UHGV virus genome: UHGV-0111354
Origin: a virus
Length of the DNA: 47,240 bases
Strand: one strand, 5' to 3'
The position numbers and the translations under genes are program-made. Below are positions 1 through 47,240 of the stretch, piece after piece; positions within the stretch are counted from its first letter, which is position 1; each line of letters opens with the position of its first letter. Below the pieces are notes generated by a model. The model made no database searches and was not told the origin of the DNA. It was given only the letters and a program-made list of their open reading frames with translations.

Positions 1-88
1 ATGCAATTCTCATTTGATTATACCTCTCTGTTGTTGTTCCGATGAGTTAAAGATAGCCCACCTTGACGATGCCGTCAATACTAATTGC

Positions 89-116
89 AAAAAAAAAAGC
101 CCCGAAGGGCTTATTT
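89..116 (-). terminator. Rho-independent terminator after the primase-helicase gene: hairpin (G/C stem, CGAA loop) followed by T8 on the minus strand
   Basis: Seen in sequence. A8 run at 89-98, then GCCCCGAAGGGC at 99-110. Read on the minus strand this is stem-loop + TTTTTTTT directly after the stop at 111-113. Confidence 0.6.
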
Positions 117-2468
117 AGTTTCCGCAAAGGCAATAGCACTTGTATCACCCTGTGCCGCCGCGTAATGGCGCGCCACGTCTGCTGCATTTGTGAGGTTAGC
201 GTGAATGTGTCCAATCTTGATATAGAGCCGGGGTTTACCGCCATCAATCATTATCACATTGTTCACACGTCCGTCTTTAAGCGCAGGGTGCCAGTCGTAA
301 CCCAGTTGACGCATCATGTCACGGCGTTTACCTACCGGCACAGTGCGGTCGGCGCGCATCTGACGTAACAGGTTGTCCAGTGCCTTACTGCTCACCCAAC
401 CACCCGCAAAGCCCTGGCGACCCTCGTCAATCGCTTCCATAATTTCCTGCTCAACACTACCGAGTGATGCTGTCACAGCCTCGTGAGTGCTGCTGGTCTC
501 TGGTGCTCGCTGACAATGTGTCGCCGGGTTAAACTGTGCGGGAATGGCGTAGTTCTCCAGATAATGCGTCACGGCTGCAAATCCACCGCCACGTTTGAGC
601 CAGTCGTACAGGTTGGGGAAGTAGTCGCCGCCCATACCGTCACGCACGATATCGATATGCTCCTGCTGCGCAGTGTAGAAAATGGCGAACCGGCGGTCAT
701 TAGCGGTCTTGCGCACAGCGTTCTTGTGGTTACTGTTGAACATGAAGTTGGCACACAGGCGGTGCATTACCTGGTCCTGCTGCATCGCACGTTTAGCGAG
801 GTACTCACCGGTAATCATCGGTTTGAGTGTTTCAATCAGTTCGAGTTTCTGCTCCGGAACGTAAATATCCTCCACGCCGATGAATATTTTATCGAATAAC
901 CATGCGTTGAACTTCTCGCCAATTTCCTGCGCTGGCGGCATGTGACTGTAACGTGAACCGACCGCTTCCATTACGCACAGTGTGAACAGTGTTTTACCGT
1001 TACCTTCAACACCCTGCAGTAATGGCGCCCACTTGAACTTGGTCCCTTTGTACTGTACGCACGCCGCCATGTAGGACAGCAGGATGTCGCGGTCGCGCTC
1101 AACGGGTAACAGTTTGGCCAGATGAGTGAGGAAAGGTGTCACATCGCCCGGGACGCTCGCCACTGTCACCGGTACGTATGCGTTGACATGACGCAGACCG
1201 TCTTCTTCGATAATGGCACCCTGCGGCAGGTCCGGACGGAACGTTGAGCGGTCAACCTTCGGGAACATAATGCACTGGTTCTCGGTGAACGCTTCAAAAG
1301 CCTTTTTGGTGGTCTTCTCGTTACCGTCATCCAGCGCAAACACGTAGCCACCGTACATTGCATTAAACTGCTCGGACTTCAGCATCTGACCGTTTGGCGT
1401 GAGAATACGGTGACTGTCTGCCACATACACGCAGCCTTTGAAGTGGTCAACAAGTTGTGAGCCACCAATGAATTGATACCCACTGCGGATAACCGGTGCA
1501 CCCGTCTCAACAACCTGAGCAGGAGTCACCAGTTCAATCGGTGCGCCGACACTGTAGTAGGTTGTCTGACGTGCGCAAGCACCCAGAATGGTGCGTCGCA
1601 TGTACGACTTGTGACTGTCCCATTTAGGACGCGCCAGCGCAGACAGACGCATCAGGCGTTCGATACGTTCACAGTTACCACCGGTCCAGAACGATAAATG
1701 TTGGGCCAGTGCGGCATCGGCGCTCGACCCGTCATACTCGCGGTCCTCATCCGGATACGCATCACTCAGTACCTCGACGTTACGCGTCCACAGGTCTTTA
1801 AATGTTGCTTTACCACCGAAAACAGCCGCGACACCACCTTTACTCGAACAGGCTTTTTCGATGAGTTTCGCGTCGTCCTCAATCGGACACGAACCTTCGG
1901 CGTGAGTTGTTGACCACTCCACCGCTGCAACTTGCTCGGTCTGCGGGAAATACCGGGCAACCGTGGCGTTGAGCGGTGCGGATGCGTTAAACATCATGTC
2001 ACCCCGTGCACCACTTCCCAGACAGATGAAACGGTCGGACGTGTACAGTTCGATGTGCAGCGGAACATTTTTACAGCTATGCTCAGGGATGGACGGACTG
2101 TAACCGAAAATGTGCAAGCCTTTACCGCTGTTACTCACTTCCACGTAACAACCGGCAAAAGTGGTGCACAACTCCAGCGCGAGTGGTGACCAGGTATTAT
2201 CATCCTGTAGTGCGCCGTCGATATCCACGCAGAAACGTCCGTCACCAGTGAGAATGACTGCGGGACGATATGACTCGCCCAGTGCAGAAGCCGCTGCAAT
2301 CGCCTGAGCGTGAGTCATACGGTCCGCAACGTGCAGACTGACCACATCACCAGCAGCATTACATGGCATCTTCTCCGTGCGCCCGGGCTTCTTCTGTGAA
2401 GGTACTGTTTTGCAGACGATAAAGTGCAGAGAATCAGCCCTCTGCACAGGGGGATTCGTATGTGTCAT
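111..2468 (-). CDS. Bifunctional primase-helicase: PrimPol-like N-terminal domain + D5_N/primase-C + SF3 helicase (P4 alpha / poxvirus D5-like)
   Basis: 785-aa ORF. Walker A GVEGNGKT and Walker-B-like hydrophobic stretch ending in DE. N-terminal LTGDGRFCVDIDG primase-polymerase-like motif. RBS GGAGAG 7 nt upstream of the ATG at 2468. Confidence 0.7.
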   Translation of the reverse strand: MTHTNPPVQRADSLHFIVCKTVPSQKKPGRTEKMPCNAAGDVVSLHVADRMTHAQAIAAASALGESYRPAVILTGDGRFCVDIDGALQDDNTWSPLALELCTTFAGCYVEVSNSGKGLHIFGYSPSIPEHSCKNVPLHIELYTSDRFICLGSGARGDMMFNASAPLNATVARYFPQTEQVAAVEWSTTHAEGSCPIEDDAKLIEKACSSKGGVAAVFGGKATFKDLWTRNVEVLSDAYPDEDREYDGSSADAALAQHLSFWTGGNCERIERLMRLSALARPKWDSHKSYMRRTILGACARQTTYYSVGAPIELVTPAQVVETGAPVIRSGYQFIGGSQLVDHFKGCVYVADSHRILTPNGQMLKSEQFNAMYGGYVFALDDGNEKTTKKAFEAFTENQCIMFPKVDRSTFRPDLPQGAIIEEDGLRHVNAYVPVTVASVPGDVTPFLTHLAKLLPVERDRDILLSYMAACVQYKGTKFKWAPLLQGVEGNGKTLFTLCVMEAVGSRYSHMPPAQEIGEKFNAWLFDKIFIGVEDIYVPEQKLELIETLKPMITGEYLAKRAMQQDQVMHRLCANFMFNSNHKNAVRKTANDRRFAIFYTAQQEHIDIVRDGMGGDYFPNLYDWLKRGGGFAAVTHYLENYAIPAQFNPATHCQRAPETSSTHEAVTASLGSVEQEIMEAIDEGRQGFAGGWVSSKALDNLLRQMRADRTVPVGKRRDMMRQLGYDWHPALKDGRVNNVIMIDGGKPRLYIKIGHIHANLTNAADVARHYAAAQGDTSAIAFAETK

Positions 2469-2490
2469 CTCTGTCTCTCCGTTTTGGTTA

Positions 2491-2769
2491 TTAAAGCAAG
2501 GTGGTCAACGCGCGAGCACGTAGCTCCAGTGGTGCAGACTTAGCGATGTTGTCACCCAGTGCAATACCCTGTCCAATCAGTTCAAGGCTTTCTTCTTCCA
2601 CTGCTCGTTGCATCACTGCCTCACGAAGTGCGTCCATCCTGACCCAGTGATGGTTGATGGTGCCCATTGCCACACCAGCCTCGGCTGCCACACCATCGCG
2701 GGTAAGAGTACCAAAGCCGTCGCGCTGTGCCATCGTGTAAGCTACTTCCAGAATGTGTTCTTTGCTCAT
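2491..2769 (-). CDS. Mini TetR-family-like HTH protein (N-terminal TetR_N domain only); alternative start at 2808
   Basis: FGTLTRDGVAAEAGVAMGTINHHWVRMDAL matches the TetR_N helix-turn-helix signature (T.T..IA..AGVS.GT.YHHF..K..L). About 93 aa, with no ligand-binding domain. Minus-strand promoter-like TTGACC-17-CATACT upstream of the 2769 start. Confidence 0.45.
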   Translation of the reverse strand: MSKEHILEVAYTMAQRDGFGTLTRDGVAAEAGVAMGTINHHWVRMDALREAVMQRAVEEESLELIGQGIALGDNIAKSAPLELRARALTTLL

Positions 2770-2831
2770 AATTTCGGTTCCATTAGGTAATTTGTTGCAG
2801 TATGGCACAGGTTGACGGAGTGGTCAATGGG

Positions 2832-3293
2832 TCAGGCAAAGGAGATACCCACTTCACCTTTGTAATTTTTCGAAAGGTGCACCGCTCCTACAGGAAACCC
2901 AAACGGGAATCCAATTTTTCTTCCTGAGCCATAATAGCGGATGTGTTTTATACCTCCCCATTTATAAACTTCTTGTAGCTTCTTGTATGAACTTAAAAGT
3001 TTGTTAACGGGTATCAAGTAACAAACCTCATCGGCTAAAGAAAGACTATGGGTCAGCCATTCGTCAAAAATGCTATACGGAGGGTTACTGATAATCCATC
3101 TAACGGGCAACTCAAAATCGAAGAAATCAACTCCCTTTTCTATTTCACAAAAATATTTATTCCCTTCTAAATTATTAAAGAAAACTCCACCGCCCGAGCA
3201 AGGGTCGAGTATGATACCTTCGGGTTTAAAATGCTTTATCATGTCAAGAGCAATCCATTCAGGCGTGTAAACTACATCATTTGGGTTACTCAC
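2832..3293 (-). CDS. Small phage Dam-type DNA N6-adenine methyltransferase
   Basis: Motif I DPCSGGG (FxGxG-like AdoMet site) and motif IV NPPY. 153 aa, consistent with the small phage Dam family. Start overlaps the upstream gene stop (ATGA). Confidence 0.65.
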   Translation of the reverse strand: MSNPNDVVYTPEWIALDMIKHFKPEGIILDPCSGGGVFFNNLEGNKYFCEIEKGVDFFDFELPVRWIISNPPYSIFDEWLTHSLSLADEVCYLIPVNKLLSSYKKLQEVYKWGGIKHIRYYGSGRKIGFPFGFPVGAVHLSKNYKGEVGISFA

Positions 3294-3760
3294 AACTCCC
3301 CCTCACCATTCCAGAATTTAAAGTCCCCGCCCAGCCCAATGATAAGTGTCCCAAACGCAAGCTGTGCCTGTTCGTGTTCCGTACCTTTATACTTCCACCC
3401 GGCTTTTTTCACCTCGCGTGCCACAAACTGTCCAATGGTTAACCCTACCATATCAGGTGTGATAACCACGGGGCGGATACCGATGAGGTCGCTCGACTTG
3501 ATACGCTTGTTCATCGTTGAAGAGTCGTTGCACAGACCGTAACGTACAACTCGACCATTTTCATCTTTTAACGCACCGCAATTATTGCGAAAAAGTCGCC
3601 AGCCCATCTTACTTGCCAGCAGCCGCGCCTCATCCTGTACGCGCGCTTCGGGTGTATCTTTGGTTGAGCGTGGGGCATCCAATCCCACCATCGTCACAAG
3701 GTCAGCCAATGCCTCCCCTGTGATACTGTGTTTACGTTGCCATTCGAGAAGGTTGTTCAT
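3290..3760 (-). CDS. VRR-NUC domain nuclease (PD-(D/E)XK superfamily)
   Basis: 156 aa. GIRPVVITPDM ... GQFVAREVKKAGWKYKG resembles the VRR-NUC D...E.K catalytic core. Typical position next to a phage SF2 helicase. RBS taGGAGtg upstream. Confidence 0.5.
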   Translation of the reverse strand: MNNLLEWQRKHSITGEALADLVTMVGLDAPRSTKDTPEARVQDEARLLASKMGWRLFRNNCGALKDENGRVVRYGLCNDSSTMNKRIKSSDLIGIRPVVITPDMVGLTIGQFVAREVKKAGWKYKGTEHEQAQLAFGTLIIGLGGDFKFWNGEGEL

Positions 3761-3794
3761 GATACACTCCTAATTCATTCACATCGGGAACATG

Positions 3795-5465
3795 TTAGTG
3801 CGTTTTGACGAGTCCGTCAACGTCATTTTGTATTTTTTCCATAAGTGTTAGTGCATCATCTTTTTTCAGGCCTTGTGCACTTAACCAGTCGACGTGATAA
3901 GTCAGGAAAAATTTACGAAATATTTCTTTGTCGCTCATGCCGTCGTGTCGCCAGTAACCGGCAATAGTCGCCATCAGACCATCCAGTCGTCCCAGCACTT
4001 CCAGGCGCTCACTTTGACGCTTGACATTAGCCATCACTCCAGCGGGTGGTACATTCATCGCCGTCAGCCTGTTGCGCATTGCCTCGGGTGTCTCACGTGC
4101 TCCCACAACCTCATTGCGCATCTGTGCCAGTACATCCGGGTCAAGCTCGTACAGGTCACCGTCCACCTGCATCGGGCCGGAGCGGTCTGCCGGTTTAGGT
4201 ACAGGCTCGCCGCAGTCCGGACATGCGTCGAGGAACCGCTCATACACTGCCGCACAAGCTGTACACACGCGCACCGTCGATGGTTCACTTTTACCCGTGC
4301 GACGCTCCCGGCGGTCAAGACTCCACTCACGCGGTGCATCCGGTAAACCGTGGCGCATGACGTTCGATACAGCGTCAATAATGATAGCGTGTGATTTCCC
4401 CTCGAACGGACGCAGCGCACGACCGAACATTTGCGCATAAAGTGCATAACTCTGTGTCGGTCTGGCGAAAGACACCACTTCCACTGCGGGGATGTCCACT
4501 CCTTCCCCTATTAACGAATCATTAACAATTTGCAAAATCTTTCCGGACTTCAAATCGCGGATAGCCTGCACACGTTCTTCATCTGCATTACGTCCGGATA
4601 ACGCAATAGCCGGTACACCACGTTTGCGGTATTCCTCCGCTACTTCCTCAGCGGTATCCACACCAACGGTGAAAGTTATGCCACGCTTACCCGGGCAGAT
4701 TTTTAGATAGTGACTCACAATGTCACCAACGATATGCGACCGTCCAATTTCCGCTTTGAGTTCCTTCTCTTTATAATCCCCCGTGGTTTTACTGGTTTCC
4801 ACGTTATCCAGTCGCAGGTCAGTTGGTGGACAGTAAATTTTGTACTGACTGAGATATCCGTTATCGATAAGCCAGCGCATCGATGGTCCTTCGACAATCA
4901 CATCCGCATAACCGTCTGTCTCACGCGATAAACCCTGTCCATCTGCACGACAAGGTGTTGCAGTCGGTCCGAGTCCACGAGCACCAGCGTTGAGTAAGGG
5001 TGTCAGGACACCGCCCCAGGTCTTCGACTTCTTCGTAGCGTGGTGAAACTCATCCTGTACGACGGTCAGCTTATTACCCAGTTTTGCGAGGTCAGCAATT
5101 TTAGCCTCACGCATTGACTGTACAGACGCAACCATTACCCGTGCATTTGGGTCAACATAATTAACCCCGTGGTTTTCCATCGACTGCTTGGCTGCAAAGC
5201 GCACCACCTTATTAGCAGCAATAACCTGGTGGCGAATTTCCATGCGTCCCATCGTGTCGCTCAACTGTGTAATCAGCTCCTGACGATGTGCCAGCACCAG
5301 CACATACTGACCCCGGTCACGCTCTTTTGCGACAATCGCGGTTAGGGTCATTGACTTGCCACTGCCGGTGCTGGACACCATTGCTACAAACTGCTTACCG
5401 GCGTCCCATTGCTGGTACGTGTCTTTGACCAGTTTTTCCTGATAGGGTCGGAGTGTTGGTATCAT
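3795..5465 (-). CDS. SF2 DEAH-type DNA helicase with C-terminal zinc ribbon (ORF open to 5606; likely start at MIPTLRPYQ, 5465)
   Basis: Q-motif LRPYQ, Walker A SSTGSGKS, Walker B DEFHH, C-terminal helicase domain, then CTACAAVYERFLDACPDCG zinc ribbon. The start is ambiguous: ATGs at 5606, 5537 and 5465. Confidence 0.7.
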   Translation of the reverse strand: MIPTLRPYQEKLVKDTYQQWDAGKQFVAMVSSTGSGKSMTLTAIVAKERDRGQYVLVLAHRQELITQLSDTMGRMEIRHQVIAANKVVRFAAKQSMENHGVNYVDPNARVMVASVQSMREAKIADLAKLGNKLTVVQDEFHHATKKSKTWGGVLTPLLNAGARGLGPTATPCRADGQGLSRETDGYADVIVEGPSMRWLIDNGYLSQYKIYCPPTDLRLDNVETSKTTGDYKEKELKAEIGRSHIVGDIVSHYLKICPGKRGITFTVGVDTAEEVAEEYRKRGVPAIALSGRNADEERVQAIRDLKSGKILQIVNDSLIGEGVDIPAVEVVSFARPTQSYALYAQMFGRALRPFEGKSHAIIIDAVSNVMRHGLPDAPREWSLDRRERRTGKSEPSTVRVCTACAAVYERFLDACPDCGEPVPKPADRSGPMQVDGDLYELDPDVLAQMRNEVVGARETPEAMRNRLTAMNVPPAGVMANVKRQSERLEVLGRLDGLMATIAGYWRHDGMSDKEIFRKFFLTYHVDWLSAQGLKKDDALTLMEKIQNDVDGLVKTH

Positions 5466-5478
5466 TTGCGGTGCGCCC

Positions 5479-5685
5479 TCAATACACGAAATCGGTTTTA
5501 AATTGGTGGTCACACTCTGGGCAGCAAGTTTCATAACCTTCAATCGGTTCACAAGCTTGTTTTGCGCCAGAAAATTCCCAAAAATCCGGGTCACACAATA
5601 AGTCAAAATAATGACCGCATTTCGGACAGGTGACGTCGAGCGATAAACTCCAATAAGCGGTAGTGTTTTTACTCATCTTCTGCAC
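5479..5685 (-). CDS. Small zinc-ribbon protein (CPKCG ... CCPECDH)
   Basis: 68-aa ORF with two CxxC pairs, tightly packed in the minus-strand early operon. Confidence 0.4.
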   Translation of the reverse strand: MQKMSKNTTAYWSLSLDVTCPKCGHYFDLLCDPDFWEFSGAKQACEPIEGYETCCPECDHQFKTDFVY

Positions 5686-5899
5686 ACTCTCGATTTTGTC
5701 TACATCTGGTACTCGCCTCTTTCAGTTGTTTAACTTGGTGGGCCAAACGTTGAGGACAAACACTCTCTCCTTGTTTCAAATGTTTGCGAACCAGTTCAAC
5801 AAACCACTCATAATTAGGTCGTTTCGCTAATTCTTCACGTAATTTCGCAGCTTCTTGTTCTGCACGGGTCGCTCTCGCTCTGTAGTCATTGTTGTTCAT
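5669..5899 (-). CDS. Small hypothetical protein (helical, charged)
   Basis: 76-aa ORF overlapping its neighbours by a few nt (operon packing). Confidence 0.35.
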   Translation of the reverse strand: MNNNDYRARATRAEQEAAKLREELAKRPNYEWFVELVRKHLKQGESVCPQRLAHQVKQLKEASTRCRQNRECAEDE

Positions 5900-5902
5900 C
5901 TC

Positions 5903-6073
5903 TCACATCTCCCACACTTTACGCACGCTGTTCGACTCGACCATGCGTGCTTTTCTGATTAATTTACGTGCCACATACATCGGTATCTGCACATCGTCGA
6001 GGAACCATTTATCCTTCTTACTGACCGAATTGTACCAGCCGTAAGAAGGTCGGAGCAGTTGTTTAATTTTCAT
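5903..6073 (-). CDS. Small hypothetical protein (55 aa), translationally coupled (ATGA) to the upstream gene
   Basis: ORF found by hand on the minus strand, missed by the >=60 aa track. Its start overlaps the stop of the 6070..6297 ORF. Stop lies 4 nt before the next start. Confidence 0.3.
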   Translation of the reverse strand: MKIKQLLRPSYGWYNSVSKKDKWFLDDVQIPMYVARKLIRKARMVESNSVRKVWEM

Positions 6074-6297
6074 AATAGTGGCTCCGCGTCGGGGTTGCGT
6101 TTCCAGTACGCCGCATAAATTTCCTGTTCAGTGTAATAGACACCCTTATGTGTTGTACCCGCACAGATTTCATCAAAGAAACCGTAACCCATCACTGTAA
6201 TGAACTCCCATTCTGGCATTTCCGAAAGAATTTTTACTTTGTTTTCAAAGTTCTGCTTTTCCACCATATCGGTAATCAATTGTCCCAACAGCGTCAT
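6070..6297 (-). CDS. Small hypothetical protein, first gene of the leftward early operon
   Basis: 75-aa ORF directly downstream of the minus-strand promoter in the 6.3-kb divergent region. Confidence 0.4.
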   Translation of the reverse strand: MTLLGQLITDMVEKQNFENKVKILSEMPEWEFITVMGYGFFDEICAGTTHKGVYYTEQEIYAAYWKRNPDAEPLL

Positions 6298-6317
6298 CTC
6301 TCATTACCTCTCTGTTA

Positions 6318-6404
6318 TTGACGATAGCGTCATTATGTCGCACCACCCACCCCGTGTCAAATTTAAAATTAGTGTTGACGAGTGCGTCATGGTGGTATAG
6401 AGTT
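6318..6404. promoter_or_regulatory. Divergent early promoter hub. Minus-strand TTGACA-17-CATAAT. Plus-strand TTGACG-15-TATAGA. Two TTGACGnnnnCGTCAT palindromes (6318-6333, 6375-6390).
   Basis: Seen in sequence. The rc of 6339-6360 gives TTGACAcggggtgggtggtgcgaCATAAT. The plus strand gives TTGACGagtgcgtcatggtggTATAGAgt, upstream of the RBS GGAGGACAGAGAGAC-ATG at 6439. Confidence 0.6.
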
Positions 6405-6438
6405 CACCACATCGACAACAACGGAGGACAGAGAGACA

Positions 6439-7421
6439 TGAGTAATATCACATTAACCATCCCGAACGACGACCACATTGCGCTGCGTGCGTTCGGTAAA
6501 GCACTGGAAGAAATGGCACTGGCGCACGGTGCTGAGCCGATGGAAGAGACACTGGTGCGAGCGCGAGTCGGCGAAGAAGAAATTGAATATCTGACACGCG
6601 ATGCGGTTGCCGCTCGTCTACGTGTCGCCACAGAAGAACTACAACAAGCCGCACCGCGTATGATACAGGAGTTGCGTTTCGAAGGTGAGGAACTACACGG
6701 TAAACGCAAAGAGCCGGAAGTTGACAGCACCGCTCAACAGGTCGAGTCGCTGAGTAATAAGCGTGAGGAGTTTGAGCAAATTGTTGACGATGTGAAAGTT
6801 GCTGCATCCGAATTTCTCAACGTGCCTTCGCATGTTTTGACCGGGCAGGAAGCGCCACCCACCATCGACTCAACCGGTACACCGTGGGACGAGCGCATCC
6901 ACTCCGCCAGTAAGGCGCTCAATGCGGACGGCACGTGGCGTCTGCGTCGTAAGCCGAAGGATATGGATGAGGTGGAATGGTCCGACTACGTGAGCATGAT
7001 TAAAGCCGACCTACAATATCCGGTTGAATGCGGTGGAGAGGGGGAGGAAATTGGCGAACCGACACGGGAAGAAGTCGATGAACTCATCGAAGCCTCTAAC
7101 AAGATGTTGGAACCACCTGTAACACCGCCGGGCGATGACTTCCACACTGACGCAGGCGTGGTAACCGAGCAAACCGTTGTGGGTATTCCGCCAATCCCTG
7201 TACCGCCGCCGGTAGTTGTTGTACCACCTGTACCGGAAGTAGCTGAGTGGGACTTCCCGCGCCTAATGACCTTCCTGACCGAGCGTCACGGTAAGATTGA
7301 TGTGGCAACCGTGAACGCGCTGCTGGCGCAGGATGGCATGTCGTCGGTACAGGAACTGAACGTCCACTCGGATAAAATTGGTCCGTTCGTGACACGTGTT
7401 AAAGCGTATTTAGGGGAGTAA
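6439..7421 (+). CDS. Highly acidic early protein with Pro/Val-rich linker; contains the GTPWDERIH motif shared with the DNA polymerase
   Basis: 327 aa from the ATG at 6439 with a strong RBS. Very D/E-rich. PVPPPVVVVPPVPEV segment. No recognisable enzymatic motifs. Confidence 0.5.
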
Positions 7422-7426
7422 TCACA

Positions 7427-8551
7427 ATGAGTAACTTACCCAAAGTATCTGACGCCGGACAATGGATGGTCTGTAACGGGTCATTCCGAGCACAACAGGC
7501 TCACCCGCCGCTGAATGTCGAACCGTCGCAGTCACGTCTCGAGGGACGTGCCGCACACGAAGTGGCTCAGAAGTTATTCAAAAATGAGCCATTCAGTGGC
7601 CTGGTGGGTAGTTTGTCAAAGGATGGAATTATCATCACAGACGAACTGTTTGATGCTGCTCGTGAGTATTTTAACGAGGTGTGGGGTTATTGTAACACTC
7701 ACGGGCGAGTGCACGACCTTCACGTTGAAGAAGTGTGTCCTGTTCCGGGTTACGGTGACTGGTACTGTATCCCCGATGCATGGGTGTACGTACCGGAAGT
7801 GAAGGTGTTACGTGTCTGGGACGCGAAATTCGGTCACCGTATTGTTGACCCGTTTGAAAACTGGCAGTTGTTGATTGAAGCGTTCAGTATTTGCGAACAA
7901 TTCCAGTCGCCACCGGGCATTATTGAACTGGTCATCGTACAGCCACGCGGATTCACCGGTGAGGGTACGGTGCGTAAATGGGCGCTCACATACGATGAAC
8001 TGTGCGCATACCGGCAGCAGGTGAACGAGACGATACTCCGCGTGCTGGATGCCACGCCGATGTGCACGTCCGGACCACACTGTCTCGACTGTAGCGCACG
8101 TGCACACTGTGACACGCTGAAGCAACAGAGTTATGCGGGTGTGGACTACGTACAGTCGTTGCAGACGCATAATTTGTCCGGTCATGCACTGGGCGTTGAG
8201 TTGCGACTCCTGCAGCGTGCGCAGGAGATGATTAAAATGCGTCTCAGTGGTCTGGAGGAACAGGCACTGCACGAGATTAAGCAGGGACAACACGTGACAT
8301 TCTACAGCGCTAAAACCACATACGGTCGTAAGCGCTGGAAGAAAGATGTACCGGTGGACCAGGTGATTATGATGGGGGATTTACTCGGTCAAAATCTTCG
8401 TAAGCCACAGGAACTGGACACACCCGCACAGTGTGTGAAAAAAGGTATCGACCCGTCCGTTATTGAGCAGTACGCCGAAACACCTGTCACGGGTGTCAAG
8501 CTGGAACAGGTTGATGAGCGCAGTATCCGTAGCGTATTTGAGAGGAAGTGA
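7427..8551 (+). CDS. Cas4/RecB-like PD-(D/E)XK exonuclease with Cys cluster (DUF2800-like phage exonuclease)
   Basis: YCIPDAWVYVPE...LRVWDAKFG gives D...D/E-x-K motifs II/III. Cys at CPVPGYGDWYC and CTSGPHCLDCSARAHC fit a Cas4-type Fe-S arrangement. Sits next to a DUF2815-like SSB, as in known phage replication modules. Confidence 0.6.
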   Translation: MSNLPKVSDAGQWMVCNGSFRAQQAHPPLNVEPSQSRLEGRAAHEVAQKLFKNEPFSGLVGSLSKDGIIITDELFDAAREYFNEVWGYCNTHGRVHDLHVEEVCPVPGYGDWYCIPDAWVYVPEVKVLRVWDAKFGHRIVDPFENWQLLIEAFSICEQFQSPPGIIELVIVQPRGFTGEGTVRKWALTYDELCAYRQQVNETILRVLDATPMCTSGPHCLDCSARAHCDTLKQQSYAGVDYVQSLQTHNLSGHALGVELRLLQRAQEMIKMRLSGLEEQALHEIKQGQHVTFYSAKTTYGRKRWKKDVPVDQVIMMGDLLGQNLRKPQELDTPAQCVKKGIDPSVIEQYAETPVTGVKLEQVDERSIRSVFERK

Positions 8552-8553
8552 TT

Positions 8554-8679
8554 ATGAAAATCAGCAAGAAAGAAGCAGAAGTTATTTTGGGTTTGATTAA
8601 GCAAGCGTTTCTCGATGGGTTTGATGATGCTGAACTCGTGGAACTTTTTGAGCGTTTGATGAATTTTATCAAAGATTAG
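8554..8679 (+). CDS. Small hypothetical protein (41 aa)
   Basis: ATG 3 nt after the upstream stop. Below the ORF-track cutoff. Confidence 0.3.
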   Translation: MKISKKEAEVILGLIKQAFLDGFDDAELVELFERLMNFIKD

Positions 8680-8681
8680 TA

Positions 8682-8739
8682 TTGACGCACCCGTCAAACT
8701 AACGTAGTATTCAAATCACCGGGAGACAGAAGGTCTCCC
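8682..8739 (+). promoter_or_regulatory. Sigma70-type promoter TTGACG-17-TAGTAT with palindromic -35 (TTGACGcaccCGTCAA) and leader hairpin GGGAGACagaagGTCTCCC
   Basis: Seen in sequence. Near-consensus -35, good -10 with 17-nt spacer. A 7-bp perfect-stem hairpin sits at about +5..+23 of the predicted transcript. Confidence 0.6.
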
Positions 8740-8763
8740 ACATTTAACAGAGAGGAAATAACC

Positions 8764-9039
8764 ATGTTTGGATTTGGAAAGAAAGAAGAAACAGTGAGTC
8801 TGTCTGCACCCGTACCGGATGGAACTAAAAGCCTCGATCAAATTATAGAAAGTCTTTCAGATGATGGACAACACTTTCTTATCCCATCGAGTGACGACAT
8901 TCAATCTCTACTGGTGCAACTCGGTTCAGATTTTAAAATCACGAATCGGAATCCAGCAACAGACACGTCGGGCACAAATATTGACCGGTCTATTCTTTTG
9001 TGTGCTGCGTTATTACTGAAAAGATTAAATAACGCTTGA
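8764..9039 (+). CDS. Hypothetical acidic protein
   Basis: 91-aa ORF with RBS GAGAGGAAATAACC-ATG downstream of the promoter above. Confidence 0.45.
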   Translation: MFGFGKKEETVSLSAPVPDGTKSLDQIIESLSDDGQHFLIPSSDDIQSLLVQLGSDFKITNRNPATDTSGTNIDRSILLCAALLLKRLNNA

Positions 9040-9095
9040 CGCACCCGTCAAACTAACGTAGTATTCAAATCATCGGGAGACAGAGGGTCTCCCAC
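9036..9095 (+). promoter_or_regulatory. Second copy of the TTGACGcaccCGTCAA-17-TAGTAT promoter plus GGGAGAC..GTCTCCC leader hairpin
   Basis: About 75 bp near-identical to 8682-8757. Lies upstream of the SSB-like gene. Confidence 0.6.
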
Positions 9096-9118
9096 ACTTA
9101 GCAGAGAGGATTTATAAG

Positions 9119-9931
9119 ATGGCTCAATTTACTTTCGTTACCCCTGTTGCTCGCCTGATTCACGGTCACCCGCTGAAACAGAATGTGCGCACTGATGGAG
9201 TTACAAAACAACCGGTTCTTGGTAAAGATGGTCAGCCCGTTAAAGAGATTTACATCGGTATTGCAATTCCTAAAACCGGTGAAGCGGACTGGAAAGATAC
9301 CGAATGGGGTAAACAAATCGCAATGGCGGCGCTGGACGCTGAAAACGGTTACGATGCCGCCACCACTCGCCGCCCGGATTTTTCCTGGAAAGTAATCGAT
9401 GGCGATAGCGACATCCCGAACAAAGCTGGTCACGCACCGAATGAGGACGAATATAAACGCGGTCACTGGGTCTTGCACCTGAACACCCGCATTCCGTACA
9501 ACTGTTATCATGTTGGTAAATATAATCCGCTCGATGCGATTCAGGACGTAAACGCTATTAAACTCGGCGATTACGTTCGTGTGAATATCGTGGCGAAAGG
9601 TAATAAGCCGTCCAAAACTCCGGGCGTGTATTTGAACCCGAATCTGCTCGAGCTGTCACGTGTGGGCGAAGCGATCATTCGTGAAGGCAGCGGTCCGGAC
9701 GCAGCAAGCGTATTCGGCGGTAGTGCACCTGCTCAGGTAGCACCGACCCCAGCCCCAGCTGCTCCCGCACCTGCAACACCGCCGCCAGCAACTGACTTAC
9801 TGGTGACACCGCCGCCGGTTGTTGAAGAGAAGTACAGTTACAACGGCGCGGTGTATACCAAAGCACAACTGCTCGGTATGCCCGGCTGGAGCGAAGAGTT
9901 AATCGCACAACACTGTCAGAAAGTAGCGTAA
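9119..9931 (+). CDS. Phage ssDNA-binding protein, DUF2815-like, with Pro/Ala-rich C-terminal linker
   Basis: The N-terminal FVTPVARLIHGHP... pattern resembles DUF2815 phage SSBs. PTPAPAAPAPATPPPA linker then a short conserved tail. Adjacent to a DUF2800-like nuclease. The family call rests on memory of the profile. Confidence 0.45.
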   Translation: MAQFTFVTPVARLIHGHPLKQNVRTDGVTKQPVLGKDGQPVKEIYIGIAIPKTGEADWKDTEWGKQIAMAALDAENGYDAATTRRPDFSWKVIDGDSDIPNKAGHAPNEDEYKRGHWVLHLNTRIPYNCYHVGKYNPLDAIQDVNAIKLGDYVRVNIVAKGNKPSKTPGVYLNPNLLELSRVGEAIIREGSGPDAASVFGGSAPAQVAPTPAPAAPAPATPPPATDLLVTPPPVVEEKYSYNGAVYTKAQLLGMPGWSEELIAQHCQKVA

Positions 9932-9938
9932 CCACAAC

Positions 9939-9966
9939 GCCCCGGTGCGAGCCGGGGTAATTTAAC
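9939..9966 (+). terminator. Weak intrinsic terminator/attenuator hairpin (CCCCGG tgcgag CCGGGG) + TAATTTA
   Basis: Seen in sequence immediately after the SSB-like stop. Confidence 0.35.
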
Positions 9967-9981
9967 TGGAGAGGGTGTATC

Positions 9982-10101
9982 ATGACCGACCAACGACTGA
10001 AACAGTTTGATGAAAAGTTAGCTGAACTGGAAAAGGCTATTAAACAGGTGCAGGAGCAACGCCGGGAATATATTAACCAGAATGGGTTAAATAAATCGTA
10101 A
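9982..10101 (+). CDS. Small coiled-coil protein (39 aa)
   Basis: ATG with RBS GGAGAGGG. Bracketed by two terminator-like hairpins. Confidence 0.3.
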   Translation: MTDQRLKQFDEKLAELEKAIKQVQEQRREYINQNGLNKS

Positions 10102-10108
10102 TAGCTTT

Positions 10109-10133
10109 AGCCCCTTAACTGGGGCTTTTCTTA
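10109..10133 (+). terminator. Intrinsic terminator hairpin AGCCCC ttaact GGGGCT + TTTTCTT
   Basis: Seen in sequence, 16 nt upstream of the polymerase RBS. Confidence 0.45.
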
Positions 10134-10148
10134 CAGAGAGGAACAGAG

Positions 10149-12323
10149 ATGCACTATTTATTAAAATGCGAGGATGCAACGTGTGGTAAAAATTATCCCG
10201 CTGACCTCCACAATTGCCCCCACTGTGGGGCTGATTCGGCATTCTCCAGCATTGCACCACTGGACCCTAAATGGTGGTCTTACGATATTGAAACATACCC
10301 AAACATTTTTACTGCTACTTTCATCCATGCTGCGACCGGTATGGAACTGGTGTATGAGATCAGTGACCGTAAAAACCAACAGCAGGAAATGGTTGACTTC
10401 ATGTTTAACCTGGGAAAATCTGGTGCATGGGGCGTAGGCTTTAACAACATGTCATTCGACTACCCCGTGTTGCATTTCATCGCACATAAGCCCGGTTGCA
10501 CAGTGGAGGATGTTTACGACTACTCACAACGAACCATTAAGACGAGTAACGTTAATCGTTGGTCTGTGATGGTGTGGGACCGTGACCAGATATTCCCACA
10601 GTTGGACTTGTTGTTGCTCAATCATTTCGACAACAAGGCACGCATGACAAGCCTGAAAGCACTCGAAGTTGCGATGAAATCGCCAAACGTGAAAGACCTT
10701 CCTTTCCCTGTTGGAATGGTTCTGAACGATGCCCAGAAAGATGAATTAATCACGTATAACATTCATGACGTGCGGGAAACCACCAAATTCATGATGCGCT
10801 GTCTGAAAGCGATTGAGTTCCGTGAAGAACTATGTGTGACACATGGTCGCAACTTCATGAATCATAATGACACAAAAATCGGTAAAGATTATTTCGTCAT
10901 GGAACTGGAAAAAAACGGAATCCAGTGTTTCAACCGTGACGATAAGGGTCGAAAGCTCGGACCACGGCAAACACCCCGTGAAAGCATTTGTTTCGCAGAC
11001 GTGATTTTTCCATACATCAAATTTGACCGCCCGGAATTCAACGAGATTTTGAAGCGCTTCCAGTCGAAAACCATTTACAAAAAAGAACTCGATGAACTGG
11101 AAAAAGCGGAAGGGAAGAAAGATAAATTAGTGACGAAAGGTGTGTTCAGCGACCTGGAATGTACCGTTAACGGATACACTTTTGTATTTGGTGTCGGCGG
11201 CATTCACGGGTCAGTTGAGTCCCAGATTGTGGAAACAAACGATACACACCAACTCGTGGACATCGATGTTTCAAGCATGTATCCCAGCATAGCGATTGCC
11301 AACCGTATTTACCCTGAGCACTTAGGGGAGAAGTTTTGCGATATCAACGAGTATTTTTTCAATGAGCGTATGCGCGTCGGTAAGAAAACCACTCCAGGAG
11401 CAGTGTACAAACTCTCAATGAATGGTGTGTACGGTGACAGTAACAACGCATTTGGACCGTTTTACGACCCGAAATACACGATGACGGTCACTGTCAACGG
11501 TCAGTTAATGCTGGCAATGCTGTGTGAAAAACTTCTCACTATCCCCGGTCTTACAATAGTGCAATCCAATACGGATGGAGTCACTATGATGTGCCCACAT
11601 GGGGAACTCGACAACATGCGTGCAATTTGTCGAGCGTGGGAAGCGATCACCAAACTGGAACTGGAAGAAGTATTTTATAAGCGTATGCCCATCAGGGACG
11701 TCAATAATTATCTGGCTATCGATAATAAAGGAAACGTAAAACGCAAGGGAGCTTACGAGTACGAGTACCAGTGGCATCAAGACCCGTCTTCGACAATTGT
11801 GGGTAAGGCTGCTGAGGCTGCACTTTTGTTTGACACCGATATCCGCACATTCATCACGCAGCATCGTGACCCGTTCGACTTTATGCTGCGTGCCAAAGTG
11901 CCTCGTTCAGCACGTCTGGTAATGCGTTGGCCGGAATGGGGCGCTGAACGAGAAATGCAGAATACCACACGTGTGTTTATCTCGCGTAAAGGTGGGTCAC
12001 TGGTCAAGCTGTTACCACCAACGGGCGTACCGGGTACATGGAAGCGCAAGAACGGTGTCAAAGACGACGTGTACAACGCGGTAATGCGTGAGATTACTGG
12101 TCAATCGGGAGACCTCGACAGCATCGGTACACCGTGGGACGAGCGTATCCACACGAAGAGCCGCAGCAAGCATGACGCAATGCGTGAAACCGGGATGTAT
12201 GTCGGATGGAAGGTGACAGAGTGTGCCGACGCTAAGGACTTCGACTGGAGCAGTCTGGACTATGAATATTATGTGAAGGAAGCAGAAAAGTTAGTTTTAC
12301 CGTTGTTGGGGGTCACAAAATGA
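10149..12323 (+). CDS. Family B DNA polymerase (small, 724 aa) with N-terminal C4 zinc ribbon and 3'-5' exonuclease domain
   Basis: Zinc ribbon CEDATCGK...CPHCG. Exo I YDIET, Exo II NNMSFDYPVL, Exo III YNIHD. Pol motif A DVSSMYPSIA, motif B KLSMNGVYG, motif C-like NTDGV. RBS GAGAGGAACAGAG-ATG. Confidence 0.7.
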   Translation: MHYLLKCEDATCGKNYPADLHNCPHCGADSAFSSIAPLDPKWWSYDIETYPNIFTATFIHAATGMELVYEISDRKNQQQEMVDFMFNLGKSGAWGVGFNNMSFDYPVLHFIAHKPGCTVEDVYDYSQRTIKTSNVNRWSVMVWDRDQIFPQLDLLLLNHFDNKARMTSLKALEVAMKSPNVKDLPFPVGMVLNDAQKDELITYNIHDVRETTKFMMRCLKAIEFREELCVTHGRNFMNHNDTKIGKDYFVMELEKNGIQCFNRDDKGRKLGPRQTPRESICFADVIFPYIKFDRPEFNEILKRFQSKTIYKKELDELEKAEGKKDKLVTKGVFSDLECTVNGYTFVFGVGGIHGSVESQIVETNDTHQLVDIDVSSMYPSIAIANRIYPEHLGEKFCDINEYFFNERMRVGKKTTPGAVYKLSMNGVYGDSNNAFGPFYDPKYTMTVTVNGQLMLAMLCEKLLTIPGLTIVQSNTDGVTMMCPHGELDNMRAICRAWEAITKLELEEVFYKRMPIRDVNNYLAIDNKGNVKRKGAYEYEYQWHQDPSSTIVGKAAEAALLFDTDIRTFITQHRDPFDFMLRAKVPRSARLVMRWPEWGAEREMQNTTRVFISRKGGSLVKLLPPTGVPGTWKRKNGVKDDVYNAVMREITGQSGDLDSIGTPWDERIHTKSRSKHDAMRETGMYVGWKVTECADAKDFDWSSLDYEYYVKEAEKLVLPLLGVTK

Positions 12324-12661
12324 AAGTTCTCATAACAGGTGGACGGGATTATTCGGATTTTGATGCGTTTGAAAAAGCTATGGAGATGTTGCCGTTCAAA
12401 ATTGAACTAATTATCCACGGTGGTGCGAGAGGCGCGGATAGTATTGCCGACATGTGGGCGAAGAAACACGGTGTGTTCGTTATGAGAATGGATGCCCTGT
12501 GGAATGCACATGGTAAAGGGGCCGGACCGAAGCGAAATTGGGCAATGTTAAACTTTGGAAAACCCGATTACTGTGTTGCGTTTCCCGGCGGTAATGGGAC
12601 TGCGGATATGGTGAGGCAATGTGAAAAAGCATCCGTGGTCGTGTGGAAGCCTTACGGTTAG
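12320..12661 (+). CDS. DUF2493 / SLOG-family (YspA-DprA-like Rossmann) protein
   Basis: VLITGGRDY...IHGGARGADSIADMWAKKHGV...GAGPKRN...AFPGGNGTADM matches DUF2493 conserved blocks. ATGA overlap with the polymerase stop. Confidence 0.6.
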   Translation: MKVLITGGRDYSDFDAFEKAMEMLPFKIELIIHGGARGADSIADMWAKKHGVFVMRMDALWNAHGKGAGPKRNWAMLNFGKPDYCVAFPGGNGTADMVRQCEKASVVVWKPYG

Positions 12662-12667
12662 TGAAAC

Positions 12668-12704
12668 TACCGGCGCATTACTGCGCCGGTTTGTTCGTCT
12701 TTTG
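12668..12704 (+). terminator. Intrinsic terminator: 8-bp stem CCGGCGCA ttac TGCGCCGG + TTTGTTCGTCTTTT
   Basis: Seen in sequence between the convergent genes ending at 12661 (+) and 12678 (-). Confidence 0.6.
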
Positions 12705-12992
12705 ACGCATTTCAGCAAGTTCAATTTCTGCCTTTTCACGTTCGATTCGCCTAATAATTTCCTCCTCTCTGCGCTCGGCAGACTCATTACGAATTCGTTG
12801 TATGTGACCACAAATCATGACAACCGTCAGTATAATACCACACAAGGTGGCGAAGATACCGACGGTTTCCGGGGTAATGCCGTATTTAGTCATCAGTCCC
12901 GTTATCGTCGTCCCGCTCGCCACTACTGTTCCGACTTGTGTGTTTCCAGTAAAGCTCATAGCGTTTTCTCGCTTCAATGTACCACTCGACAA
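12678..12992 (-). CDS. Single-TMD membrane protein with charged coiled-coil C-terminus (holin/antiholin-like or lysis-associated candidate)
   Basis: One hydrophobic span IFATLCGIILTVVMICG, then EERREEEIIRRIEREKAEIELAEMR. Neighbour of the endolysin region but on the opposite strand. Confidence 0.35.
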   Translation of the reverse strand: MSSGTLKRENAMSFTGNTQVGTVVASGTTITGLMTKYGITPETVGIFATLCGIILTVVMICGHIQRIRNESAERREEEIIRRIEREKAEIELAEMRQKTNKPAQ

Positions 12993-13396
12993 CCCGCACC
13001 AACATGAGAACGATGGCCAGAGTTGTCGATATGAACCGCAATACCTCCAGCATCGTCACTGTCCTTTTTCAGTATCGTGAAGATTGCCACGCAGTACAGC
13101 ATCGTGAACGTTGCCGCATAGATGTCGAGTGGTCGATAGAAAAACCACAGAAACCACCCCATTAGGTTAATCAACATGGAGACAATGCTGATGAGCATCA
13201 TGTCGAGAGACTTCCGGGATGTTCCAAACCGATACAGAATGCCGACCACTGCGAAATCGCAAAATGCGGCGAGGAAAAAGTAAATCGAACCATCCAGATT
13301 GCTGCACAACTTCTGGAAAAGAGTCGCCACCATCACGAAGAGAAACGAGGCTCCTCGAGGTCTGGCGATTACCGAGGCAATCAGGAGGGCGTACAT
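12974..13396 (-). CDS. Multi-pass membrane protein (3-4 TMDs); holin candidate
   Basis: Hydrophobic segments LLIASVIA, IYFFLAAFCDFAVVGILY, MMLISIVSMLINLMGWFLWFFY, YCVAIFTIL. Start uncertain. Confidence 0.3.
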   Translation of the reverse strand: MYALLIASVIARPRGASFLFVMVATLFQKLCSNLDGSIYFFLAAFCDFAVVGILYRFGTSRKSLDMMLISIVSMLINLMGWFLWFFYRPLDIYAATFTMLYCVAIFTILKKDSDDAGGIAVHIDNSGHRSHVGAGCRVVH

Positions 13397-13570
13397 TGTT
13401 TACTTGGTCCGCCGTTTTACTTTCGCGTCACCGGTTTTACCACGAGGTTTAACACACGCCCCACCGGCGTCTCCTGCCTTACGTGGTTTAACTACAGCTG
13501 ACTTGGTCTTGTACATTTTATCATCCTCATATGTTAATATTAAGCTTAATTGTACAGCAGGTGTTACCGA

Positions 13571-14131
13571 ATGAGAAATCCTCTAAGCAAACAAATGACT
13601 GCTCTTCTCACCGCATTTGCGATGGGTGGCACAGGTACCGCGGTAGTCACACAGACAGATCTGCTCAATCAGTTCCTGAACGAGAAGGAAGGGAACAGGC
13701 TGACAGCATATCTGGACAGTGCAAATCCTCCCATCTGGACCATCTGCCGGGGTGTGACGCGCATCGACGGTAAGCCAGTGACAAAGGGTATGCGACTTAC
13801 CGAAAAGCAGTGTGACCTTCTGAACGATAAAGAAGCGCAAAAGTCGCTCAAATGGGTACGCGACAATATCCCGGTAAAACTGAACCCGGTGCAACAGGTC
13901 GGTATTGCATCGTTCTGTCCGTACAACATTGGACCCACTAAATGTAAGGGGTCAACATTCTTCAAATTGCTGCAAAAAGGCGACTGGAAGAACGCGTGTA
14001 AACAGATCCCTCGTTGGGTGTTCGATGGTGGTCGTGACTGCCGTATTAAAAGTAACAACTGTTCCGGACAGCCGATTCGCCGGGAGCAGGAAGAGTATTT
14101 GTGCCTGTATACACTGGGGGAATCGAAATGA
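13571..14131 (+). CDS. Endolysin, GH24 (T4/lambda R-type lysozyme) with N-terminal signal-arrest-release (SAR)-like segment
   Basis: LTAFAMGGTGTAVVTQ is a weakly hydrophobic Gly/Ala-rich N-terminal segment. NEKEGNRLTAYLDSANPPIWTICRGVT contains a lysozyme-like catalytic region (E...D...T). 186 aa. Confidence 0.65.
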   Translation: MRNPLSKQMTALLTAFAMGGTGTAVVTQTDLLNQFLNEKEGNRLTAYLDSANPPIWTICRGVTRIDGKPVTKGMRLTEKQCDLLNDKEAQKSLKWVRDNIPVKLNPVQQVGIASFCPYNIGPTKCKGSTFFKLLQKGDWKNACKQIPRWVFDGGRDCRIKSNNCSGQPIRREQEEYLCLYTLGESK

Positions 14132-14457
14132 CAATGTTACAGCGGGTAGTAATTGTTGCAGGAATCGTATTCGTGATATGTACATATTGGCTAGGTTATT
14201 ATCACGGTAAGCGGTCGGTCAAGCTGGACGATTTCAAAGAATACAAAGCAGCCGTCGAAGCCCGTGACGCGCTGCAGGAAAAACTCAATGCTTCTGATGT
14301 GGAATTGCAGAAAAAGCAACAGGAACTGAAAGAAGCCCGAACCAAAAAAGTCGTTGAAAAAGTCACTATTTACCGTGACCGAATTAAAGACTCCGCCACC
14401 GCTCAGTGTGTCAAAGAGAGTGGTATCCTCGATCTGTATGATGCGACCGTAAAATGA
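14128..14457 (+). CDS. i-spanin (Rz-like): N-terminal TMD + periplasmic coiled coil
   Basis: The ATG overlaps the endolysin stop. IVAGIVFVICTYWLGYY TMD, then the coiled-coil ALQEKLNASDVELQKKQQELKEARTKK. RBS GGGGGAA. Confidence 0.6.
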   Translation: MTMLQRVVIVAGIVFVICTYWLGYYHGKRSVKLDDFKEYKAAVEARDALQEKLNASDVELQKKQQELKEARTKKVVEKVTIYRDRIKDSATAQCVKESGILDLYDATVK

Positions 14458-14690
14458 AAAAACTTATCCTGCTGGTAGCAGTACTTACTTTAACCGCCTG
14501 TGCTCAGGAAGTACGTAAATGTCCACCACCATCTAATGACCTGCTCACACCGAGCGGTGAATTGTGGACAACCGATGGCGATCCCGAAAAGGCCGCTACG
14601 GTAATTCCGCACAATGGGGAGGTTCTGATGGCCGACCGGGACAGGGTGTCCCGGTGGCAAAAGTGGTGGGAAGGTTGTAAAACTTTATGA
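14454..14690 (+). CDS. o-spanin (Rz1-like) outer-membrane lipoprotein, separate (non-embedded) architecture
   Basis: Signal MKKLILLVAVLTLTAC with lipobox LTAC. Pro-rich mature part. ATGA overlap with the i-spanin. Confidence 0.6.
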   Translation: MKKLILLVAVLTLTACAQEVRKCPPPSNDLLTPSGELWTTDGDPEKAATVIPHNGEVLMADRDRVSRWQKWWEGCKTL

Positions 14691-15578
14691 GTACTCTTCA
14701 ATGATTACCAGCCCAGGGCGTCCGGCGGCACCGTTCCTCAGTGGTTGGGATGGACCGTTGGAACATCCGGATGCTCCGGAACCCCAACCACCACCGGTTA
14801 CCGCTGGATTGTCGATTCTCGGCACCGCTCCGCCCACACCCATGAAGCCGTCCGAACCACGAGAACCAATCGTGACTTCGGTCGAAATGGCGAACCCAGC
14901 GGTGGAACCCGGTCCGGGAACACCAAGGATATTCCAACCGGTTGGAGAATTAGAGTTATTATTGGCGACAGGTTGGAACGGTGGGTTCGCCGGACCAGCC
15001 GGTTGACCGGCTTTACCACCCGGACAGCTAATCAAGGTACCCACGGACGTTGTTCCGCCATCACCGCCGTATGTGGACGAAGCTGTACCACCGGCACCAC
15101 CCGCACCAATCGTCACTTGCAGGGAATTAATCGTGGCAACATCGTAAATGCCCTCAGCATAAGCACCGGCCCCACCACCGTTACTCATCGATGTTTGACC
15201 GGCCCCAGTGGCTACCGCTGCGGAGCTACCACCGCCACCACCAACCGCTCTAATTCTCCACTTTTTGGCACCCGGGGTCTTCGATACCACCGTATCAGTT
15301 GTGAACGCGCGGACATTAAGTAATCTTCCCGGTGTCGCAGTCATCAACGCATCATAAAGTTGACTGTTCACCCCATTATCGACAGTCCCGTTCGGCGTAA
15401 CACCTGCTACGTTAAGCACACGAGCGAAAAAACCACTCATGTCATTGGCCCAATCGGCCTCGAAATATGAACCATCTTCTGCTGTCGGTGATGTACGGTT
15501 TTTAAATGCACCCTGAGGTTGTTCCACCGTGGGATTCTCGAACCGCCCTGGGTAACGGTTGCTACGGTCTAAAGCCAT
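14685..15578 (-). CDS. Gly-rich tail fibre protein (collagen-like / beta-rich)
   Basis: 297 aa. Long GGGGGSSAAVATGAGQTS...GAGGAGGTASSTYGGDGG tracts. Located at the distal end of the tail module. Confidence 0.45.
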   Translation of the reverse strand: MALDRSNRYPGRFENPTVEQPQGAFKNRTSPTAEDGSYFEADWANDMSGFFARVLNVAGVTPNGTVDNGVNSQLYDALMTATPGRLLNVRAFTTDTVVSKTPGAKKWRIRAVGGGGGSSAAVATGAGQTSMSNGGGAGAYAEGIYDVATINSLQVTIGAGGAGGTASSTYGGDGGTTSVGTLISCPGGKAGQPAGPANPPFQPVANNNSNSPTGWNILGVPGPGSTAGFAISTEVTIGSRGSDGFMGVGGAVPRIDNPAVTGGGWGSGASGCSNGPSQPLRNGAAGRPGLVIIEEYS

Positions 15579-15581
15579 TAT

Positions 15582-16295
15582 TTAAACTCCTATAAATCCG
15601 GTCGCTTGCGCCAATGAGTCACCAAACTGAGTTGATGAGTCACCTGCCTGTACGTAATCATAAGCCTCAAGGAAACCATTGAATTTTACACCCTGTGGCT
15701 TCGGAACGAAAGATGTGTTGAGGAGCGCCCACCGTTCAAGCTCTGTGATTTGCCCGTAGAATTCCACGGAGAAACTCATGTCCTCACCATCAACCAGACA
15801 GGTAACCTGTGCGTTGGGTAACAGGAAATTCATCCCATTAATAATGTCTTCAATGGTCGCGTATGAGTTGTTTTTAAGAATTTTAGATTTGATTGCCAGA
15901 CGATATAATTTGTCCGACATTGTCATCGACTGGTCAACAGATGGTACACTACACATTGCGGAGGTGTCACCGAATTCAGCCGGGCCATTGACATCGCTGG
16001 CGCACATTGCGGTTTCCACGGTGACTTCACCCATAAAATCCCTGGGTATCACCACAATGCGCCCAATAACGTCGAGTTGCTCACCTTGCGCCGCATCGAT
16101 CGAATACATAATGCGGACAGCTGCAGCCATATCTGCAATCTGCGTAGCCAGACTACGCGTGATGTTATACCAAGCGGCAGCCTTTGGCTTGTTACGATAC
16201 TGAGCGTAGATGCGATTTGGAGCATCTGACTCATTTGCGACGTAGCCGCTGACAATCGTCAGCGGTACGAAGTAGGGAGCCGAGAAGAAGTTCAT
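15582..16295 (-). CDS. Tail/baseplate structural protein (unassigned family)
   Basis: 237-aa ORF between the fibre genes. Minus-strand promoter-like TTGACT-16-TATCAT at about 16326-16354. Confidence 0.3.
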   Translation of the reverse strand: MNFFSAPYFVPLTIVSGYVANESDAPNRIYAQYRNKPKAAAWYNITRSLATQIADMAAAVRIMYSIDAAQGEQLDVIGRIVVIPRDFMGEVTVETAMCASDVNGPAEFGDTSAMCSVPSVDQSMTMSDKLYRLAIKSKILKNNSYATIEDIINGMNFLLPNAQVTCLVDGEDMSFSVEFYGQITELERWALLNTSFVPKPQGVKFNGFLEAYDYVQAGDSSTQFGDSLAQATGFIGV

Positions 16296-16395
16296 CAGTA
16301 CCCACGGGAATTGATGGAAGATGTACTAATGATACCGCGAATCTCTCATTAGTCAATTCAGGTGCGTTGTGGACGGGTGAAAGGGGCTTACGCCC

Positions 16396-16569
16396 CTAAA
16401 CTATTTTAAATGTCAATCCTTCTTTGTCAGAAAACCCGTTATTCATTAAGTAATCCAACACGTAATCTTGTTTTTCAATTTCGTCGGAAAACGATGAGCC
16501 GCCATCATCTATTTCCACTGTAACCGGAAGGTCGCCGGTTGTCATAAACCACACTTTTACTTTCAACAT
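16396..16569 (-). CDS. Small acidic protein (57 aa) immediately downstream of the large fibre gene; possible fibre chaperone
   Basis: ORF found by hand. Followed on the minus strand by hairpin AGGGGC gtaa GCCCCT. Confidence 0.25.
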   Translation of the reverse strand: MLKVKVWFMTTGDLPVTVEIDDGGSSFSDEIEKQDYVLDYLMNNGFSDKEGLTFKIV

Positions 16570-16579
16570 TTAATACCCC

Positions 16580-18586
16580 CTATGTGAAATTGATGATGAA
16601 ATTATCGATATCAATCACCGCGCCTTCACGGCAGCGGATAGATACTTCACAATATTCGGCTCCCTGTGGTACTCGACCTTGTATGAATTGTCCCACAGAT
16701 TGCCACCCGCTCGGAGTATTAGTGAAAGAACTACTTGCACCCGATTGGATCGATTTGCCAGCCCTGTCGTAGAACGTAACGGTTAGTGCTCCCGCCGTCG
16801 TCCCTGTACCGGCGGTTATGGTATTGACTTGACACGTGGTCCTGTAATAACCATGTTGCGTTACTTTTACTTTTTGGTCCAGGAAACAACTTGACGACCC
16901 GGACGATGTCATTCTCGCTCCATAGACACCTGTTTTCTTGTATTCCGTACCTACTACGCACGTTTGAGTGCTGACTCCCGTGTTGTTAAATGTCCACGAT
17001 GATAAATCACCGGACTCAAAGCCGGGATTCAATGTTGGGTTTAGCGATTTATGAAGTGGGATATTCCCGGCACCAGAACGGATATCGCCGATACAATGAC
17101 TCGCCGTAACATACCCGTCACCCTCAACAAAAGTTCTCAACCCTTCTTCCCCGTTCTGGAAGGGATAGTCATTCCCCGGCGTTTTGACGAGAGTGATGTC
17201 GATGAAGGCATTTTCCCCTACGTAGAATAACGGTTTCGTTTGTAGCGACGGGTTATTACACACAAGTGTACACCCATTAAGGATGAGTCGCGCCGCAATT
17301 CCTGTTACTTCTCCGTAGCGATACCACGCTGACGCCCCTGGATTTTCAATATTAGCCGCCGAATCCAAGATGACCATAGCACCATTCCCCGTTATCTTAA
17401 TCGGGGTATTTAACACTGATGTACCAGGCATCCCAATGGCAAAACTCGCACATTCCACAAGTATCGGACATCCTTTCATGTCGAATATTTTGCAATTTTG
17501 GAAAGTAATTGACTCTCCGGAGTCCGAAAGACCGGCTGGGAAGTGCATCGCATATGTGCCTCCGGTTGACTCCATCATGAATCCACAATTGATGAATTTA
17601 TAACGCCAGGTACTATTGGAGCCCCCTAAAACGATATCAGCAGTGGAAAACATGCAGTTTTCGATCTTACAGTCGCCATTATAGGTGCCGTTGCTGGAAT
17701 CGTTATTGTTTCCAGTTAGCAGCAACCGCTGACCAATACCTTTGACCGAGCTTTTAAATTTTATACCGCGCATGGCTGTACAGTGGTTCTCTGACCCAGC
17801 GGGATATGGGCGACTGGAATGAACCCATAAACAGTAAGGGGCAGTACAACCTGTAAAGTCAATATAGGCGATGCCATTGGGGCTCTCGAAAGAATAGTAC
17901 CCTAAATCTACTTCCAAACCTTGCGACCCAGTTACATAATAGGTTTTCCCCGCCTGTAACACCACATTGACTTTGTTGGACTTCGCATAAGATAGCGCCG
18001 ACTGGAGCTGTTCTGTGTCAGTGCCTGGTAAATCCTCCGGCATTATAAACTTAGTTCTTCTGTTAAAAATCTCTATATAATTGTCAAGCTGAGTACCATC
18101 GGAATGGGTTATCAGCGAAGTACCGGGAATCGCGGACGATGCCAGGTTTTGTCGCAGTAACTGATCCGTACGTGGCCTCCAGTTGACATCGGATAGTGGA
18201 TCTGTGTCTGGGGGCACAACGTGTGGTAACGTACCCACCCATGAATACCAGTTATTGTCCGCCGGGTTGTACACTGCTTTATTGCGATCTGTAGTATCAA
18301 GTGTGCCACCGGTACCGAAGTCGAAACTACTCGGTTCGAATGTCGAATTCATTAGCGCATCAATTGCTGATGCTGCCGATGCTGCGGCGTCAGCAGCCGA
18401 ACTAGAAGCACTATTTGCACTATTAAGTGAATTCGTAGCACTGCCTGCAGCGGCGGTAGCTGAAGCCGATGCACTCGATACAGCCGCCGATGCGGCGGCT
18501 CTCAAATCATCAACTTGCCGGAAGTTATCATCCAGTTCGTCCCACGTTAAGGGTCGACCTAGGTCTGCACGTTTGATAATGGTCAT
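16580..18586 (-). CDS. Tail spike/fibre with Ala/Ser-rich N-terminal coiled region and a Cys/Gly-rich central region suggestive of beta-helix tailspikes
   Basis: 668 aa. AAASAAVSSASASATAAAGSATNSLNSANSASSSAADAAASAASA near the N-terminus. The beta-helix fold is inferred from composition only. 4-nt overlap with the baseplate J-like gene. Confidence 0.5.
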   Translation of the reverse strand: MTIIKRADLGRPLTWDELDDNFRQVDDLRAAASAAVSSASASATAAAGSATNSLNSANSASSSAADAAASAASAIDALMNSTFEPSSFDFGTGGTLDTTDRNKAVYNPADNNWYSWVGTLPHVVPPDTDPLSDVNWRPRTDQLLRQNLASSAIPGTSLITHSDGTQLDNYIEIFNRRTKFIMPEDLPGTDTEQLQSALSYAKSNKVNVVLQAGKTYYVTGSQGLEVDLGYYSFESPNGIAYIDFTGCTAPYCLWVHSSRPYPAGSENHCTAMRGIKFKSSVKGIGQRLLLTGNNNDSSNGTYNGDCKIENCMFSTADIVLGGSNSTWRYKFINCGFMMESTGGTYAMHFPAGLSDSGESITFQNCKIFDMKGCPILVECASFAIGMPGTSVLNTPIKITGNGAMVILDSAANIENPGASAWYRYGEVTGIAARLILNGCTLVCNNPSLQTKPLFYVGENAFIDITLVKTPGNDYPFQNGEEGLRTFVEGDGYVTASHCIGDIRSGAGNIPLHKSLNPTLNPGFESGDLSSWTFNNTGVSTQTCVVGTEYKKTGVYGARMTSSGSSSCFLDQKVKVTQHGYYRTTCQVNTITAGTGTTAGALTVTFYDRAGKSIQSGASSSFTNTPSGWQSVGQFIQGRVPQGAEYCEVSIRCREGAVIDIDNFIINFT

Positions 18587-19791
18587 ACGATAGTCACCGT
18601 GATGTTTGAGGTTGTCCAGCGGGATAATTCGTTAAACTTAATGGTAACATTCGCTGTGCCGCCATTCAACGTCATACTGTTAACGTAGCTGTTACCGTAT
18701 GAGCCAATGACTTTGTTAATAGGTGTGTAAAGTGAACTGTACGGGACTGTTTCACCGATATCAAACCCGTCCGGCTTAAAACCGTACTCTGTCGGAATTA
18801 GACCACCCGCAGCGTATTCCATGATGGCGTCCTGAATGAGTGGCTCAAGGGTCGCCTGAGACGGTAGCGTACCGTCATCTTTGATTTCGATGACCACCAC
18901 CATATCCACATACACGGGGCGACTGAATTTGATATCTTTGGTCATCGTGGGGTAAGTAGGCGACGTGACCGTGACTGTCACACCGGTTCCAGCCTGATAA
19001 AGTGCGACACCCGGGTTCTTTTTAAGGTAAATAGCCATCGCCACATCATCGTCCGTACCACCATCAACGATGGGCGCAATGCTGTGGCCGGGTTGACCAT
19101 TACTGTCAGTTGTGGCTTCGTCGTTCTCATAGACACGCACACGGCGTACACCATCCACATTGAACAGTTGTCCCAGCATTGAATCAACCTGGTTACTACC
19201 CGGCAGACCCACCGCCGTCGCTCGTTTAAGGCGTAATGACCCATCCGATTCGGCAGATGTACCGGGTGTTGCTGGAGTGGGGTTATTAACTGATAACAGC
19301 CCAGCAACCGTGTCCACGATGGTTGTGATAGTGTTGGCGTCCGCTTCGATTTCACCAACCGTGGTACAGGTGATATCGACCGTTGCGGTACCTGAACTAT
19401 CCAGTGTCCACGTCTGGTCAAGAGTAAATCGATAACCCGTCACAGACGACTCAAAGCGTGTACCCGCAGGAACCTGAGTACCGGCAACACCCGTTAACAC
19501 AAACCCTGTAACAGTGGACGCGGTACCTTCACTCCGGACGGTACCTGTCAGCGCACAAATCACATCGAGGTCGTAGCCGCTGGCTTTGTTAGGGTCTTTG
19601 GAGTTGTACGCCTGTTGTAACACTTCATCGAGCGCGGAGAAGATTTCAGCATCATGCGCCATCTTCAACCCATCGGGGGTGGACGGGTCAAGATTCCAGT
19701 TACTGTCGATATCCAGATACAACTGTTTTTCTTCGTCGAACCAGTCATTCTGTGATTTTACGCTATAGCCGGTACTGGTTAATTCAGCCAT
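18583..19791 (-). CDS. Baseplate J-like protein (P2 gpJ / Mu gp47 family)
   Basis: ICALTGTVRSEGTASTVTGFVLTGVAGTQVPAGTRFES matches the conserved Baseplate_J block (G..R..A..A.G.V.F.G..G..IPAGT). Gene order V-W-J. Confidence 0.55.
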   Translation of the reverse strand: MAELTSTGYSVKSQNDWFDEEKQLYLDIDSNWNLDPSTPDGLKMAHDAEIFSALDEVLQQAYNSKDPNKASGYDLDVICALTGTVRSEGTASTVTGFVLTGVAGTQVPAGTRFESSVTGYRFTLDQTWTLDSSGTATVDITCTTVGEIEADANTITTIVDTVAGLLSVNNPTPATPGTSAESDGSLRLKRATAVGLPGSNQVDSMLGQLFNVDGVRRVRVYENDEATTDSNGQPGHSIAPIVDGGTDDDVAMAIYLKKNPGVALYQAGTGVTVTVTSPTYPTMTKDIKFSRPVYVDMVVVIEIKDDGTLPSQATLEPLIQDAIMEYAAGGLIPTEYGFKPDGFDIGETVPYSSLYTPINKVIGSYGNSYVNSMTLNGGTANVTIKFNELSRWTTSNITVTIV

Positions 19792-20131
19792 TCTCGGTCA
19801 CCGTTAATAATCCGTAGGAGGTCAACACGCTGGCGGTGACCGTATAAGTTTTGTTGTCGATGTCAAAATCGGTACTAAAACTGGTTAACTGCAGGACACC
19901 CGGAGTACCGGAAATGCGTTCGCGGAGACGCGCTTCGCGGACATCCATGGAAGTTTGTTTGTTGAGCATCTCCTGAAACCACGGTGTGCCATCGGTCACA
20001 TCCCGGAAATACTCACCCAGAAACAGACGCAGACGGGTACGTATCGTCTGTTCTATTTCCAGTTGTTCGGTGATGAACATCGAACCCTGGGTAACGATGT
20101 CACCATCTTCATCTAATTTACGTACTGTCAT
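19784..20131 (-). CDS. Baseplate wedge protein, gpW/gp25-like
   Basis: 115 aa, sitting between the V-like spike and the J-like gene as in P2/Mu. Weak sequence recognition. Confidence 0.35.
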   Translation of the reverse strand: MTVRKLDEDGDIVTQGSMFITEQLEIEQTIRTRLRLFLGEYFRDVTDGTPWFQEMLNKQTSMDVREARLRERISGTPGVLQLTSFSTDFDIDNKTYTVTASVLTSYGLLTVTENG

Positions 20132-20805
20132 CAGTTATTCGGCCCCGTATTAGAACCACCGGAAGCAACGCCGCCATGGGTGTGACCATTGAGTTCTTTG
20201 CCATCCAGCACCAGAGAATTCAGAGCGGTGATGTTCCCGTCTTTATCAATGGTTACACCATTGATGCTCACTGTGCCGTTTGCAAGAAGTTTGACGTTGC
20301 CGTTCCCATTAGCCATTATGCACGAACCATCACCCTTTAACCAGACGTACTGTGACGCGTCGGCATTGCGCAAGCGTATCCCATCGTTAGAAAAACTTGC
20401 AATCAGGTTATCAAGTGAACGAATTCCCGGTACAAACATTGCGTCCTGTTTGTGGTGAAAGCGTTTAACAGGATTAGCAGCAATGCCACCGGTCTGCTTC
20501 CATCCATCAATGCAACGTTGACTAAAATGTACCATGCCCTCACAACCCGGATTGACGGCAAATTCCAGTACGAAGTCATCGCCCGGGAAACTTACGGGAA
20601 CGTCCACGATGGGTGGTGGGTCAAACGTAGTTTTAGCGACATCATCTGTCCGGGTGATCCCCAGTTGAATCTGCGCACGCTGTGTGTCCGGGTCAAATGT
20701 CAGTACGTAACCCGGAATGCATGTGTACACGTCTTTCATGTTCTCGAAAAACGTGTCATTGGTGACGTTCTGTAAAAACGAGCGGCGCTGGTTAATGTCG
20801 GTCAT
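20131..20805 (-). CDS. Baseplate central spike (gpV/gp45-like: OB-fold + C-terminal beta-helix with HxH apex motif)
   Basis: RBS AGGAGGGCGAC-ATG (start 20805; ORF open to 20847). C-terminal NGNGNVKLLANGTVSINGVTIDKDGNITALNSLVLDGKELNGHTHGG with GHTH resembles the metal-binding spike tip. Confidence 0.45.
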   Translation of the reverse strand: MTDINQRRSFLQNVTNDTFFENMKDVYTCIPGYVLTFDPDTQRAQIQLGITRTDDVAKTTFDPPPIVDVPVSFPGDDFVLEFAVNPGCEGMVHFSQRCIDGWKQTGGIAANPVKRFHHKQDAMFVPGIRSLDNLIASFSNDGIRLRNADASQYVWLKGDGSCIMANGNGNVKLLANGTVSINGVTIDKDGNITALNSLVLDGKELNGHTHGGVASGGSNTGPNN

Positions 20806-21067
20806 GTCGCCCTCCTGTGAAAATAATGTCAAGTATACTATTGACACTCACGTCAAACAATGTAATTATTTATTCGCAGGCATATAGCACATGTGTCTTT
20901 AGCGGTCCGGGGTGTTCCTTTCCTTGCATCAGCGGGTAGCCGGAATGTGTAGCCAAGTGTACACTGAGCGGTTGGTCACCGCGGCGGTTCGACCAATATA
21001 ACGGTTTAGAGTTTAGATGACGTTTAACCTGTAAACCGTGCTCTCTCTGTTGTGCTCCTGCATGTTT

Positions 21068-21093
21068 GCCCCGTACTCCGGGGCTTTTTTTTT
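21068..21093 (+). terminator. Strong plus-strand intrinsic terminator GCCCCG tactc CGGGGC + T9, in a region where all annotated genes are on the minus strand
   Basis: Seen in sequence. The minus-strand reading has an A-run before the hairpin, so it is not a minus terminator. Confidence 0.55.
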
Positions 21094-21742
21094 ACAAATC
21101 CAAAAGTGTCGTAACCTGATTGGCGACATTCGTTGCGGCTGTCTTCACATTAATGTAGCCACGCTCAATCAGTCCGGATATGGATGTGCTGGAAACGTCG
21201 TTGCTGTTCAGCTGATACTGTGCCGGTTGTGAACCGTTAGCCACGCGGTCAAGTGTGACAATCTGTTGCAGTTCAGCAACAAATATCAGTCCGTTCTCAT
21301 TCTCCGGGTCTTTGGAGCGCCCGATACGCTGAATGACCATATTGTTCAGCGTAATTTCACCCGTATCTACTGTGAACACCTGTCCGGAGTACATGAAATC
21401 GAGCAAAGTGTTCAGTGTCGTACTGGAGCGAGTTTCATTCGAGCCGCTCAACCACCCCGCGAACAGACCCGCGCCCGCGGCAATAAACGGATTGTCATCG
21501 ACGAGATTTGTCAACGCCCCGGTGAAATCAGTGATACTAACTTTCAATGGGTTATTCGATACCGCACCCGTCATCGTGTAACGAATAGGCTGATAAATGA
21601 TGTGGTCCGCAATTGGCGTACCTGTCTCAATGGGGTACTGTACGATATCCACGCTGGCGTCAAGGTCATCAGACAGGACAGCATCGAACTGAAGCGACCC
21701 AAGCTGTGGACCGCGCTTTACCAGAAGGTTAATTAAACTCAT
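21092..21742 (-). CDS. Baseplate/tail structural protein (unassigned)
   Basis: 216-aa ORF. 4-nt overlap with the upstream SLT-domain gene. Confidence 0.35.
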   Translation of the reverse strand: MSLINLLVKRGPQLGSLQFDAVLSDDLDASVDIVQYPIETGTPIADHIIYQPIRYTMTGAVSNNPLKVSITDFTGALTNLVDDNPFIAAGAGLFAGWLSGSNETRSSTTLNTLLDFMYSGQVFTVDTGEITLNNMVIQRIGRSKDPENENGLIFVAELQQIVTLDRVANGSQPAQYQLNSNDVSSTSISGLIERGYINVKTAATNVANQVTTLLDL

Positions 21743-23163
21743 AACATGTACGCCTTACCTTGTCTGAATCGTTCCTCAACACGCCGCCACACGTCACCAA
21801 CAGTAATGTAACCTTTATGGTCCGTGTCAAGCCCTGCGTTCTGATTGTACGCTGTAGAAGGTGATGAATACATCACGGTTGTGGAAGGTTTACCGATGAA
21901 TGCCGGACTGAATACAGCCATGTACACATCGCCCATTGTTTTGTAACGCCCTTTATACTGGTTGAGATAATCAGTAATTGGACCTCTCACCTGTTCGGCT
22001 GCGGTCATTGACAGGATGACATTTTTATTGCGTCCGTACTTACTCTGAAACGCACTTGTCCATCCGGTATTAGTAAACTGAAGCAGGCCCACCGCACCAG
22101 ATTTGCTGTTCTTTGATTGCGGATTGAAGTTAGACTCCGCAGAGATTACAGCCATAATCCAGTTAGGACTGATACCCAGACTTTGTCCTAGTTTACGTAC
22201 CTCGGTGCGGAAATCCTGCTGCTGACTGGCATCCTCACCCTGCACACCAACACGCCCGTAAATAAGACGATTGCCGACATCACTGTTTGTCGTGGTGATA
22301 TCCATTGACCCGGCGCGCACAGCTTTGACAAACGTGTACCAGTCGGGACCGTGTGTATCGCCAGTATGCTGAATGGTCTGAACGTTCCAGTCACCTTCCA
22401 GTTTAGCGTCAACGGTTGTCTGGAACTCCACCGCGCCGAAATCGAATTTAGGCCATTTCGATTCAATATTGAGCACCGATGCAGGTGTCATACGGGGATC
22501 AAGACGCATTTTAACGTCACAGAATACGCCATCAATGCCGCCGTGAAGCGTTGGCGCATCAATCATCCCGGTCGCAGAACTGATTTTGATGGGGGTGGCT
22601 TTACGGTCATCAGATGGAAATCCGACAAACACTTGACCAGCGTATAAATGCCATTCGAAGCCATACGCTTTAGCCAGGGTGTCAAGTTCCTTACTGATAT
22701 CGGAGCTGACGTTGTAACCGCCAGCCATGACAATAGAGGTAAATTTGTCCTCACTATTGACAAGATATAACGGCTTCGACCAGTCCTGTGCGAGACTGGT
22801 TAAGACGTCAAACAATGTCACGCCCTTACCGAAACTTGCACTCGTTGTCCCACCGTCGAGCACATTGCTACCGCTGCGACACGTCACACGTGTGATGATG
22901 TCGGTACCGTCACGAATGGTGAAAACGTTGGTAACAAATCCAGTAAAAATCTGACCAATGCGCGACTGATACCCGGCGCGAAAAACAACGGTCTGATTCG
23001 GTTCAATCTTCGTTGTTGACGCAAGGTTCCACAAACGAAATTCACAGGTACTGAGGCTGTCGCCGGTATACGTTGTCACATCGAACGAGCACCGGAGCAT
23101 CGGGTACGACTGAGTGATGAAATTCTTTGTGTCAATGAGTATTTCATACTGGCGCAAATCCAT
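21739..23163 (-). CDS. Tail/baseplate hub protein with C-terminal lytic transglycosylase (SLT) domain
   Basis: LGISPNWIMAVISAESNFNPQSKNSKSGAVGLLQFTNTGW carries the SLT signature (ES ... GLMQ-like, AY-motif region). Confidence 0.6.
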   Translation of the reverse strand: MDLRQYEILIDTKNFITQSYPMLRCSFDVTTYTGDSLSTCEFRLWNLASTTKIEPNQTVVFRAGYQSRIGQIFTGFVTNVFTIRDGTDIITRVTCRSGSNVLDGGTTSASFGKGVTLFDVLTSLAQDWSKPLYLVNSEDKFTSIVMAGGYNVSSDISKELDTLAKAYGFEWHLYAGQVFVGFPSDDRKATPIKISSATGMIDAPTLHGGIDGVFCDVKMRLDPRMTPASVLNIESKWPKFDFGAVEFQTTVDAKLEGDWNVQTIQHTGDTHGPDWYTFVKAVRAGSMDITTTNSDVGNRLIYGRVGVQGEDASQQQDFRTEVRKLGQSLGISPNWIMAVISAESNFNPQSKNSKSGAVGLLQFTNTGWTSAFQSKYGRNKNVILSMTAAEQVRGPITDYLNQYKGRYKTMGDVYMAVFSPAFIGKPSTTVMYSSPSTAYNQNAGLDTDHKGYITVGDVWRRVEERFRQGKAYML

Positions 23164-23165
23164 TC

Positions 23166-24617
23166 TCAGTAACTCCTTTGCCGGGTCTGGTCAATTGCCT
23201 GTGGATACACCTGTGTCTCAAGATGATTTACGGTATAACGGCCAATTGCGTTACCGTCCAGTATTACGTCGCCCTGTGTGGTGAAATTACCGTTAAGCTG
23301 AATCGGACGGTTTATGGACTCCATAATCTGACTCATCTGCCGACTTTGCTGCGCATAGTTATCAGTCACCGGACTCACTTCGGCACCGTATGAACCGTCG
23401 TTAACCGGAGATGAATTCTCCCGCTGTGGAAGCTGTTCGGTATTCGTCGTGTTATTGACGATGTTGTTATTGGCCGGGTTATACAGTGAATTATTTCGAC
23501 GTAATGCGGAGAGTGTGTCATCATCTACCGTTCTGTTATCAGAATTGTTGACCCAATTCTCCCGCTTTGCCCAGAACGGTGTACCACCCCAGGCAGGAGT
23601 TTCGACGGTGGATGATTTGTTATTAATTGTCGCATCATTGGCATTTGCACCCAAGTTGTTAATCCAGTCATCCATTTTCTTAATCCACGGGATAGACTGC
23701 ATTGCATTTTCATACGCCTTATACAACCCATGTTCGGATACATCTTCGCCAAAGGAGCTGGTTTTCAACCAGTTATCGAATCTACCTACTACACTGGATA
23801 TGGTATTACTCAGACTGGTAATATCTGGTACGAGCATGTCTGCAATCGTGTTACCCAGACTCTCGAACTTTTGTTGAGTGTCAATTATGGTCTGGTTGAT
23901 TGCGTTCAGCGCGGCATTATGTTTCTCGGTGTACCCCATTTCAGCGGCACGGGCTTTTGATGCTTCCAGCGTTGTAGCGCCGAACTCCTGCCATACTCTG
24001 ACGGTGGCCGGGTCGAGACCTAAAACCTCCGCTACGTTGCTCTGGCGCGTCGTATCGAGGCGCTGGAACTGTCCTGCGATGTCGCTGTAAATATCTTCGC
24101 GTGTACGCCCCGTGGGGTTATCGACACGAATTCCCGCAACTGCCAGTTGCTGAATCATCCCGGCGTCACCGGTCTGAATACGGTTAATCCCACGTTCAAT
24201 ATTTAAAAGACTGTTTGTCGTTGCTTGCCGGTCGCCGCCACGCTGTTCGGCCAGCGCACCAAGTCCATAAACCTCAGTTGGTCCGAACTGACTGGTTACA
24301 AGCTGGTTGTTCAGGTCGTAAGCCTGTTGCGCTTTCTTCGACTCAAACGCCCACGCTGCGCCGACACCCGCGGCAACACCGGACATCGCAAGTCCGGCAG
24401 CTTTGAAAGTGGTGACCAGACTCATAATGCGTGATTTTGAATTTTCTACACCGGTTTTAACACCCTTGTCGAGCGACTTGCCGACATCGTCCATCTGACT
24501 ACCGGCTTTCTCCGCCGATTTTCCGAGATTATTAATGTCTTTTTCAGCCTGTTCAGCAGCTTTACCATCGTAAGAGATGCCGAGACCGACCAGAAACTGC
24601 GTAATCACATTAGCCAT
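23166..24617 (-). CDS. Tape measure protein (short, 483 aa)
   Basis: Helical low-complexity protein. Lies directly downstream of the chaperone genes and upstream of the baseplate genes. KAAG/VAAG small-residue repeats. Confidence 0.5.
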   Translation of the reverse strand: MANVITQFLVGLGISYDGKAAEQAEKDINNLGKSAEKAGSQMDDVGKSLDKGVKTGVENSKSRIMSLVTTFKAAGLAMSGVAAGVGAAWAFESKKAQQAYDLNNQLVTSQFGPTEVYGLGALAEQRGGDRQATTNSLLNIERGINRIQTGDAGMIQQLAVAGIRVDNPTGRTREDIYSDIAGQFQRLDTTRQSNVAEVLGLDPATVRVWQEFGATTLEASKARAAEMGYTEKHNAALNAINQTIIDTQQKFESLGNTIADMLVPDITSLSNTISSVVGRFDNWLKTSSFGEDVSEHGLYKAYENAMQSIPWIKKMDDWINNLGANANDATINNKSSTVETPAWGGTPFWAKRENWVNNSDNRTVDDDTLSALRRNNSLYNPANNNIVNNTTNTEQLPQRENSSPVNDGSYGAEVSPVTDNYAQQSRQMSQIMESINRPIQLNGNFTTQGDVILDGNAIGRYTVNHLETQVYPQAIDQTRQRSY

Positions 24618-24913
24618 TATTCAGGCACCCACAGAAGATGGTTGTCAACGCCGAGGTTGTCAATGGTTACCTCATCGCCCACAAAGAAGAAGCGACCCAG
24701 TCCGGCGCGGTATGCTTTACTGACCTCAGCATTTGGGACAAGCATTGCACCGGTGATGTAGTTGATACCATCCTGTGAGACAGTCATTGTCCACGCGGGC
24801 TTGTCGGTATAGCTGATGTAATCCAGCGCAAAGTCGAGAACGTTGTCGCCCAGCTTGACCGTGAAGGTCTGATGGGCGTTGGACGCACCGTTATTTAGGG
24901 GAATTTCTTGCAT
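24617..24913 (-). CDS. Small beta-rich virion protein
   Basis: 98-aa ORF. Its start region is overlapped by the predicted -1 frameshift extension of the upstream chaperone. Confidence 0.3.
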   Translation of the reverse strand: MQEIPLNNGASNAHQTFTVKLGDNVLDFALDYISYTDKPAWTMTVSQDGINYITGAMLVPNAEVSKAYRAGLGRFFFVGDEVTIDNLGVDNHLLWVPE

Positions 24914-25099
24914 TGTTTATCGCCTCAATATACTTACCCTGCAATTCATCCATCGCAAAGTGAAATTGTTCGACTTCAGCGAGCGATATTGTACCATCTT
25001 TTAACTGCGCCCATGTGCAAAGAGGTGGACACACCCCCTCGATACCCGTGCAAACCCGCATAAAGTACCAGTTGACCGGGCTTGGTCGCCCGGTGTCCC

Positions 25100-25474
25100 T
25101 TACTCGTCTTTGTTTGCGTTTTGCACGTAATCGAAAAAATCAGCGTAAACCCACAGAAACAATTCGGCCAGCAGCGTATTCAGCGTCATCATTTTACCGG
25201 GGAAATCATTCACCGTGATTTTCGTGTTGGTACCTGCTGTCATTGCTTTACTCAGAAGTACCTCAGCAATGCGTTGCTTGATATGATGCGGTACAGCGGT
25301 GAGCAACAGGGTTACATCTTTGACACCGAGTTCACCACCGTTTTTGTAAACGTTGGCGGCGTGTGCGATAAACTGTGCGCTCACCAGGGATAACAGTTCA
25401 TCCTGCTCAATTGCGGAAGGCATCGCGGCGTTCACGGTGATGTCGCCAGCGGTAAAAGTTTTAATGAGTGACAT
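25100..25474 (-). CDS. Tail assembly chaperone (gpG/gpE-like), with predicted -1 frameshift extension to about 24893
   Basis: 124 aa, positioned between sheath/tube and the tape measure. Slippery heptamer T-TTT-TTC 14 codons before the stop. The -1 frame is open for 83 further codons. Confidence 0.45.
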   Translation of the reverse strand: MSLIKTFTAGDITVNAAMPSAIEQDELLSLVSAQFIAHAANVYKNGGELGVKDVTLLLTAVPHHIKQRIAEVLLSKAMTAGTNTKITVNDFPGKMMTLNTLLAELFLWVYADFFDYVQNANKDE

Positions 25475-25534
25475 TGTTATTTCTCCGGTTGTTAGTCGTT
25501 ACAGTGTACACTTGACGAAATCATCAATCAATTG

Positions 25535-25565
25535 TTGACGGCTCCGTCAGTATGGTATAGAGTGT
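25535..25565 (+). promoter_or_regulatory. Moron promoter TTGACGgctcCGTCAG-...-TATAGA with about 70-bp conserved leader (copy A)
   Basis: Seen in sequence. Near-identical to 40076-40141. Confidence 0.55.
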
Positions 25566-25600
25566 ACGTGTTGGTTAAACATTATCACAGGGGATGAGAG

Positions 25601-25798
25601 ATGAGCATTAAGTTTGAGTACGCAACCAATGTCGAACCGTATGAACATGTCGTAAAGAAAGAGATGGCCAATGAATTGCTGGAGGCTCTCATAAAGTGCG
25701 CTGATGCACTTGATGAGGTTTCATACCAATCATGGTGCGGAGAAATCATTGATGAAGCCCGTGCAGCCATCGCCAAAGCAACAGGAGAGACAAAATGA
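25601..25798 (+). CDS. Small acidic protein
   Basis: 65-aa ORF with RBS GGGGATGAGAG-ATG. Confidence 0.4.
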   Translation: MSIKFEYATNVEPYEHVVKKEMANELLEALIKCADALDEVSYQSWCGEIIDEARAAIAKATGETK

Positions 25799-26067
25799 TT
25801 CGTGAACAAGACCGTAAAGCATGGCGCAAATTTAAAATTCAGTTGGTAGTTATCATGGCCGCAACAATTTACTGCAACAGTACCCACGCTGCACAGGGTG
25901 AGAAATTCCAGATATATGACGTGCAGACCGATACGATTTGCACGTATCATGAAAACGAATTTGGTTATGCGGAAAGTGACGACCCGGCGTATATGGGTAC
26001 CGGCGTTTGCTGGCGCAAAGACATGATGGATAAGGCAGACTTTCACATTCGGAGTAAAAGAAAATAA
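25795..26067 (+). CDS. Secreted/periplasmic small Cys-containing protein (signal peptide-like N-terminus)
   Basis: KFKIQLVVIMAATIYCNSTHAAQG hydrophobic leader, 4 Cys in the mature region. ATGA coupling with the upstream ORF. Confidence 0.35.
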   Translation: MIREQDRKAWRKFKIQLVVIMAATIYCNSTHAAQGEKFQIYDVQTDTICTYHENEFGYAESDDPAYMGTGVCWRKDMMDKADFHIRSKRK

Positions 26068-26183
26068 CTAAGGGGTCAATTGTGATCAATCACATCGTTA
26101 ATCGTGACCATGAATAAATCGATTTGAACGGGTCGTGATTTTTATCGAAACTACACTCACACGAACAAGAGGGGAGAACAGAG

Positions 26184-26900
26184 ATGAACGATTTAGTAAA
26201 CACAAAATCGGAACTAACCATGTCTAGCCGCGAGATTGCGACGCTAGTTGAGAAGCGTCACGACAATGTTTGCAGAGACATTCGCTCAATGCTCTGCGCT
26301 CTACATGGTGGTCACGATGAAGATTATGTTCGTAACTCAAATTTGAGTTACGTTACGAATCATGGGGTTACGTGCATTCAGTATGATACCACCAACCCAA
26401 ACGCATGGGAGTACCGGCTGGATAAAGATAACACCATCTGCCTGGTGTCAGGGTATAACGCTCAATTACGAATGAAGATAATCAAGCGTTGGCAAGAGCT
26501 GGAATCACGGGTGAATACACCCGCACTACCACAAAACTATATTCAAGCACTTGAAGCGCTGCTGGAAAGCGAGAAAGAGAAAGAACGTCTTGCACTAGAG
26601 AATGAGGAGATGACACCAAAAGCAGACGTCTACGACCGGATTGTAGAACGCAATGGTCTCTATAACGCCACTCAGATCGCCCAGAAGTTCGGACAATCAG
26701 CGATATGGTTAAACAAACAACTAGCCTCGATGGGCGTCTACAATCGCTCCGTGAAGCGTGGACGTGTATTTCAGCAATGGTTCATCGATAAGGGGTACGG
26801 AATAATGCGTGAGACAGAGAACGGGTTCTCACAACCTATGTTCTATGCCGAAGGTGAAATGTGGATTGTCAGAAAATTATCTGAAGAAGGTTTGATTTAA
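26184..26900 (+). CDS. Rha-family regulatory protein with C-terminal KilAC antirepressor domain
   Basis: The N-terminal MSSREIATLVEKRHDNVCRDIRSM matches the Phage_pRha signature (SSREIAE..GKRHDNVLRDI). C-terminal ATQIAQKFGQSAIWLNKQL...GYG is KilAC-like. Confidence 0.6.
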   Translation: MNDLVNTKSELTMSSREIATLVEKRHDNVCRDIRSMLCALHGGHDEDYVRNSNLSYVTNHGVTCIQYDTTNPNAWEYRLDKDNTICLVSGYNAQLRMKIIKRWQELESRVNTPALPQNYIQALEALLESEKEKERLALENEEMTPKADVYDRIVERNGLYNATQIAQKFGQSAIWLNKQLASMGVYNRSVKRGRVFQQWFIDKGYGIMRETENGFSQPMFYAEGEMWIVRKLSEEGLI

Positions 26901-26914
26901 TCGACAAAATAACT

Positions 26915-26934
26915 AAGGGGCCATCGGGCCCCTT
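26915..26934. terminator. Bidirectional intrinsic terminator AAGGGGCC atcg GGCCCCTT with U-rich flanks on both strands
   Basis: Seen in sequence between the convergent genes 26900 (+) and 26939 (-). Confidence 0.6.
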
Positions 26935-26938
26935 TCAT

Positions 26939-27355
26939 TTAGCTTGCTGGACCCTTTGATGCAGTCCATGAATTGAACTCAAAAATCCACTGGTCATCGG
27001 TAATTGTCTGACCACCACGCCCACGCGGACCATCGTTCACAATCACACCTTCTGTGCCGACAGCAGCATCGAGTGTGCCAATCTGAGTATAGGTCAACTC
27101 GATGTTAGCCTTGCTCAGAAACAGCCCGTTGATATACGCAGAGTCCGCCGAGCCGGGGTTGAGGTTCAGCGTGACACGACGACCCGGGTTGATGCGGTCC
27201 AGACGAATAGCATTACCACCCAGACCACGACGTAATGCAGTGGACGCGTCAATCGGTTCATCGGTGTACGGCGGGTCAGACTCGCCAAAATCAGAAATGA
27301 TGCGGCCATTAATTGTGATGACCGTGTTACTTGTGGAAAAGTTTTCTAATGACAT
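26939..27355 (-). CDS. Tail tube protein
   Basis: 138 aa, immediately downstream of the sheath gene (the classic sheath-tube pair). Beta-rich. Confidence 0.5.
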   Translation of the reverse strand: MSLENFSTSNTVITINGRIISDFGESDPPYTDEPIDASTALRRGLGGNAIRLDRINPGRRVTLNLNPGSADSAYINGLFLSKANIELTYTQIGTLDAAVGTEGVIVNDGPRGRGGQTITDDQWIFEFNSWTASKGPAS

Positions 27356-27368
27356 CGGTCATTCTCCA

Positions 27369-28502
27369 TTAATAAACGTCAACGGTGACGTCACAGATGC
27401 GGATGCTACCAGCTTTGAACACGCGGATGTTAATCGGTGCGGACTTACGCGCCGCGCGGTCAGAATCGGACAGGTCGAGAATGTCCGTCGCTTTGGTCAG
27501 CACTTCGAAGCCATCGGTGTACGCTTCCAGACCGGTGTCAGGGCTGGTGTAATTGCGCGGACCGAGATAGCGGTTGCGAATGTACTGTTTACCGACACGT
27601 TTAGCCGCACCGATGAGCGCTTCCTGACCGACCGGAGTCTGCGGAAGTTTGGTGGTCTGGTTAACGATAGTGTTGTACAGTTCCACGCGCAGAGAGTTCA
27701 CAAAGGCGTCCAAATCGACGATATCGGAAATAGACTCACCGTAGGTACTGTGTGACCACGTCTGCAACCAGCGACCGCTGTCGGTGCTGCCCTGCAGGTC
27801 GAGCACGCTGTAGAATGCACAACGTTTGGCGACCATCGCGTTCTGTTCGGTGTCGGACAGGTCTTCGGCAGCAACACCCGGAGATTTTTTAAACTCAGTG
27901 TCAATAGTGCTATTGTCAGCACTGTAATTGACCGAGGCAGAATGCTTGATGAGCGCATAGGCCGCATACGGGTCGGTTGCGTGAGCCACGGTGAATGCGT
28001 GACGATAGCCCAGCGTGTTCAGCTGTGAACAGATGTCATCGCTGGCGTCCGGGTTGCGAATTTTAACCACAGCCTCACCGGTCTGGCTGTTCGGGAACAT
28101 GACACTGTTCTCTTCACACCAGGATGCGATCGACAATACGTCTGCCTCTGTTGCCAGCACGTCTTTGGTGAAAAGCGTCCAGTACCAGTAATGCTTATCG
28201 AACGCCTTAGCCAGCGTCGCTTTGATATCGGCATCATCGTCCGCGGTAGCCCACACGGTAAGTTTCGGTACCGCGGGGGTAGAGCCGAGGAATTTGGCAC
28301 CGGCCTTGTACGTCTCGGTCGTGGGGGCAAAGTCAGCGGCGAGAGAAGAAGTGGAATAGTAGGTACGAACCGTGTCTTTGGTGAAACTGCTCGGGAGTTC
28401 GGAGTTTTTAGCAAACAGCATCGCGGAAGCGAAATTTGCCGTACTCAATCCCGCCGGAGAAATCCGGGTTGTGATTGGGATGATTTGTTCAATTGGAAAC
28501 AT
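27369..28502 (-). CDS. Contractile tail sheath protein (small, 377 aa)
   Basis: Position and size. Followed by the tube and chaperone/TMP genes. Mu/P2-like tail gene order. Confidence 0.5.
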   Translation of the reverse strand: MFPIEQIIPITTRISPAGLSTANFASAMLFAKNSELPSSFTKDTVRTYYSTSSLAADFAPTTETYKAGAKFLGSTPAVPKLTVWATADDDADIKATLAKAFDKHYWYWTLFTKDVLATEADVLSIASWCEENSVMFPNSQTGEAVVKIRNPDASDDICSQLNTLGYRHAFTVAHATDPYAAYALIKHSASVNYSADNSTIDTEFKKSPGVAAEDLSDTEQNAMVAKRCAFYSVLDLQGSTDSGRWLQTWSHSTYGESISDIVDLDAFVNSLRVELYNTIVNQTTKLPQTPVGQEALIGAAKRVGKQYIRNRYLGPRNYTSPDTGLEAYTDGFEVLTKATDILDLSDSDRAARKSAPINIRVFKAGSIRICDVTVDVY

Positions 28503-28544
28503 GTTTACGAGTCCTCGTAAGTTACAGTGTGCACACGTTGACCA

Positions 28545-29126
28545 TTATATCGAAATTTCACCGGATTGATAGTTCACACCGGGTTCGGTATCAACATATC
28601 TTAACTGAAGCGTACCGTTTTCGAAATATACCTGGTCCATACCCTCACCAATGGTGAAAGGAACGTGCAGGATGTTATTCACTGTCACCGTATTCACCGC
28701 TTCGTAAAGCAGTTTAACGATGATTTGCGCACGCTGTTCGAAGTTGCTCGCCTGCAGCGCTGTCAGGTTGTTAACCGGTTCGGTCCCACCCCATCCGATA
28801 CCAGCTTTCCACAGGGGCCAGCACACGTCCGGGCGCTTGTGACATTCCTTCAGCATTTCGGCGTACCGCATTGCTTCACCGCGGAAGAAATTAATTTCAC
28901 AGGTTGCGACAATCTGCGCGCGAATTTCATACACGATGGTGTCATTTGCGCCATCGGTCATGATGATGTTCGCCTGACCGCGTTCACGGATGCTCTGACG
29001 TGGCCGCACAGACGCGTATGGGCCGTCCGGAGACGGTCCGTTGGGGTCGGCAAGGATACACTCGCTGACGCCCGTCACGTTGAGTATATGCGGTCTGAGA
29101 GCTGCAAAGATTTCATTGTTGGTCAT
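28545..29126 (-). CDS. Neck/tail completion protein (unassigned)
   Basis: 193-aa ORF between the head-module boundary and the sheath. Confidence 0.3.
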   Translation of the reverse strand: MTNNEIFAALRPHILNVTGVSECILADPNGPSPDGPYASVRPRQSIRERGQANIIMTDGANDTIVYEIRAQIVATCEINFFRGEAMRYAEMLKECHKRPDVCWPLWKAGIGWGGTEPVNNLTALQASNFEQRAQIIVKLLYEAVNTVTVNNILHVPFTIGEGMDQVYFENGTLQLRYVDTEPGVNYQSGEISI

Positions 29127-29466
29127 AGCGGTCCACGATTACCTTACAGTATTTGCGCCACGGGCGATTATCGGTACGAATCACTTTCCAGCGCTGACCC
29201 AGGAATACCCATTCACCATCGAGTGCGATTGAGTCAAGGTCACCATTGTTAACGTATATTTTACGCGGGTCAACGATGCGCTGACCGCCCTGACGCAGAA
29301 AATCAATTTCCTTGTCGCTCAGTGGTTGAATGTTCACCGTGAATGCAACCGGTCCGGATGTCGAGGTGACCCAGATGCCGTCCACGTATGAGCCAGATTT
29401 ACCCACATGTGTCGCCGGTACAGATTTAAACACGTTGTCAATATGACCACGCATTGACAGACTCAT
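29113..29466 (-). CDS. Head-tail joining/neck protein (unassigned)
   Basis: 117-aa ORF, overlapping its neighbours. Confidence 0.3.
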   Translation of the reverse strand: MSLSMRGHIDNVFKSVPATHVGKSGSYVDGIWVTSTSGPVAFTVNIQPLSDKEIDFLRQGGQRIVDPRKIYVNNGDLDSIALDGEWVFLGQRWKVIRTDNRPWRKYCKVIVDRYDQQ

Positions 29467-29966
29467 AAGATACCCTCGTCAGGTTTTTCGTTGCTGACCT
29501 TGTACGTTACGCTTGCGCGTAGTGCACCGGTGTCGATAAGTGGATTGTCCGAACCTTTCTGTTCGATTGTGTAATCGCTGTTCGGTGGCGTGCGAAGGTC
29601 AGTCATGTACTGCTGCACCGCACCGGCTGCGAATGCGCCCACTTGTTCAAGTACCTGGTCAAGCGGTAAATCATTAGCCACGCCATGAGCGATGGTGTCC
29701 ACGATATCCTGTTTACCACTCTGTACACCGGGTATCAGCCAGGGGCGCGGCGGGATGGGTGCGGGATTACCGTACAATTTGTTATTCGGGTTACCGTAAT
29801 TCAGTAATGCACCAAGCTGGGCATTTGTCATACCGGAGTCATGATGCTCACCTGCGTCCGAATGGATGCCGACAGTCACAGTCTTCTGACTGACTTTAGC
29901 GTATTGCTCCAGTTTCGAACGTATTGCCTGTTTGGCTTGCTGCAGCGCTTTGATGTTGACTGACAT
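29463..29966 (-). CDS. Head-tail connector/virion morphogenesis protein (unassigned)
   Basis: 167-aa ORF. First gene downstream (minus strand) of repeat copy 1. Confidence 0.3.
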   Translation of the reverse strand: MSVNIKALQQAKQAIRSKLEQYAKVSQKTVTVGIHSDAGEHHDSGMTNAQLGALLNYGNPNNKLYGNPAPIPPRPWLIPGVQSGKQDIVDTIAHGVANDLPLDQVLEQVGAFAAGAVQQYMTDLRTPPNSDYTIEQKGSDNPLIDTGALRASVTYKVSNEKPDEGIL

Positions 29967-30015
29967 AGTGTACCCTCGTTTGTCAAGACATTATCACACA
30001 ACGTTGCGCCAGTAT

Positions 30016-30313
30016 CCACATACCCCGTTAAAACTCGTTCGGGGTACTTCAACGGGGTATCAAAAACTCTTTAACTTTCAGTACTATACTACTTATTACC
30101 CTTATACCCTTATAAAATAGTAATTAGTAGTAATAGAAAGTATATAATATATAATATAAATGTAGTATAATACATAATGTATACTTTATAGGGTTTATAA
30201 GAAGGAAGAAGGGAAGAATGTACGGGGTTTTCGGTTATGCTCGTAAGCTGCTGATTGTGAAAGTAAATTCGCCACCCCTATGCCTCGTGTATTTCGGGGT
30301 AAAATGAGGTATT
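30016..30313. repeat. 298-bp direct repeat, copy 1 (identical to 44110-44407): 10-bp inverted repeat ATACCCCGTT/AACGGGGTAT, CGGGGTA iterons, about 150-bp AT-rich core
   Basis: Seen in sequence. Base-by-base comparison of the two copies shows identity over 298 bp. Boundaries come from the flanking mismatches. Confidence 0.9.
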
Positions 30314-30345
30314 GACGAATCCGTCAATCACTGATACACTCATTC
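30312..30345 (+). promoter_or_regulatory. Promoter TTGACGaatcCGTCAA-17-TACACT upstream of the GTG-start gene at 30372
   Basis: Seen in sequence. The palindrome overlaps the -35. RBS GAGGGG. Confidence 0.45.
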
Positions 30346-30371
30346 CATAAATTACAGAGGGGATTTCACCA

Positions 30372-31010
30372 GTGACTAGTGACCTGATTCTATTATTTCT
30401 GTCAGTAAATCCTGACTCCACTTTTAATGAGATGACAAAGTGCATGAGTATCAACGTGGGGTCAGCTTACTCAACGGTTAGTAATCTTAAAAAGTATGGC
30501 AATATCGTATCGACGTCTGAGAGGCCACGGCGGTACAGTATCACGAAAGAATTTACCGCAAAAAGTGAAGTATACGATGAGTACGTTCACCGGGTTATTG
30601 CGGCGGGTGCCAGCACTGTGGAAAGTGTTGTCAAAGTTAGCGGACTGTCATCTTACAGGGTTGCATTGTCCATCAGAAGACTGAAGAATTTGAACAAAAT
30701 ATCAACGATTACCGGTATGGGAATCACGTTGAATGAATTACCTGTTGACTTAAAACTAAAACCCTGGACAACAAAAGAAATGCAAACGCTGGAAGATTTA
30801 GCGGGGAGGGTACCAATCTCTGAGATTTGTGAGACATTGGGCAGAACACGAAACAGTATTCAGATGAAGTGTCATTTGCTTGGGTTGTCACTGGTAACGC
30901 ATACGTGCAGGAAAGGACACCGCATGGTCGAACGGAAAACTGGAAAATGGGTTTGCAATGAATGTCACTCCCAGGCGGAAAGATTGAGACGTGTGGTCAA
31001 TAAAGCATAA
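30372..31010 (+). CDS. Putative DNA-binding regulator (winged-helix-like N-terminus + C-terminal C4 zinc ribbon)
   Basis: 212 aa, GTG start. C-terminal CRKGHRMVERKTGKWVCNECH. Divergent from the neck operon. Confidence 0.35.
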   Translation: MTSDLILLFLSVNPDSTFNEMTKCMSINVGSAYSTVSNLKKYGNIVSTSERPRRYSITKEFTAKSEVYDEYVHRVIAAGASTVESVVKVSGLSSYRVALSIRRLKNLNKISTITGMGITLNELPVDLKLKPWTTKEMQTLEDLAGRVPISEICETLGRTRNSIQMKCHLLGLSLVTHTCRKGHRMVERKTGKWVCNECHSQAERLRRVVNKA

Positions 31011-31245
31011 GTCCGGAACCACCCTGTTCGTGACCACAAGTCGCATTACAGCGGTGAATCGTAGAGAAATGGGGTGGAGAGTCACCAGTATGCTAACAAA
31101 ACACTATCGTAGATTCTTCATTATCAGAGGTATCGTGGTTGAGGATGAAGGTTATTTATGTGCTGACAAGGTCATCATGAAGTATTACGGTCGTCACTAC
31201 GCCGGGAGGATTGGTGAATAAAGCCCCGTGAGGGGCTCATATTAA

Positions 31246-31875
31246 TTAGTTCGATGCAATAATGCCAGAGGCGCGCAGCTGGGTAAGCAGGTCATTTAAT
31301 TTTGTCGCAACCACGTTAACAGCCGTGGTTGCCGAGGTAGCCACGGAAGCTGCTTCATCTCCCGATACCGTCTGTGATCCGACATTGGAGACCGCTGAGC
31401 CTTGCGTAAACTTATCACCAGCCATCGCCGTTGATGCGGTTGTACCAATGACCAGACTCGAAGTGCCCGCACCAATTGCGGTACGTGCTGCGGCGGCGTT
31501 CGCACCTGCGGCGATAACAGCAGGTTTCCCGGTAATATTACCCCACGCCACAGAGCCGCCACTTGAAGGGGTCACGGTTCCCATCATCTGAATCATTGTG
31601 TTGTTATGGATGATTGGCGCACCCAATGGTTGAATGTCATTAGTCATGACAGCTGTTACAGCGTCAGCCAGACCCCGTGGGTCTACACCGACAACAGCTC
31701 GATAATCTTCAGAGATGTACCCGCTTACCGGCTCACCTGTGACAACCACCTGTCGAGGCGCACCACCTTGGATGAATATCTCACCAAGTGGCGTTTTACC
31801 TGTTGCAGCATTGACGAGTGCAACGAGTTCGCTAACTGTATTAGCAGAAAGAACTTCGTAAGTTGTTACCGACAT
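31246..31875 (-). CDS. Ala/Gly/Thr-rich virion protein (head fibre/decoration or connector candidate)
   Basis: 209-aa ORF. Low-complexity A/G/T/S C-terminal half. Confidence 0.3.
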   Translation of the reverse strand: MSVTTYEVLSANTVSELVALVNAATGKTPLGEIFIQGGAPRQVVVTGEPVSGYISEDYRAVVGVDPRGLADAVTAVMTNDIQPLGAPIIHNNTMIQMMGTVTPSSGGSVAWGNITGKPAVIAAGANAAAARTAIGAGTSSLVIGTTASTAMAGDKFTQGSAVSNVGSQTVSGDEAASVATSATTAVNVVATKLNDLLTQLRASGIIASN

Positions 31876-32038
31876 TTAATTACCTCATATGGCTAATGCG
31901 CCCATACCGACGCGTTTGCATTTTAACACAGTGAGTGTTACAGTCTCCACACGGGCAACATTAAAGTTACGGATGTAGCGCCTTCATAGGTTGGCCCGCC
32001 CGGTATCATTTAACCCCACAGATACCGGATTCACAGAA

Positions 32039-32953
32039 ATGGCCGCACGCATTCCACAAGAAGTAAGAGAGCAACAAATCGCTGAACTTTGCGAGGGAAC
32101 CATTTACTCTTTTGTCAGGTGGCAGGGTAAGTTCAAAGGTGTTAGGTCAAAATTCACATATATGTGTGAAAAGCATGGTGAACAAACCGGTAGAGTTGGG
32201 CAATTCATAAACGGTACCAGATGTCTGATGTGCGGCGTAAGTAAACGAATGTTCAGCCGAGAAGAAAGACAAGATCAATTCGAAACGGAACTGCAAAACA
32301 CTACCTATAGTTTCACCAGGTGGTCATATTACGACGGTAAGAATACAAGTAGAGTCGTTTTCAACTGTCAAAGACATGGGGAATGGGAAACATCTGTCAG
32401 GTCATTTGTCGGGGGTTCCCGGTGTCCAAAATGTTCCAAAGAGACATCGTCGGAAAAGCAAAGATTTGACGTACGGAAACGAACTGAGCAGATTATTAAG
32501 ATGTGTGAAGATTCCGGGTACATATTCGAGGGTTGGTGTGATAATTACCGCAATGCCAATAGTACTTTCAATTGTAGATGTGGGGAACATGGTGTGTGGA
32601 AGGTTGGATTCTCCGCTTTTAAACACGGTACGCGTTGTCCAAGTTGTGCTAAGACAGGGTTTAATCCCGATAAACCAGCGTGGCTATACTGTCTGATTTC
32701 AGAAGACAACTTGTTGAAAGTCGGTATCACCAACAATATCGAAACCAGAATTTCACAGTTAAGAATTTATACTCCGTTCAGTTTCGAAGTTTTGGAAAAG
32801 TTTAAAAATGTTGATGGTCACTTAATTCGAGAATTGGAAAAACAAATGCATTTACAATTTGAGAGTGCAAATCTGAAAGGGTTTCAGGGGTGTACCGAAT
32901 GGTTAAAGTGGAACCCAAAGATTCCACTATGGTTTAGATTTTTAAACGGCTAA
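32039..32953 (+). CDS. Homing-endonuclease-like protein: three zinc-ribbon repeats + C-terminal T5orf172/MUG113 (GIY-YIG-like) domain; ORF open from TTG at 31991
   Basis: Repeats [73 protein letters not shown]-terminal [28 protein letters not shown] is a T5orf172-like motif. Confidence 0.55.
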
Positions 32954-33361
32954 AGCGCCCATTCCGATTTTTTTACGTAGTGAATAGAACTCCTGCCCGA
33001 ATATAGTATAGGTAAGGAAGTCATTGTTAACCTCCATCATTTGGGGAACTCGATATGCAATTGATTCATCTCCCACGGATTTCGAAGCAACGTTTAATCT
33101 TGCTTCCGTGTTCACATCTCCCCCCATACCGTCTGGATAATACATTGCTAGCCAGGCCGCAGTATAGAGAAACATTCCGGTCATCTTATTAGAATGACAG
33201 TCCGGTTGATATTCTCCCCATCGACGGGAACCAGTTGCAACGTCCCCACGACAAAGGGCGTATTGAAGTAATGCATCCGGGAATTTAACTGTATCCTCGA
33301 AAATACCCATTCCACCCTGCCAGATGCGAAAATCTGCGATGACTTCGGCGGTGATGTGCAT
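32942..33361 (-). CDS. Hypothetical protein
   Basis: 139-aa ORF in the head module. No motifs recognised. Confidence 0.3.
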
Positions 33362-33381
33362 GTTATATACCCGTGTGTTAA

Positions 33382-33699
33382 TTAGGAGGCGGTTTTTACT
33401 GCCTCAATTTCTTGTTGAAGACGTGACTTCTTCCAGCGTGTATCAACTTTGATGCCCAGTTCTTCGGCTTCTGCACGAAGTTTGTCAATAGTCACATCGT
33501 TGGCGTCTGAGTCAGGGTTGACCAGTTCACCACTTGTGACGACCAGTTCACCTGCGTCCTGATATGCACTGACCAGACTGTAAATTGCCGGAGTAAGTTC
33601 GAACGCTTTCGAATCACCCGGTGCCAGCATGCGTTCCATCACATCTTCTTCACCCGGCATCATGAACGGGCGCACGGAAATATTTTTTACAGTAATCAT
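33382..33699 (-). CDS. Hypothetical protein
   Basis: 105-aa ORF, acidic C-terminus, with a hairpin after the stop. Confidence 0.3.
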
Positions 33700-33731
33700 A
33701 AATCACCTTTAGTTGCAATACTTACCCGTTG

Positions 33732-35129
33732 TCATTTTACCCACAACAGCTTGTCCTGTCCAGAATCGTAGATACGCGAGACACCTTCTGATTCGTACCA
33801 TTGCGTCTGCGTCATTCCATCCGGTGCACGGTTCCACTTCTCACGCGATTCGGTTGTGCAACCATTTACAATCCTGAACCCCACTGTCGTGGTTGAAAGT
33901 GTGAAACCAGCATTAATATAACTGGAACCGCTGAACAAATCCCTGTCAACGTATGAATAGGCGCGGTTAATGTTGTTAACCGTGGTAGCATGTTTCCACA
34001 GGCGGGACAGTCCACCCGGAACATTACACGCGGTTGCATATCGTACCAGTTCCCACTCATTCTTTTTCTGCCAGTTTGTCAGACTGATTACGGCGACTAA
34101 GGTATCATCGTGTTGCAGACCATAATGCGCGGTCGCACCCCGGAAACCCTGTACGTGGTGTTTCTCCATGAACGCCTTCGCTTCAGACGTCGAAACTTCC
34201 ACAATGTTACATTTTCGGGCAAACACTTTGTCGGATGTCACGCCGAGTGCGTTGCGAATGATATTTTCCACCTGTTCGCGGCGCTCATTCCAGACATCCT
34301 CGCGAATGCTTATCAGACGGTATCCTGCTGCTTCCACGCGATGACGCTTGGTAATGTGATACCTCTTATCCTTCGTGCGCTCATCGTGCCAGTACAGACC
34401 GTTAAATTCGATTGCCAGATTGTGTGACGGCACTACAACATCAAGTTCCAGCGGTCCAATGATTGTACGGTCGGATTGTACCGCATCGGGACAAATGGAA
34501 CGGACGAAGTTGAAGACTTCTGTTTCGGCTTTTGATACTCCCGAGTTGGAGCACTTAGGACAACCTGACCCCTGCCTCACGTGAACATCCGCCAGTTGTT
34601 CGAAAACTCCGTGTACCGGGCAACGTATGGAGACTGTCTGGTCAATCCTCAAATAATTCGTATCTGTGTAGTCATATTTGTCTCCGTGTTTGACTCTTGC
34701 CTTTTTTACCCATTCATCTTTTGACATTTTGCCGCCGCGATTACAGGCGGGACAGCCCGATCCGCGTAGATGTATTTTTATACTCTGATTGAACTCCCCG
34801 TGATCGGGACAGATTGCTGTCAGTGACTTTGAGTTTACGCCCGCGATGCGGTACTGATATCTGCCGGAGTGTATTATCATCGCTTTCCGTATTACTTCAT
34901 CGATTGGGGTACTACGCTTGGAAGCAGAGCGCTTGTCTCCACACTTGGGACACCCGATTCCAGCGAGATGACTGTATGCTTTCTGCTGGAATACCCCGTG
35001 CTCGGGACAGATTATCGACACCGTATCATGCACTTTACCGAAGAAAACGTGGGAATAATCATACTTACCTCCGTGTTTCTGAGACGCCCTCTGTTTGAAA
35101 ATATCAACCGTTACTCTGACTCGTTTCAC
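33732..35129 (-). CDS. Homing-endonuclease-like protein: three zinc-ribbon repeats + Vsr/DUF559-like PD-(D/E)XK endonuclease domain + C-terminal domain of unknown function
   Basis: Repeats CPEHGVFQQKAYSHLAGIGCPKCG, CPDHGEFNQSIKIHLRGSGCPAC, CPVHGVFEQLADVHVRQGSGCPKC. GPLELDVVVPSHNLAIEFNGLYWH is Vsr/DUF559-like. Inserted just after the capsid-gene terminator. Confidence 0.55.
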   Translation of the reverse strand: MKRVRVTVDIFKQRASQKHGGKYDYSHVFFGKVHDTVSIICPEHGVFQQKAYSHLAGIGCPKCGDKRSASKRSTPIDEVIRKAMIIHSGRYQYRIAGVNSKSLTAICPDHGEFNQSIKIHLRGSGCPACNRGGKMSKDEWVKKARVKHGDKYDYTDTNYLRIDQTVSIRCPVHGVFEQLADVHVRQGSGCPKCSNSGVSKAETEVFNFVRSICPDAVQSDRTIIGPLELDVVVPSHNLAIEFNGLYWHDERTKDKRYHITKRHRVEAAGYRLISIREDVWNERREQVENIIRNALGVTSDKVFARKCNIVEVSTSEAKAFMEKHHVQGFRGATAHYGLQHDDTLVAVISLTNWQKKNEWELVRYATACNVPGGLSRLWKHATTVNNINRAYSYVDRDLFSGSSYINAGFTLSTTTVGFRIVNGCTTESREKWNRAPDGMTQTQWYESEGVSRIYDSGQDKLLWVK

Positions 35130-35197
35130 TGTGCGACCCTCTTTTTGTGTTTGTACCGATACTACATGTTTTATATTCCGGCGTCAACGCAAAAGAA

Positions 35198-35217
35198 AAG
35201 CCCTCCGAAGAGGGCTT
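35198..35217 (-). terminator. Intrinsic terminator after the major capsid gene: AAGCCCTC cgaa GAGGGCTT + TTTCTTTTG on the minus strand
   Basis: Seen in sequence, 20 nt downstream of the capsid stop. Confidence 0.65.
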
Positions 35218-35239
35218 GGGATGTCGCTGAGGGTAGGTA

Positions 35240-36274
35240 TTACAGCATATCGAGATAGATTGCGCTCAGAGGATAGCGGATTTCGGTGCCTGAAATCTTA
35301 TACTCTGCCGGTACAGTTACGGTCAGACCTTTATTCTGCGGTGCCAGCATACGGAACGGAATCGGCTTGGCAACACCCAGGTTGCGGTCGTTCTTCTCGT
35401 AAATGAGAACACGGTCTTTCGAATCGTTGGACACACCGCCCGCAGCCAGTTCCGCAGCGGTCAGCTGGTAACGAACCTGAATATCAATTTCCTGCCCGGT
35501 CATCAGGGTGAAGGAGTTATTGATTTTGAAATGCTCCATAACGGTGCGGTCAGTATACCCGGTCATCAGGGTGCTGTTCATGCGTTTCCACAGGTCCGGG
35601 AATACGCGAATGGTATTCGGCAGGTGGAAGTTTTTGGACAGTTTGATGATGTCGAACAGCGGGTCGTTGAGCATGTTGAACAGCTCCTGACCAGTGGCGG
35701 TGGTGTAGTCGACGGTCGCCTTAGTCACGGTCACGTTGCTGTTATTGAACAGACCAGCCATTCCCAGTTGTGAGTCACCGAAGTAAGCCACTTTCTGACT
35801 ATGCTCTTCGTAGCCACGATATGCCAGCTGCTGCTGCATGGTGTCAATCGGCATGTTCTGAGATGCAGTGGTGCGCAGCTCATCGATGCTGTAGTGACAC
35901 TCGATGCCGCCATAGTTCAGCGGTACAGTGTGGAGTTTCGCAGATTGAGCGACGTGTGGCAGGTCCATCGCGTTTGCACCGATGAACTTCCCAACCGTGA
36001 CGCCATCATAGCTCCGGTACACCCAATGGTTCGCGAACTCAGGAATGCCGGATACAACCGGGATGTCCTGCAGATAAGTGATATCCGCGTACGGAGTTGC
36101 ATAGATGGTCTGCTCAATCTGTGCCAGCTGAGAGATGTAGAATGCGATACCACCGTCAGCATCACGGAATTCAGCCGGAACGTTGACAGCGTTCTGACCA
36201 TCCAGATACTGTTTAACCCACGGGTTGCCCGCAATAGTCTGTGCGTCAAGTACAACGCTGTTTAACTTATCCAT
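35240..36274 (-). CDS. Major capsid protein (HK97-fold inferred)
   Basis: 344 aa. Position after protease/scaffold and decoration genes. A strong terminator follows, typical of highly expressed capsid genes. Confidence 0.55.
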   Translation of the reverse strand: MDKLNSVVLDAQTIAGNPWVKQYLDGQNAVNVPAEFRDADGGIAFYISQLAQIEQTIYATPYADITYLQDIPVVSGIPEFANHWVYRSYDGVTVGKFIGANAMDLPHVAQSAKLHTVPLNYGGIECHYSIDELRTTASQNMPIDTMQQQLAYRGYEEHSQKVAYFGDSQLGMAGLFNNSNVTVTKATVDYTTATGQELFNMLNDPLFDIIKLSKNFHLPNTIRVFPDLWKRMNSTLMTGYTDRTVMEHFKINNSFTLMTGQEIDIQVRYQLTAAELAAGGVSNDSKDRVLIYEKNDRNLGVAKPIPFRMLAPQNKGLTVTVPAEYKISGTEIRYPLSAIYLDML

Positions 36275-36276
36275 TA

Positions 36277-36765
36277 TTAACCCCCAACAACCAGAGACAG
36301 TTTAGCCAGACCACCAGCTATTGCGGCAGTGAGGAATTTAGCACCAGGAATGGCAACCGACAGAGTTGCTGATCCGCCAGCCGTCTTAGCAAAATCACCG
36401 GTCTGATTCGCACCAACACGCAAGAATGCAGCGTCACCAACGGTGACAGCCTCCGCCACGGTTACCCAGATTACGCCAGCGGTGAGCACAGATGCCGGAC
36501 GGTCGACCGGAGCACCGAAAGTTGCGCCGTCAGCGTAAGAGCGGTTCAGTTCACGAACCAGTACGCCCACGAAGTCGTCAGCTGTGGAGCTGGCAGTCGC
36601 AGCCTTAAAGCCTTTCTCGCCGCTACGTACAACACCTTTACCGTATGCGACGGTTGCGGTGTCATCGTTAATTTTGGAAACGATATTCGCTACTTGTCCG
36701 TCGGCGACCATCCCGGTAAAGGCTGCGTCGTGATTCAGACCGTAGCTGGTTGCAGTAATAGCCAT
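36277..36765 (-). CDS. Head decoration-like protein
   Basis: 162-aa Ala/Gly/Val-rich ORF between the protease/scaffold and capsid genes. Confidence 0.35.
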   Translation of the reverse strand: MAITATSYGLNHDAAFTGMVADGQVANIVSKINDDTATVAYGKGVVRSGEKGFKAATASSTADDFVGVLVRELNRSYADGATFGAPVDRPASVLTAGVIWVTVAEAVTVGDAAFLRVGANQTGDFAKTAGGSATLSVAIPGAKFLTAAIAGGLAKLSLVVGG

Positions 36766-36776
36766 CTATGTCACCC

Positions 36777-37919
36777 TTATTTAAGTTTACCAGTCTGACG
36801 CAGCAGTGCTTCTTGTGCGCGGGACAGTACAGGTTTTGCGTCGGCTACCGGCTGTTTGATGTCTTTAGCGGCATCTTTAGCCAGTTGCTCAAGCTGTGAG
36901 TCTACCACAGGTTTCACCGGTTCTTCTACAGCCATGTCGAAAGCGGCTTCAACATAGGCGGTAGATTTTTCAGCCCAGTCAACAGACGGACGTTTAACAG
37001 CGAGAGCGGCACGTTTGATTGCAACCGGGTCCATGCTGTCACAGGTGAATTCATCGCCAGCAACTTTACGCGCTGAGGTGGTAACACGTGCAATTGCTTC
37101 CACGCGTGCTTTCAGGGCTTCGTCGCTGCATTTGGTGGTCAGGTCAGCAACCTGTTCCAGTGCTGCGTCGAGTTGGGCCTGTACGGTTTCTTTGGCGGCT
37201 TCGGCGTCACTGACACGCTGTTCCAAGCGTTTGAACGCGTCTACCACCGCAGCATCCGCCACATCAACTTTTAGCCCGGTGTCAGTGGTGATTTGATACA
37301 TGGGTTTTTTCTCCATATTATCGAAGATACGCGCCATTGCACCCGCACGAGCACGGTCAACAATTGCAACGTGGTTAATTTTAATCTGAGTCTGTCGGAA
37401 TTCGTATGGTTCACCTTCCGGCGTTGTCCCTGGTGTACAATCATACACCGCCGTGTAACCCGCTGACAACTCACACTTGCCGGTTTCGACAGCCTTAATC
37501 GCGTCTTTATCCTTAATAACCATATCCACAATGACAAAATCGCCGTCCTGGCGACCAACACTCGTTACAACACCAACGGAAGTGTTACGGTACGTGGAAG
37601 CATTGACGAGTGTGGGGGGATGGTTATTCGTGACATCTGCGCCGAGATAGCTCTGAAGTGATTCATCGTTAAACACTTCTTCGGCGGGACGGTATACACG
37701 GATAATGTCGTTCGGTGCGCGGTCTTTCAGTCCCAGTTCCGAAGCGAGATATTCCTGAATACCAGTACGAGCGGCTTTACCCGGCACACGCAGGAATCCC
37801 TCATCCGTGTAAACACGTTGGGAATTCAGTGCGAAACTTTTACGGTCATTGTGTGTTACGGTGATTTGCATGTTGACGAGTCCGTCAGAGTATGCCATAG
37901 TGATAATCGTTAAACACAT
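36777..37919 (-). CDS. Prohead protease fused to Ala-rich coiled-coil scaffold domain
   Basis: The N-terminal half is globular. The C-terminal half AEAAKETVQAQLDAALEQVADLTTK... is a scaffold-like coiled coil. Position between MuF-like and capsid genes. Start ambiguous (37919/37898/37871). Confidence 0.45.
   Translation of the reverse strand: MCLTIITMAYSDGLVNMQITVTHNDRKSFALNSQRVYTDEGFLRVPGKAARTGIQEYLASELGLKDRAPNDIIRVYRPAEEVFNDESLQSYLGADVTNNHPPTLVNASTYRNTSVGVVTSVGRQDGDFVIVDMVIKDKDAIKAVETGKCELSAGYTAVYDCTPGTTPEGEPYEFRQTQIKINHVAIVDRARAGAMARIFDNMEKKPMYQITTDTGLKVDVADAAVVDAFKRLEQRVSDAEAAKETVQAQLDAALEQVADLTTKCSDEALKARVEAIARVTTSARKVAGDEFTCDSMDPVAIKRAALAVKRPSVDWAEKSTAYVEAAFDMAVEEPVKPVVDSQLEQLAKDAAKDIKQPVADAKPVLSRAQEALLRQTGKLK
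37873..37910 (+). promoter_or_regulatory. Moron promoter TTGACGagtcCGTCAG-17-CATAGT
   Basis: Seen in sequence, upstream of the plus-strand gene at 37948. Confidence 0.45.
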
Positions 37920-37947
37920 GATACATATATTTCAGAGGAGATACAAC

Positions 37948-38370
37948 ATGGCTCAATACGTCTACCATCTCGGTACGCCTGAGATGTTTGCGCGGATGTC
38001 CGAAGGTGTAACCCATTTGTTTCGCAACAAGTTAAACGGCATTGTCAAGGGCATATGTTTGCCCGATGTGATTGCGACATATAGTGCTCGGCTCGATCAG
38101 GAACTTATTGCACAACGTGAACGTGTCACCAATGTGGCACCCGCGGTAACCAATGACAACATCAACCACCCGTTACGCTACACGAAGGGCGATATCGAAT
38201 GTATCGACGCTATTAAGGCCGCCACCGTTGGTAAAACCGGTATCGAGGCGGTATGTGTGGCGAATGTCGTTAAATATCTGTGGCGCTATGAAGAGAAGAA
38301 CGGTCTGGAAGATGTGAAAAAGGCCCGTTGGTATCTCGAGCGCTTGATTAATGAACTGGAGAACGAGTAA
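37948..38370 (+). CDS. DUF3310-family phage protein
   Basis: NHPLRYTKGDIECIDAIKAATVG...ANVVKYLWRYEEKNGLEDVKKARWYLERLI matches the DUF3310 signature blocks (HP.HY..G.IE.ID...KY..R...K.G..DL.KA.WYL.RL). Confidence 0.55.
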   Translation: MAQYVYHLGTPEMFARMSEGVTHLFRNKLNGIVKGICLPDVIATYSARLDQELIAQRERVTNVAPAVTNDNINHPLRYTKGDIECIDAIKAATVGKTGIEAVCVANVVKYLWRYEEKNGLEDVKKARWYLERLINELENE

Positions 38371-38555
38371 TGAGTAACGATTTCATCGCCCAATGTGAAA
38401 CTGAATTAGATAAAATCGACACCATTTTAAAACCATACGCATACGAAGTGACAACCAACCGTGGTACGACATATCTGGTCCGCGCGGGTAGTGTGGCGCA
38501 TAACAACGCTGTTATGTTCGGGTATCAACTGAAACCGTTATACGAGGGTGAGTGA
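38370..38555 (+). CDS. Small hypothetical protein
   Basis: 61-aa ORF, ATGA-coupled. Confidence 0.35.
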   Translation: MSNDFIAQCETELDKIDTILKPYAYEVTTNRGTTYLVRAGSVAHNNAVMFGYQLKPLYEGE

Positions 38556-38557
38556 TT

Positions 38558-38689
38558 ATGCCTGTTTACATGAAACTCAGAAGTAGTGGTACTACACTCG
38601 TATTTGGTCTTTATGACAGTCGGGCCGAAGCGGAACGGGTATGCAACGTGTTAAAAGCATTAAATGATGCGTGGGAGTTTTACATATGA
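38558..38689 (+). CDS. Small hypothetical protein (43 aa)
   Basis: ORF found by hand, 3 nt after the upstream stop. Confidence 0.25.
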   Translation: MPVYMKLRSSGTTLVFGLYDSRAEAERVCNVLKALNDAWEFYI

Positions 38690-38877
38690 TACCACGCTAC
38701 CCAACCGGAACACTTGTGAAGTTATTCCCCGATGGTGTCGTTACCGGTACTGTTGAAAATGTTGTCGCAAATGACCCGCCGCAGTACTGGGTCAAATGTG
38801 ACGATGGTAATTACAGCTGTCACGCGCAGCGCGATTTGAAACGAGTGGGGGTGTTGTATGGACCTTCTCATGCTTAG
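38686..38877 (+). CDS. Small hypothetical protein
   Basis: ATG overlapping the upstream stop. The ORF-track version starts at GTG 38671. Confidence 0.3.
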   Translation: MIPRYPTGTLVKLFPDGVVTGTVENVVANDPPQYWVKCDDGNYSCHAQRDLKRVGVLYGPSHA

Positions 38878-38910
38878 TGTCGGCGTTGTGATTTGGGTCG
38901 TATATTTAAG

Positions 38911-38940
38911 TTGACGAGTTCGTCAGGGATGACGTATACT
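38911..38940 (+). promoter_or_regulatory. Promoter TTGACGagttCGTCAG-18-TATACT
   Basis: Seen in sequence. Palindromic -35 element. Confidence 0.5.
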
Positions 38941-38978
38941 CAGTTCATCAACAACAACAGAGAGGGTTTGAGAGACAA

Positions 38979-39128
38979 ATGAACACATTACTTCCCGGCT
39001 ACAACCGTCCCGCCCCACAAGCGCGGGTCATTGATAAAGAATTGTTAAAGACCGCACAACAGCTTGCGCGCAAGCATGAAGGTTGGACGCTCGCTAACGC
39101 TGTGTTGCGTGAGGCGTATGGAAAATGA
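38979..39128 (+). CDS. Small hypothetical protein (49 aa)
   Basis: ORF with RBS AGAGGG downstream of the promoter above. Confidence 0.3.
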   Translation: MNTLLPGYNRPAPQARVIDKELLKTAQQLARKHEGWTLANAVLREAYGK

Positions 39129-39322
39129 ACTATAAACCTGTCAAGGCGGTAATGCTCCGCAACAATGACCGGATTATCGATGTGGACGGTGTTATCACCG
39201 TAACGAACTTTAAAATGAACTTCCGTGAAGATATCGTGACATTTACCGCGACCAAAGAAGACGGTTCAGCATCTGAGCGCTGGATAGCGATGGACCGACT
39301 TGTCAATAAGGTTACTTCTTAG
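39125..39322 (+). CDS. Small hypothetical protein
   Basis: 65-aa ORF, ATGA-coupled. Confidence 0.35.
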   Translation: MNYKPVKAVMLRNNDRIIDVDGVITVTNFKMNFREDIVTFTATKEDGSASERWIAMDRLVNKVTS

Positions 39323-40073
39323 CCTTATACCGCTCCACTGCTGCCGATGTTACCGGCCTACTGACGCATCGGCAGTTTATTGCTTGACCTGGAAATGTCG
39401 GCATACCATCGACAACCGGCAAATCATCCCAGCGGAACACACCTTCACCGAATCCCACATCACGTTTAGCAACTTCAACGTGGCTGTGACGCACCCGCTC
39501 ATCCTGTGACGTTACCCATCTGAAATACTCAATACCACTGTTCGTCTGACGGATACGGTTCATATCACCCTGTATTTTACTCGTCTGATCGCGTGCAATT
39601 AATTTAGCACGACGCTCCGTGACACCAAATTGTTTAACGAGTGCTTCCTCGATGTAACTGGGGCGCATACCGTTACGCATATTGGTCATGACAATGTTCT
39701 GCACCTGCTCCAGATACTGAGCCGGAATTGACTGAATGAGTTTGGCATTCTGATACGATGCCGCGCTGAGATATTCCTGCAGCTGTGTATCGCCGCCGTA
39801 CAGATTGATAGCGAATGAGCGGGCGTTATCCTTTGCCGCAGTCTGTACAAACTGTGACGCGATAGTCTCAGCCTGACGACGAGCAAACGCGCCAAGCCAC
39901 CGTGTGAGCAACTGGTTAATCGCCGAGGTAATAGTGTCACTCCAGCCGTCAGCGGTGTACTCCGGCGCAAGCTGTTTCACCAGTGGTACAATGTTGGTGT
40001 CCACATCCTCATGAACAAGCCGTGCAACCTGTTTCAGCTGACGATAATAATTTAGTTCTGTTTGTCGTGACAT
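39312..40073 (-). CDS. Head morphogenesis protein, Mu F-like / SPP1 gp7 family (minor capsid protein)
   Basis: C-terminal HSHVEVAKRDVGFGEG...PGQAINCRCVS matches the Phage_Mu_F conserved C-terminal block. Confidence 0.65.
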   Translation of the reverse strand: MSRQTELNYYRQLKQVARLVHEDVDTNIVPLVKQLAPEYTADGWSDTITSAINQLLTRWLGAFARRQAETIASQFVQTAAKDNARSFAINLYGGDTQLQEYLSAASYQNAKLIQSIPAQYLEQVQNIVMTNMRNGMRPSYIEEALVKQFGVTERRAKLIARDQTSKIQGDMNRIRQTNSGIEYFRWVTSQDERVRHSHVEVAKRDVGFGEGVFRWDDLPVVDGMPTFPGQAINCRCVSRPVTSAAVERYKAKK

Positions 40074-40075
40074 GC

Positions 40076-40141
40076 TTGACGGCCTCGTCAGTATGGTGTA
40101 GAGTGTACGTGTTAGTTAAATATTATCACAGGAGAAGAGAG
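40076..40141 (+). promoter_or_regulatory. Promoter TTGACGgcctCGTCAG-...-TGTAGA with about 70-bp conserved leader (copy B of the 25535 cassette)
   Basis: Seen in sequence. Near-identical to 25531-25600. Confidence 0.55.
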
Positions 40142-40762
40142 ATGAGTAAACCAAAGCAAAAAGAAACCGAAACAGACAGCGAGTATGCTCTTAGAATTTC
40201 AGAATGGAAAGAGATGCGAAAAGAGTACAAGAGAAAGTGGAACGAACAGAATCGGTCACATACTTCCCAATACAACAAGAAATGGCAATCTGAGAACGTA
40301 GAAAAAGTTTCACAGTATAGAGAGGAGTATTACAAACAAAACAAAGACGTCATTACTGAAAGGGTGATTGATTGGCAAAGAAAAAATCCTGAGAAGTATG
40401 CCAATAAATCAAAAAGACATTATCTTGCCAACAAGGATAAGTTTGCGACCAGAGTGGTCAAAAGAAGAGCGAACTTAATACAGGCCTCAATCGGTGAAGA
40501 TGTAGAAAAAGTCTATTCACAACTATACCGATACGCAAAGTTACTTAGCGGTAACCTCGAAGTGGACCACATCATTCCGTTGCGCGGCGTGGATGTCAGA
40601 GGGTTACATACTTCGGAAAATCTCTGCCTATTGCCGAGAGAAATAAATCGTTCGAAAGGTAATAAATTCGATCAAGAAGCATACTTCTACTTCTTCAAAA
40701 GATACCCGAGATGTACCGCTTCGAGACTGTACGCGAGGTACATCTCGGGTAGATTAGGATAG
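40142..40762 (+). CDS. HNH homing endonuclease (inserted between portal and MuF genes on the opposite strand)
   Basis: EVDHIIPLRGVDVRGLHTSENLCLLPREINRSKGNKF is the HNH motif. Lys/Glu-rich N-terminus. Start chosen at the ATG with RBS GGAGAAGAGAG. Confidence 0.65.
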   Translation: MSKPKQKETETDSEYALRISEWKEMRKEYKRKWNEQNRSHTSQYNKKWQSENVEKVSQYREEYYKQNKDVITERVIDWQRKNPEKYANKSKRHYLANKDKFATRVVKRRANLIQASIGEDVEKVYSQLYRYAKLLSGNLEVDHIIPLRGVDVRGLHTSENLCLLPREINRSKGNKFDQEAYFYFFKRYPRCTASRLYARYISGRLG

Positions 40763-42151
40763 TTTTGCCATTATCTCATCATGAGACAGACCATCTGTCA
40801 CGTACTGGTTATAGCGTATCCAGAACGCATCCTGTTGTTCGGTGAGCTTTGGTTCATCGTCAGGGGGAGACGCAACGTAATCTGACTCCACCGAAGCCTG
40901 TTTATCTATTTCACCATCTTCAAACTGATATTCTTCAGACGATTCGAGATTGCGCATGATTTGTGACGGTCTTACTATTCCCTCTGCTAGATATGCTAAA
41001 TCCTTATCGGCGCGGATTTTGGCAGCTTGTGCAATCTGCAATTCATTAGGTTGTGCGAGTGGTCGCCACTCATAGTTAAAGTCGTCAGGCCAGTAACCCA
41101 GTGCGCTACGCACCAGCACTTCATCAAGCTGGCGCAACCCAGGGTCAACCTGTGTCAACTGTTTAGAGCGGATGGAGTTGTTGTAGTTGTTCATGTCTCC
41201 TTCACCCGTGGCGTTTAAACCTTTGGCGGAGGTACCGAACAGGCGTGTGACAGGAATGTCAGCCGCGCCACTAATCCACGTCATGAACGTCTCAAGCACT
41301 GGCGCAACACCGCCCAGGTCGAGCGTCTTACGTTCGTATGACTCATCACCGTCAAGCAGAGCCATTTGCACCAGTGACTTCATCTGGCTGAACAGGGTGT
41401 AACGCGACACAATTGCGTCATCCTGGTCGCTGGCTAACTCGTCGGATAGTCCTTCACGTTTAACCACATCGACGTTTGCCTCCTGCATCAGTTCCGCGAT
41501 GCCGTCCTTCGATGCAACCATGTCCATGATGTCATCGAGGCATACGCGCAACTCACTGTCACCCCATCCCTGAGTCTGGACCATCTGGCGACGCGGCAAA
41601 CGCTTACCATTGAAGCGCGCAAAATGGGTCCAGTGGATTTGCTGACCGCCGCCGGTAATGGTGTAATACTCCGGCATCATGTAGTTGGGTGCCAGAATAT
41701 CCCAGGTGTTCATGGTGAGCGGTGACATATCGTGACGGTCAAACACAATACAACGCTTCAAATCACCTTTACGAATACGGCGCACGTCGAGCGGCTTTGA
41801 CAGGTCCTGCCCGGTCAGCATGAGAATACCACCGCCACCATACAGACGCGCCCATGTGACAGCCTCCTGCACGTTGGCAGCTATCATCAGACGGTCTTCT
41901 TCGATGCGAATGTCATCGGCTTCCTTGCACTTGATGGTGCGCCACTCACGACACATGTCCTCTGCGGGTATTTCCACAATCTGACGAGCCAGCCAGTTAG
42001 TCTGGTAAGCCGCGTCGAGTTGTTGCCAGTTGGACAGCGCAGCATACTGGAACGCGTTGTGAGAGCGTTTCGCTTTCCACGTTCCGAGACCAGATACGAC
42101 GTTTACCAGCCCATCGGTGGTGTGAAGGTTTGTTTTAGCAGCCTTAGCCAT
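40754..42151 (-). CDS. Portal protein
   Basis: 465 aa, lying between the large terminase and MuF-like genes. Acidic C-terminus. Confidence 0.55.
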   Translation of the reverse strand: MAKAAKTNLHTTDGLVNVVSGLGTWKAKRSHNAFQYAALSNWQQLDAAYQTNWLARQIVEIPAEDMCREWRTIKCKEADDIRIEEDRLMIAANVQEAVTWARLYGGGGILMLTGQDLSKPLDVRRIRKGDLKRCIVFDRHDMSPLTMNTWDILAPNYMMPEYYTITGGGQQIHWTHFARFNGKRLPRRQMVQTQGWGDSELRVCLDDIMDMVASKDGIAELMQEANVDVVKREGLSDELASDQDDAIVSRYTLFSQMKSLVQMALLDGDESYERKTLDLGGVAPVLETFMTWISGAADIPVTRLFGTSAKGLNATGEGDMNNYNNSIRSKQLTQVDPGLRQLDEVLVRSALGYWPDDFNYEWRPLAQPNELQIAQAAKIRADKDLAYLAEGIVRPSQIMRNLESSEEYQFEDGEIDKQASVESDYVASPPDDEPKLTEQQDAFWIRYNQYVTDGLSHDEIMAKLS

Positions 42152-42153
42152 GT

Positions 42154-43602
42154 TTATAAAATCTCCGAAACGGTTGCTTTGCCATTGTGGAGCATTTGAC
42201 TAATTGCATCACACATTGGGTCAATCTGGTCATCGTGAGCGTGTGTGTCATCAGCGGTGAACGCTTCACACTCCGTAACGAAGTCATGAACCCATGGGGC
42301 ATCTTCGGGTATCTTAACATATCCTGACTCAATGTAACCCTGTACGTCCATCACGCGGGTTAATTTATTTGCCGCCGGTCCGCGTGGTATCTCCCGCACG
42401 GGTATCACGGGTTTAATTTTGCGGCGAATCTTCTGGATAAGTTCTGTACCGGATGATTTATCTTCGACAGCCATGTAACGCAAACGACCATTTTTGTCAT
42501 TGCGATGCTTGTTCCAGAAGTCGGGAATTTTTACCTCAAGCTCATACGCTTCGAACTTGTCACGCATGATGTCGAGGAGATACAGATATCCATCCTCACC
42601 GAGTCCCCACAGTTCGGCAACCTGATAGTCATTGTGCTCTTTGGCTTTCTGCGCCGTATCGATGAACACCGCTCTGTATTTCAGCTTTGGCACAACGGTG
42701 TAACGTCCGAACCATGACCCCTTCAGAATGCCGCCCCCGAGCGGTGAGGGACGTTGCTGCATCTGACCGGAGAACATGTACGAGTTTTTCTTCTGCATCG
42801 CTTTGAGGGCTTCCAGAGAGTGTTTCTGGGGCCACAATGCACGCTCCGTCGGTAAACCCTCGTCCACAATGGCAGGAAGCACCAGATGACGGAAATTATA
42901 CTCCTCGTCCTTCAGCAGTGTGCCGCAGAAGTCTTCCTCGTGAAGTCGCTGCATGATGACAATGCAAGGCGTCTTTGTGGAGTTAAAACGTGATTTAATA
43001 GTTTCATCCCAACGACGGTTAACACCGTTGCGTTTTGGATCAGAATACGCGTCATCCGGTTTTAACGGGTCATCGATGATGATTGCACCACCAAACCCAT
43101 TACCGTTCTCGAAGTCGTCCAGTTTGCCAGCACCAAAACCAGTGATAGGGCCACCCGCAGCCGTCGCATAGAATACACCACCCTGGTCAGTGCCCCACGC
43201 CTTCTTCGAATCCTTATTCGCCTTGATGGTCACATGAGGCCACAGTTTTTGAAACTCTTCGGACTTCAAAACTGATTTGATGGATTCAGAGTTATCCAGT
43301 GCGAGAATATCAGCGTAGGACAGGTGAATAAATTCACACTTTGGATTTTTAACGTAACACCATGCGGAAAATAATTTAACAGCCAGTTCAGTTTTTGAAT
43401 AACGCGGCGGCATGTTAATTATTAAATGAGTGGTGCGACCGTAAAATACATCCATCAACGCATCACAAATTACATGATGGTGGTCACTGAATACAAACTT
43501 AGTCCCTTTTAAAACTTTGAAGAAGAAACGGGCGAATAAAGTAAAATCTTCCTCAAGTGCGAGGCGTAGTAATTTTAATTCTTTTGGGGAATTAAAATTC
43601 AT
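42154..43602 (-). CDS. Terminase large subunit
   Basis: 482 aa. N-terminal ATPase region with INMPPRYSKTE P-loop-like segment. C-terminal acidic nuclease-like region. Flanked by TerS-like and portal genes. Confidence 0.6.
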   Translation of the reverse strand: MNFNSPKELKLLRLALEEDFTLFARFFFKVLKGTKFVFSDHHHVICDALMDVFYGRTTHLIINMPPRYSKTELAVKLFSAWCYVKNPKCEFIHLSYADILALDNSESIKSVLKSEEFQKLWPHVTIKANKDSKKAWGTDQGGVFYATAAGGPITGFGAGKLDDFENGNGFGGAIIIDDPLKPDDAYSDPKRNGVNRRWDETIKSRFNSTKTPCIVIMQRLHEEDFCGTLLKDEEYNFRHLVLPAIVDEGLPTERALWPQKHSLEALKAMQKKNSYMFSGQMQQRPSPLGGGILKGSWFGRYTVVPKLKYRAVFIDTAQKAKEHNDYQVAELWGLGEDGYLYLLDIMRDKFEAYELEVKIPDFWNKHRNDKNGRLRYMAVEDKSSGTELIQKIRRKIKPVIPVREIPRGPAANKLTRVMDVQGYIESGYVKIPEDAPWVHDFVTECEAFTADDTHAHDDQIDPMCDAISQMLHNGKATVSEIL

Positions 43603-44062
43603 CGTTGAACGCCTTTTTAAATACTTTCACATCTTCGGCGGTAATATTGATATTTGTATTCACATTATCCAGACCGCCGGACAACTGAATCAATTGCTTA
43701 TCCAGTCCCATCAGTTTCGCTTTACCAAGCACTGCCGCCACAGCTGCGGATGATTGCGGCGTCTCGGCGGACAACGCAACGTTTTTAATTTCTTCCAGTT
43801 CTGCAACGAGTGAATCAACTGTCACGTTGTGGCGCTTTGAATGAACTTGACGAAGTGAGGCAATTCTCCCCGCAACTGCCCCGTTATCCAGCATTTCAGA
43901 TGCTCGTTTAGCGATGGTGTTTACGGCCATGCGGGAAGTGTTATACGAGCGGCGATATGACTCGGATGCGTTACCCGTTTCCACAAATGCCTGAGCAAAC
44001 TTCTCTTGCTGCTCTGTCACACCATGTTCGTTAAGTTTAGCCCTTGCCATGTTGGCCCCCAC
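43592..44062 (-). CDS. Terminase small subunit
   Basis: 156 aa. N-terminal HTH-like QQEKFAQAFVETGNASESYRRSY, typical of the Terminase_2 small subunit. Immediately upstream of TerL. Confidence 0.55.
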   Translation of the reverse strand: MGANMARAKLNEHGVTEQQEKFAQAFVETGNASESYRRSYNTSRMAVNTIAKRASEMLDNGAVAGRIASLRQVHSKRHNVTVDSLVAELEEIKNVALSAETPQSSAAVAAVLGKAKLMGLDKQLIQLSGGLDNVNTNINITAEDVKVFKKAFNDEF

Positions 44063-44109
44063 GCTATTGTCTCTAATGCCACGATTTTATCATGACTGTA
44101 CCGTCATTG

Positions 44110-44407
44110 CCACATACCCCGTTAAAACTCGTTCGGGGTACTTCAACGGGGTATCAAAAACTCTTTAACTTTCAGTACTATACTACTTATTACCCTTATA
44201 CCCTTATAAAATAGTAATTAGTAGTAATAGAAAGTATATAATATATAATATAAATGTAGTATAATACATAATGTATACTTTATAGGGTTTATAAGAAGGA
44301 AGAAGGGAAGAATGTACGGGGTTTTCGGTTATGCTCGTAAGCTGCTGATTGTGAAAGTAAATTCGCCACCCCTATGCCTCGTGTATTTCGGGGTAAAATG
44401 AGGTATT
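44110..44407. repeat. 298-bp direct repeat, copy 2 (identical to 30016-30313), 48 bp upstream of the TerS start
   Basis: Seen in sequence. Confidence 0.9.
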
Positions 44408-44460
44408 TACCTGTAATTCTCTATTATTTTATAGTATATACTCTGCAAAAGGAGAGAAAC

Positions 44461-45039
44461 ATGATTCATCTTATAGATAATTGTCACGGCACTACAAAAT
44501 TTAAAGAAACAGAATTGTGCAGTATTTGTACACTTCATGACCACCATAATTTTGTGAAAGCGAAAAACATGGGTCTTCCTGCACGCAACGAACTCTATCA
44601 AAAAGTTCTCGACGGTCTTAATGATGGTCGCTCGTGGAGAGTACAGAAGAAACCGAACAGTGAATGTGGACATCCGGGCGTCCGTAACACTGCTGGTAAA
44701 TGTGTCTTCTGCTTGACCGAGCAACGCATGACGGGGGAGTGGAAAAAACCAAAAGCAGCCATTGTTAATACCGCTGGTGAAGCCGACGCACTGCGTGAAA
44801 ACATCGCAATGATTGAGCATAATATTTCTGTTTTGAATGAACAGTTAGAGACGATGAAAAACGCCCTGTTACTGAGTGAATCGGGAATTCACGTTGGGGT
44901 CATTAAAATCAAATCACCGCGCCAGCAAGCCATCGCCGACGGTAAACGTTGGTATATTCCGTATGAGCCTTGTAAGCATTGTAATATTATTGCGGAACGT
45001 TATGTGGCAAATGGTAAATGCCGTAATTGTGGGAGATAA
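44461..45039 (+). CDS. Multi-zinc-ribbon protein with central coiled coil
   Basis: 192 aa from the ATG with RBS AAGGAGAG. CxxC-type pairs NCHG/CSIC, ECGHPG...CVFC, CKHC...CRNC. Confidence 0.4.
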   Translation: MIHLIDNCHGTTKFKETELCSICTLHDHHNFVKAKNMGLPARNELYQKVLDGLNDGRSWRVQKKPNSECGHPGVRNTAGKCVFCLTEQRMTGEWKKPKAAIVNTAGEADALRENIAMIEHNISVLNEQLETMKNALLLSESGIHVGVIKIKSPRQQAIADGKRWYIPYEPCKHCNIIAERYVANGKCRNCGR

Positions 45040-45043
45040 TAAA

Positions 45044-45217
45044 ATGTACAAGATGAGTAAGAAAAGTCTCACTGGGAGGATAATCGTACTACCTGTATTC
45101 ATTATTATTTTAGTTGTTGAGTCGATACTAAATAAGGCCGATGACTGGAGTTACTCCGTGAAGAGATTGAGAATTAGGATGAACGAATGGATTGATAAAA
45201 AATTTCCACTTGGATAA
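45044..45217 (+). CDS. Small single-TMD membrane protein (57 aa)
   Basis: RIIVLPVFIIILVVESIL hydrophobic span. RBS GGGAGATAATAAA-ATG. Confidence 0.3.
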   Translation: MYKMSKKSLTGRIIVLPVFIIILVVESILNKADDWSYSVKRLRIRMNEWIDKKFPLG

Positions 45218-45220
45218 AAC

Positions 45221-45250
45221 AAAGCCCGCTAAATGCGGGCCTTTTATTTA
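45221..45250. terminator. Bidirectional intrinsic terminator GCCCGC taaat GCGGGC with T-tracts on both strands
   Basis: Seen in sequence between the convergent genes 45217 (+) and 45248 (-). Confidence 0.65.
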
Positions 45251-46396
45251 CTTGATTAACTGTCCATACCGGTCCTTAATCATCTCCACAGGAATTGATA
45301 TTCTACCAATCTCACCGTAGTCTCGATGATATGTTATGACAGTGGCGCTTCTTCCGGAGTCGTAACCTCCGTTACTTGAATACTCGTCTTTGGCCGCCAG
45401 AGTTTGGTGCATCTCAGTGATGAACATGTTGCTCTCTGCTACTTTCCGATGATGATAGTGTCCCATGTGTAGGTAGCCAAACTTAGTACGGCCATAAATC
45501 TCCCGGAACTTACTGGCAAATACTGCGTCCAGCTTTTCCATCCTGGAACAGTGCCCGTGATGCACACCGATCATTACTTTGCCGAATTCGATTGCGTAGT
45601 AGGGACTTTGTTCGTCTACAATGGTCACGCGGGGATTACCGGAATACACCTCTTTAAACATCTCTCGCAACCACACAGAGGACGCAAGGTCGTGGTTACC
45701 AGTGGCGATTAGCAGCGTCACTTTCCGATGCTTCTCCAGACACATATTCACGGCTCGCTTAATCACACGGATAGCAGTCTGGACCACTTTGAAGAAACGC
45801 GTATCAGAGTCGAGAATATGCCCGGATGTTGGTGTAACCGCCTTCAGGCCGTCGAAGTGCAGGAAATCCCCCTGAAGGTTGATAAGACACTCTGTTGCGT
45901 TGGGTGCCAATGCTGTCGCTGATTTGAACCACGACGATATGAGATGTTCTGCAATGTTGGTATCGTAATCGTCTCCACCCTCTTCTTCACATGCCAACAT
46001 ACCAATGTGTGCATCTGTTACTGTGTACATGTTCAGGAGAGTGCTATCCTCATCACGGGATGTTAAATTAATTTCCTCTAGTGGGGATAAGCACTCTGTA
46101 AGCGCCACAATCGCTTCCTGCATCATTTTCAACTGGCGCTCGGCGTCCACATCAGTCTTGACCCATTGCAGCGCTACAGTCCCATCCTCCTTCACCAGTG
46201 ACGATGTACCTTTCACCTTGTAACCGTCCGGCACAAAGCGAGACACATTACCACCATGACCCAGCCCGCGCGCACCGAGACGTTTGATGCGGCGGTTAAT
46301 ATTGCCGGGGCTCATGCCGTACTTTTTCGCAATGGCATGACCACTCATTCCCGCAGTCACGTCTGTCAGTAATTGCTCGTCAGTCAGTATACTCAT
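45248..46396 (-). CDS. HTH domain fused to calcineurin-like metallophosphoesterase (class-III phosphodiesterase / Mre11-SbcD-like fold)
   Basis: N-terminal HTH-like SGHAIAKKYGMSPGNINRRIKRLG. MPE motifs GDFLHFDG (GDxxD), LLIATGNHD (GNHD), GVHHGH, GHYHH (GHxH). Confidence 0.6.
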   Translation of the reverse strand: MSILTDEQLLTDVTAGMSGHAIAKKYGMSPGNINRRIKRLGARGLGHGGNVSRFVPDGYKVKGTSSLVKEDGTVALQWVKTDVDAERQLKMMQEAIVALTECLSPLEEINLTSRDEDSTLLNMYTVTDAHIGMLACEEEGGDDYDTNIAEHLISSWFKSATALAPNATECLINLQGDFLHFDGLKAVTPTSGHILDSDTRFFKVVQTAIRVIKRAVNMCLEKHRKVTLLIATGNHDLASSVWLREMFKEVYSGNPRVTIVDEQSPYYAIEFGKVMIGVHHGHCSRMEKLDAVFASKFREIYGRTKFGYLHMGHYHHRKVAESNMFITEMHQTLAAKDEYSSNGGYDSGRSATVITYHRDYGEIGRISIPVEMIKDRYGQLIK

Positions 46397-46692
46397 TACA
46401 CTTTGCTCCGGCTTTTAACTAACTGGTCGATAACAACCGTAAAGAACTGGTTACAACCAACATTCGGGTAATCAATGCCGAACTTGTAACCTTTGATGAT
46501 AAGGTCGGTCGCTGCAGGATTACCGCCCGGGTTAGCCCGTTTAATCATTTCCTGCACGCCCATCTGTGCACGTTGAGCGCTGCAACCGTTAAAGAGCAGG
46601 TTAGCAACCCGTGATTCATTTGTCTCAGCAGTAACAGCTGCGTTAACCTGAGCGCCCGCCAGGAGCGCTACAAGTGGTAAATATTTAATCAT
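46396..46692 (-). CDS. Secreted small protein (Sec signal peptide MIKYLPLVALLAGAQVNA)
   Basis: 98-aa ORF. N-terminal signal peptide with AxA-like cleavage context. 2 Cys in the mature part. Confidence 0.4.
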   Translation of the reverse strand: MIKYLPLVALLAGAQVNAAVTAETNESRVANLLFNGCSAQRAQMGVQEMIKRANPGGNPAATDLIIKGYKFGIDYPNVGCNQFFTVVIDQLVKSRSKV

Positions 46693-46694
46693 GG

Positions 46695-46886
46695 TTAAGG
46701 TGCCTCATATAATGGTGTGGGGTCGCTATACTCTTTCAGTTTTGGGTCGCCAGCGTGAATTAGATAACCTTTATAGGTGATGTAAGCTACCGGATATTTG
46801 AACGTTTCCTCTAACTCAGCAACACGCGCCTCAGCCGCTAAACAGCGCTCCATCAGCTGGCAATAACTCAGTGCTTCCATATCCAC
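46695..46886 (-). CDS. Small hypothetical protein
   Basis: 63-aa ORF in the same minus-strand operon. Confidence 0.3.
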   Translation of the reverse strand: MDMEALSYCQLMERCLAAEARVAELEETFKYPVAYITYKGYLIHAGDPKLKEYSDPTPLYEAP

Positions 46887-47041
46887 TGTTCCCGTACTTT
46901 ACCCTCAACAATGAGACGAGTGACACAAAGTCCGTCCCGGTCAGCCTGTGCACGCATACGTGACAGTGTGGTCAGCGCCTGAACCTCTGTCATATTACCC
47001 AGCAGGTCGGACAGTTTGTGATGACTGATGATGTTTTTCAT
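46883..47041 (-). CDS. Small hypothetical protein (52 aa)
   Basis: ORF found by hand, ATGA-coupled to the downstream ORF. Confidence 0.25.
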
Positions 47042-47240
47042 TTGTTTAGTCTCCAGCTTATATTGTTAAGGAAGTATTGACTGCGTACCCGTGTCACTAA
47101 TCCGCGTTTTTCCATATCTTTTAACTTACGCAATAGAGAAGCAGTATCGAGACATGGGTATCTATATGACATTTTATTTCGGATATGATATGTAGGGTCA
47201 ACGCTACTGATGGCTTGGATTACGTCTCCATCATCAATCA

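Follow-up and report, generated by a model that had tools for sequence, protein, structure and literature searches.

What purpose is served by a 16-bp palindrome that recurs between the genes of a Klebsiella phage, most often joined to the -35 hexamer of a promoter, and which protein would be expected to bind it? The window analysed here, 47,240 nt in all, holds a complete Jedunavirus genome in circularly permuted form, for which a first-pass annotation had listed 13 copies of the palindrome. All 13 coordinates proved correct and one further copy, 25512-25527 (TTGACGAAATCATCAA), had been missed, giving 14 sites within one mismatch of TTGACG-N4-CGTCAA against 0.19 expected, a count reached in 0 of 100 shuffles. 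The exact 16-mer TTGACGNNNNCGTCAA (TTGACG-N4-CGTCAA) is present five times (63, 3805, 8682, 9036 and 30312), with 0.01 expected from shuffled sequence. The core TGACG-N4-CGTCA has 11 exact sites, and 16 when one mismatch is allowed (2.3 expected), including an imperfect copy ahead of terS, at 44093-44106. Non-coding DNA makes up about 9% of the genome, and 12 of the 14 palindromes lie wholly inside it; the end of a gene extends 4 nt into site 9036, and site 3805 lies within the final codons of the helicase gene. On both strands together, 14 of 19 intergenic TTGACG hexamers are followed by CGTCA exactly 10 nt downstream. In probe form the palindrome is TTGACGagtcCGTCAA. The sites, and the gene of the small TetR-like protein (mini-TetR) considered below, are as follows.

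63-78, minus strand: promoter/operator TTGACGgcatCGTCAA, -10 TATCTT at 50-55; follows the primase terminator (97-112) and serves an operon from base 13, continuing at window end 47240 down to 45248.
2491-2769, minus strand: mini-TetR gene, 92 aa; full TetR_N helix-turn-helix and about 40 more residues, no ligand-binding domain.
2812-2827, minus strand: variant promoter/operator TTGACCactcCGTCAA, -10 CATACT at 2799-2804; immediately precedes the mini-TetR gene, as its presumed autoregulatory site.
3805-3820, minus strand: promoter/operator TTGACGgactCGTCAA, -10 TAACAT at 3792-3797; inside the helicase gene 3' end, serving genes from 3760 down to 2832.
6318-6333, minus strand: operator that does not double as a -35, reading ATGACGctatCGTCAA on this strand; lies over the -10 and the start region of the early promoter that runs leftward (TTGACA 6360-6355, 17-bp spacer, CATAAT 6337-6332, minus strand, 11 of 12 matches).
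6375-6390, plus strand: promoter/operator TTGACGagtgCGTCAT, -10 TAGAGT at 6398-6403; early promoter running rightward into genes 6438-12661 (exonuclease, ssDNA-binding protein, DNA polymerase).
8682-8697, plus strand: promoter/operator TTGACGcaccCGTCAA, -10 TAGTAT at 8705-8710.
9036-9051, plus strand: promoter/operator, -10 at 9059-9064, before the ssDNA-binding protein gene; a copy of the 8682 cassette, 5' leader hairpin included.
20841-20856, plus strand: promoter/operator TTGACActcaCGTCAA, -10 AATTAT at 20864-20869; runs against the late baseplate genes.
25512-25527, minus strand: imperfect palindrome, TTGATGatttCGTCAA as read on this strand, before tail gene 25474; overlaps a candidate weak leftward promoter (TTGATT 25526-25531, TACACT 25503-25508), role uncertain.
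25535-25550, plus strand: promoter/operator TTGACGgctcCGTCAG, -10 TAGAGT at 25558-25563; drives accessory block 25601-26900, whose products include a Rha/antirepressor-like protein.
30312-30327, plus strand: promoter/operator TTGACGaatcCGTCAA, -10 TACACT at 30335-30340; drives 30372-31221.
37873-37888, plus strand: promoter/operator TTGACGagtcCGTCAG, -10 CATAGT at 37896-37901; accessory block as far as 38865.
38911-38926, plus strand: promoter/operator TTGACGagttCGTCAG, -10 TATACT at 38935-38940, 18-bp spacer.
40076-40091, plus strand: promoter/operator TTGACGgcctCGTCAG, -10 TAGAGT at 40099-40104; drives 40454-40762 (HNH-like); a paralogue of the 25535 cassette.
44093-44106, minus strand: an imperfect version of the core, TGACGgtacAGTCA as read on this strand, in the spacer of a candidate terS promoter (GTGGCA-18-TAAAAT, extended -10).

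Host-type promoters bearing the palindrome serve most early and accessory genes of the phage. Twelve of the sites were found to be sigma70-type promoters in which TTGACG, the left arm, supplies the -35 and, with each site oriented to its downstream gene, a -10 of the form TAnnnT or CAnnnT follows after 17 bp in 11 cases and 18 bp in one, a sharper arrangement than the 15-18 nt originally described. The right arm CGTCA occupies a constant register at spacer positions 11-15, which places the half-site centres of the dyad TGACG-N4-CGTCA about one helical turn apart. Whether this arm is conserved beyond chance was evaluated with promoters picked from six genomes solely as TTGACR-N17-[TC]AnnnT. In the resulting 57 unique promoters, spacer positions 11-15 carry 0.7-1.1 bits (0.74-1.10) compared with 0.03-0.33 bits at other spacer positions, and because they stay informative when selection is by -35 and -10 alone, the right arm is conserved independently of both hexamers and is therefore under selection in its own right. 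At 6318 the palindrome is kept where there is no -35, and thus the dyad is separable from that element.

The orientation of the sites differs in part from that first proposed. Sites 3805 and 6318 do face minus-strand genes, as described, although 6318 is not a -35, and sites 63 and 2812, taken as plus-strand promoters, both serve minus-strand genes. The suggestion that one palindrome could serve either strand found no support, as no -10 is present on the opposite side of the sites (scores of 2-7 versus 8-11 on the gene side), and it is not the case that a site precedes every plus-strand block, since the lysis genes at 13571 and the genes at 31991 and 44461 have none. Site 20841 probably drives a non-coding RNA, because no ORF follows it and a terminator lies at 21068-21093. 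The palindrome at 44093 is kept in all four Jedunavirus genomes checked and absent from phages AAM22, CP-T1 and PEi21; it is a possible weak operator on a late promoter.

Enrichment of the motif extends to relatives, with 13 sites of the same architecture in Pantoea phage AAM22 (0.1 expected), nine in Vibrio phage CP-T1 (0.13 expected) and seven in Edwardsiella phage PEi21 (0.2 expected). It is present as well in metagenomic contigs L012 and L013. Proteins common to the window phage and these motif-bearing relatives are just 30-60% identical. In Acinetobacter phage Scuro and a Scuro-like contig, L017, no TGACG-type site was found and TGACA-N4-TGTCA stands in the same register, both arms having been altered together. 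Individual sites also recur: the TTGACC variant of 2812 in KpV52, VLCpiM12a, RCIP0081, AAM22 and IMG/VR contigs, the 6318 arrangement in VLCpiM12a, RCIP0081, L012 and L013, and site 25512 in KpV52 and VLCpiM12a.

The distribution of the mini-TetR follows that of the motif. It is present in every motif-bearing phage examined, whereas the one motif-less relative serving as negative control, Vibrio phage 142E35-1 with the same replication module, has neither; by phylogenetic profile, no other protein with a recognisable transcription-factor domain is both shared by the four further motif-bearing phages and missing from 142E35-1. Its gene lies directly behind a promoter/operator in every complete genome examined and in 22 of 26 distinct IMG/VR upstream regions. 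In an unbiased scan, 27 of 120 IMG/VR fragments chosen by the promoter and operator pattern alone contained a mini-TetR ORF, these fragments spanning about one-fifth of a roughly 45-kb genome. Sequence comparison thus suggests a promoter/repressor pair that recurs in distant Pantoea, Edwardsiella, Vibrio and Acinetobacter phages, the repressor role being predicted. No description of palindrome-bearing promoters paired with a mini-TetR was found in the literature. The HTH/zinc-ribbon protein at 30372, the other binder put forward initially, was rejected, as it is absent from all other motif-bearing phages examined.

The mini-TetR itself matches Pfam TetR_N at 32.3 bits over 47 of 47 positions, and every match in a PDB sequence search was a TetR-family N-domain, RutR not being among them. 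An AF2 model of the monomer (pLDDT 97.9) has seven short helices and, with Foldseek, matches only TetR-family chains. The family comprises proteins of about 90-118 aa and common tandem-duplicated forms of 162-175 aa, each of which aligns twice with the query, in at least 150 clusters at E<=1e-10; the tandem forms agree with the idea that a site takes up two DNA-binding domains. Dimerisation is an assumption, because the C-terminal dimerisation domain of classical TetR proteins is absent.

From these findings it is proposed, with a probability of about 0.6, that these are sigma70 promoters of host type carrying a built-in operator, bound by an autoregulated, ligand-less mini-TetR that would repress early and accessory promoters; a regulon of this kind, with the mini-TetR as candidate and 2812 as its own control site, had been suggested at the outset and survives the tests that were run. 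Two helix-turn-helix domains of the phage's mini-TetR would hold the dyad TGACG-N4-CGTCA. The protein would be supplied by the early leftward operon and by its own operator-bearing promoter (2812), and as its level rose it would cover the -35 and spacer at about a dozen promoters, and, through 6318, the -10 and transcription start of the early leftward promoter, in competition with RNA polymerase. Replication genes, accessory blocks set against late operons, one non-coding RNA and the mini-TetR gene would be turned down in this manner. Having no ligand domain, the protein is therefore proposed to serve as a timer driven by its own concentration, or as a negative-feedback governor, and not as a sensor. 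With the -35 or -10 covered by the sites, activation, entertained earlier as an option, is unlikely.

The palindrome could instead be a real operator bound by another phage protein, such as a small conserved early protein, or by the mini-TetR solely in company with a partner. The recognition helix varies by clade (INHHW, VSFAF, VSYYY) while the operator stays nearly constant, which appears a less neat fit to the mini-TetR as binder than a co-varying helix would be. Moreover, distant homologues occur in Pseudoalteromonas phage PY6, which has no TGACG palindrome and a different promoter-embedded palindrome instead, and in Alteromonas phage R9Y3, where 13 kb of sequence yielded none. Proteins 3290-3760 and 6438-7421 are likewise conserved in all motif-bearing phages; however, both are also encoded by 142E35-1 and neither has a Pfam DNA-binding domain, and with the mini-TetR the sole recognisable transcription factor of the right distribution, and its gene so often linked to a site, a different binder is considered unlikely. 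Exploitation of a host factor site, for instance that of a CRP/FNR-type dimer or of a TetR-family protein resembling RutR, is quite improbable. RutR, a TetR-family dimer, has a 16-bp dyad, TTGACCAnnTGGTCAA (PMC2475637). This consensus is of the same length as the phage motif and shares 10 of 14 consensus positions with it, natural RutR sites having 10-11 of 14 matches; host RutR-like proteins could in principle recognise those 10 positions. Against this, the motif tracks phage lineage over hosts as unlike as Klebsiella, Vibrio and Edwardsiella, both arms changed in the Acinetobacter phages alongside a diverged phage TetR, and the motif is missing from the Vibrio phage that lacks the mini-TetR.

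It could also be argued that these are ordinary sigma70 promoters copied from one ancestral cassette, with a functionless right arm, and the clear duplicates with their leaders (8682 and 9036, 25535 and 40076) are consistent with such copying. This is very unlikely, as in the six-genome promoter set CGTCA was retained while the -10 hexamers diverged freely, as did the N4 and N7 portions of the spacer, the arms are unchanged at orthologous sites where N4 varies, and they survive between phages with proteins 30-50% identical. The dyad kept at 6318 and the joint alteration of the Scuro arms argue similarly, as does the lack of a palindrome at likely foreign promoters such as 35187, before a homing-endonuclease-like gene. 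Scarcely credible is action by structure or symmetry alone, through a hairpin in DNA or RNA, or through a -35 shared back to back and firing both ways. A 6-bp stem with a 4-nt loop could form, and three sites scored as weak stem-loops in a terminator scan, yet the element is upstream of its own transcription start, hence outside the RNA it controls; sequence is conserved beyond mere pairing; the outer pair is broken at many sites (CGTCAG, CGTCAT), with G/T combinations in CP-T1 and PEi21; and the opposite side offers no -10 for divergent firing.

Among known systems, the RutR box resembles the phage palindrome in its outer arms (TTGAC...GTCAA), in forming a dyad of 14-16 bp and in the spacing of the half-sites, close to one turn of the helix. 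As in systems of the TetR-tetO or RutR type, a TetR_N helix-turn-helix would be paired with an operator over promoter elements and a regulator gene with its own site; the mini-TetR has 92 aa compared with about 200 aa for TetR proteins, and is without the ligand-binding and dimerisation domain, hence without an inducer. In phage lambda, Cro and CI act at dyad operators of graded affinity over divergent early promoters, and Cro, a very small early helix-turn-helix protein, damps early transcription. The mini-TetR is likewise very small and would resemble Cro in binding dyad operators at early promoters and damping early transcription, although their folds are unrelated. Lambda has its six operators at two loci; in this phage about 14 sites are spread genome-wide, most joined to a -35 in one fixed register. 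Many scattered sites for one phage repressor are known from the P1 C1 operators, the stoperators of mycobacteriophage L5 gp71 and the conserved inverted repeats of phiC31; there too several sites lie over promoters and many transcription units are addressed at once. These phages are temperate and their dispersed operators maintain lysogeny, whereas no lysogeny module is evident in the present genome; the sites of P1 and L5 lack symmetry, those of L5 work inside transcribed regions, and the repressors are larger than the mini-TetR and of no TetR kinship. T4 middle promoters, a whole class transcribed by the host polymerase, likewise share a conserved phage-specific element in or close to the -35 region. 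The MotA box, however, takes the place of the -35, has no dyad form and serves activation, for which AsiA is needed, whereas in this phage the -35 is near-consensus and the element appears positioned for repression.

The window comprises, in its 47,240 bp, the entire circularly permuted genome of a Klebsiella myovirus in the genus Jedunavirus, with identities over the first 25 kb compared of 99.8% to RCIP0063 and 99.2% to HHU1. Mapping of HHU1 proteins placed a small early gene across the window ends (47038-47240 and 1-13), so the window is the whole genome opened inside a gene. Replication genes form two divergent early operons running out of a 140-bp control region (6298-6437), and structural genes lie on the minus strand, interrupted by short plus-strand accessory blocks. 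Rfam and tRNA scans of the window gave no matches.

The dyad TTGACG-N4-CGTCAA, with left arm TTGACG and right arm CGTCA(A), recurs throughout this layout; its copies are named here by their starting position. The exact 16-mer is present in 5 copies (0.01 expected), 14 sites are found at no more than one mismatch (0.19 expected), and 11 sites match the 14-bp core TGACG-N4-CGTCA without mismatch. The first-pass annotation had described a genome-wide family of such palindromes, and all 13 of its coordinates are right; a further imperfect copy, not on its list, lies at 25512-25527. The 14-15 sites are distributed across 47 kb, 12 of 14 wholly within the approximately 9% of the genome that is non-coding, and CGTCA follows ten bases downstream of 14 of the 19 intergenic TTGACG hexamers. 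Oriented toward the downstream gene, 12 sites take the form TTGACG-N4-CGTCA(A/G/T)-N7-TAnnnT, with a -35 hexamer near TTGACA (TTGACG, TTGACA or TTGACC) and a -35/-10 spacer of 17 bp at 11 sites and 18 bp at one, both as in sigma70 promoters. Every promoter site faces a downstream gene or RNA, the site at 63-78 being the promoter of the small gene that spans the window ends. An independent consensus scan recovers all 12 of these promoters, with identical spacers; the totals of the generic promoter scan do not exceed chance (28 vs 22.7, 28 vs 26.0 and 17 vs 12.5), and it is informative only for the palindrome-bearing subset. The depositors of phage KpV52 had annotated several of the dyad sites, by prediction, as plain 29-bp "promoter" features. 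From their sequence, the 12 dyad sites are predicted to be sigma70-dependent promoters.

It had been suggested that a single palindromic site could serve genes on either strand, but the side away from the gene lacks a usable -10 at each site, and firing in both directions was rejected. As for sites directed to the minus strand, 3805 had been named correctly, 63 and 2812 are also minus-strand sites that had been missed, and 6318, the other site so named, is differently placed and does not form a -35. The best consensus match in the genome (11/12) is the leftward early promoter at this point, TTGACA(6360-6355)-17-CATAAT(6337-6332), and its -10 and start region are covered by the site 6318 palindrome. 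Because the dyad lies here over the -10 and start, and not over the -35, it is separable from the -35 role.

A few intergenic promoter candidates are free of the dyad, namely 16356 (-), 35187 (-) and 44406 (+), and no dyad site accompanies the lysis genes. A homing-endonuclease-like gene (33732-35129, minus strand), 75% identical to its HHU1 counterpart, is situated between the capsid and head-tail genes and has its own strong promoter without a dyad (35159-35187, TTGACG-17-TAGTAT) and an upstream terminator (35198-35217); the gene resembles an inserted mobile unit that is not part of the regulon. The promoter at 44406 (TTTACC-18-TATAGT, for gene 44461) is preceded by a 45-bp flank, attcgccacccctatgcctcgtgtatttcggggtaaaatgaggta, at 44361-44405, and a second copy of this flank at 30267-30311 adjoins the dyad promoter at 30312. 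Two pairs of promoter cassettes are near-identical including their leaders (8682-8763 and 9036-9118, which carry the hairpin GGGAGACAGA(A/G)GGTCTCCC; 25535-25600 and 40076-40140), which suggests that promoter-plus-leader modules have been duplicated or exchanged as units. Upstream of terS, an imperfect core dyad, TGACGgtacAGTCA (minus strand), is located inside an extended -10 promoter candidate (44093-44200) and is kept in all four Jedunaviruses checked; beside it (44170-44290) are repeated TACCCCG/CGGGGTA motifs and an AT-rich block of tatac/ataat repeats, a region that might function in packaging, as an origin or in late control.

The alternative considered in the first-pass annotation, that the sites are simply -35 boxes with a right arm conserved no better than chance, can be judged from promoters picked solely by TTGACR-N17-[TC]AnnnT in six genomes. 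In the resulting 57 unique sequences, spacer positions 11-15 (CGTCA) hold 0.74-1.10 bits and all other spacer positions 0.03-0.33 bits, and the right arm is thus kept beyond chance. With promoters chosen regardless of the right arm, the dyad symmetry is seen to be retained beyond the needs of polymerase, as expected of an operator, and the position of the dyad is likewise one that would exclude polymerase, from -35 to -20 in the standard register and over the -10 and start at 6318. At orthologous sites of related Jedunaviruses both arms are kept, and the N4, the N7 and even the -10 vary.

The proposed binder of the dyad is the product of ORF 2491-2769 (minus strand), termed here mini-TetR, a protein of 92 residues that matches TetR_N with 32.3 bits (cut-off 24) over 47 of 47 profile positions and so has the DNA-binding domain of the TetR family. 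Its 47 PDB sequence matches are TetR-family N-domains throughout. Single-sequence structure prediction was poor (pLDDT 67), and an alignment-based AlphaFold model was used instead (pLDDT 97.9), which has seven short helices, with only short helices after helix 4; Foldseek with this model returned only TetR-family chains, all about twice its length. The C-terminal ligand-binding and dimerisation domain (helices 4-9/10, in proteins of approximately 180-220 amino acids total) is absent, and mini-TetR is a TetR_N-only offshoot, not a classical TetR regulator. An exhaustive profile-free search gave 1,289 cluster representatives at E<=0.001, 152 of them at E<=1e-10. The best 150 relatives consist almost wholly of singles of about 90-118 amino acids and tandems of 162-175 amino acids that match the query twice, the remaining few being fragments or longer forms up to 216 amino acids; mini-TetR represents a distinct mini family and does not come from a truncated gene. 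Within the phage collection, it is carried by Jedunaviruses and by Pantoea, Acinetobacter, Vibrio, Edwardsiella, Alteromonas, Pseudoalteromonas and Shewanella phages. The homologue in Acinetobacter phage Scuro (L007, 21424-21924) and in a Scuro-like metagenomic contig (L017, 10001-10501) is a tandem mini-TetR of 166 amino acids with two helix-turn-helix segments, and such tandem forms may be single-chain pseudo-dimers. The palindromic target and the tandem-fused relatives point indirectly to a mini-TetR homodimer on the operator.

The dyad recurs in phages whose proteins in common with the window are only about 30-60% identical. At no more than one mismatch, Pantoea phage AAM22 has 13 sites (0.1 expected), Vibrio phage CP-T1 has 9 (0.13 expected) and Edwardsiella phage PEi21 has 7 (0.2 expected), and two metagenomic contigs contain the same promoter-with-dyad at 8 and 6 sites. 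Scuro, which has the replication module alone in common with the window, has no TGACG-type site; six of its promoters bear TTGACA-N4-TGTCA(A/T) in the same register, and the Scuro-like contig bears the same TTGACA-N4-TGTCA variant, in which both arms have changed at once. Vibrio phage 142E35-1, the sole negative-control genome, has a related replication module without mini-TetR, and shows no enrichment, with one match that falls within a gene. The TGACG dyad is also absent from PY6, a Pseudoalteromonas phage, and from R9Y3, both with distant mini-TetR homologues; the 13 kb of Alteromonas phage R9Y3 yielded no dyad. Three early promoters of PY6 (L011 7108, 8015 and 12383) contain another 18-bp dyad, GTAGCGC-N4-GCGCTAC, which takes up part of the spacer and reaches into the -10; the layout is TTGACA-cc-dyad, such that the last bases of the dyad, TAC, begin the -10 TACACT. 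The PY6 mini-TetR is only 30% identical to that of the window, and the protein and its dyad may be a diverged repressor/operator pair.

Several findings connect mini-TetR with the dyad. When every window protein was scored for presence or absence, mini-TetR alone, among proteins with a recognisable transcription-factor domain, occurred in each of the four other motif-bearing phages and was missing from the motif-less control. Weak points of the assignment are that the recognition helix differs among clades with a common operator and that PY6 and R9Y3 lack the TGACG dyad. A dyad promoter stands directly upstream of the mini-TetR gene in every complete genome examined, as the variant TTGACC-N4-CGTCAA in Jedunavirus and AAM22. 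A scan of IMG/VR with the 29-nt promoter-plus-operator pattern found at least 120 fragments (mean 9.4 kb), and a mini-TetR ORF is present in 27 of the 120 listed (profile E<1e-5), roughly the expectation if nearly each genome of about 45 kb has one copy, with the qualification that sites cluster near the gene and that some single-site fragments may be chance matches. Of 26 distinct IMG/VR upstream regions, 22 place a dyad promoter no more than about 80 nt from the mini-TetR gene start. The presumed autoregulatory site is imperfect in Jedunavirus, AAM22, CP-T1, PEi21 and the metagenomic contigs L012 and L013; that it is always so was rejected, as 5 of the 26 IMG/VR upstream regions have the perfect 16-mer. 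A second candidate binder put forward in the first-pass annotation, the protein at 30372-31010, was set aside: homologues are missing from CP-T1, AAM22, Scuro and PEi21, the other motif-bearing phages, and the weak TrmB-like match of the protein, at 24.5 bits, is below cut-off. The mini-TetR gene had been annotated as a TetR-family regulator by the KpV52 depositors, and tetR-like genes were noted in phiPLPE, CP-T1 and 138 in a report that did not discuss promoters or palindromes (Comeau et al. 2012, PMC3391216). Literature on Jedunavirus, the CP-T1/phiPLPE group, AAM22, KpV52/JD001 and phage TetR operators was found to describe no dyad or mini-TetR regulon.

One dyad promoter, at site 20841, is opposed to the late minus-strand baseplate genes and is followed by no credible ORF, with a strong terminator in its place, and the following feature is proposed within the gap between those genes:

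20876-21095, plus strand, candidate non-coding RNA of about 215 nt (promoter 20841-20869, terminator 21068-21093)

In Jedunaviruses the 5' domain and a 3' motif of this RNA are kept around a variable middle of 130-300 nt, and about 70 nt of the 5' domain is found again, 78-81% identical, between genes of three unrelated podophages of the genus Uetakevirus; in the Uetakevirus BUCT711, a tRNA-Arg(UCU) is found inside the middle. RNAalifold analysis of a seven-sequence alignment gave four helices, with six pairs having compensatory changes. The candidate folds with a z-score of -2.1 and matches no family in Rfam.

Half-site centers of the dyad are about one helical turn apart. A protein bound to the core TGACG-N4-CGTCA would occupy -34 to -21 in the standard promoters and, at 6318, the -10 and start point of the early promoter that reads leftward. 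Both positions are of the repressor type, and the promoters are near-consensus without need of an activator; repression by mini-TetR is therefore proposed. The protein would be made early and then accumulate, and would in turn reduce expression of the replication operons, the accessory blocks, the non-coding RNA and its own gene. Having no ligand domain, it would work as a timer or feedback governor.

A much stronger role, in which mini-TetR, through its operators, would act as a master switch for the whole genome, silence nearly all early transcription by host polymerase and allow a repressed carrier or plasmid-like persistence, is considered unlikely. The "dwarf" myoviruses concerned include the Klebsiella Jedunaviruses, which are regarded as strictly virulent. 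No integrase or partition gene is present in the annotations of HHU1, KpV52 and VLCpiM12a, and no integrase is annotated in the CP-T1 record, the source of which is given as "induced lysogen". If such a switch did exist, the system would do more than trim early expression in lytic growth, and the single and tandem family would be a previously unrecognised class of phage repressors that are minimal and ligand-blind and whose promoter-embedded operator is portable. A repressor able to hold the genome silent would bear on treating Klebsiella pneumoniae phages, many of which are in this group, as strictly lytic. Early repression by mini-TetR, the favored reading, offers a concrete and easily testable model for timing or limiting early expression in phages without their own RNA polymerase. 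The analysis also defines a large undescribed family of TetR-like proteins of about 100 residues, whose partner is a compact operator joined to a consensus -35, and synthetic biology could use the pair as a repressor/promoter part of very small size.

In comparison with known systems, the nearest operator geometry is that of RutR, a TetR-family dimer that binds the 16-bp dyad TTGACCAnnTGGTCAA (PMC2475637). Its box has the same outer arms as the phage dyad, a likeness of operator geometry only; a special relationship of the proteins was rejected, RutR being absent among the PDB sequence matches of mini-TetR. Structurally, mini-TetR is an offshoot of the TetR family, and the proposed system would have the TetR DNA-binding domain working without its usual ligand and dimerisation domain. 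Functionally, the dyad and mini-TetR resemble lambda Cro and the dispersed-operator regulons of P1, L5 and phiC31, sharing with P1 C1 and L5 gp71 the feature of many operator copies genome-wide under one, here proposed, repressor.

Follow-up and report, generated by a model that had tools for sequence, protein, structure and literature searches.

In phage phi29, a few hundred bp between divergent early-type and late promoters (A2c/A2b and A3) hold several short boxes for the regulator p4, forming a higher-order complex that switches expression. At the late promoters of Mu (activators C and Mor) and of P2/P4 (Ogr and Delta), homologous dyads of ~20-30 bp, loosely alike among several operons, precede a poor -35. 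Clusters of repeats directly upstream of the small terminase gene are known from SPP1, whose pac site of ~270 bp has TerS boxes on either side of a central cut region, and from lambda, where the cosB repeats stand just upstream of Nu1. Iterons in both orientations beside an AT-rich stretch are typical of origins such as lambda ori, and P4 depends for its replication on two distinct sites with iterons, ori and crr. T4-type phages have PeSL cassettes, repeated regulatory units of promoter and stem-loop at the borders of gene blocks that are also a substrate for recombination and thereby mediate the shuffling of modules.

We have analyzed a phage DNA stretch of 47,240 nucleotides (UHGV-0111354, hereafter the window) that belongs to a Jedunavirus ~99% identical to Klebsiella phage JustaPhage. 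A direct comparison of the two repeats signalled in the initial annotation confirmed that positions 30016..30313 (copy A) and 44110..44407 (copy B), to which no strand is assigned, are identical over exactly 298 bp. Identity ends at 30314 (G) versus 44408 (T), and the 300 nt given by a repeat finder resulted from its extension running across this single mismatch. The copies are 14.1 kb apart and both internal to the ~48 kb genome. No other long repeat occurs in the window; the next ones are of only 75 nt at 95% and 71 nt at 90% identity, so that the other duplicated promoters have indeed drifted, as had been proposed.

Copy A lies between the leftward neck operon and a rightward gene coding for a winged-helix (TrmB-like) / D5-like regulator (30372..31010, plus strand), which adjoins it at a position that in relatives holds variable cargo. 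Copy B lies between terS, leftward, and ORF192 (44461..45039, plus strand), a zinc-ribbon and coiled-coil protein that is a conserved divergent neighbor of terS. The first neck gene (Neck1 / tail completion, 29463..29966, minus strand; phrog_222, E = 1e-45) has its ATG 49 bp from copy A, and the small terminase subunit (Terminase_2 family, 43592..44062, minus strand; PF03592, E = 5.6e-8; phrog_51, E = 1e-22) starts 47 bp from copy B, close to the distances first estimated (~50 and 48 bp). Behind copy B runs the head/packaging operon (terS-terL-portal-head) and behind copy A the neck-sheath-tube operon. The genes between the copies (TerS, TerL, portal, MuF, protease, capsid and endonuclease genes) were as annotated. 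In the literature on these phages we found no description of the 298-bp element.

Searching phage genomes with the element, a check suggested at the outset, we found it in 71 phage records, nearly all with two copies in the same layout. An assembly artefact or a terminal repeat is refuted by the internal position of the copies and by the recurrence of this layout in ~70 independent genomes. Both copies are also present in Pectobacterium phage PEAT2, and the corresponding two sites of Edwardsiella phage MSW-3 are occupied by a 110-bp pair. The two-site layout, with its position and orientation, is thus kept in three genera: Jedunavirus, Peatvirus and Yokohamavirus. The part still common to diverged copies is the half nearest the late genes, the shared stretch being 110 bp in MSW-3, 117 bp in copy B of PEAT2 and 155 bp in copy B of c051106.

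At the end proximal to the late genes, the element has a dyad ATACCCCGTT-N21-AACGGGGTAT (30020..30060; 44114-44154 in copy B), with arms at 30020-30029 (ATACCCCGTT) and 30051-30060 (AACGGGGTAT) and a third CGGGGTA box between them at 30040-30046. The 10-bp inverted repeat annotated before is therefore present, with a spacer of 21 nt rather than ~18. Each copy has four CGGGGTA boxes, one of them inverted, in agreement with the previous count of at least four; the whole window has 13 against 4 expected, and eight of these are inside the two copies. In one lineage (pKp383, RCIP0113 and c032061 copy B) the arms of the dyad vary jointly (TACCCTG / CAGGGTA), and in copies A of the pKp383 type the proximal dyad is mostly replaced. 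The most conserved blocks, GGGGTATnAAAAACTCYTTA and ACCCTTATACCCTTATAAAATAGTAATTA (30054..30126; 44148-44220 in copy B), are invariant or nearly so among 29 copies, are still recognisable in MSW-3 and do not occur elsewhere in the window beyond the two copies. Read toward the late genes, the ACCCTTATACCCTTATAAAATAGTAATTA block corresponds to AAGGGTAT-AAGGGTAA boxes.

The element also has an extremely AT-rich core (30063..30200; 44157-44294 in copy B) with 19.6% GC, which bears out the ~150 bp of very AT-rich sequence noted earlier. Positions 30070-30189, at 18% GC, are the lowest 120-bp stretch of the window (the next lowest has 29%) and lie 5 standard deviations below the mean (49%, sd 6). 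Across genomes the composition of the core is kept while its sequence falls into two deeply diverged haplotypes. The distal end carries the blocks ACGGGGTTTTCGGTTATGCnCGTAA and TGATTGTGAAAGTAAA, followed by CACCCCT...CGGGGTA (30218..30301; 44312-44395 in copy B), so that GGGGTA boxes stand at both ends of each copy. These distal blocks are conserved in the 29 copies, a conservation partly forced by the pattern used to collect them. A small gene at 30218-30307 (an ORF of 29 codons) was rejected, because its stop varies (20, 21, 29 or 43 codons), MSW-3 has no start codon and the ribosome-binding site is not conserved.

Each copy extends exactly from the -35 hexamer of one predicted promoter to that of another, the two being divergent and pointing outward, and in two independent scans the best sigma-70-type promoters were found at both edges of both copies. 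On the late side, the predicted core promoter of the neck operon is TGGATA-17-TGtGATAAT (29990..30018, minus strand) and that of the terS operon TGGCAA-17-TGaTAAAAT (44084..44112, minus strand), the -35 overlapping the first 3 bases of copy A and copy B, respectively. The former is kept in KpV52, PEAT2 and pKp383; the latter is conserved in all B copies, and MSW-3 has TTGGCG-18-TGgTATTAT at the equivalent position of terS. On the other side, the -35 of a predicted rightward promoter TTGACG-17-TACACT (30312..30340, plus strand), of a palindromic TTGACG-N3-CGTCAA class, straddles the right end of copy A, and that of TTTACC-18-TATAGT (44406..44435, plus strand; TTGACC in relatives), predicted for ORF192, straddles the right end of copy B. 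We also ran a position-weight scan over ~450 bp upstream of each late gene in ten contexts. The extended -10 promoter abutting the edge had the top score (7.5-11.7) in eight of them: both neck and terS of the window, KpV52 and PEAT2, plus terS of pKp383 and MSW-3. At the neck of pKp383 it was a close second (7.5 versus 7.7 for a site 450 nt upstream), and upstream of the MSW-3 neck gene the scan found no edge promoter. Inside the element no promoter scored above ~7.7.

The two late promoters combine weak -35 hexamers (TGGATA, TGGCAA) and a TGn extended -10 with the GGGGTA dyad at about -38 to -77 (in the neck promoter, CGGGGTA at ~-44 to -38 and its partner at ~-77 to -68). A weak -35, an extended -10 and a dyad just upstream are the geometry of activator-dependent promoters. 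The third late operon, starting from the equivalent of JustaPhage gp34, has another promoter type (TTGATT-17-TACACT with a palindrome), and no GGGGTA boxes or cluster were found upstream of it. The module is therefore not a universal signature of late promoters.

The perfect identity of the copies had been taken as a sign of active homogenisation or strong selection. Among ten genomes, the identity between A and B within the same genome averaged 91.4% (range 83% to 100%), against 77.8% for A-B, 76.2% for A-A and 80.6% for B-B comparisons between genomes (permutation p = 5e-5). The excess was strongest in the AT core (91% versus 62-67%), where the haplotype was the same for A and B in 10/10 genomes. 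KpV52 is particularly informative: its flanks are identical to those of the window, its own copies differ at ~16 positions, and both copies of the window are nearly identical to its copy B, the tract being bounded by the ends of homology. This comparison points to a recent gene conversion, from B to A, that made the copies identical in the lineage of the window. Homogenisation is thus supported, but by this evidence perfect identity is specific to this lineage and not a property of the element. Taken together, the genome comparisons demonstrate that the copies exchange sequence by gene conversion. The pair appears as a tidy case of concerted evolution, not as a new kind of system.

The best explanation for these data is that both copies represent one ancient cis-acting module located directly upstream of the two main virion operons. 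Our leading, though tentative, reading is that the 298-bp element is a control module shared by these operons and kept alike by copying between its two sites. A phage-encoded DNA-binding protein would recognise the GGGGTA boxes, i.e., the dyad at the late promoter, two AAGGGTA boxes further upstream and the second cluster at the distal end. Boxes and core, the latter easily bent or melted, would together assemble into a nucleoprotein complex able to activate the late promoters with their weak -35, and perhaps to repress the divergent ones. The packaging and head genes would in this way be co-regulated with those of neck and tail. Of the three roles offered by the initial annotation, a duplicated late-promoter or activator-binding region fits best, given the -35 hexamers at the edges and the position of the dyad, with the reservation of the third operon without boxes. 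The edge promoters, the positional conservation, the shared late-proximal half, the covarying arms of the dyad and the concerted evolution speak for it. So does a relative, L057, in which gp19 abuts the neck gene and neither AT island nor GGGGTA cluster was found there. On the other hand, in MSW-3 and PEi21 the neck ATG is only 18 nt past the dyad, leaving no space for a core promoter downstream, and the dyad of pKp383-type A copies is largely lost. The phi29 control region is similar in size, in its divergent promoters and in its several regulator boxes, but it is single-copy, whereas this element recurs 14 kb away and includes an extremely AT-rich core. Compared with the late promoters of Mu and P2/P4, the shared and homogenised stretch is much longer here (~300 bp), and we found no homologue of their activators C/Mor or Ogr/Delta.

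About 140 bp at <20% GC together with 6-8 iteron-like boxes exceed a typical activator site and are reminiscent of an origin. This possibility was not among the options considered initially, and is to be taken seriously as a rival given the iterons and the extremely AT-rich core. The copies would be a pair of replication origins, or one origin accompanied by a cis-acting enhancer like ori and crr of P4, which we consider unlikely. The boxes, in both orientations, flank the 120 bp with the highest AT content in the window, where composition has been preserved over two haplotypes that differ in sequence. The initiator binding the GGGGTA iterons could possibly be the C-terminal part of the 785-aa primase-polymerase/helicase. 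The phage has an NrS-1-like prim-pol that carries a DUF5906 helicase domain and weakly matches the C-terminus of P4-family primases. The 18%-GC core might then melt, perhaps helped by outward transcription from the flanking promoters, and the origin complex might also activate the late promoters and in this way link virion gene expression to replication. P4 likewise joins two cis sites with common iterons to a primase-helicase of a related superfamily. In contrast to P4 and lambda ori, the sites here are bound to the starts of late operons and their iterons are unrelated in sequence. The conserved block TTTTCGGTTA is similar to the site recognised by the NrS-1 primase, TTTGGTTA (PMC8718748), a lead only, as such a match is expected by chance about once per three such regions. 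Several data argue against an origin: the element is far from the replication genes, its position and orientation are tied to late-operon starts in three genera, its edges are -35 hexamers, and its conserved core is the half nearest the late genes. Comparison with plasmids and the E. coli genome gave no match, and a search for DnaA and IHF boxes found one DnaA-like box, in copy A only, and no IHF consensus.

The location of copy B, immediately upstream of a terS of the Pfam Terminase_2 family, to which SPP1 G1P also belongs, raises the possibility of a pac site recognised by the small terminase; copy A would be a second initiation site or a passenger of gene conversion. Like SPP1 pac and lambda cosB, copy B is a repeat-cluster element of ~270-300 bp adjoining terS, and the relative IME346 is reported to lack fixed termini, as would fit headful packaging (PMC9007800). 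For copy B the earlier packaging proposal thus retains a small probability, but it does not account for copy A, 14 kb away beside the neck gene. Its conservation in three genera at a site without packaging logic, so far from terS, makes a packaging role improbable. Besides, unlike at SPP1 pac and lambda cosB, the boxes do not follow the terS alleles: these differ by ~30-35% in nucleotides while the proximal boxes remain nearly unchanged, e.g., in cmc20193 and PEAT2. Within the repeat, the ends of many database contigs are scattered over different positions, and contigs of ~35 kb and ~14.5 kb exist among the records; both are explained by assembly breakage at the repeat.

We give still less weight to an RNA leader, a hairpin-bearing 5' region that, like nut or put sites, would serve antitermination, processing or stabilisation of both long late transcripts. 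Both copies stand at the head of a long operon, the conserved dyad is able to form a 7-10 bp hairpin, and in MSW-3, 18 nt before the neck start codon, it is in the path of read-through transcripts. However, folding energies were no better than shuffled (z = -1.8, -1.4 and +0.2), the consensus fold retains only CCCC/GGGG pairing, and Rfam gave no family match for the element, and on these grounds a structured non-coding RNA was rejected. The starts predicted in the window are downstream of the element, so that it would not be transcribed into the late mRNAs. The least probable reading, hardly credible as the main selected role, is a linker for exchange or excision of the 14-kb head module: the copies demonstrably recombine and alleles switch beside both (terS/terL left of B, variable cargo right of A), but mosaic boundaries occur all along these genomes with no preference for the copies, excision would lose essential head genes, and the strongly conserved internal blocks imply a sequence-specific function rather than mere homology. 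The excisable or swappable module suggested before thus finds no support beyond recombination between the copies, and the PeSLs of T4-type phages are short and numerous, in contrast to two long copies at fixed, conserved positions.

Whichever its function, the pair offers a clear natural example of non-coding DNA evolving in concert inside one virus genome, and a single datable conversion event separates the window from KpV52. The element is the clearest cis-acting landmark in Jedunavirus genomes and provides a defined target for experiments. In practical terms, short-read assemblies come apart at the repeat, yielding fragments of ~34 kb and ~14 kb. Jedunaviruses are under development as therapy against Klebsiella, and the repeat could cause deletions in engineered phages.

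The two copies of the element, copy A on the neck side (30016-30313) and copy B on the terS side (44110-44407), are identical over exactly 298 bp, in agreement with the initial annotation. Repeat search and BLAST extend the alignment to 300-301 bp past a single mismatch (G30314 versus T44408). It is the sole long repeat in the window. The remaining repeats, one of 75 nt at 95% and one of 71 nt at 90% identity, are both promoter-type units. The 75-nt unit (8682-8756 and 9036-9110, 354 bp apart) consists each time of a palindromic promoter followed by a hairpin GGGAGAC...GTCTCCC. A promoter family with the -35 hexamer inside the palindrome TTGACG-N3-CGTCAA gave 36 matches against 5.8 expected, on both strands (for example at 63, 3805, 6318, 6375, 8682, 9036, 25535, 30312, 37873, 38911 and 40076). 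These promoters open most small-gene blocks and the tail operon and probably serve also as operator for a phage repressor. Within the element, the inverted repeat described previously was found at 30020-30029 and 30051-30060, with a spacer of 21 nt instead of the 18 bp or so first estimated. The reported CGGGGTA iterons were borne out as well, with 13 occurrences in the window versus 4 expected, eight of them inside the two copies. So was the AT-rich stretch, since 30070-30189, with 18% GC, is by far the lowest 120-bp segment of the window (next lowest 29%; mean 49%, sd 6).

Copy A has the first neck gene (29463-29966, minus strand) on one side and, on the other, a divergent gene for a winged-helix regulator (30372-31010), and copy B is flanked by terS (43592-44062, minus strand) and the divergent ORF192 (44461-45039, plus strand). 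The intervening segment carries terS, terL, portal, MuF, protease, capsid and head-completion genes, plus inserts on the opposite strand. The gp21-like and gp20-like genes converge, and between their ends, at 31222-31237, there is a GC-rich hairpin, AGCCCCGTGAGGGGCT. It probably terminates transcription in both directions and closes the head operon, in which case the neck operon would need its own promoter. vB_KpnM_JustaPhage shares about 99% identity with the window but is a different phage; the window has an additional endonuclease gene at 31991-32953 (plus strand), between gp20-like and gp19-like head genes. Its product (320 aa, phrog_681) has CapR, MUG113/T5orf172 and zinc-finger domains, and the gene looks like a recent homing-endonuclease insertion because it is missing from JustaPhage in spite of this similarity. 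The product of ORF192 combines a central coiled coil with three zinc-ribbon-like, Cys-rich motifs, and both in Jedunavirus and in the Pectobacterium phage PEAT2 the gene is conserved next to terS, in divergent orientation. The Edwardsiella phage PEi21 encodes a homologue, and MSW-3 has a putative ORF in the equivalent place. Alignment of homologues, sequence searches of Pfam, NCBIfam and PDB, and an AlphaFold model (pLDDT 82) compared by Foldseek with PDB and viral structures retrieved only uncharacterised phage homologues and pointed to no function. We regard ORF192 as a candidate for the protein that would bind the element. The window also encodes a TetR-like protein (2491-2808).

The initial annotation had advised a BLASTN against phage genomes and had named an assembly artefact as a possible objection, which this search dispelled. 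The 300 bp matched 71 phage records at 74-100% identity, nearly all of them Klebsiella phages of the genus Jedunavirus, and in almost every record at two places. Where a record showed three places, the record ends divided one of its two copies (checked in KpV52, cmc20193, JustaPhage and SBP), and the apparent third copy of SBP was discarded. PEAT2 (Peatvirus) likewise has a copy at each of the two sites. In the Yokohamavirus phages MSW-3 and PEi21 (capsid protein 63% identical), BLAST found no similarity to the element of the window. MSW-3 has a 110-bp direct repeat pair at 94.5% identity, located upstream of terS and between gp19 and the neck gene (L061 13773-13882, and L064 2140-2247 running into L061 1-2), which the automated repeat search missed, one copy running across the record ends. 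Its parts follow each other as in the window: a distal ACCCC/GGGGT cluster, then a pyrimidine tract and an AT-rich stretch, the AAGGGTAT-AAGGGTAA boxes, a spacer of about 30 nt, a CACCCCG...CTGGGGTAT dyad and the late gene. In the further relative L057 (capsid 71% identical) gp19 abuts the neck gene, with neither AT island nor GGGGTA cluster, and no similarity to the element was found in plasmids and E. coli genomes. The two-site layout is real and old. Relatives including JD001 have besides a 57-nt direct repeat, at 98-100% identity and 195 bp spacing, downstream of the tail tube gene (L052 17417-17473 and 17612-17668; L053 17696-17752 and 17891-17947), which the window does not carry.

The perfect identity of the copies is a lineage-specific snapshot and not a property of the element, although the homogenisation that had been deduced from it is real, as indicated by KpV52 and by the higher identity of the copies within genomes. 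KpV52 has flanks identical to those of the window, but its own copies differ at about 16 of 300 positions, and the window's two copies are almost the same as its copy B. Read most simply, gene conversion recently replaced copy A by copy B in the lineage of the window and JustaPhage, with a tract that stops at the end of homology. Among ten genomes with both copies, the A-B identity inside one genome was 83.7-99.7% (mean 91.4%), compared with 77.8% (A-B), 76.2% (A-A) and 80.6% (B-B) across genomes (permutation p = 5e-5). The effect was strongest in the low-GC middle of the element, the AT core (91% inside genomes versus 62-67% across), which exists as two deeply diverged haplotypes, the same one being found in both copies in 10 of 10 genomes. 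The conserved blocks were about 90% identical whichever copies were compared, indicating purifying selection. From these alignments, concerted evolution of the two copies is well supported. In pKp383 (L007 ~41900-42043) and RCIP0113 (L006 ~12680-12816) copy A is without most of the proximal dyad, and some 60 additional bp, resembling the distal block of the element (GCGGGTTTCGG...GTGAAAGTAGTA), separate it from the neck promoter, as if derived from unequal exchange.

Each copy is exactly the interval between two predicted outward-facing promoters. Leftward are the predicted promoters of the neck operon (TGGATA-17-TGtGATAAT, 30018 to 29990) and of the terS operon (TGGCAA-17-TGaTAAAAT, 44112 to 44084). 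Rightward are those predicted beside copy A (TTGACG-17-TACACT, 30312-30340) and copy B (TTTACC-18-TATAGT, 44406-44435; TTGACC in relatives). When position-weight matrices were run over the 450 bp or so preceding each of ten late genes, the extended -10 promoter at the edge of the element ranked first in eight cases (scores 9.2-11.7). At the pKp383 neck it came a close second, with 7.5, to a site 450 nt upstream that scored 7.7, and the one true exception was the neck copy of MSW-3, in which 18 nt separate the dyad from the start codon downstream of it. Inside the element nothing scored above about 7.7. The late starts predicted from these promoters fall near 29983 and 44077, some 7 nt beyond the -10 hexamers. 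With the neck start as reference, the proximal CGGGGTA spans roughly -44 to -38, and the other arm of the dyad roughly -77 to -68. Two AAGGGTA boxes are at 30098-30126. Both arms of the dyad change together (TACCCTG / CAGGGTA) in pKp383, RCIP0113 and c032061 copy B. The most conserved blocks were GGGGTATnAAAAACTCYTTA, ACCCTTATACCCTTATAAAATAGTAATTA, ACGGGGTTTTCGGTTATGC and TGATTGTGAAAGTAAA, and a search of the window with three of these four gave no extra copy of comparable quality elsewhere.

Our tentative reading, to which we give a little under an even chance, is that the two main virion operons share the element as a cis-regulatory module. This reading draws on the fit of the copy edges to the -35 hexamers, on late promoters with a weak -35 and an extended -10, on the dyad at activator positions, and on an orientation toward the late genes that is fixed in three genera. 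Besides, the late-gene-proximal half stays common where the rest diverges (MSW-3, PEAT2 copy B, c051106 copy B). A protein would bind the GGGGTA boxes and so activate the late promoters, a functional model that is reasonable but unproven. The late-promoter or activator-binding region suggested by the initial annotation is favoured by the same features, but the third late operon lacks the boxes, and its promoter is of a different type. The MSW-3 neck copy, in turn, has no space for a downstream core promoter, and an 18%-GC core with six to eight iteron-like boxes exceeds what a promoter needs.

Iterons and AT core would fit a pair of replication origins, as would an NrS-1-like primase-polymerase encoded in the window, whose helicase part is of the P4 type. 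This 785-aa protein (111-2468, minus strand) has the NrS-1-type primase-polymerase helix-bundle domain and a DUF5906 helicase part. The conserved TTTTCGGTTA (30231-30240) resembles the recognition site of the NrS-1 primase, TTTGGTTA (PMC8718748), a match expected by chance about once per three such regions. Origins leave the link to the operon starts unexplained, and we find them unlikely. Still less probable is a pac site, the packaging-recognition option raised at the outset. Copy B does adjoin terS, whose product is of the Terminase_2 family, and IME346 is reported to have no fixed termini, in line with packaging of the headful type (PMC9007800). On the other hand, copy A does not fit and the boxes do not track the terS alleles. 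A terminal repeat was rejected. Database contigs and records often start or stop inside a copy, at scattered positions, including the record ends of KpV52, JustaPhage, cmc20193 and SBP. IMG/VR contigs of about 34-36 kb (L010, L012, L014, L024, L027) and 11.5-14.6 kb (L011, L018) correspond in size to the unique segments of 34 kb and 14 kb. We rejected these ends as pac evidence, their scatter and fragment sizes fitting assembly breakage, and evidently the repeat breaks short-read assemblies.

An RNA leader is very improbable, having little support: folding (both strands, distal part) and alignment-based consensus folds gave nothing stable or covarying beyond the CCCC/GGGG dyads, so a structured RNA was rejected, and Rfam returned only two sub-threshold chance matches. 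We also rejected a 29-codon micro-ORF (MYGVFGYARK...), with a stop of variable position and no start codon in MSW-3. Most doubtful is a primary role as recombination linker, including the excisable or swappable head module first envisaged. It has little support, and mosaic boundaries, found throughout the genomes, do not single out the copies.

Returning to the shared control of the virion operons, the element in its proposed working principle comes closest to the p4 control region of phi29, from which early and late promoters diverge, and to the late promoters of Mu and P2, which depend on activators. These are likenesses, and we claim membership in none of the systems named here. In form it is similar to iteron origins (P4 ori/crr, lambda ori) and to terminase-binding sites (SPP1 pac, lambda cosB), and it shares with the PeSL cassettes of T4-type phages the character of a repeated regulatory unit that recombines. 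The literature on Jedunavirus, JD001, PEAT2, MSW-3/PEi21, KB2, HHU1, JYSS3, KpTDp1 and KpV79, as far as it was searched or queried by term, mentions neither repeat, promoters nor termini, the missing fixed termini of IME346 excepted. What these phages carry is a real, conserved and apparently so far undescribed cis-element of a familiar kind.
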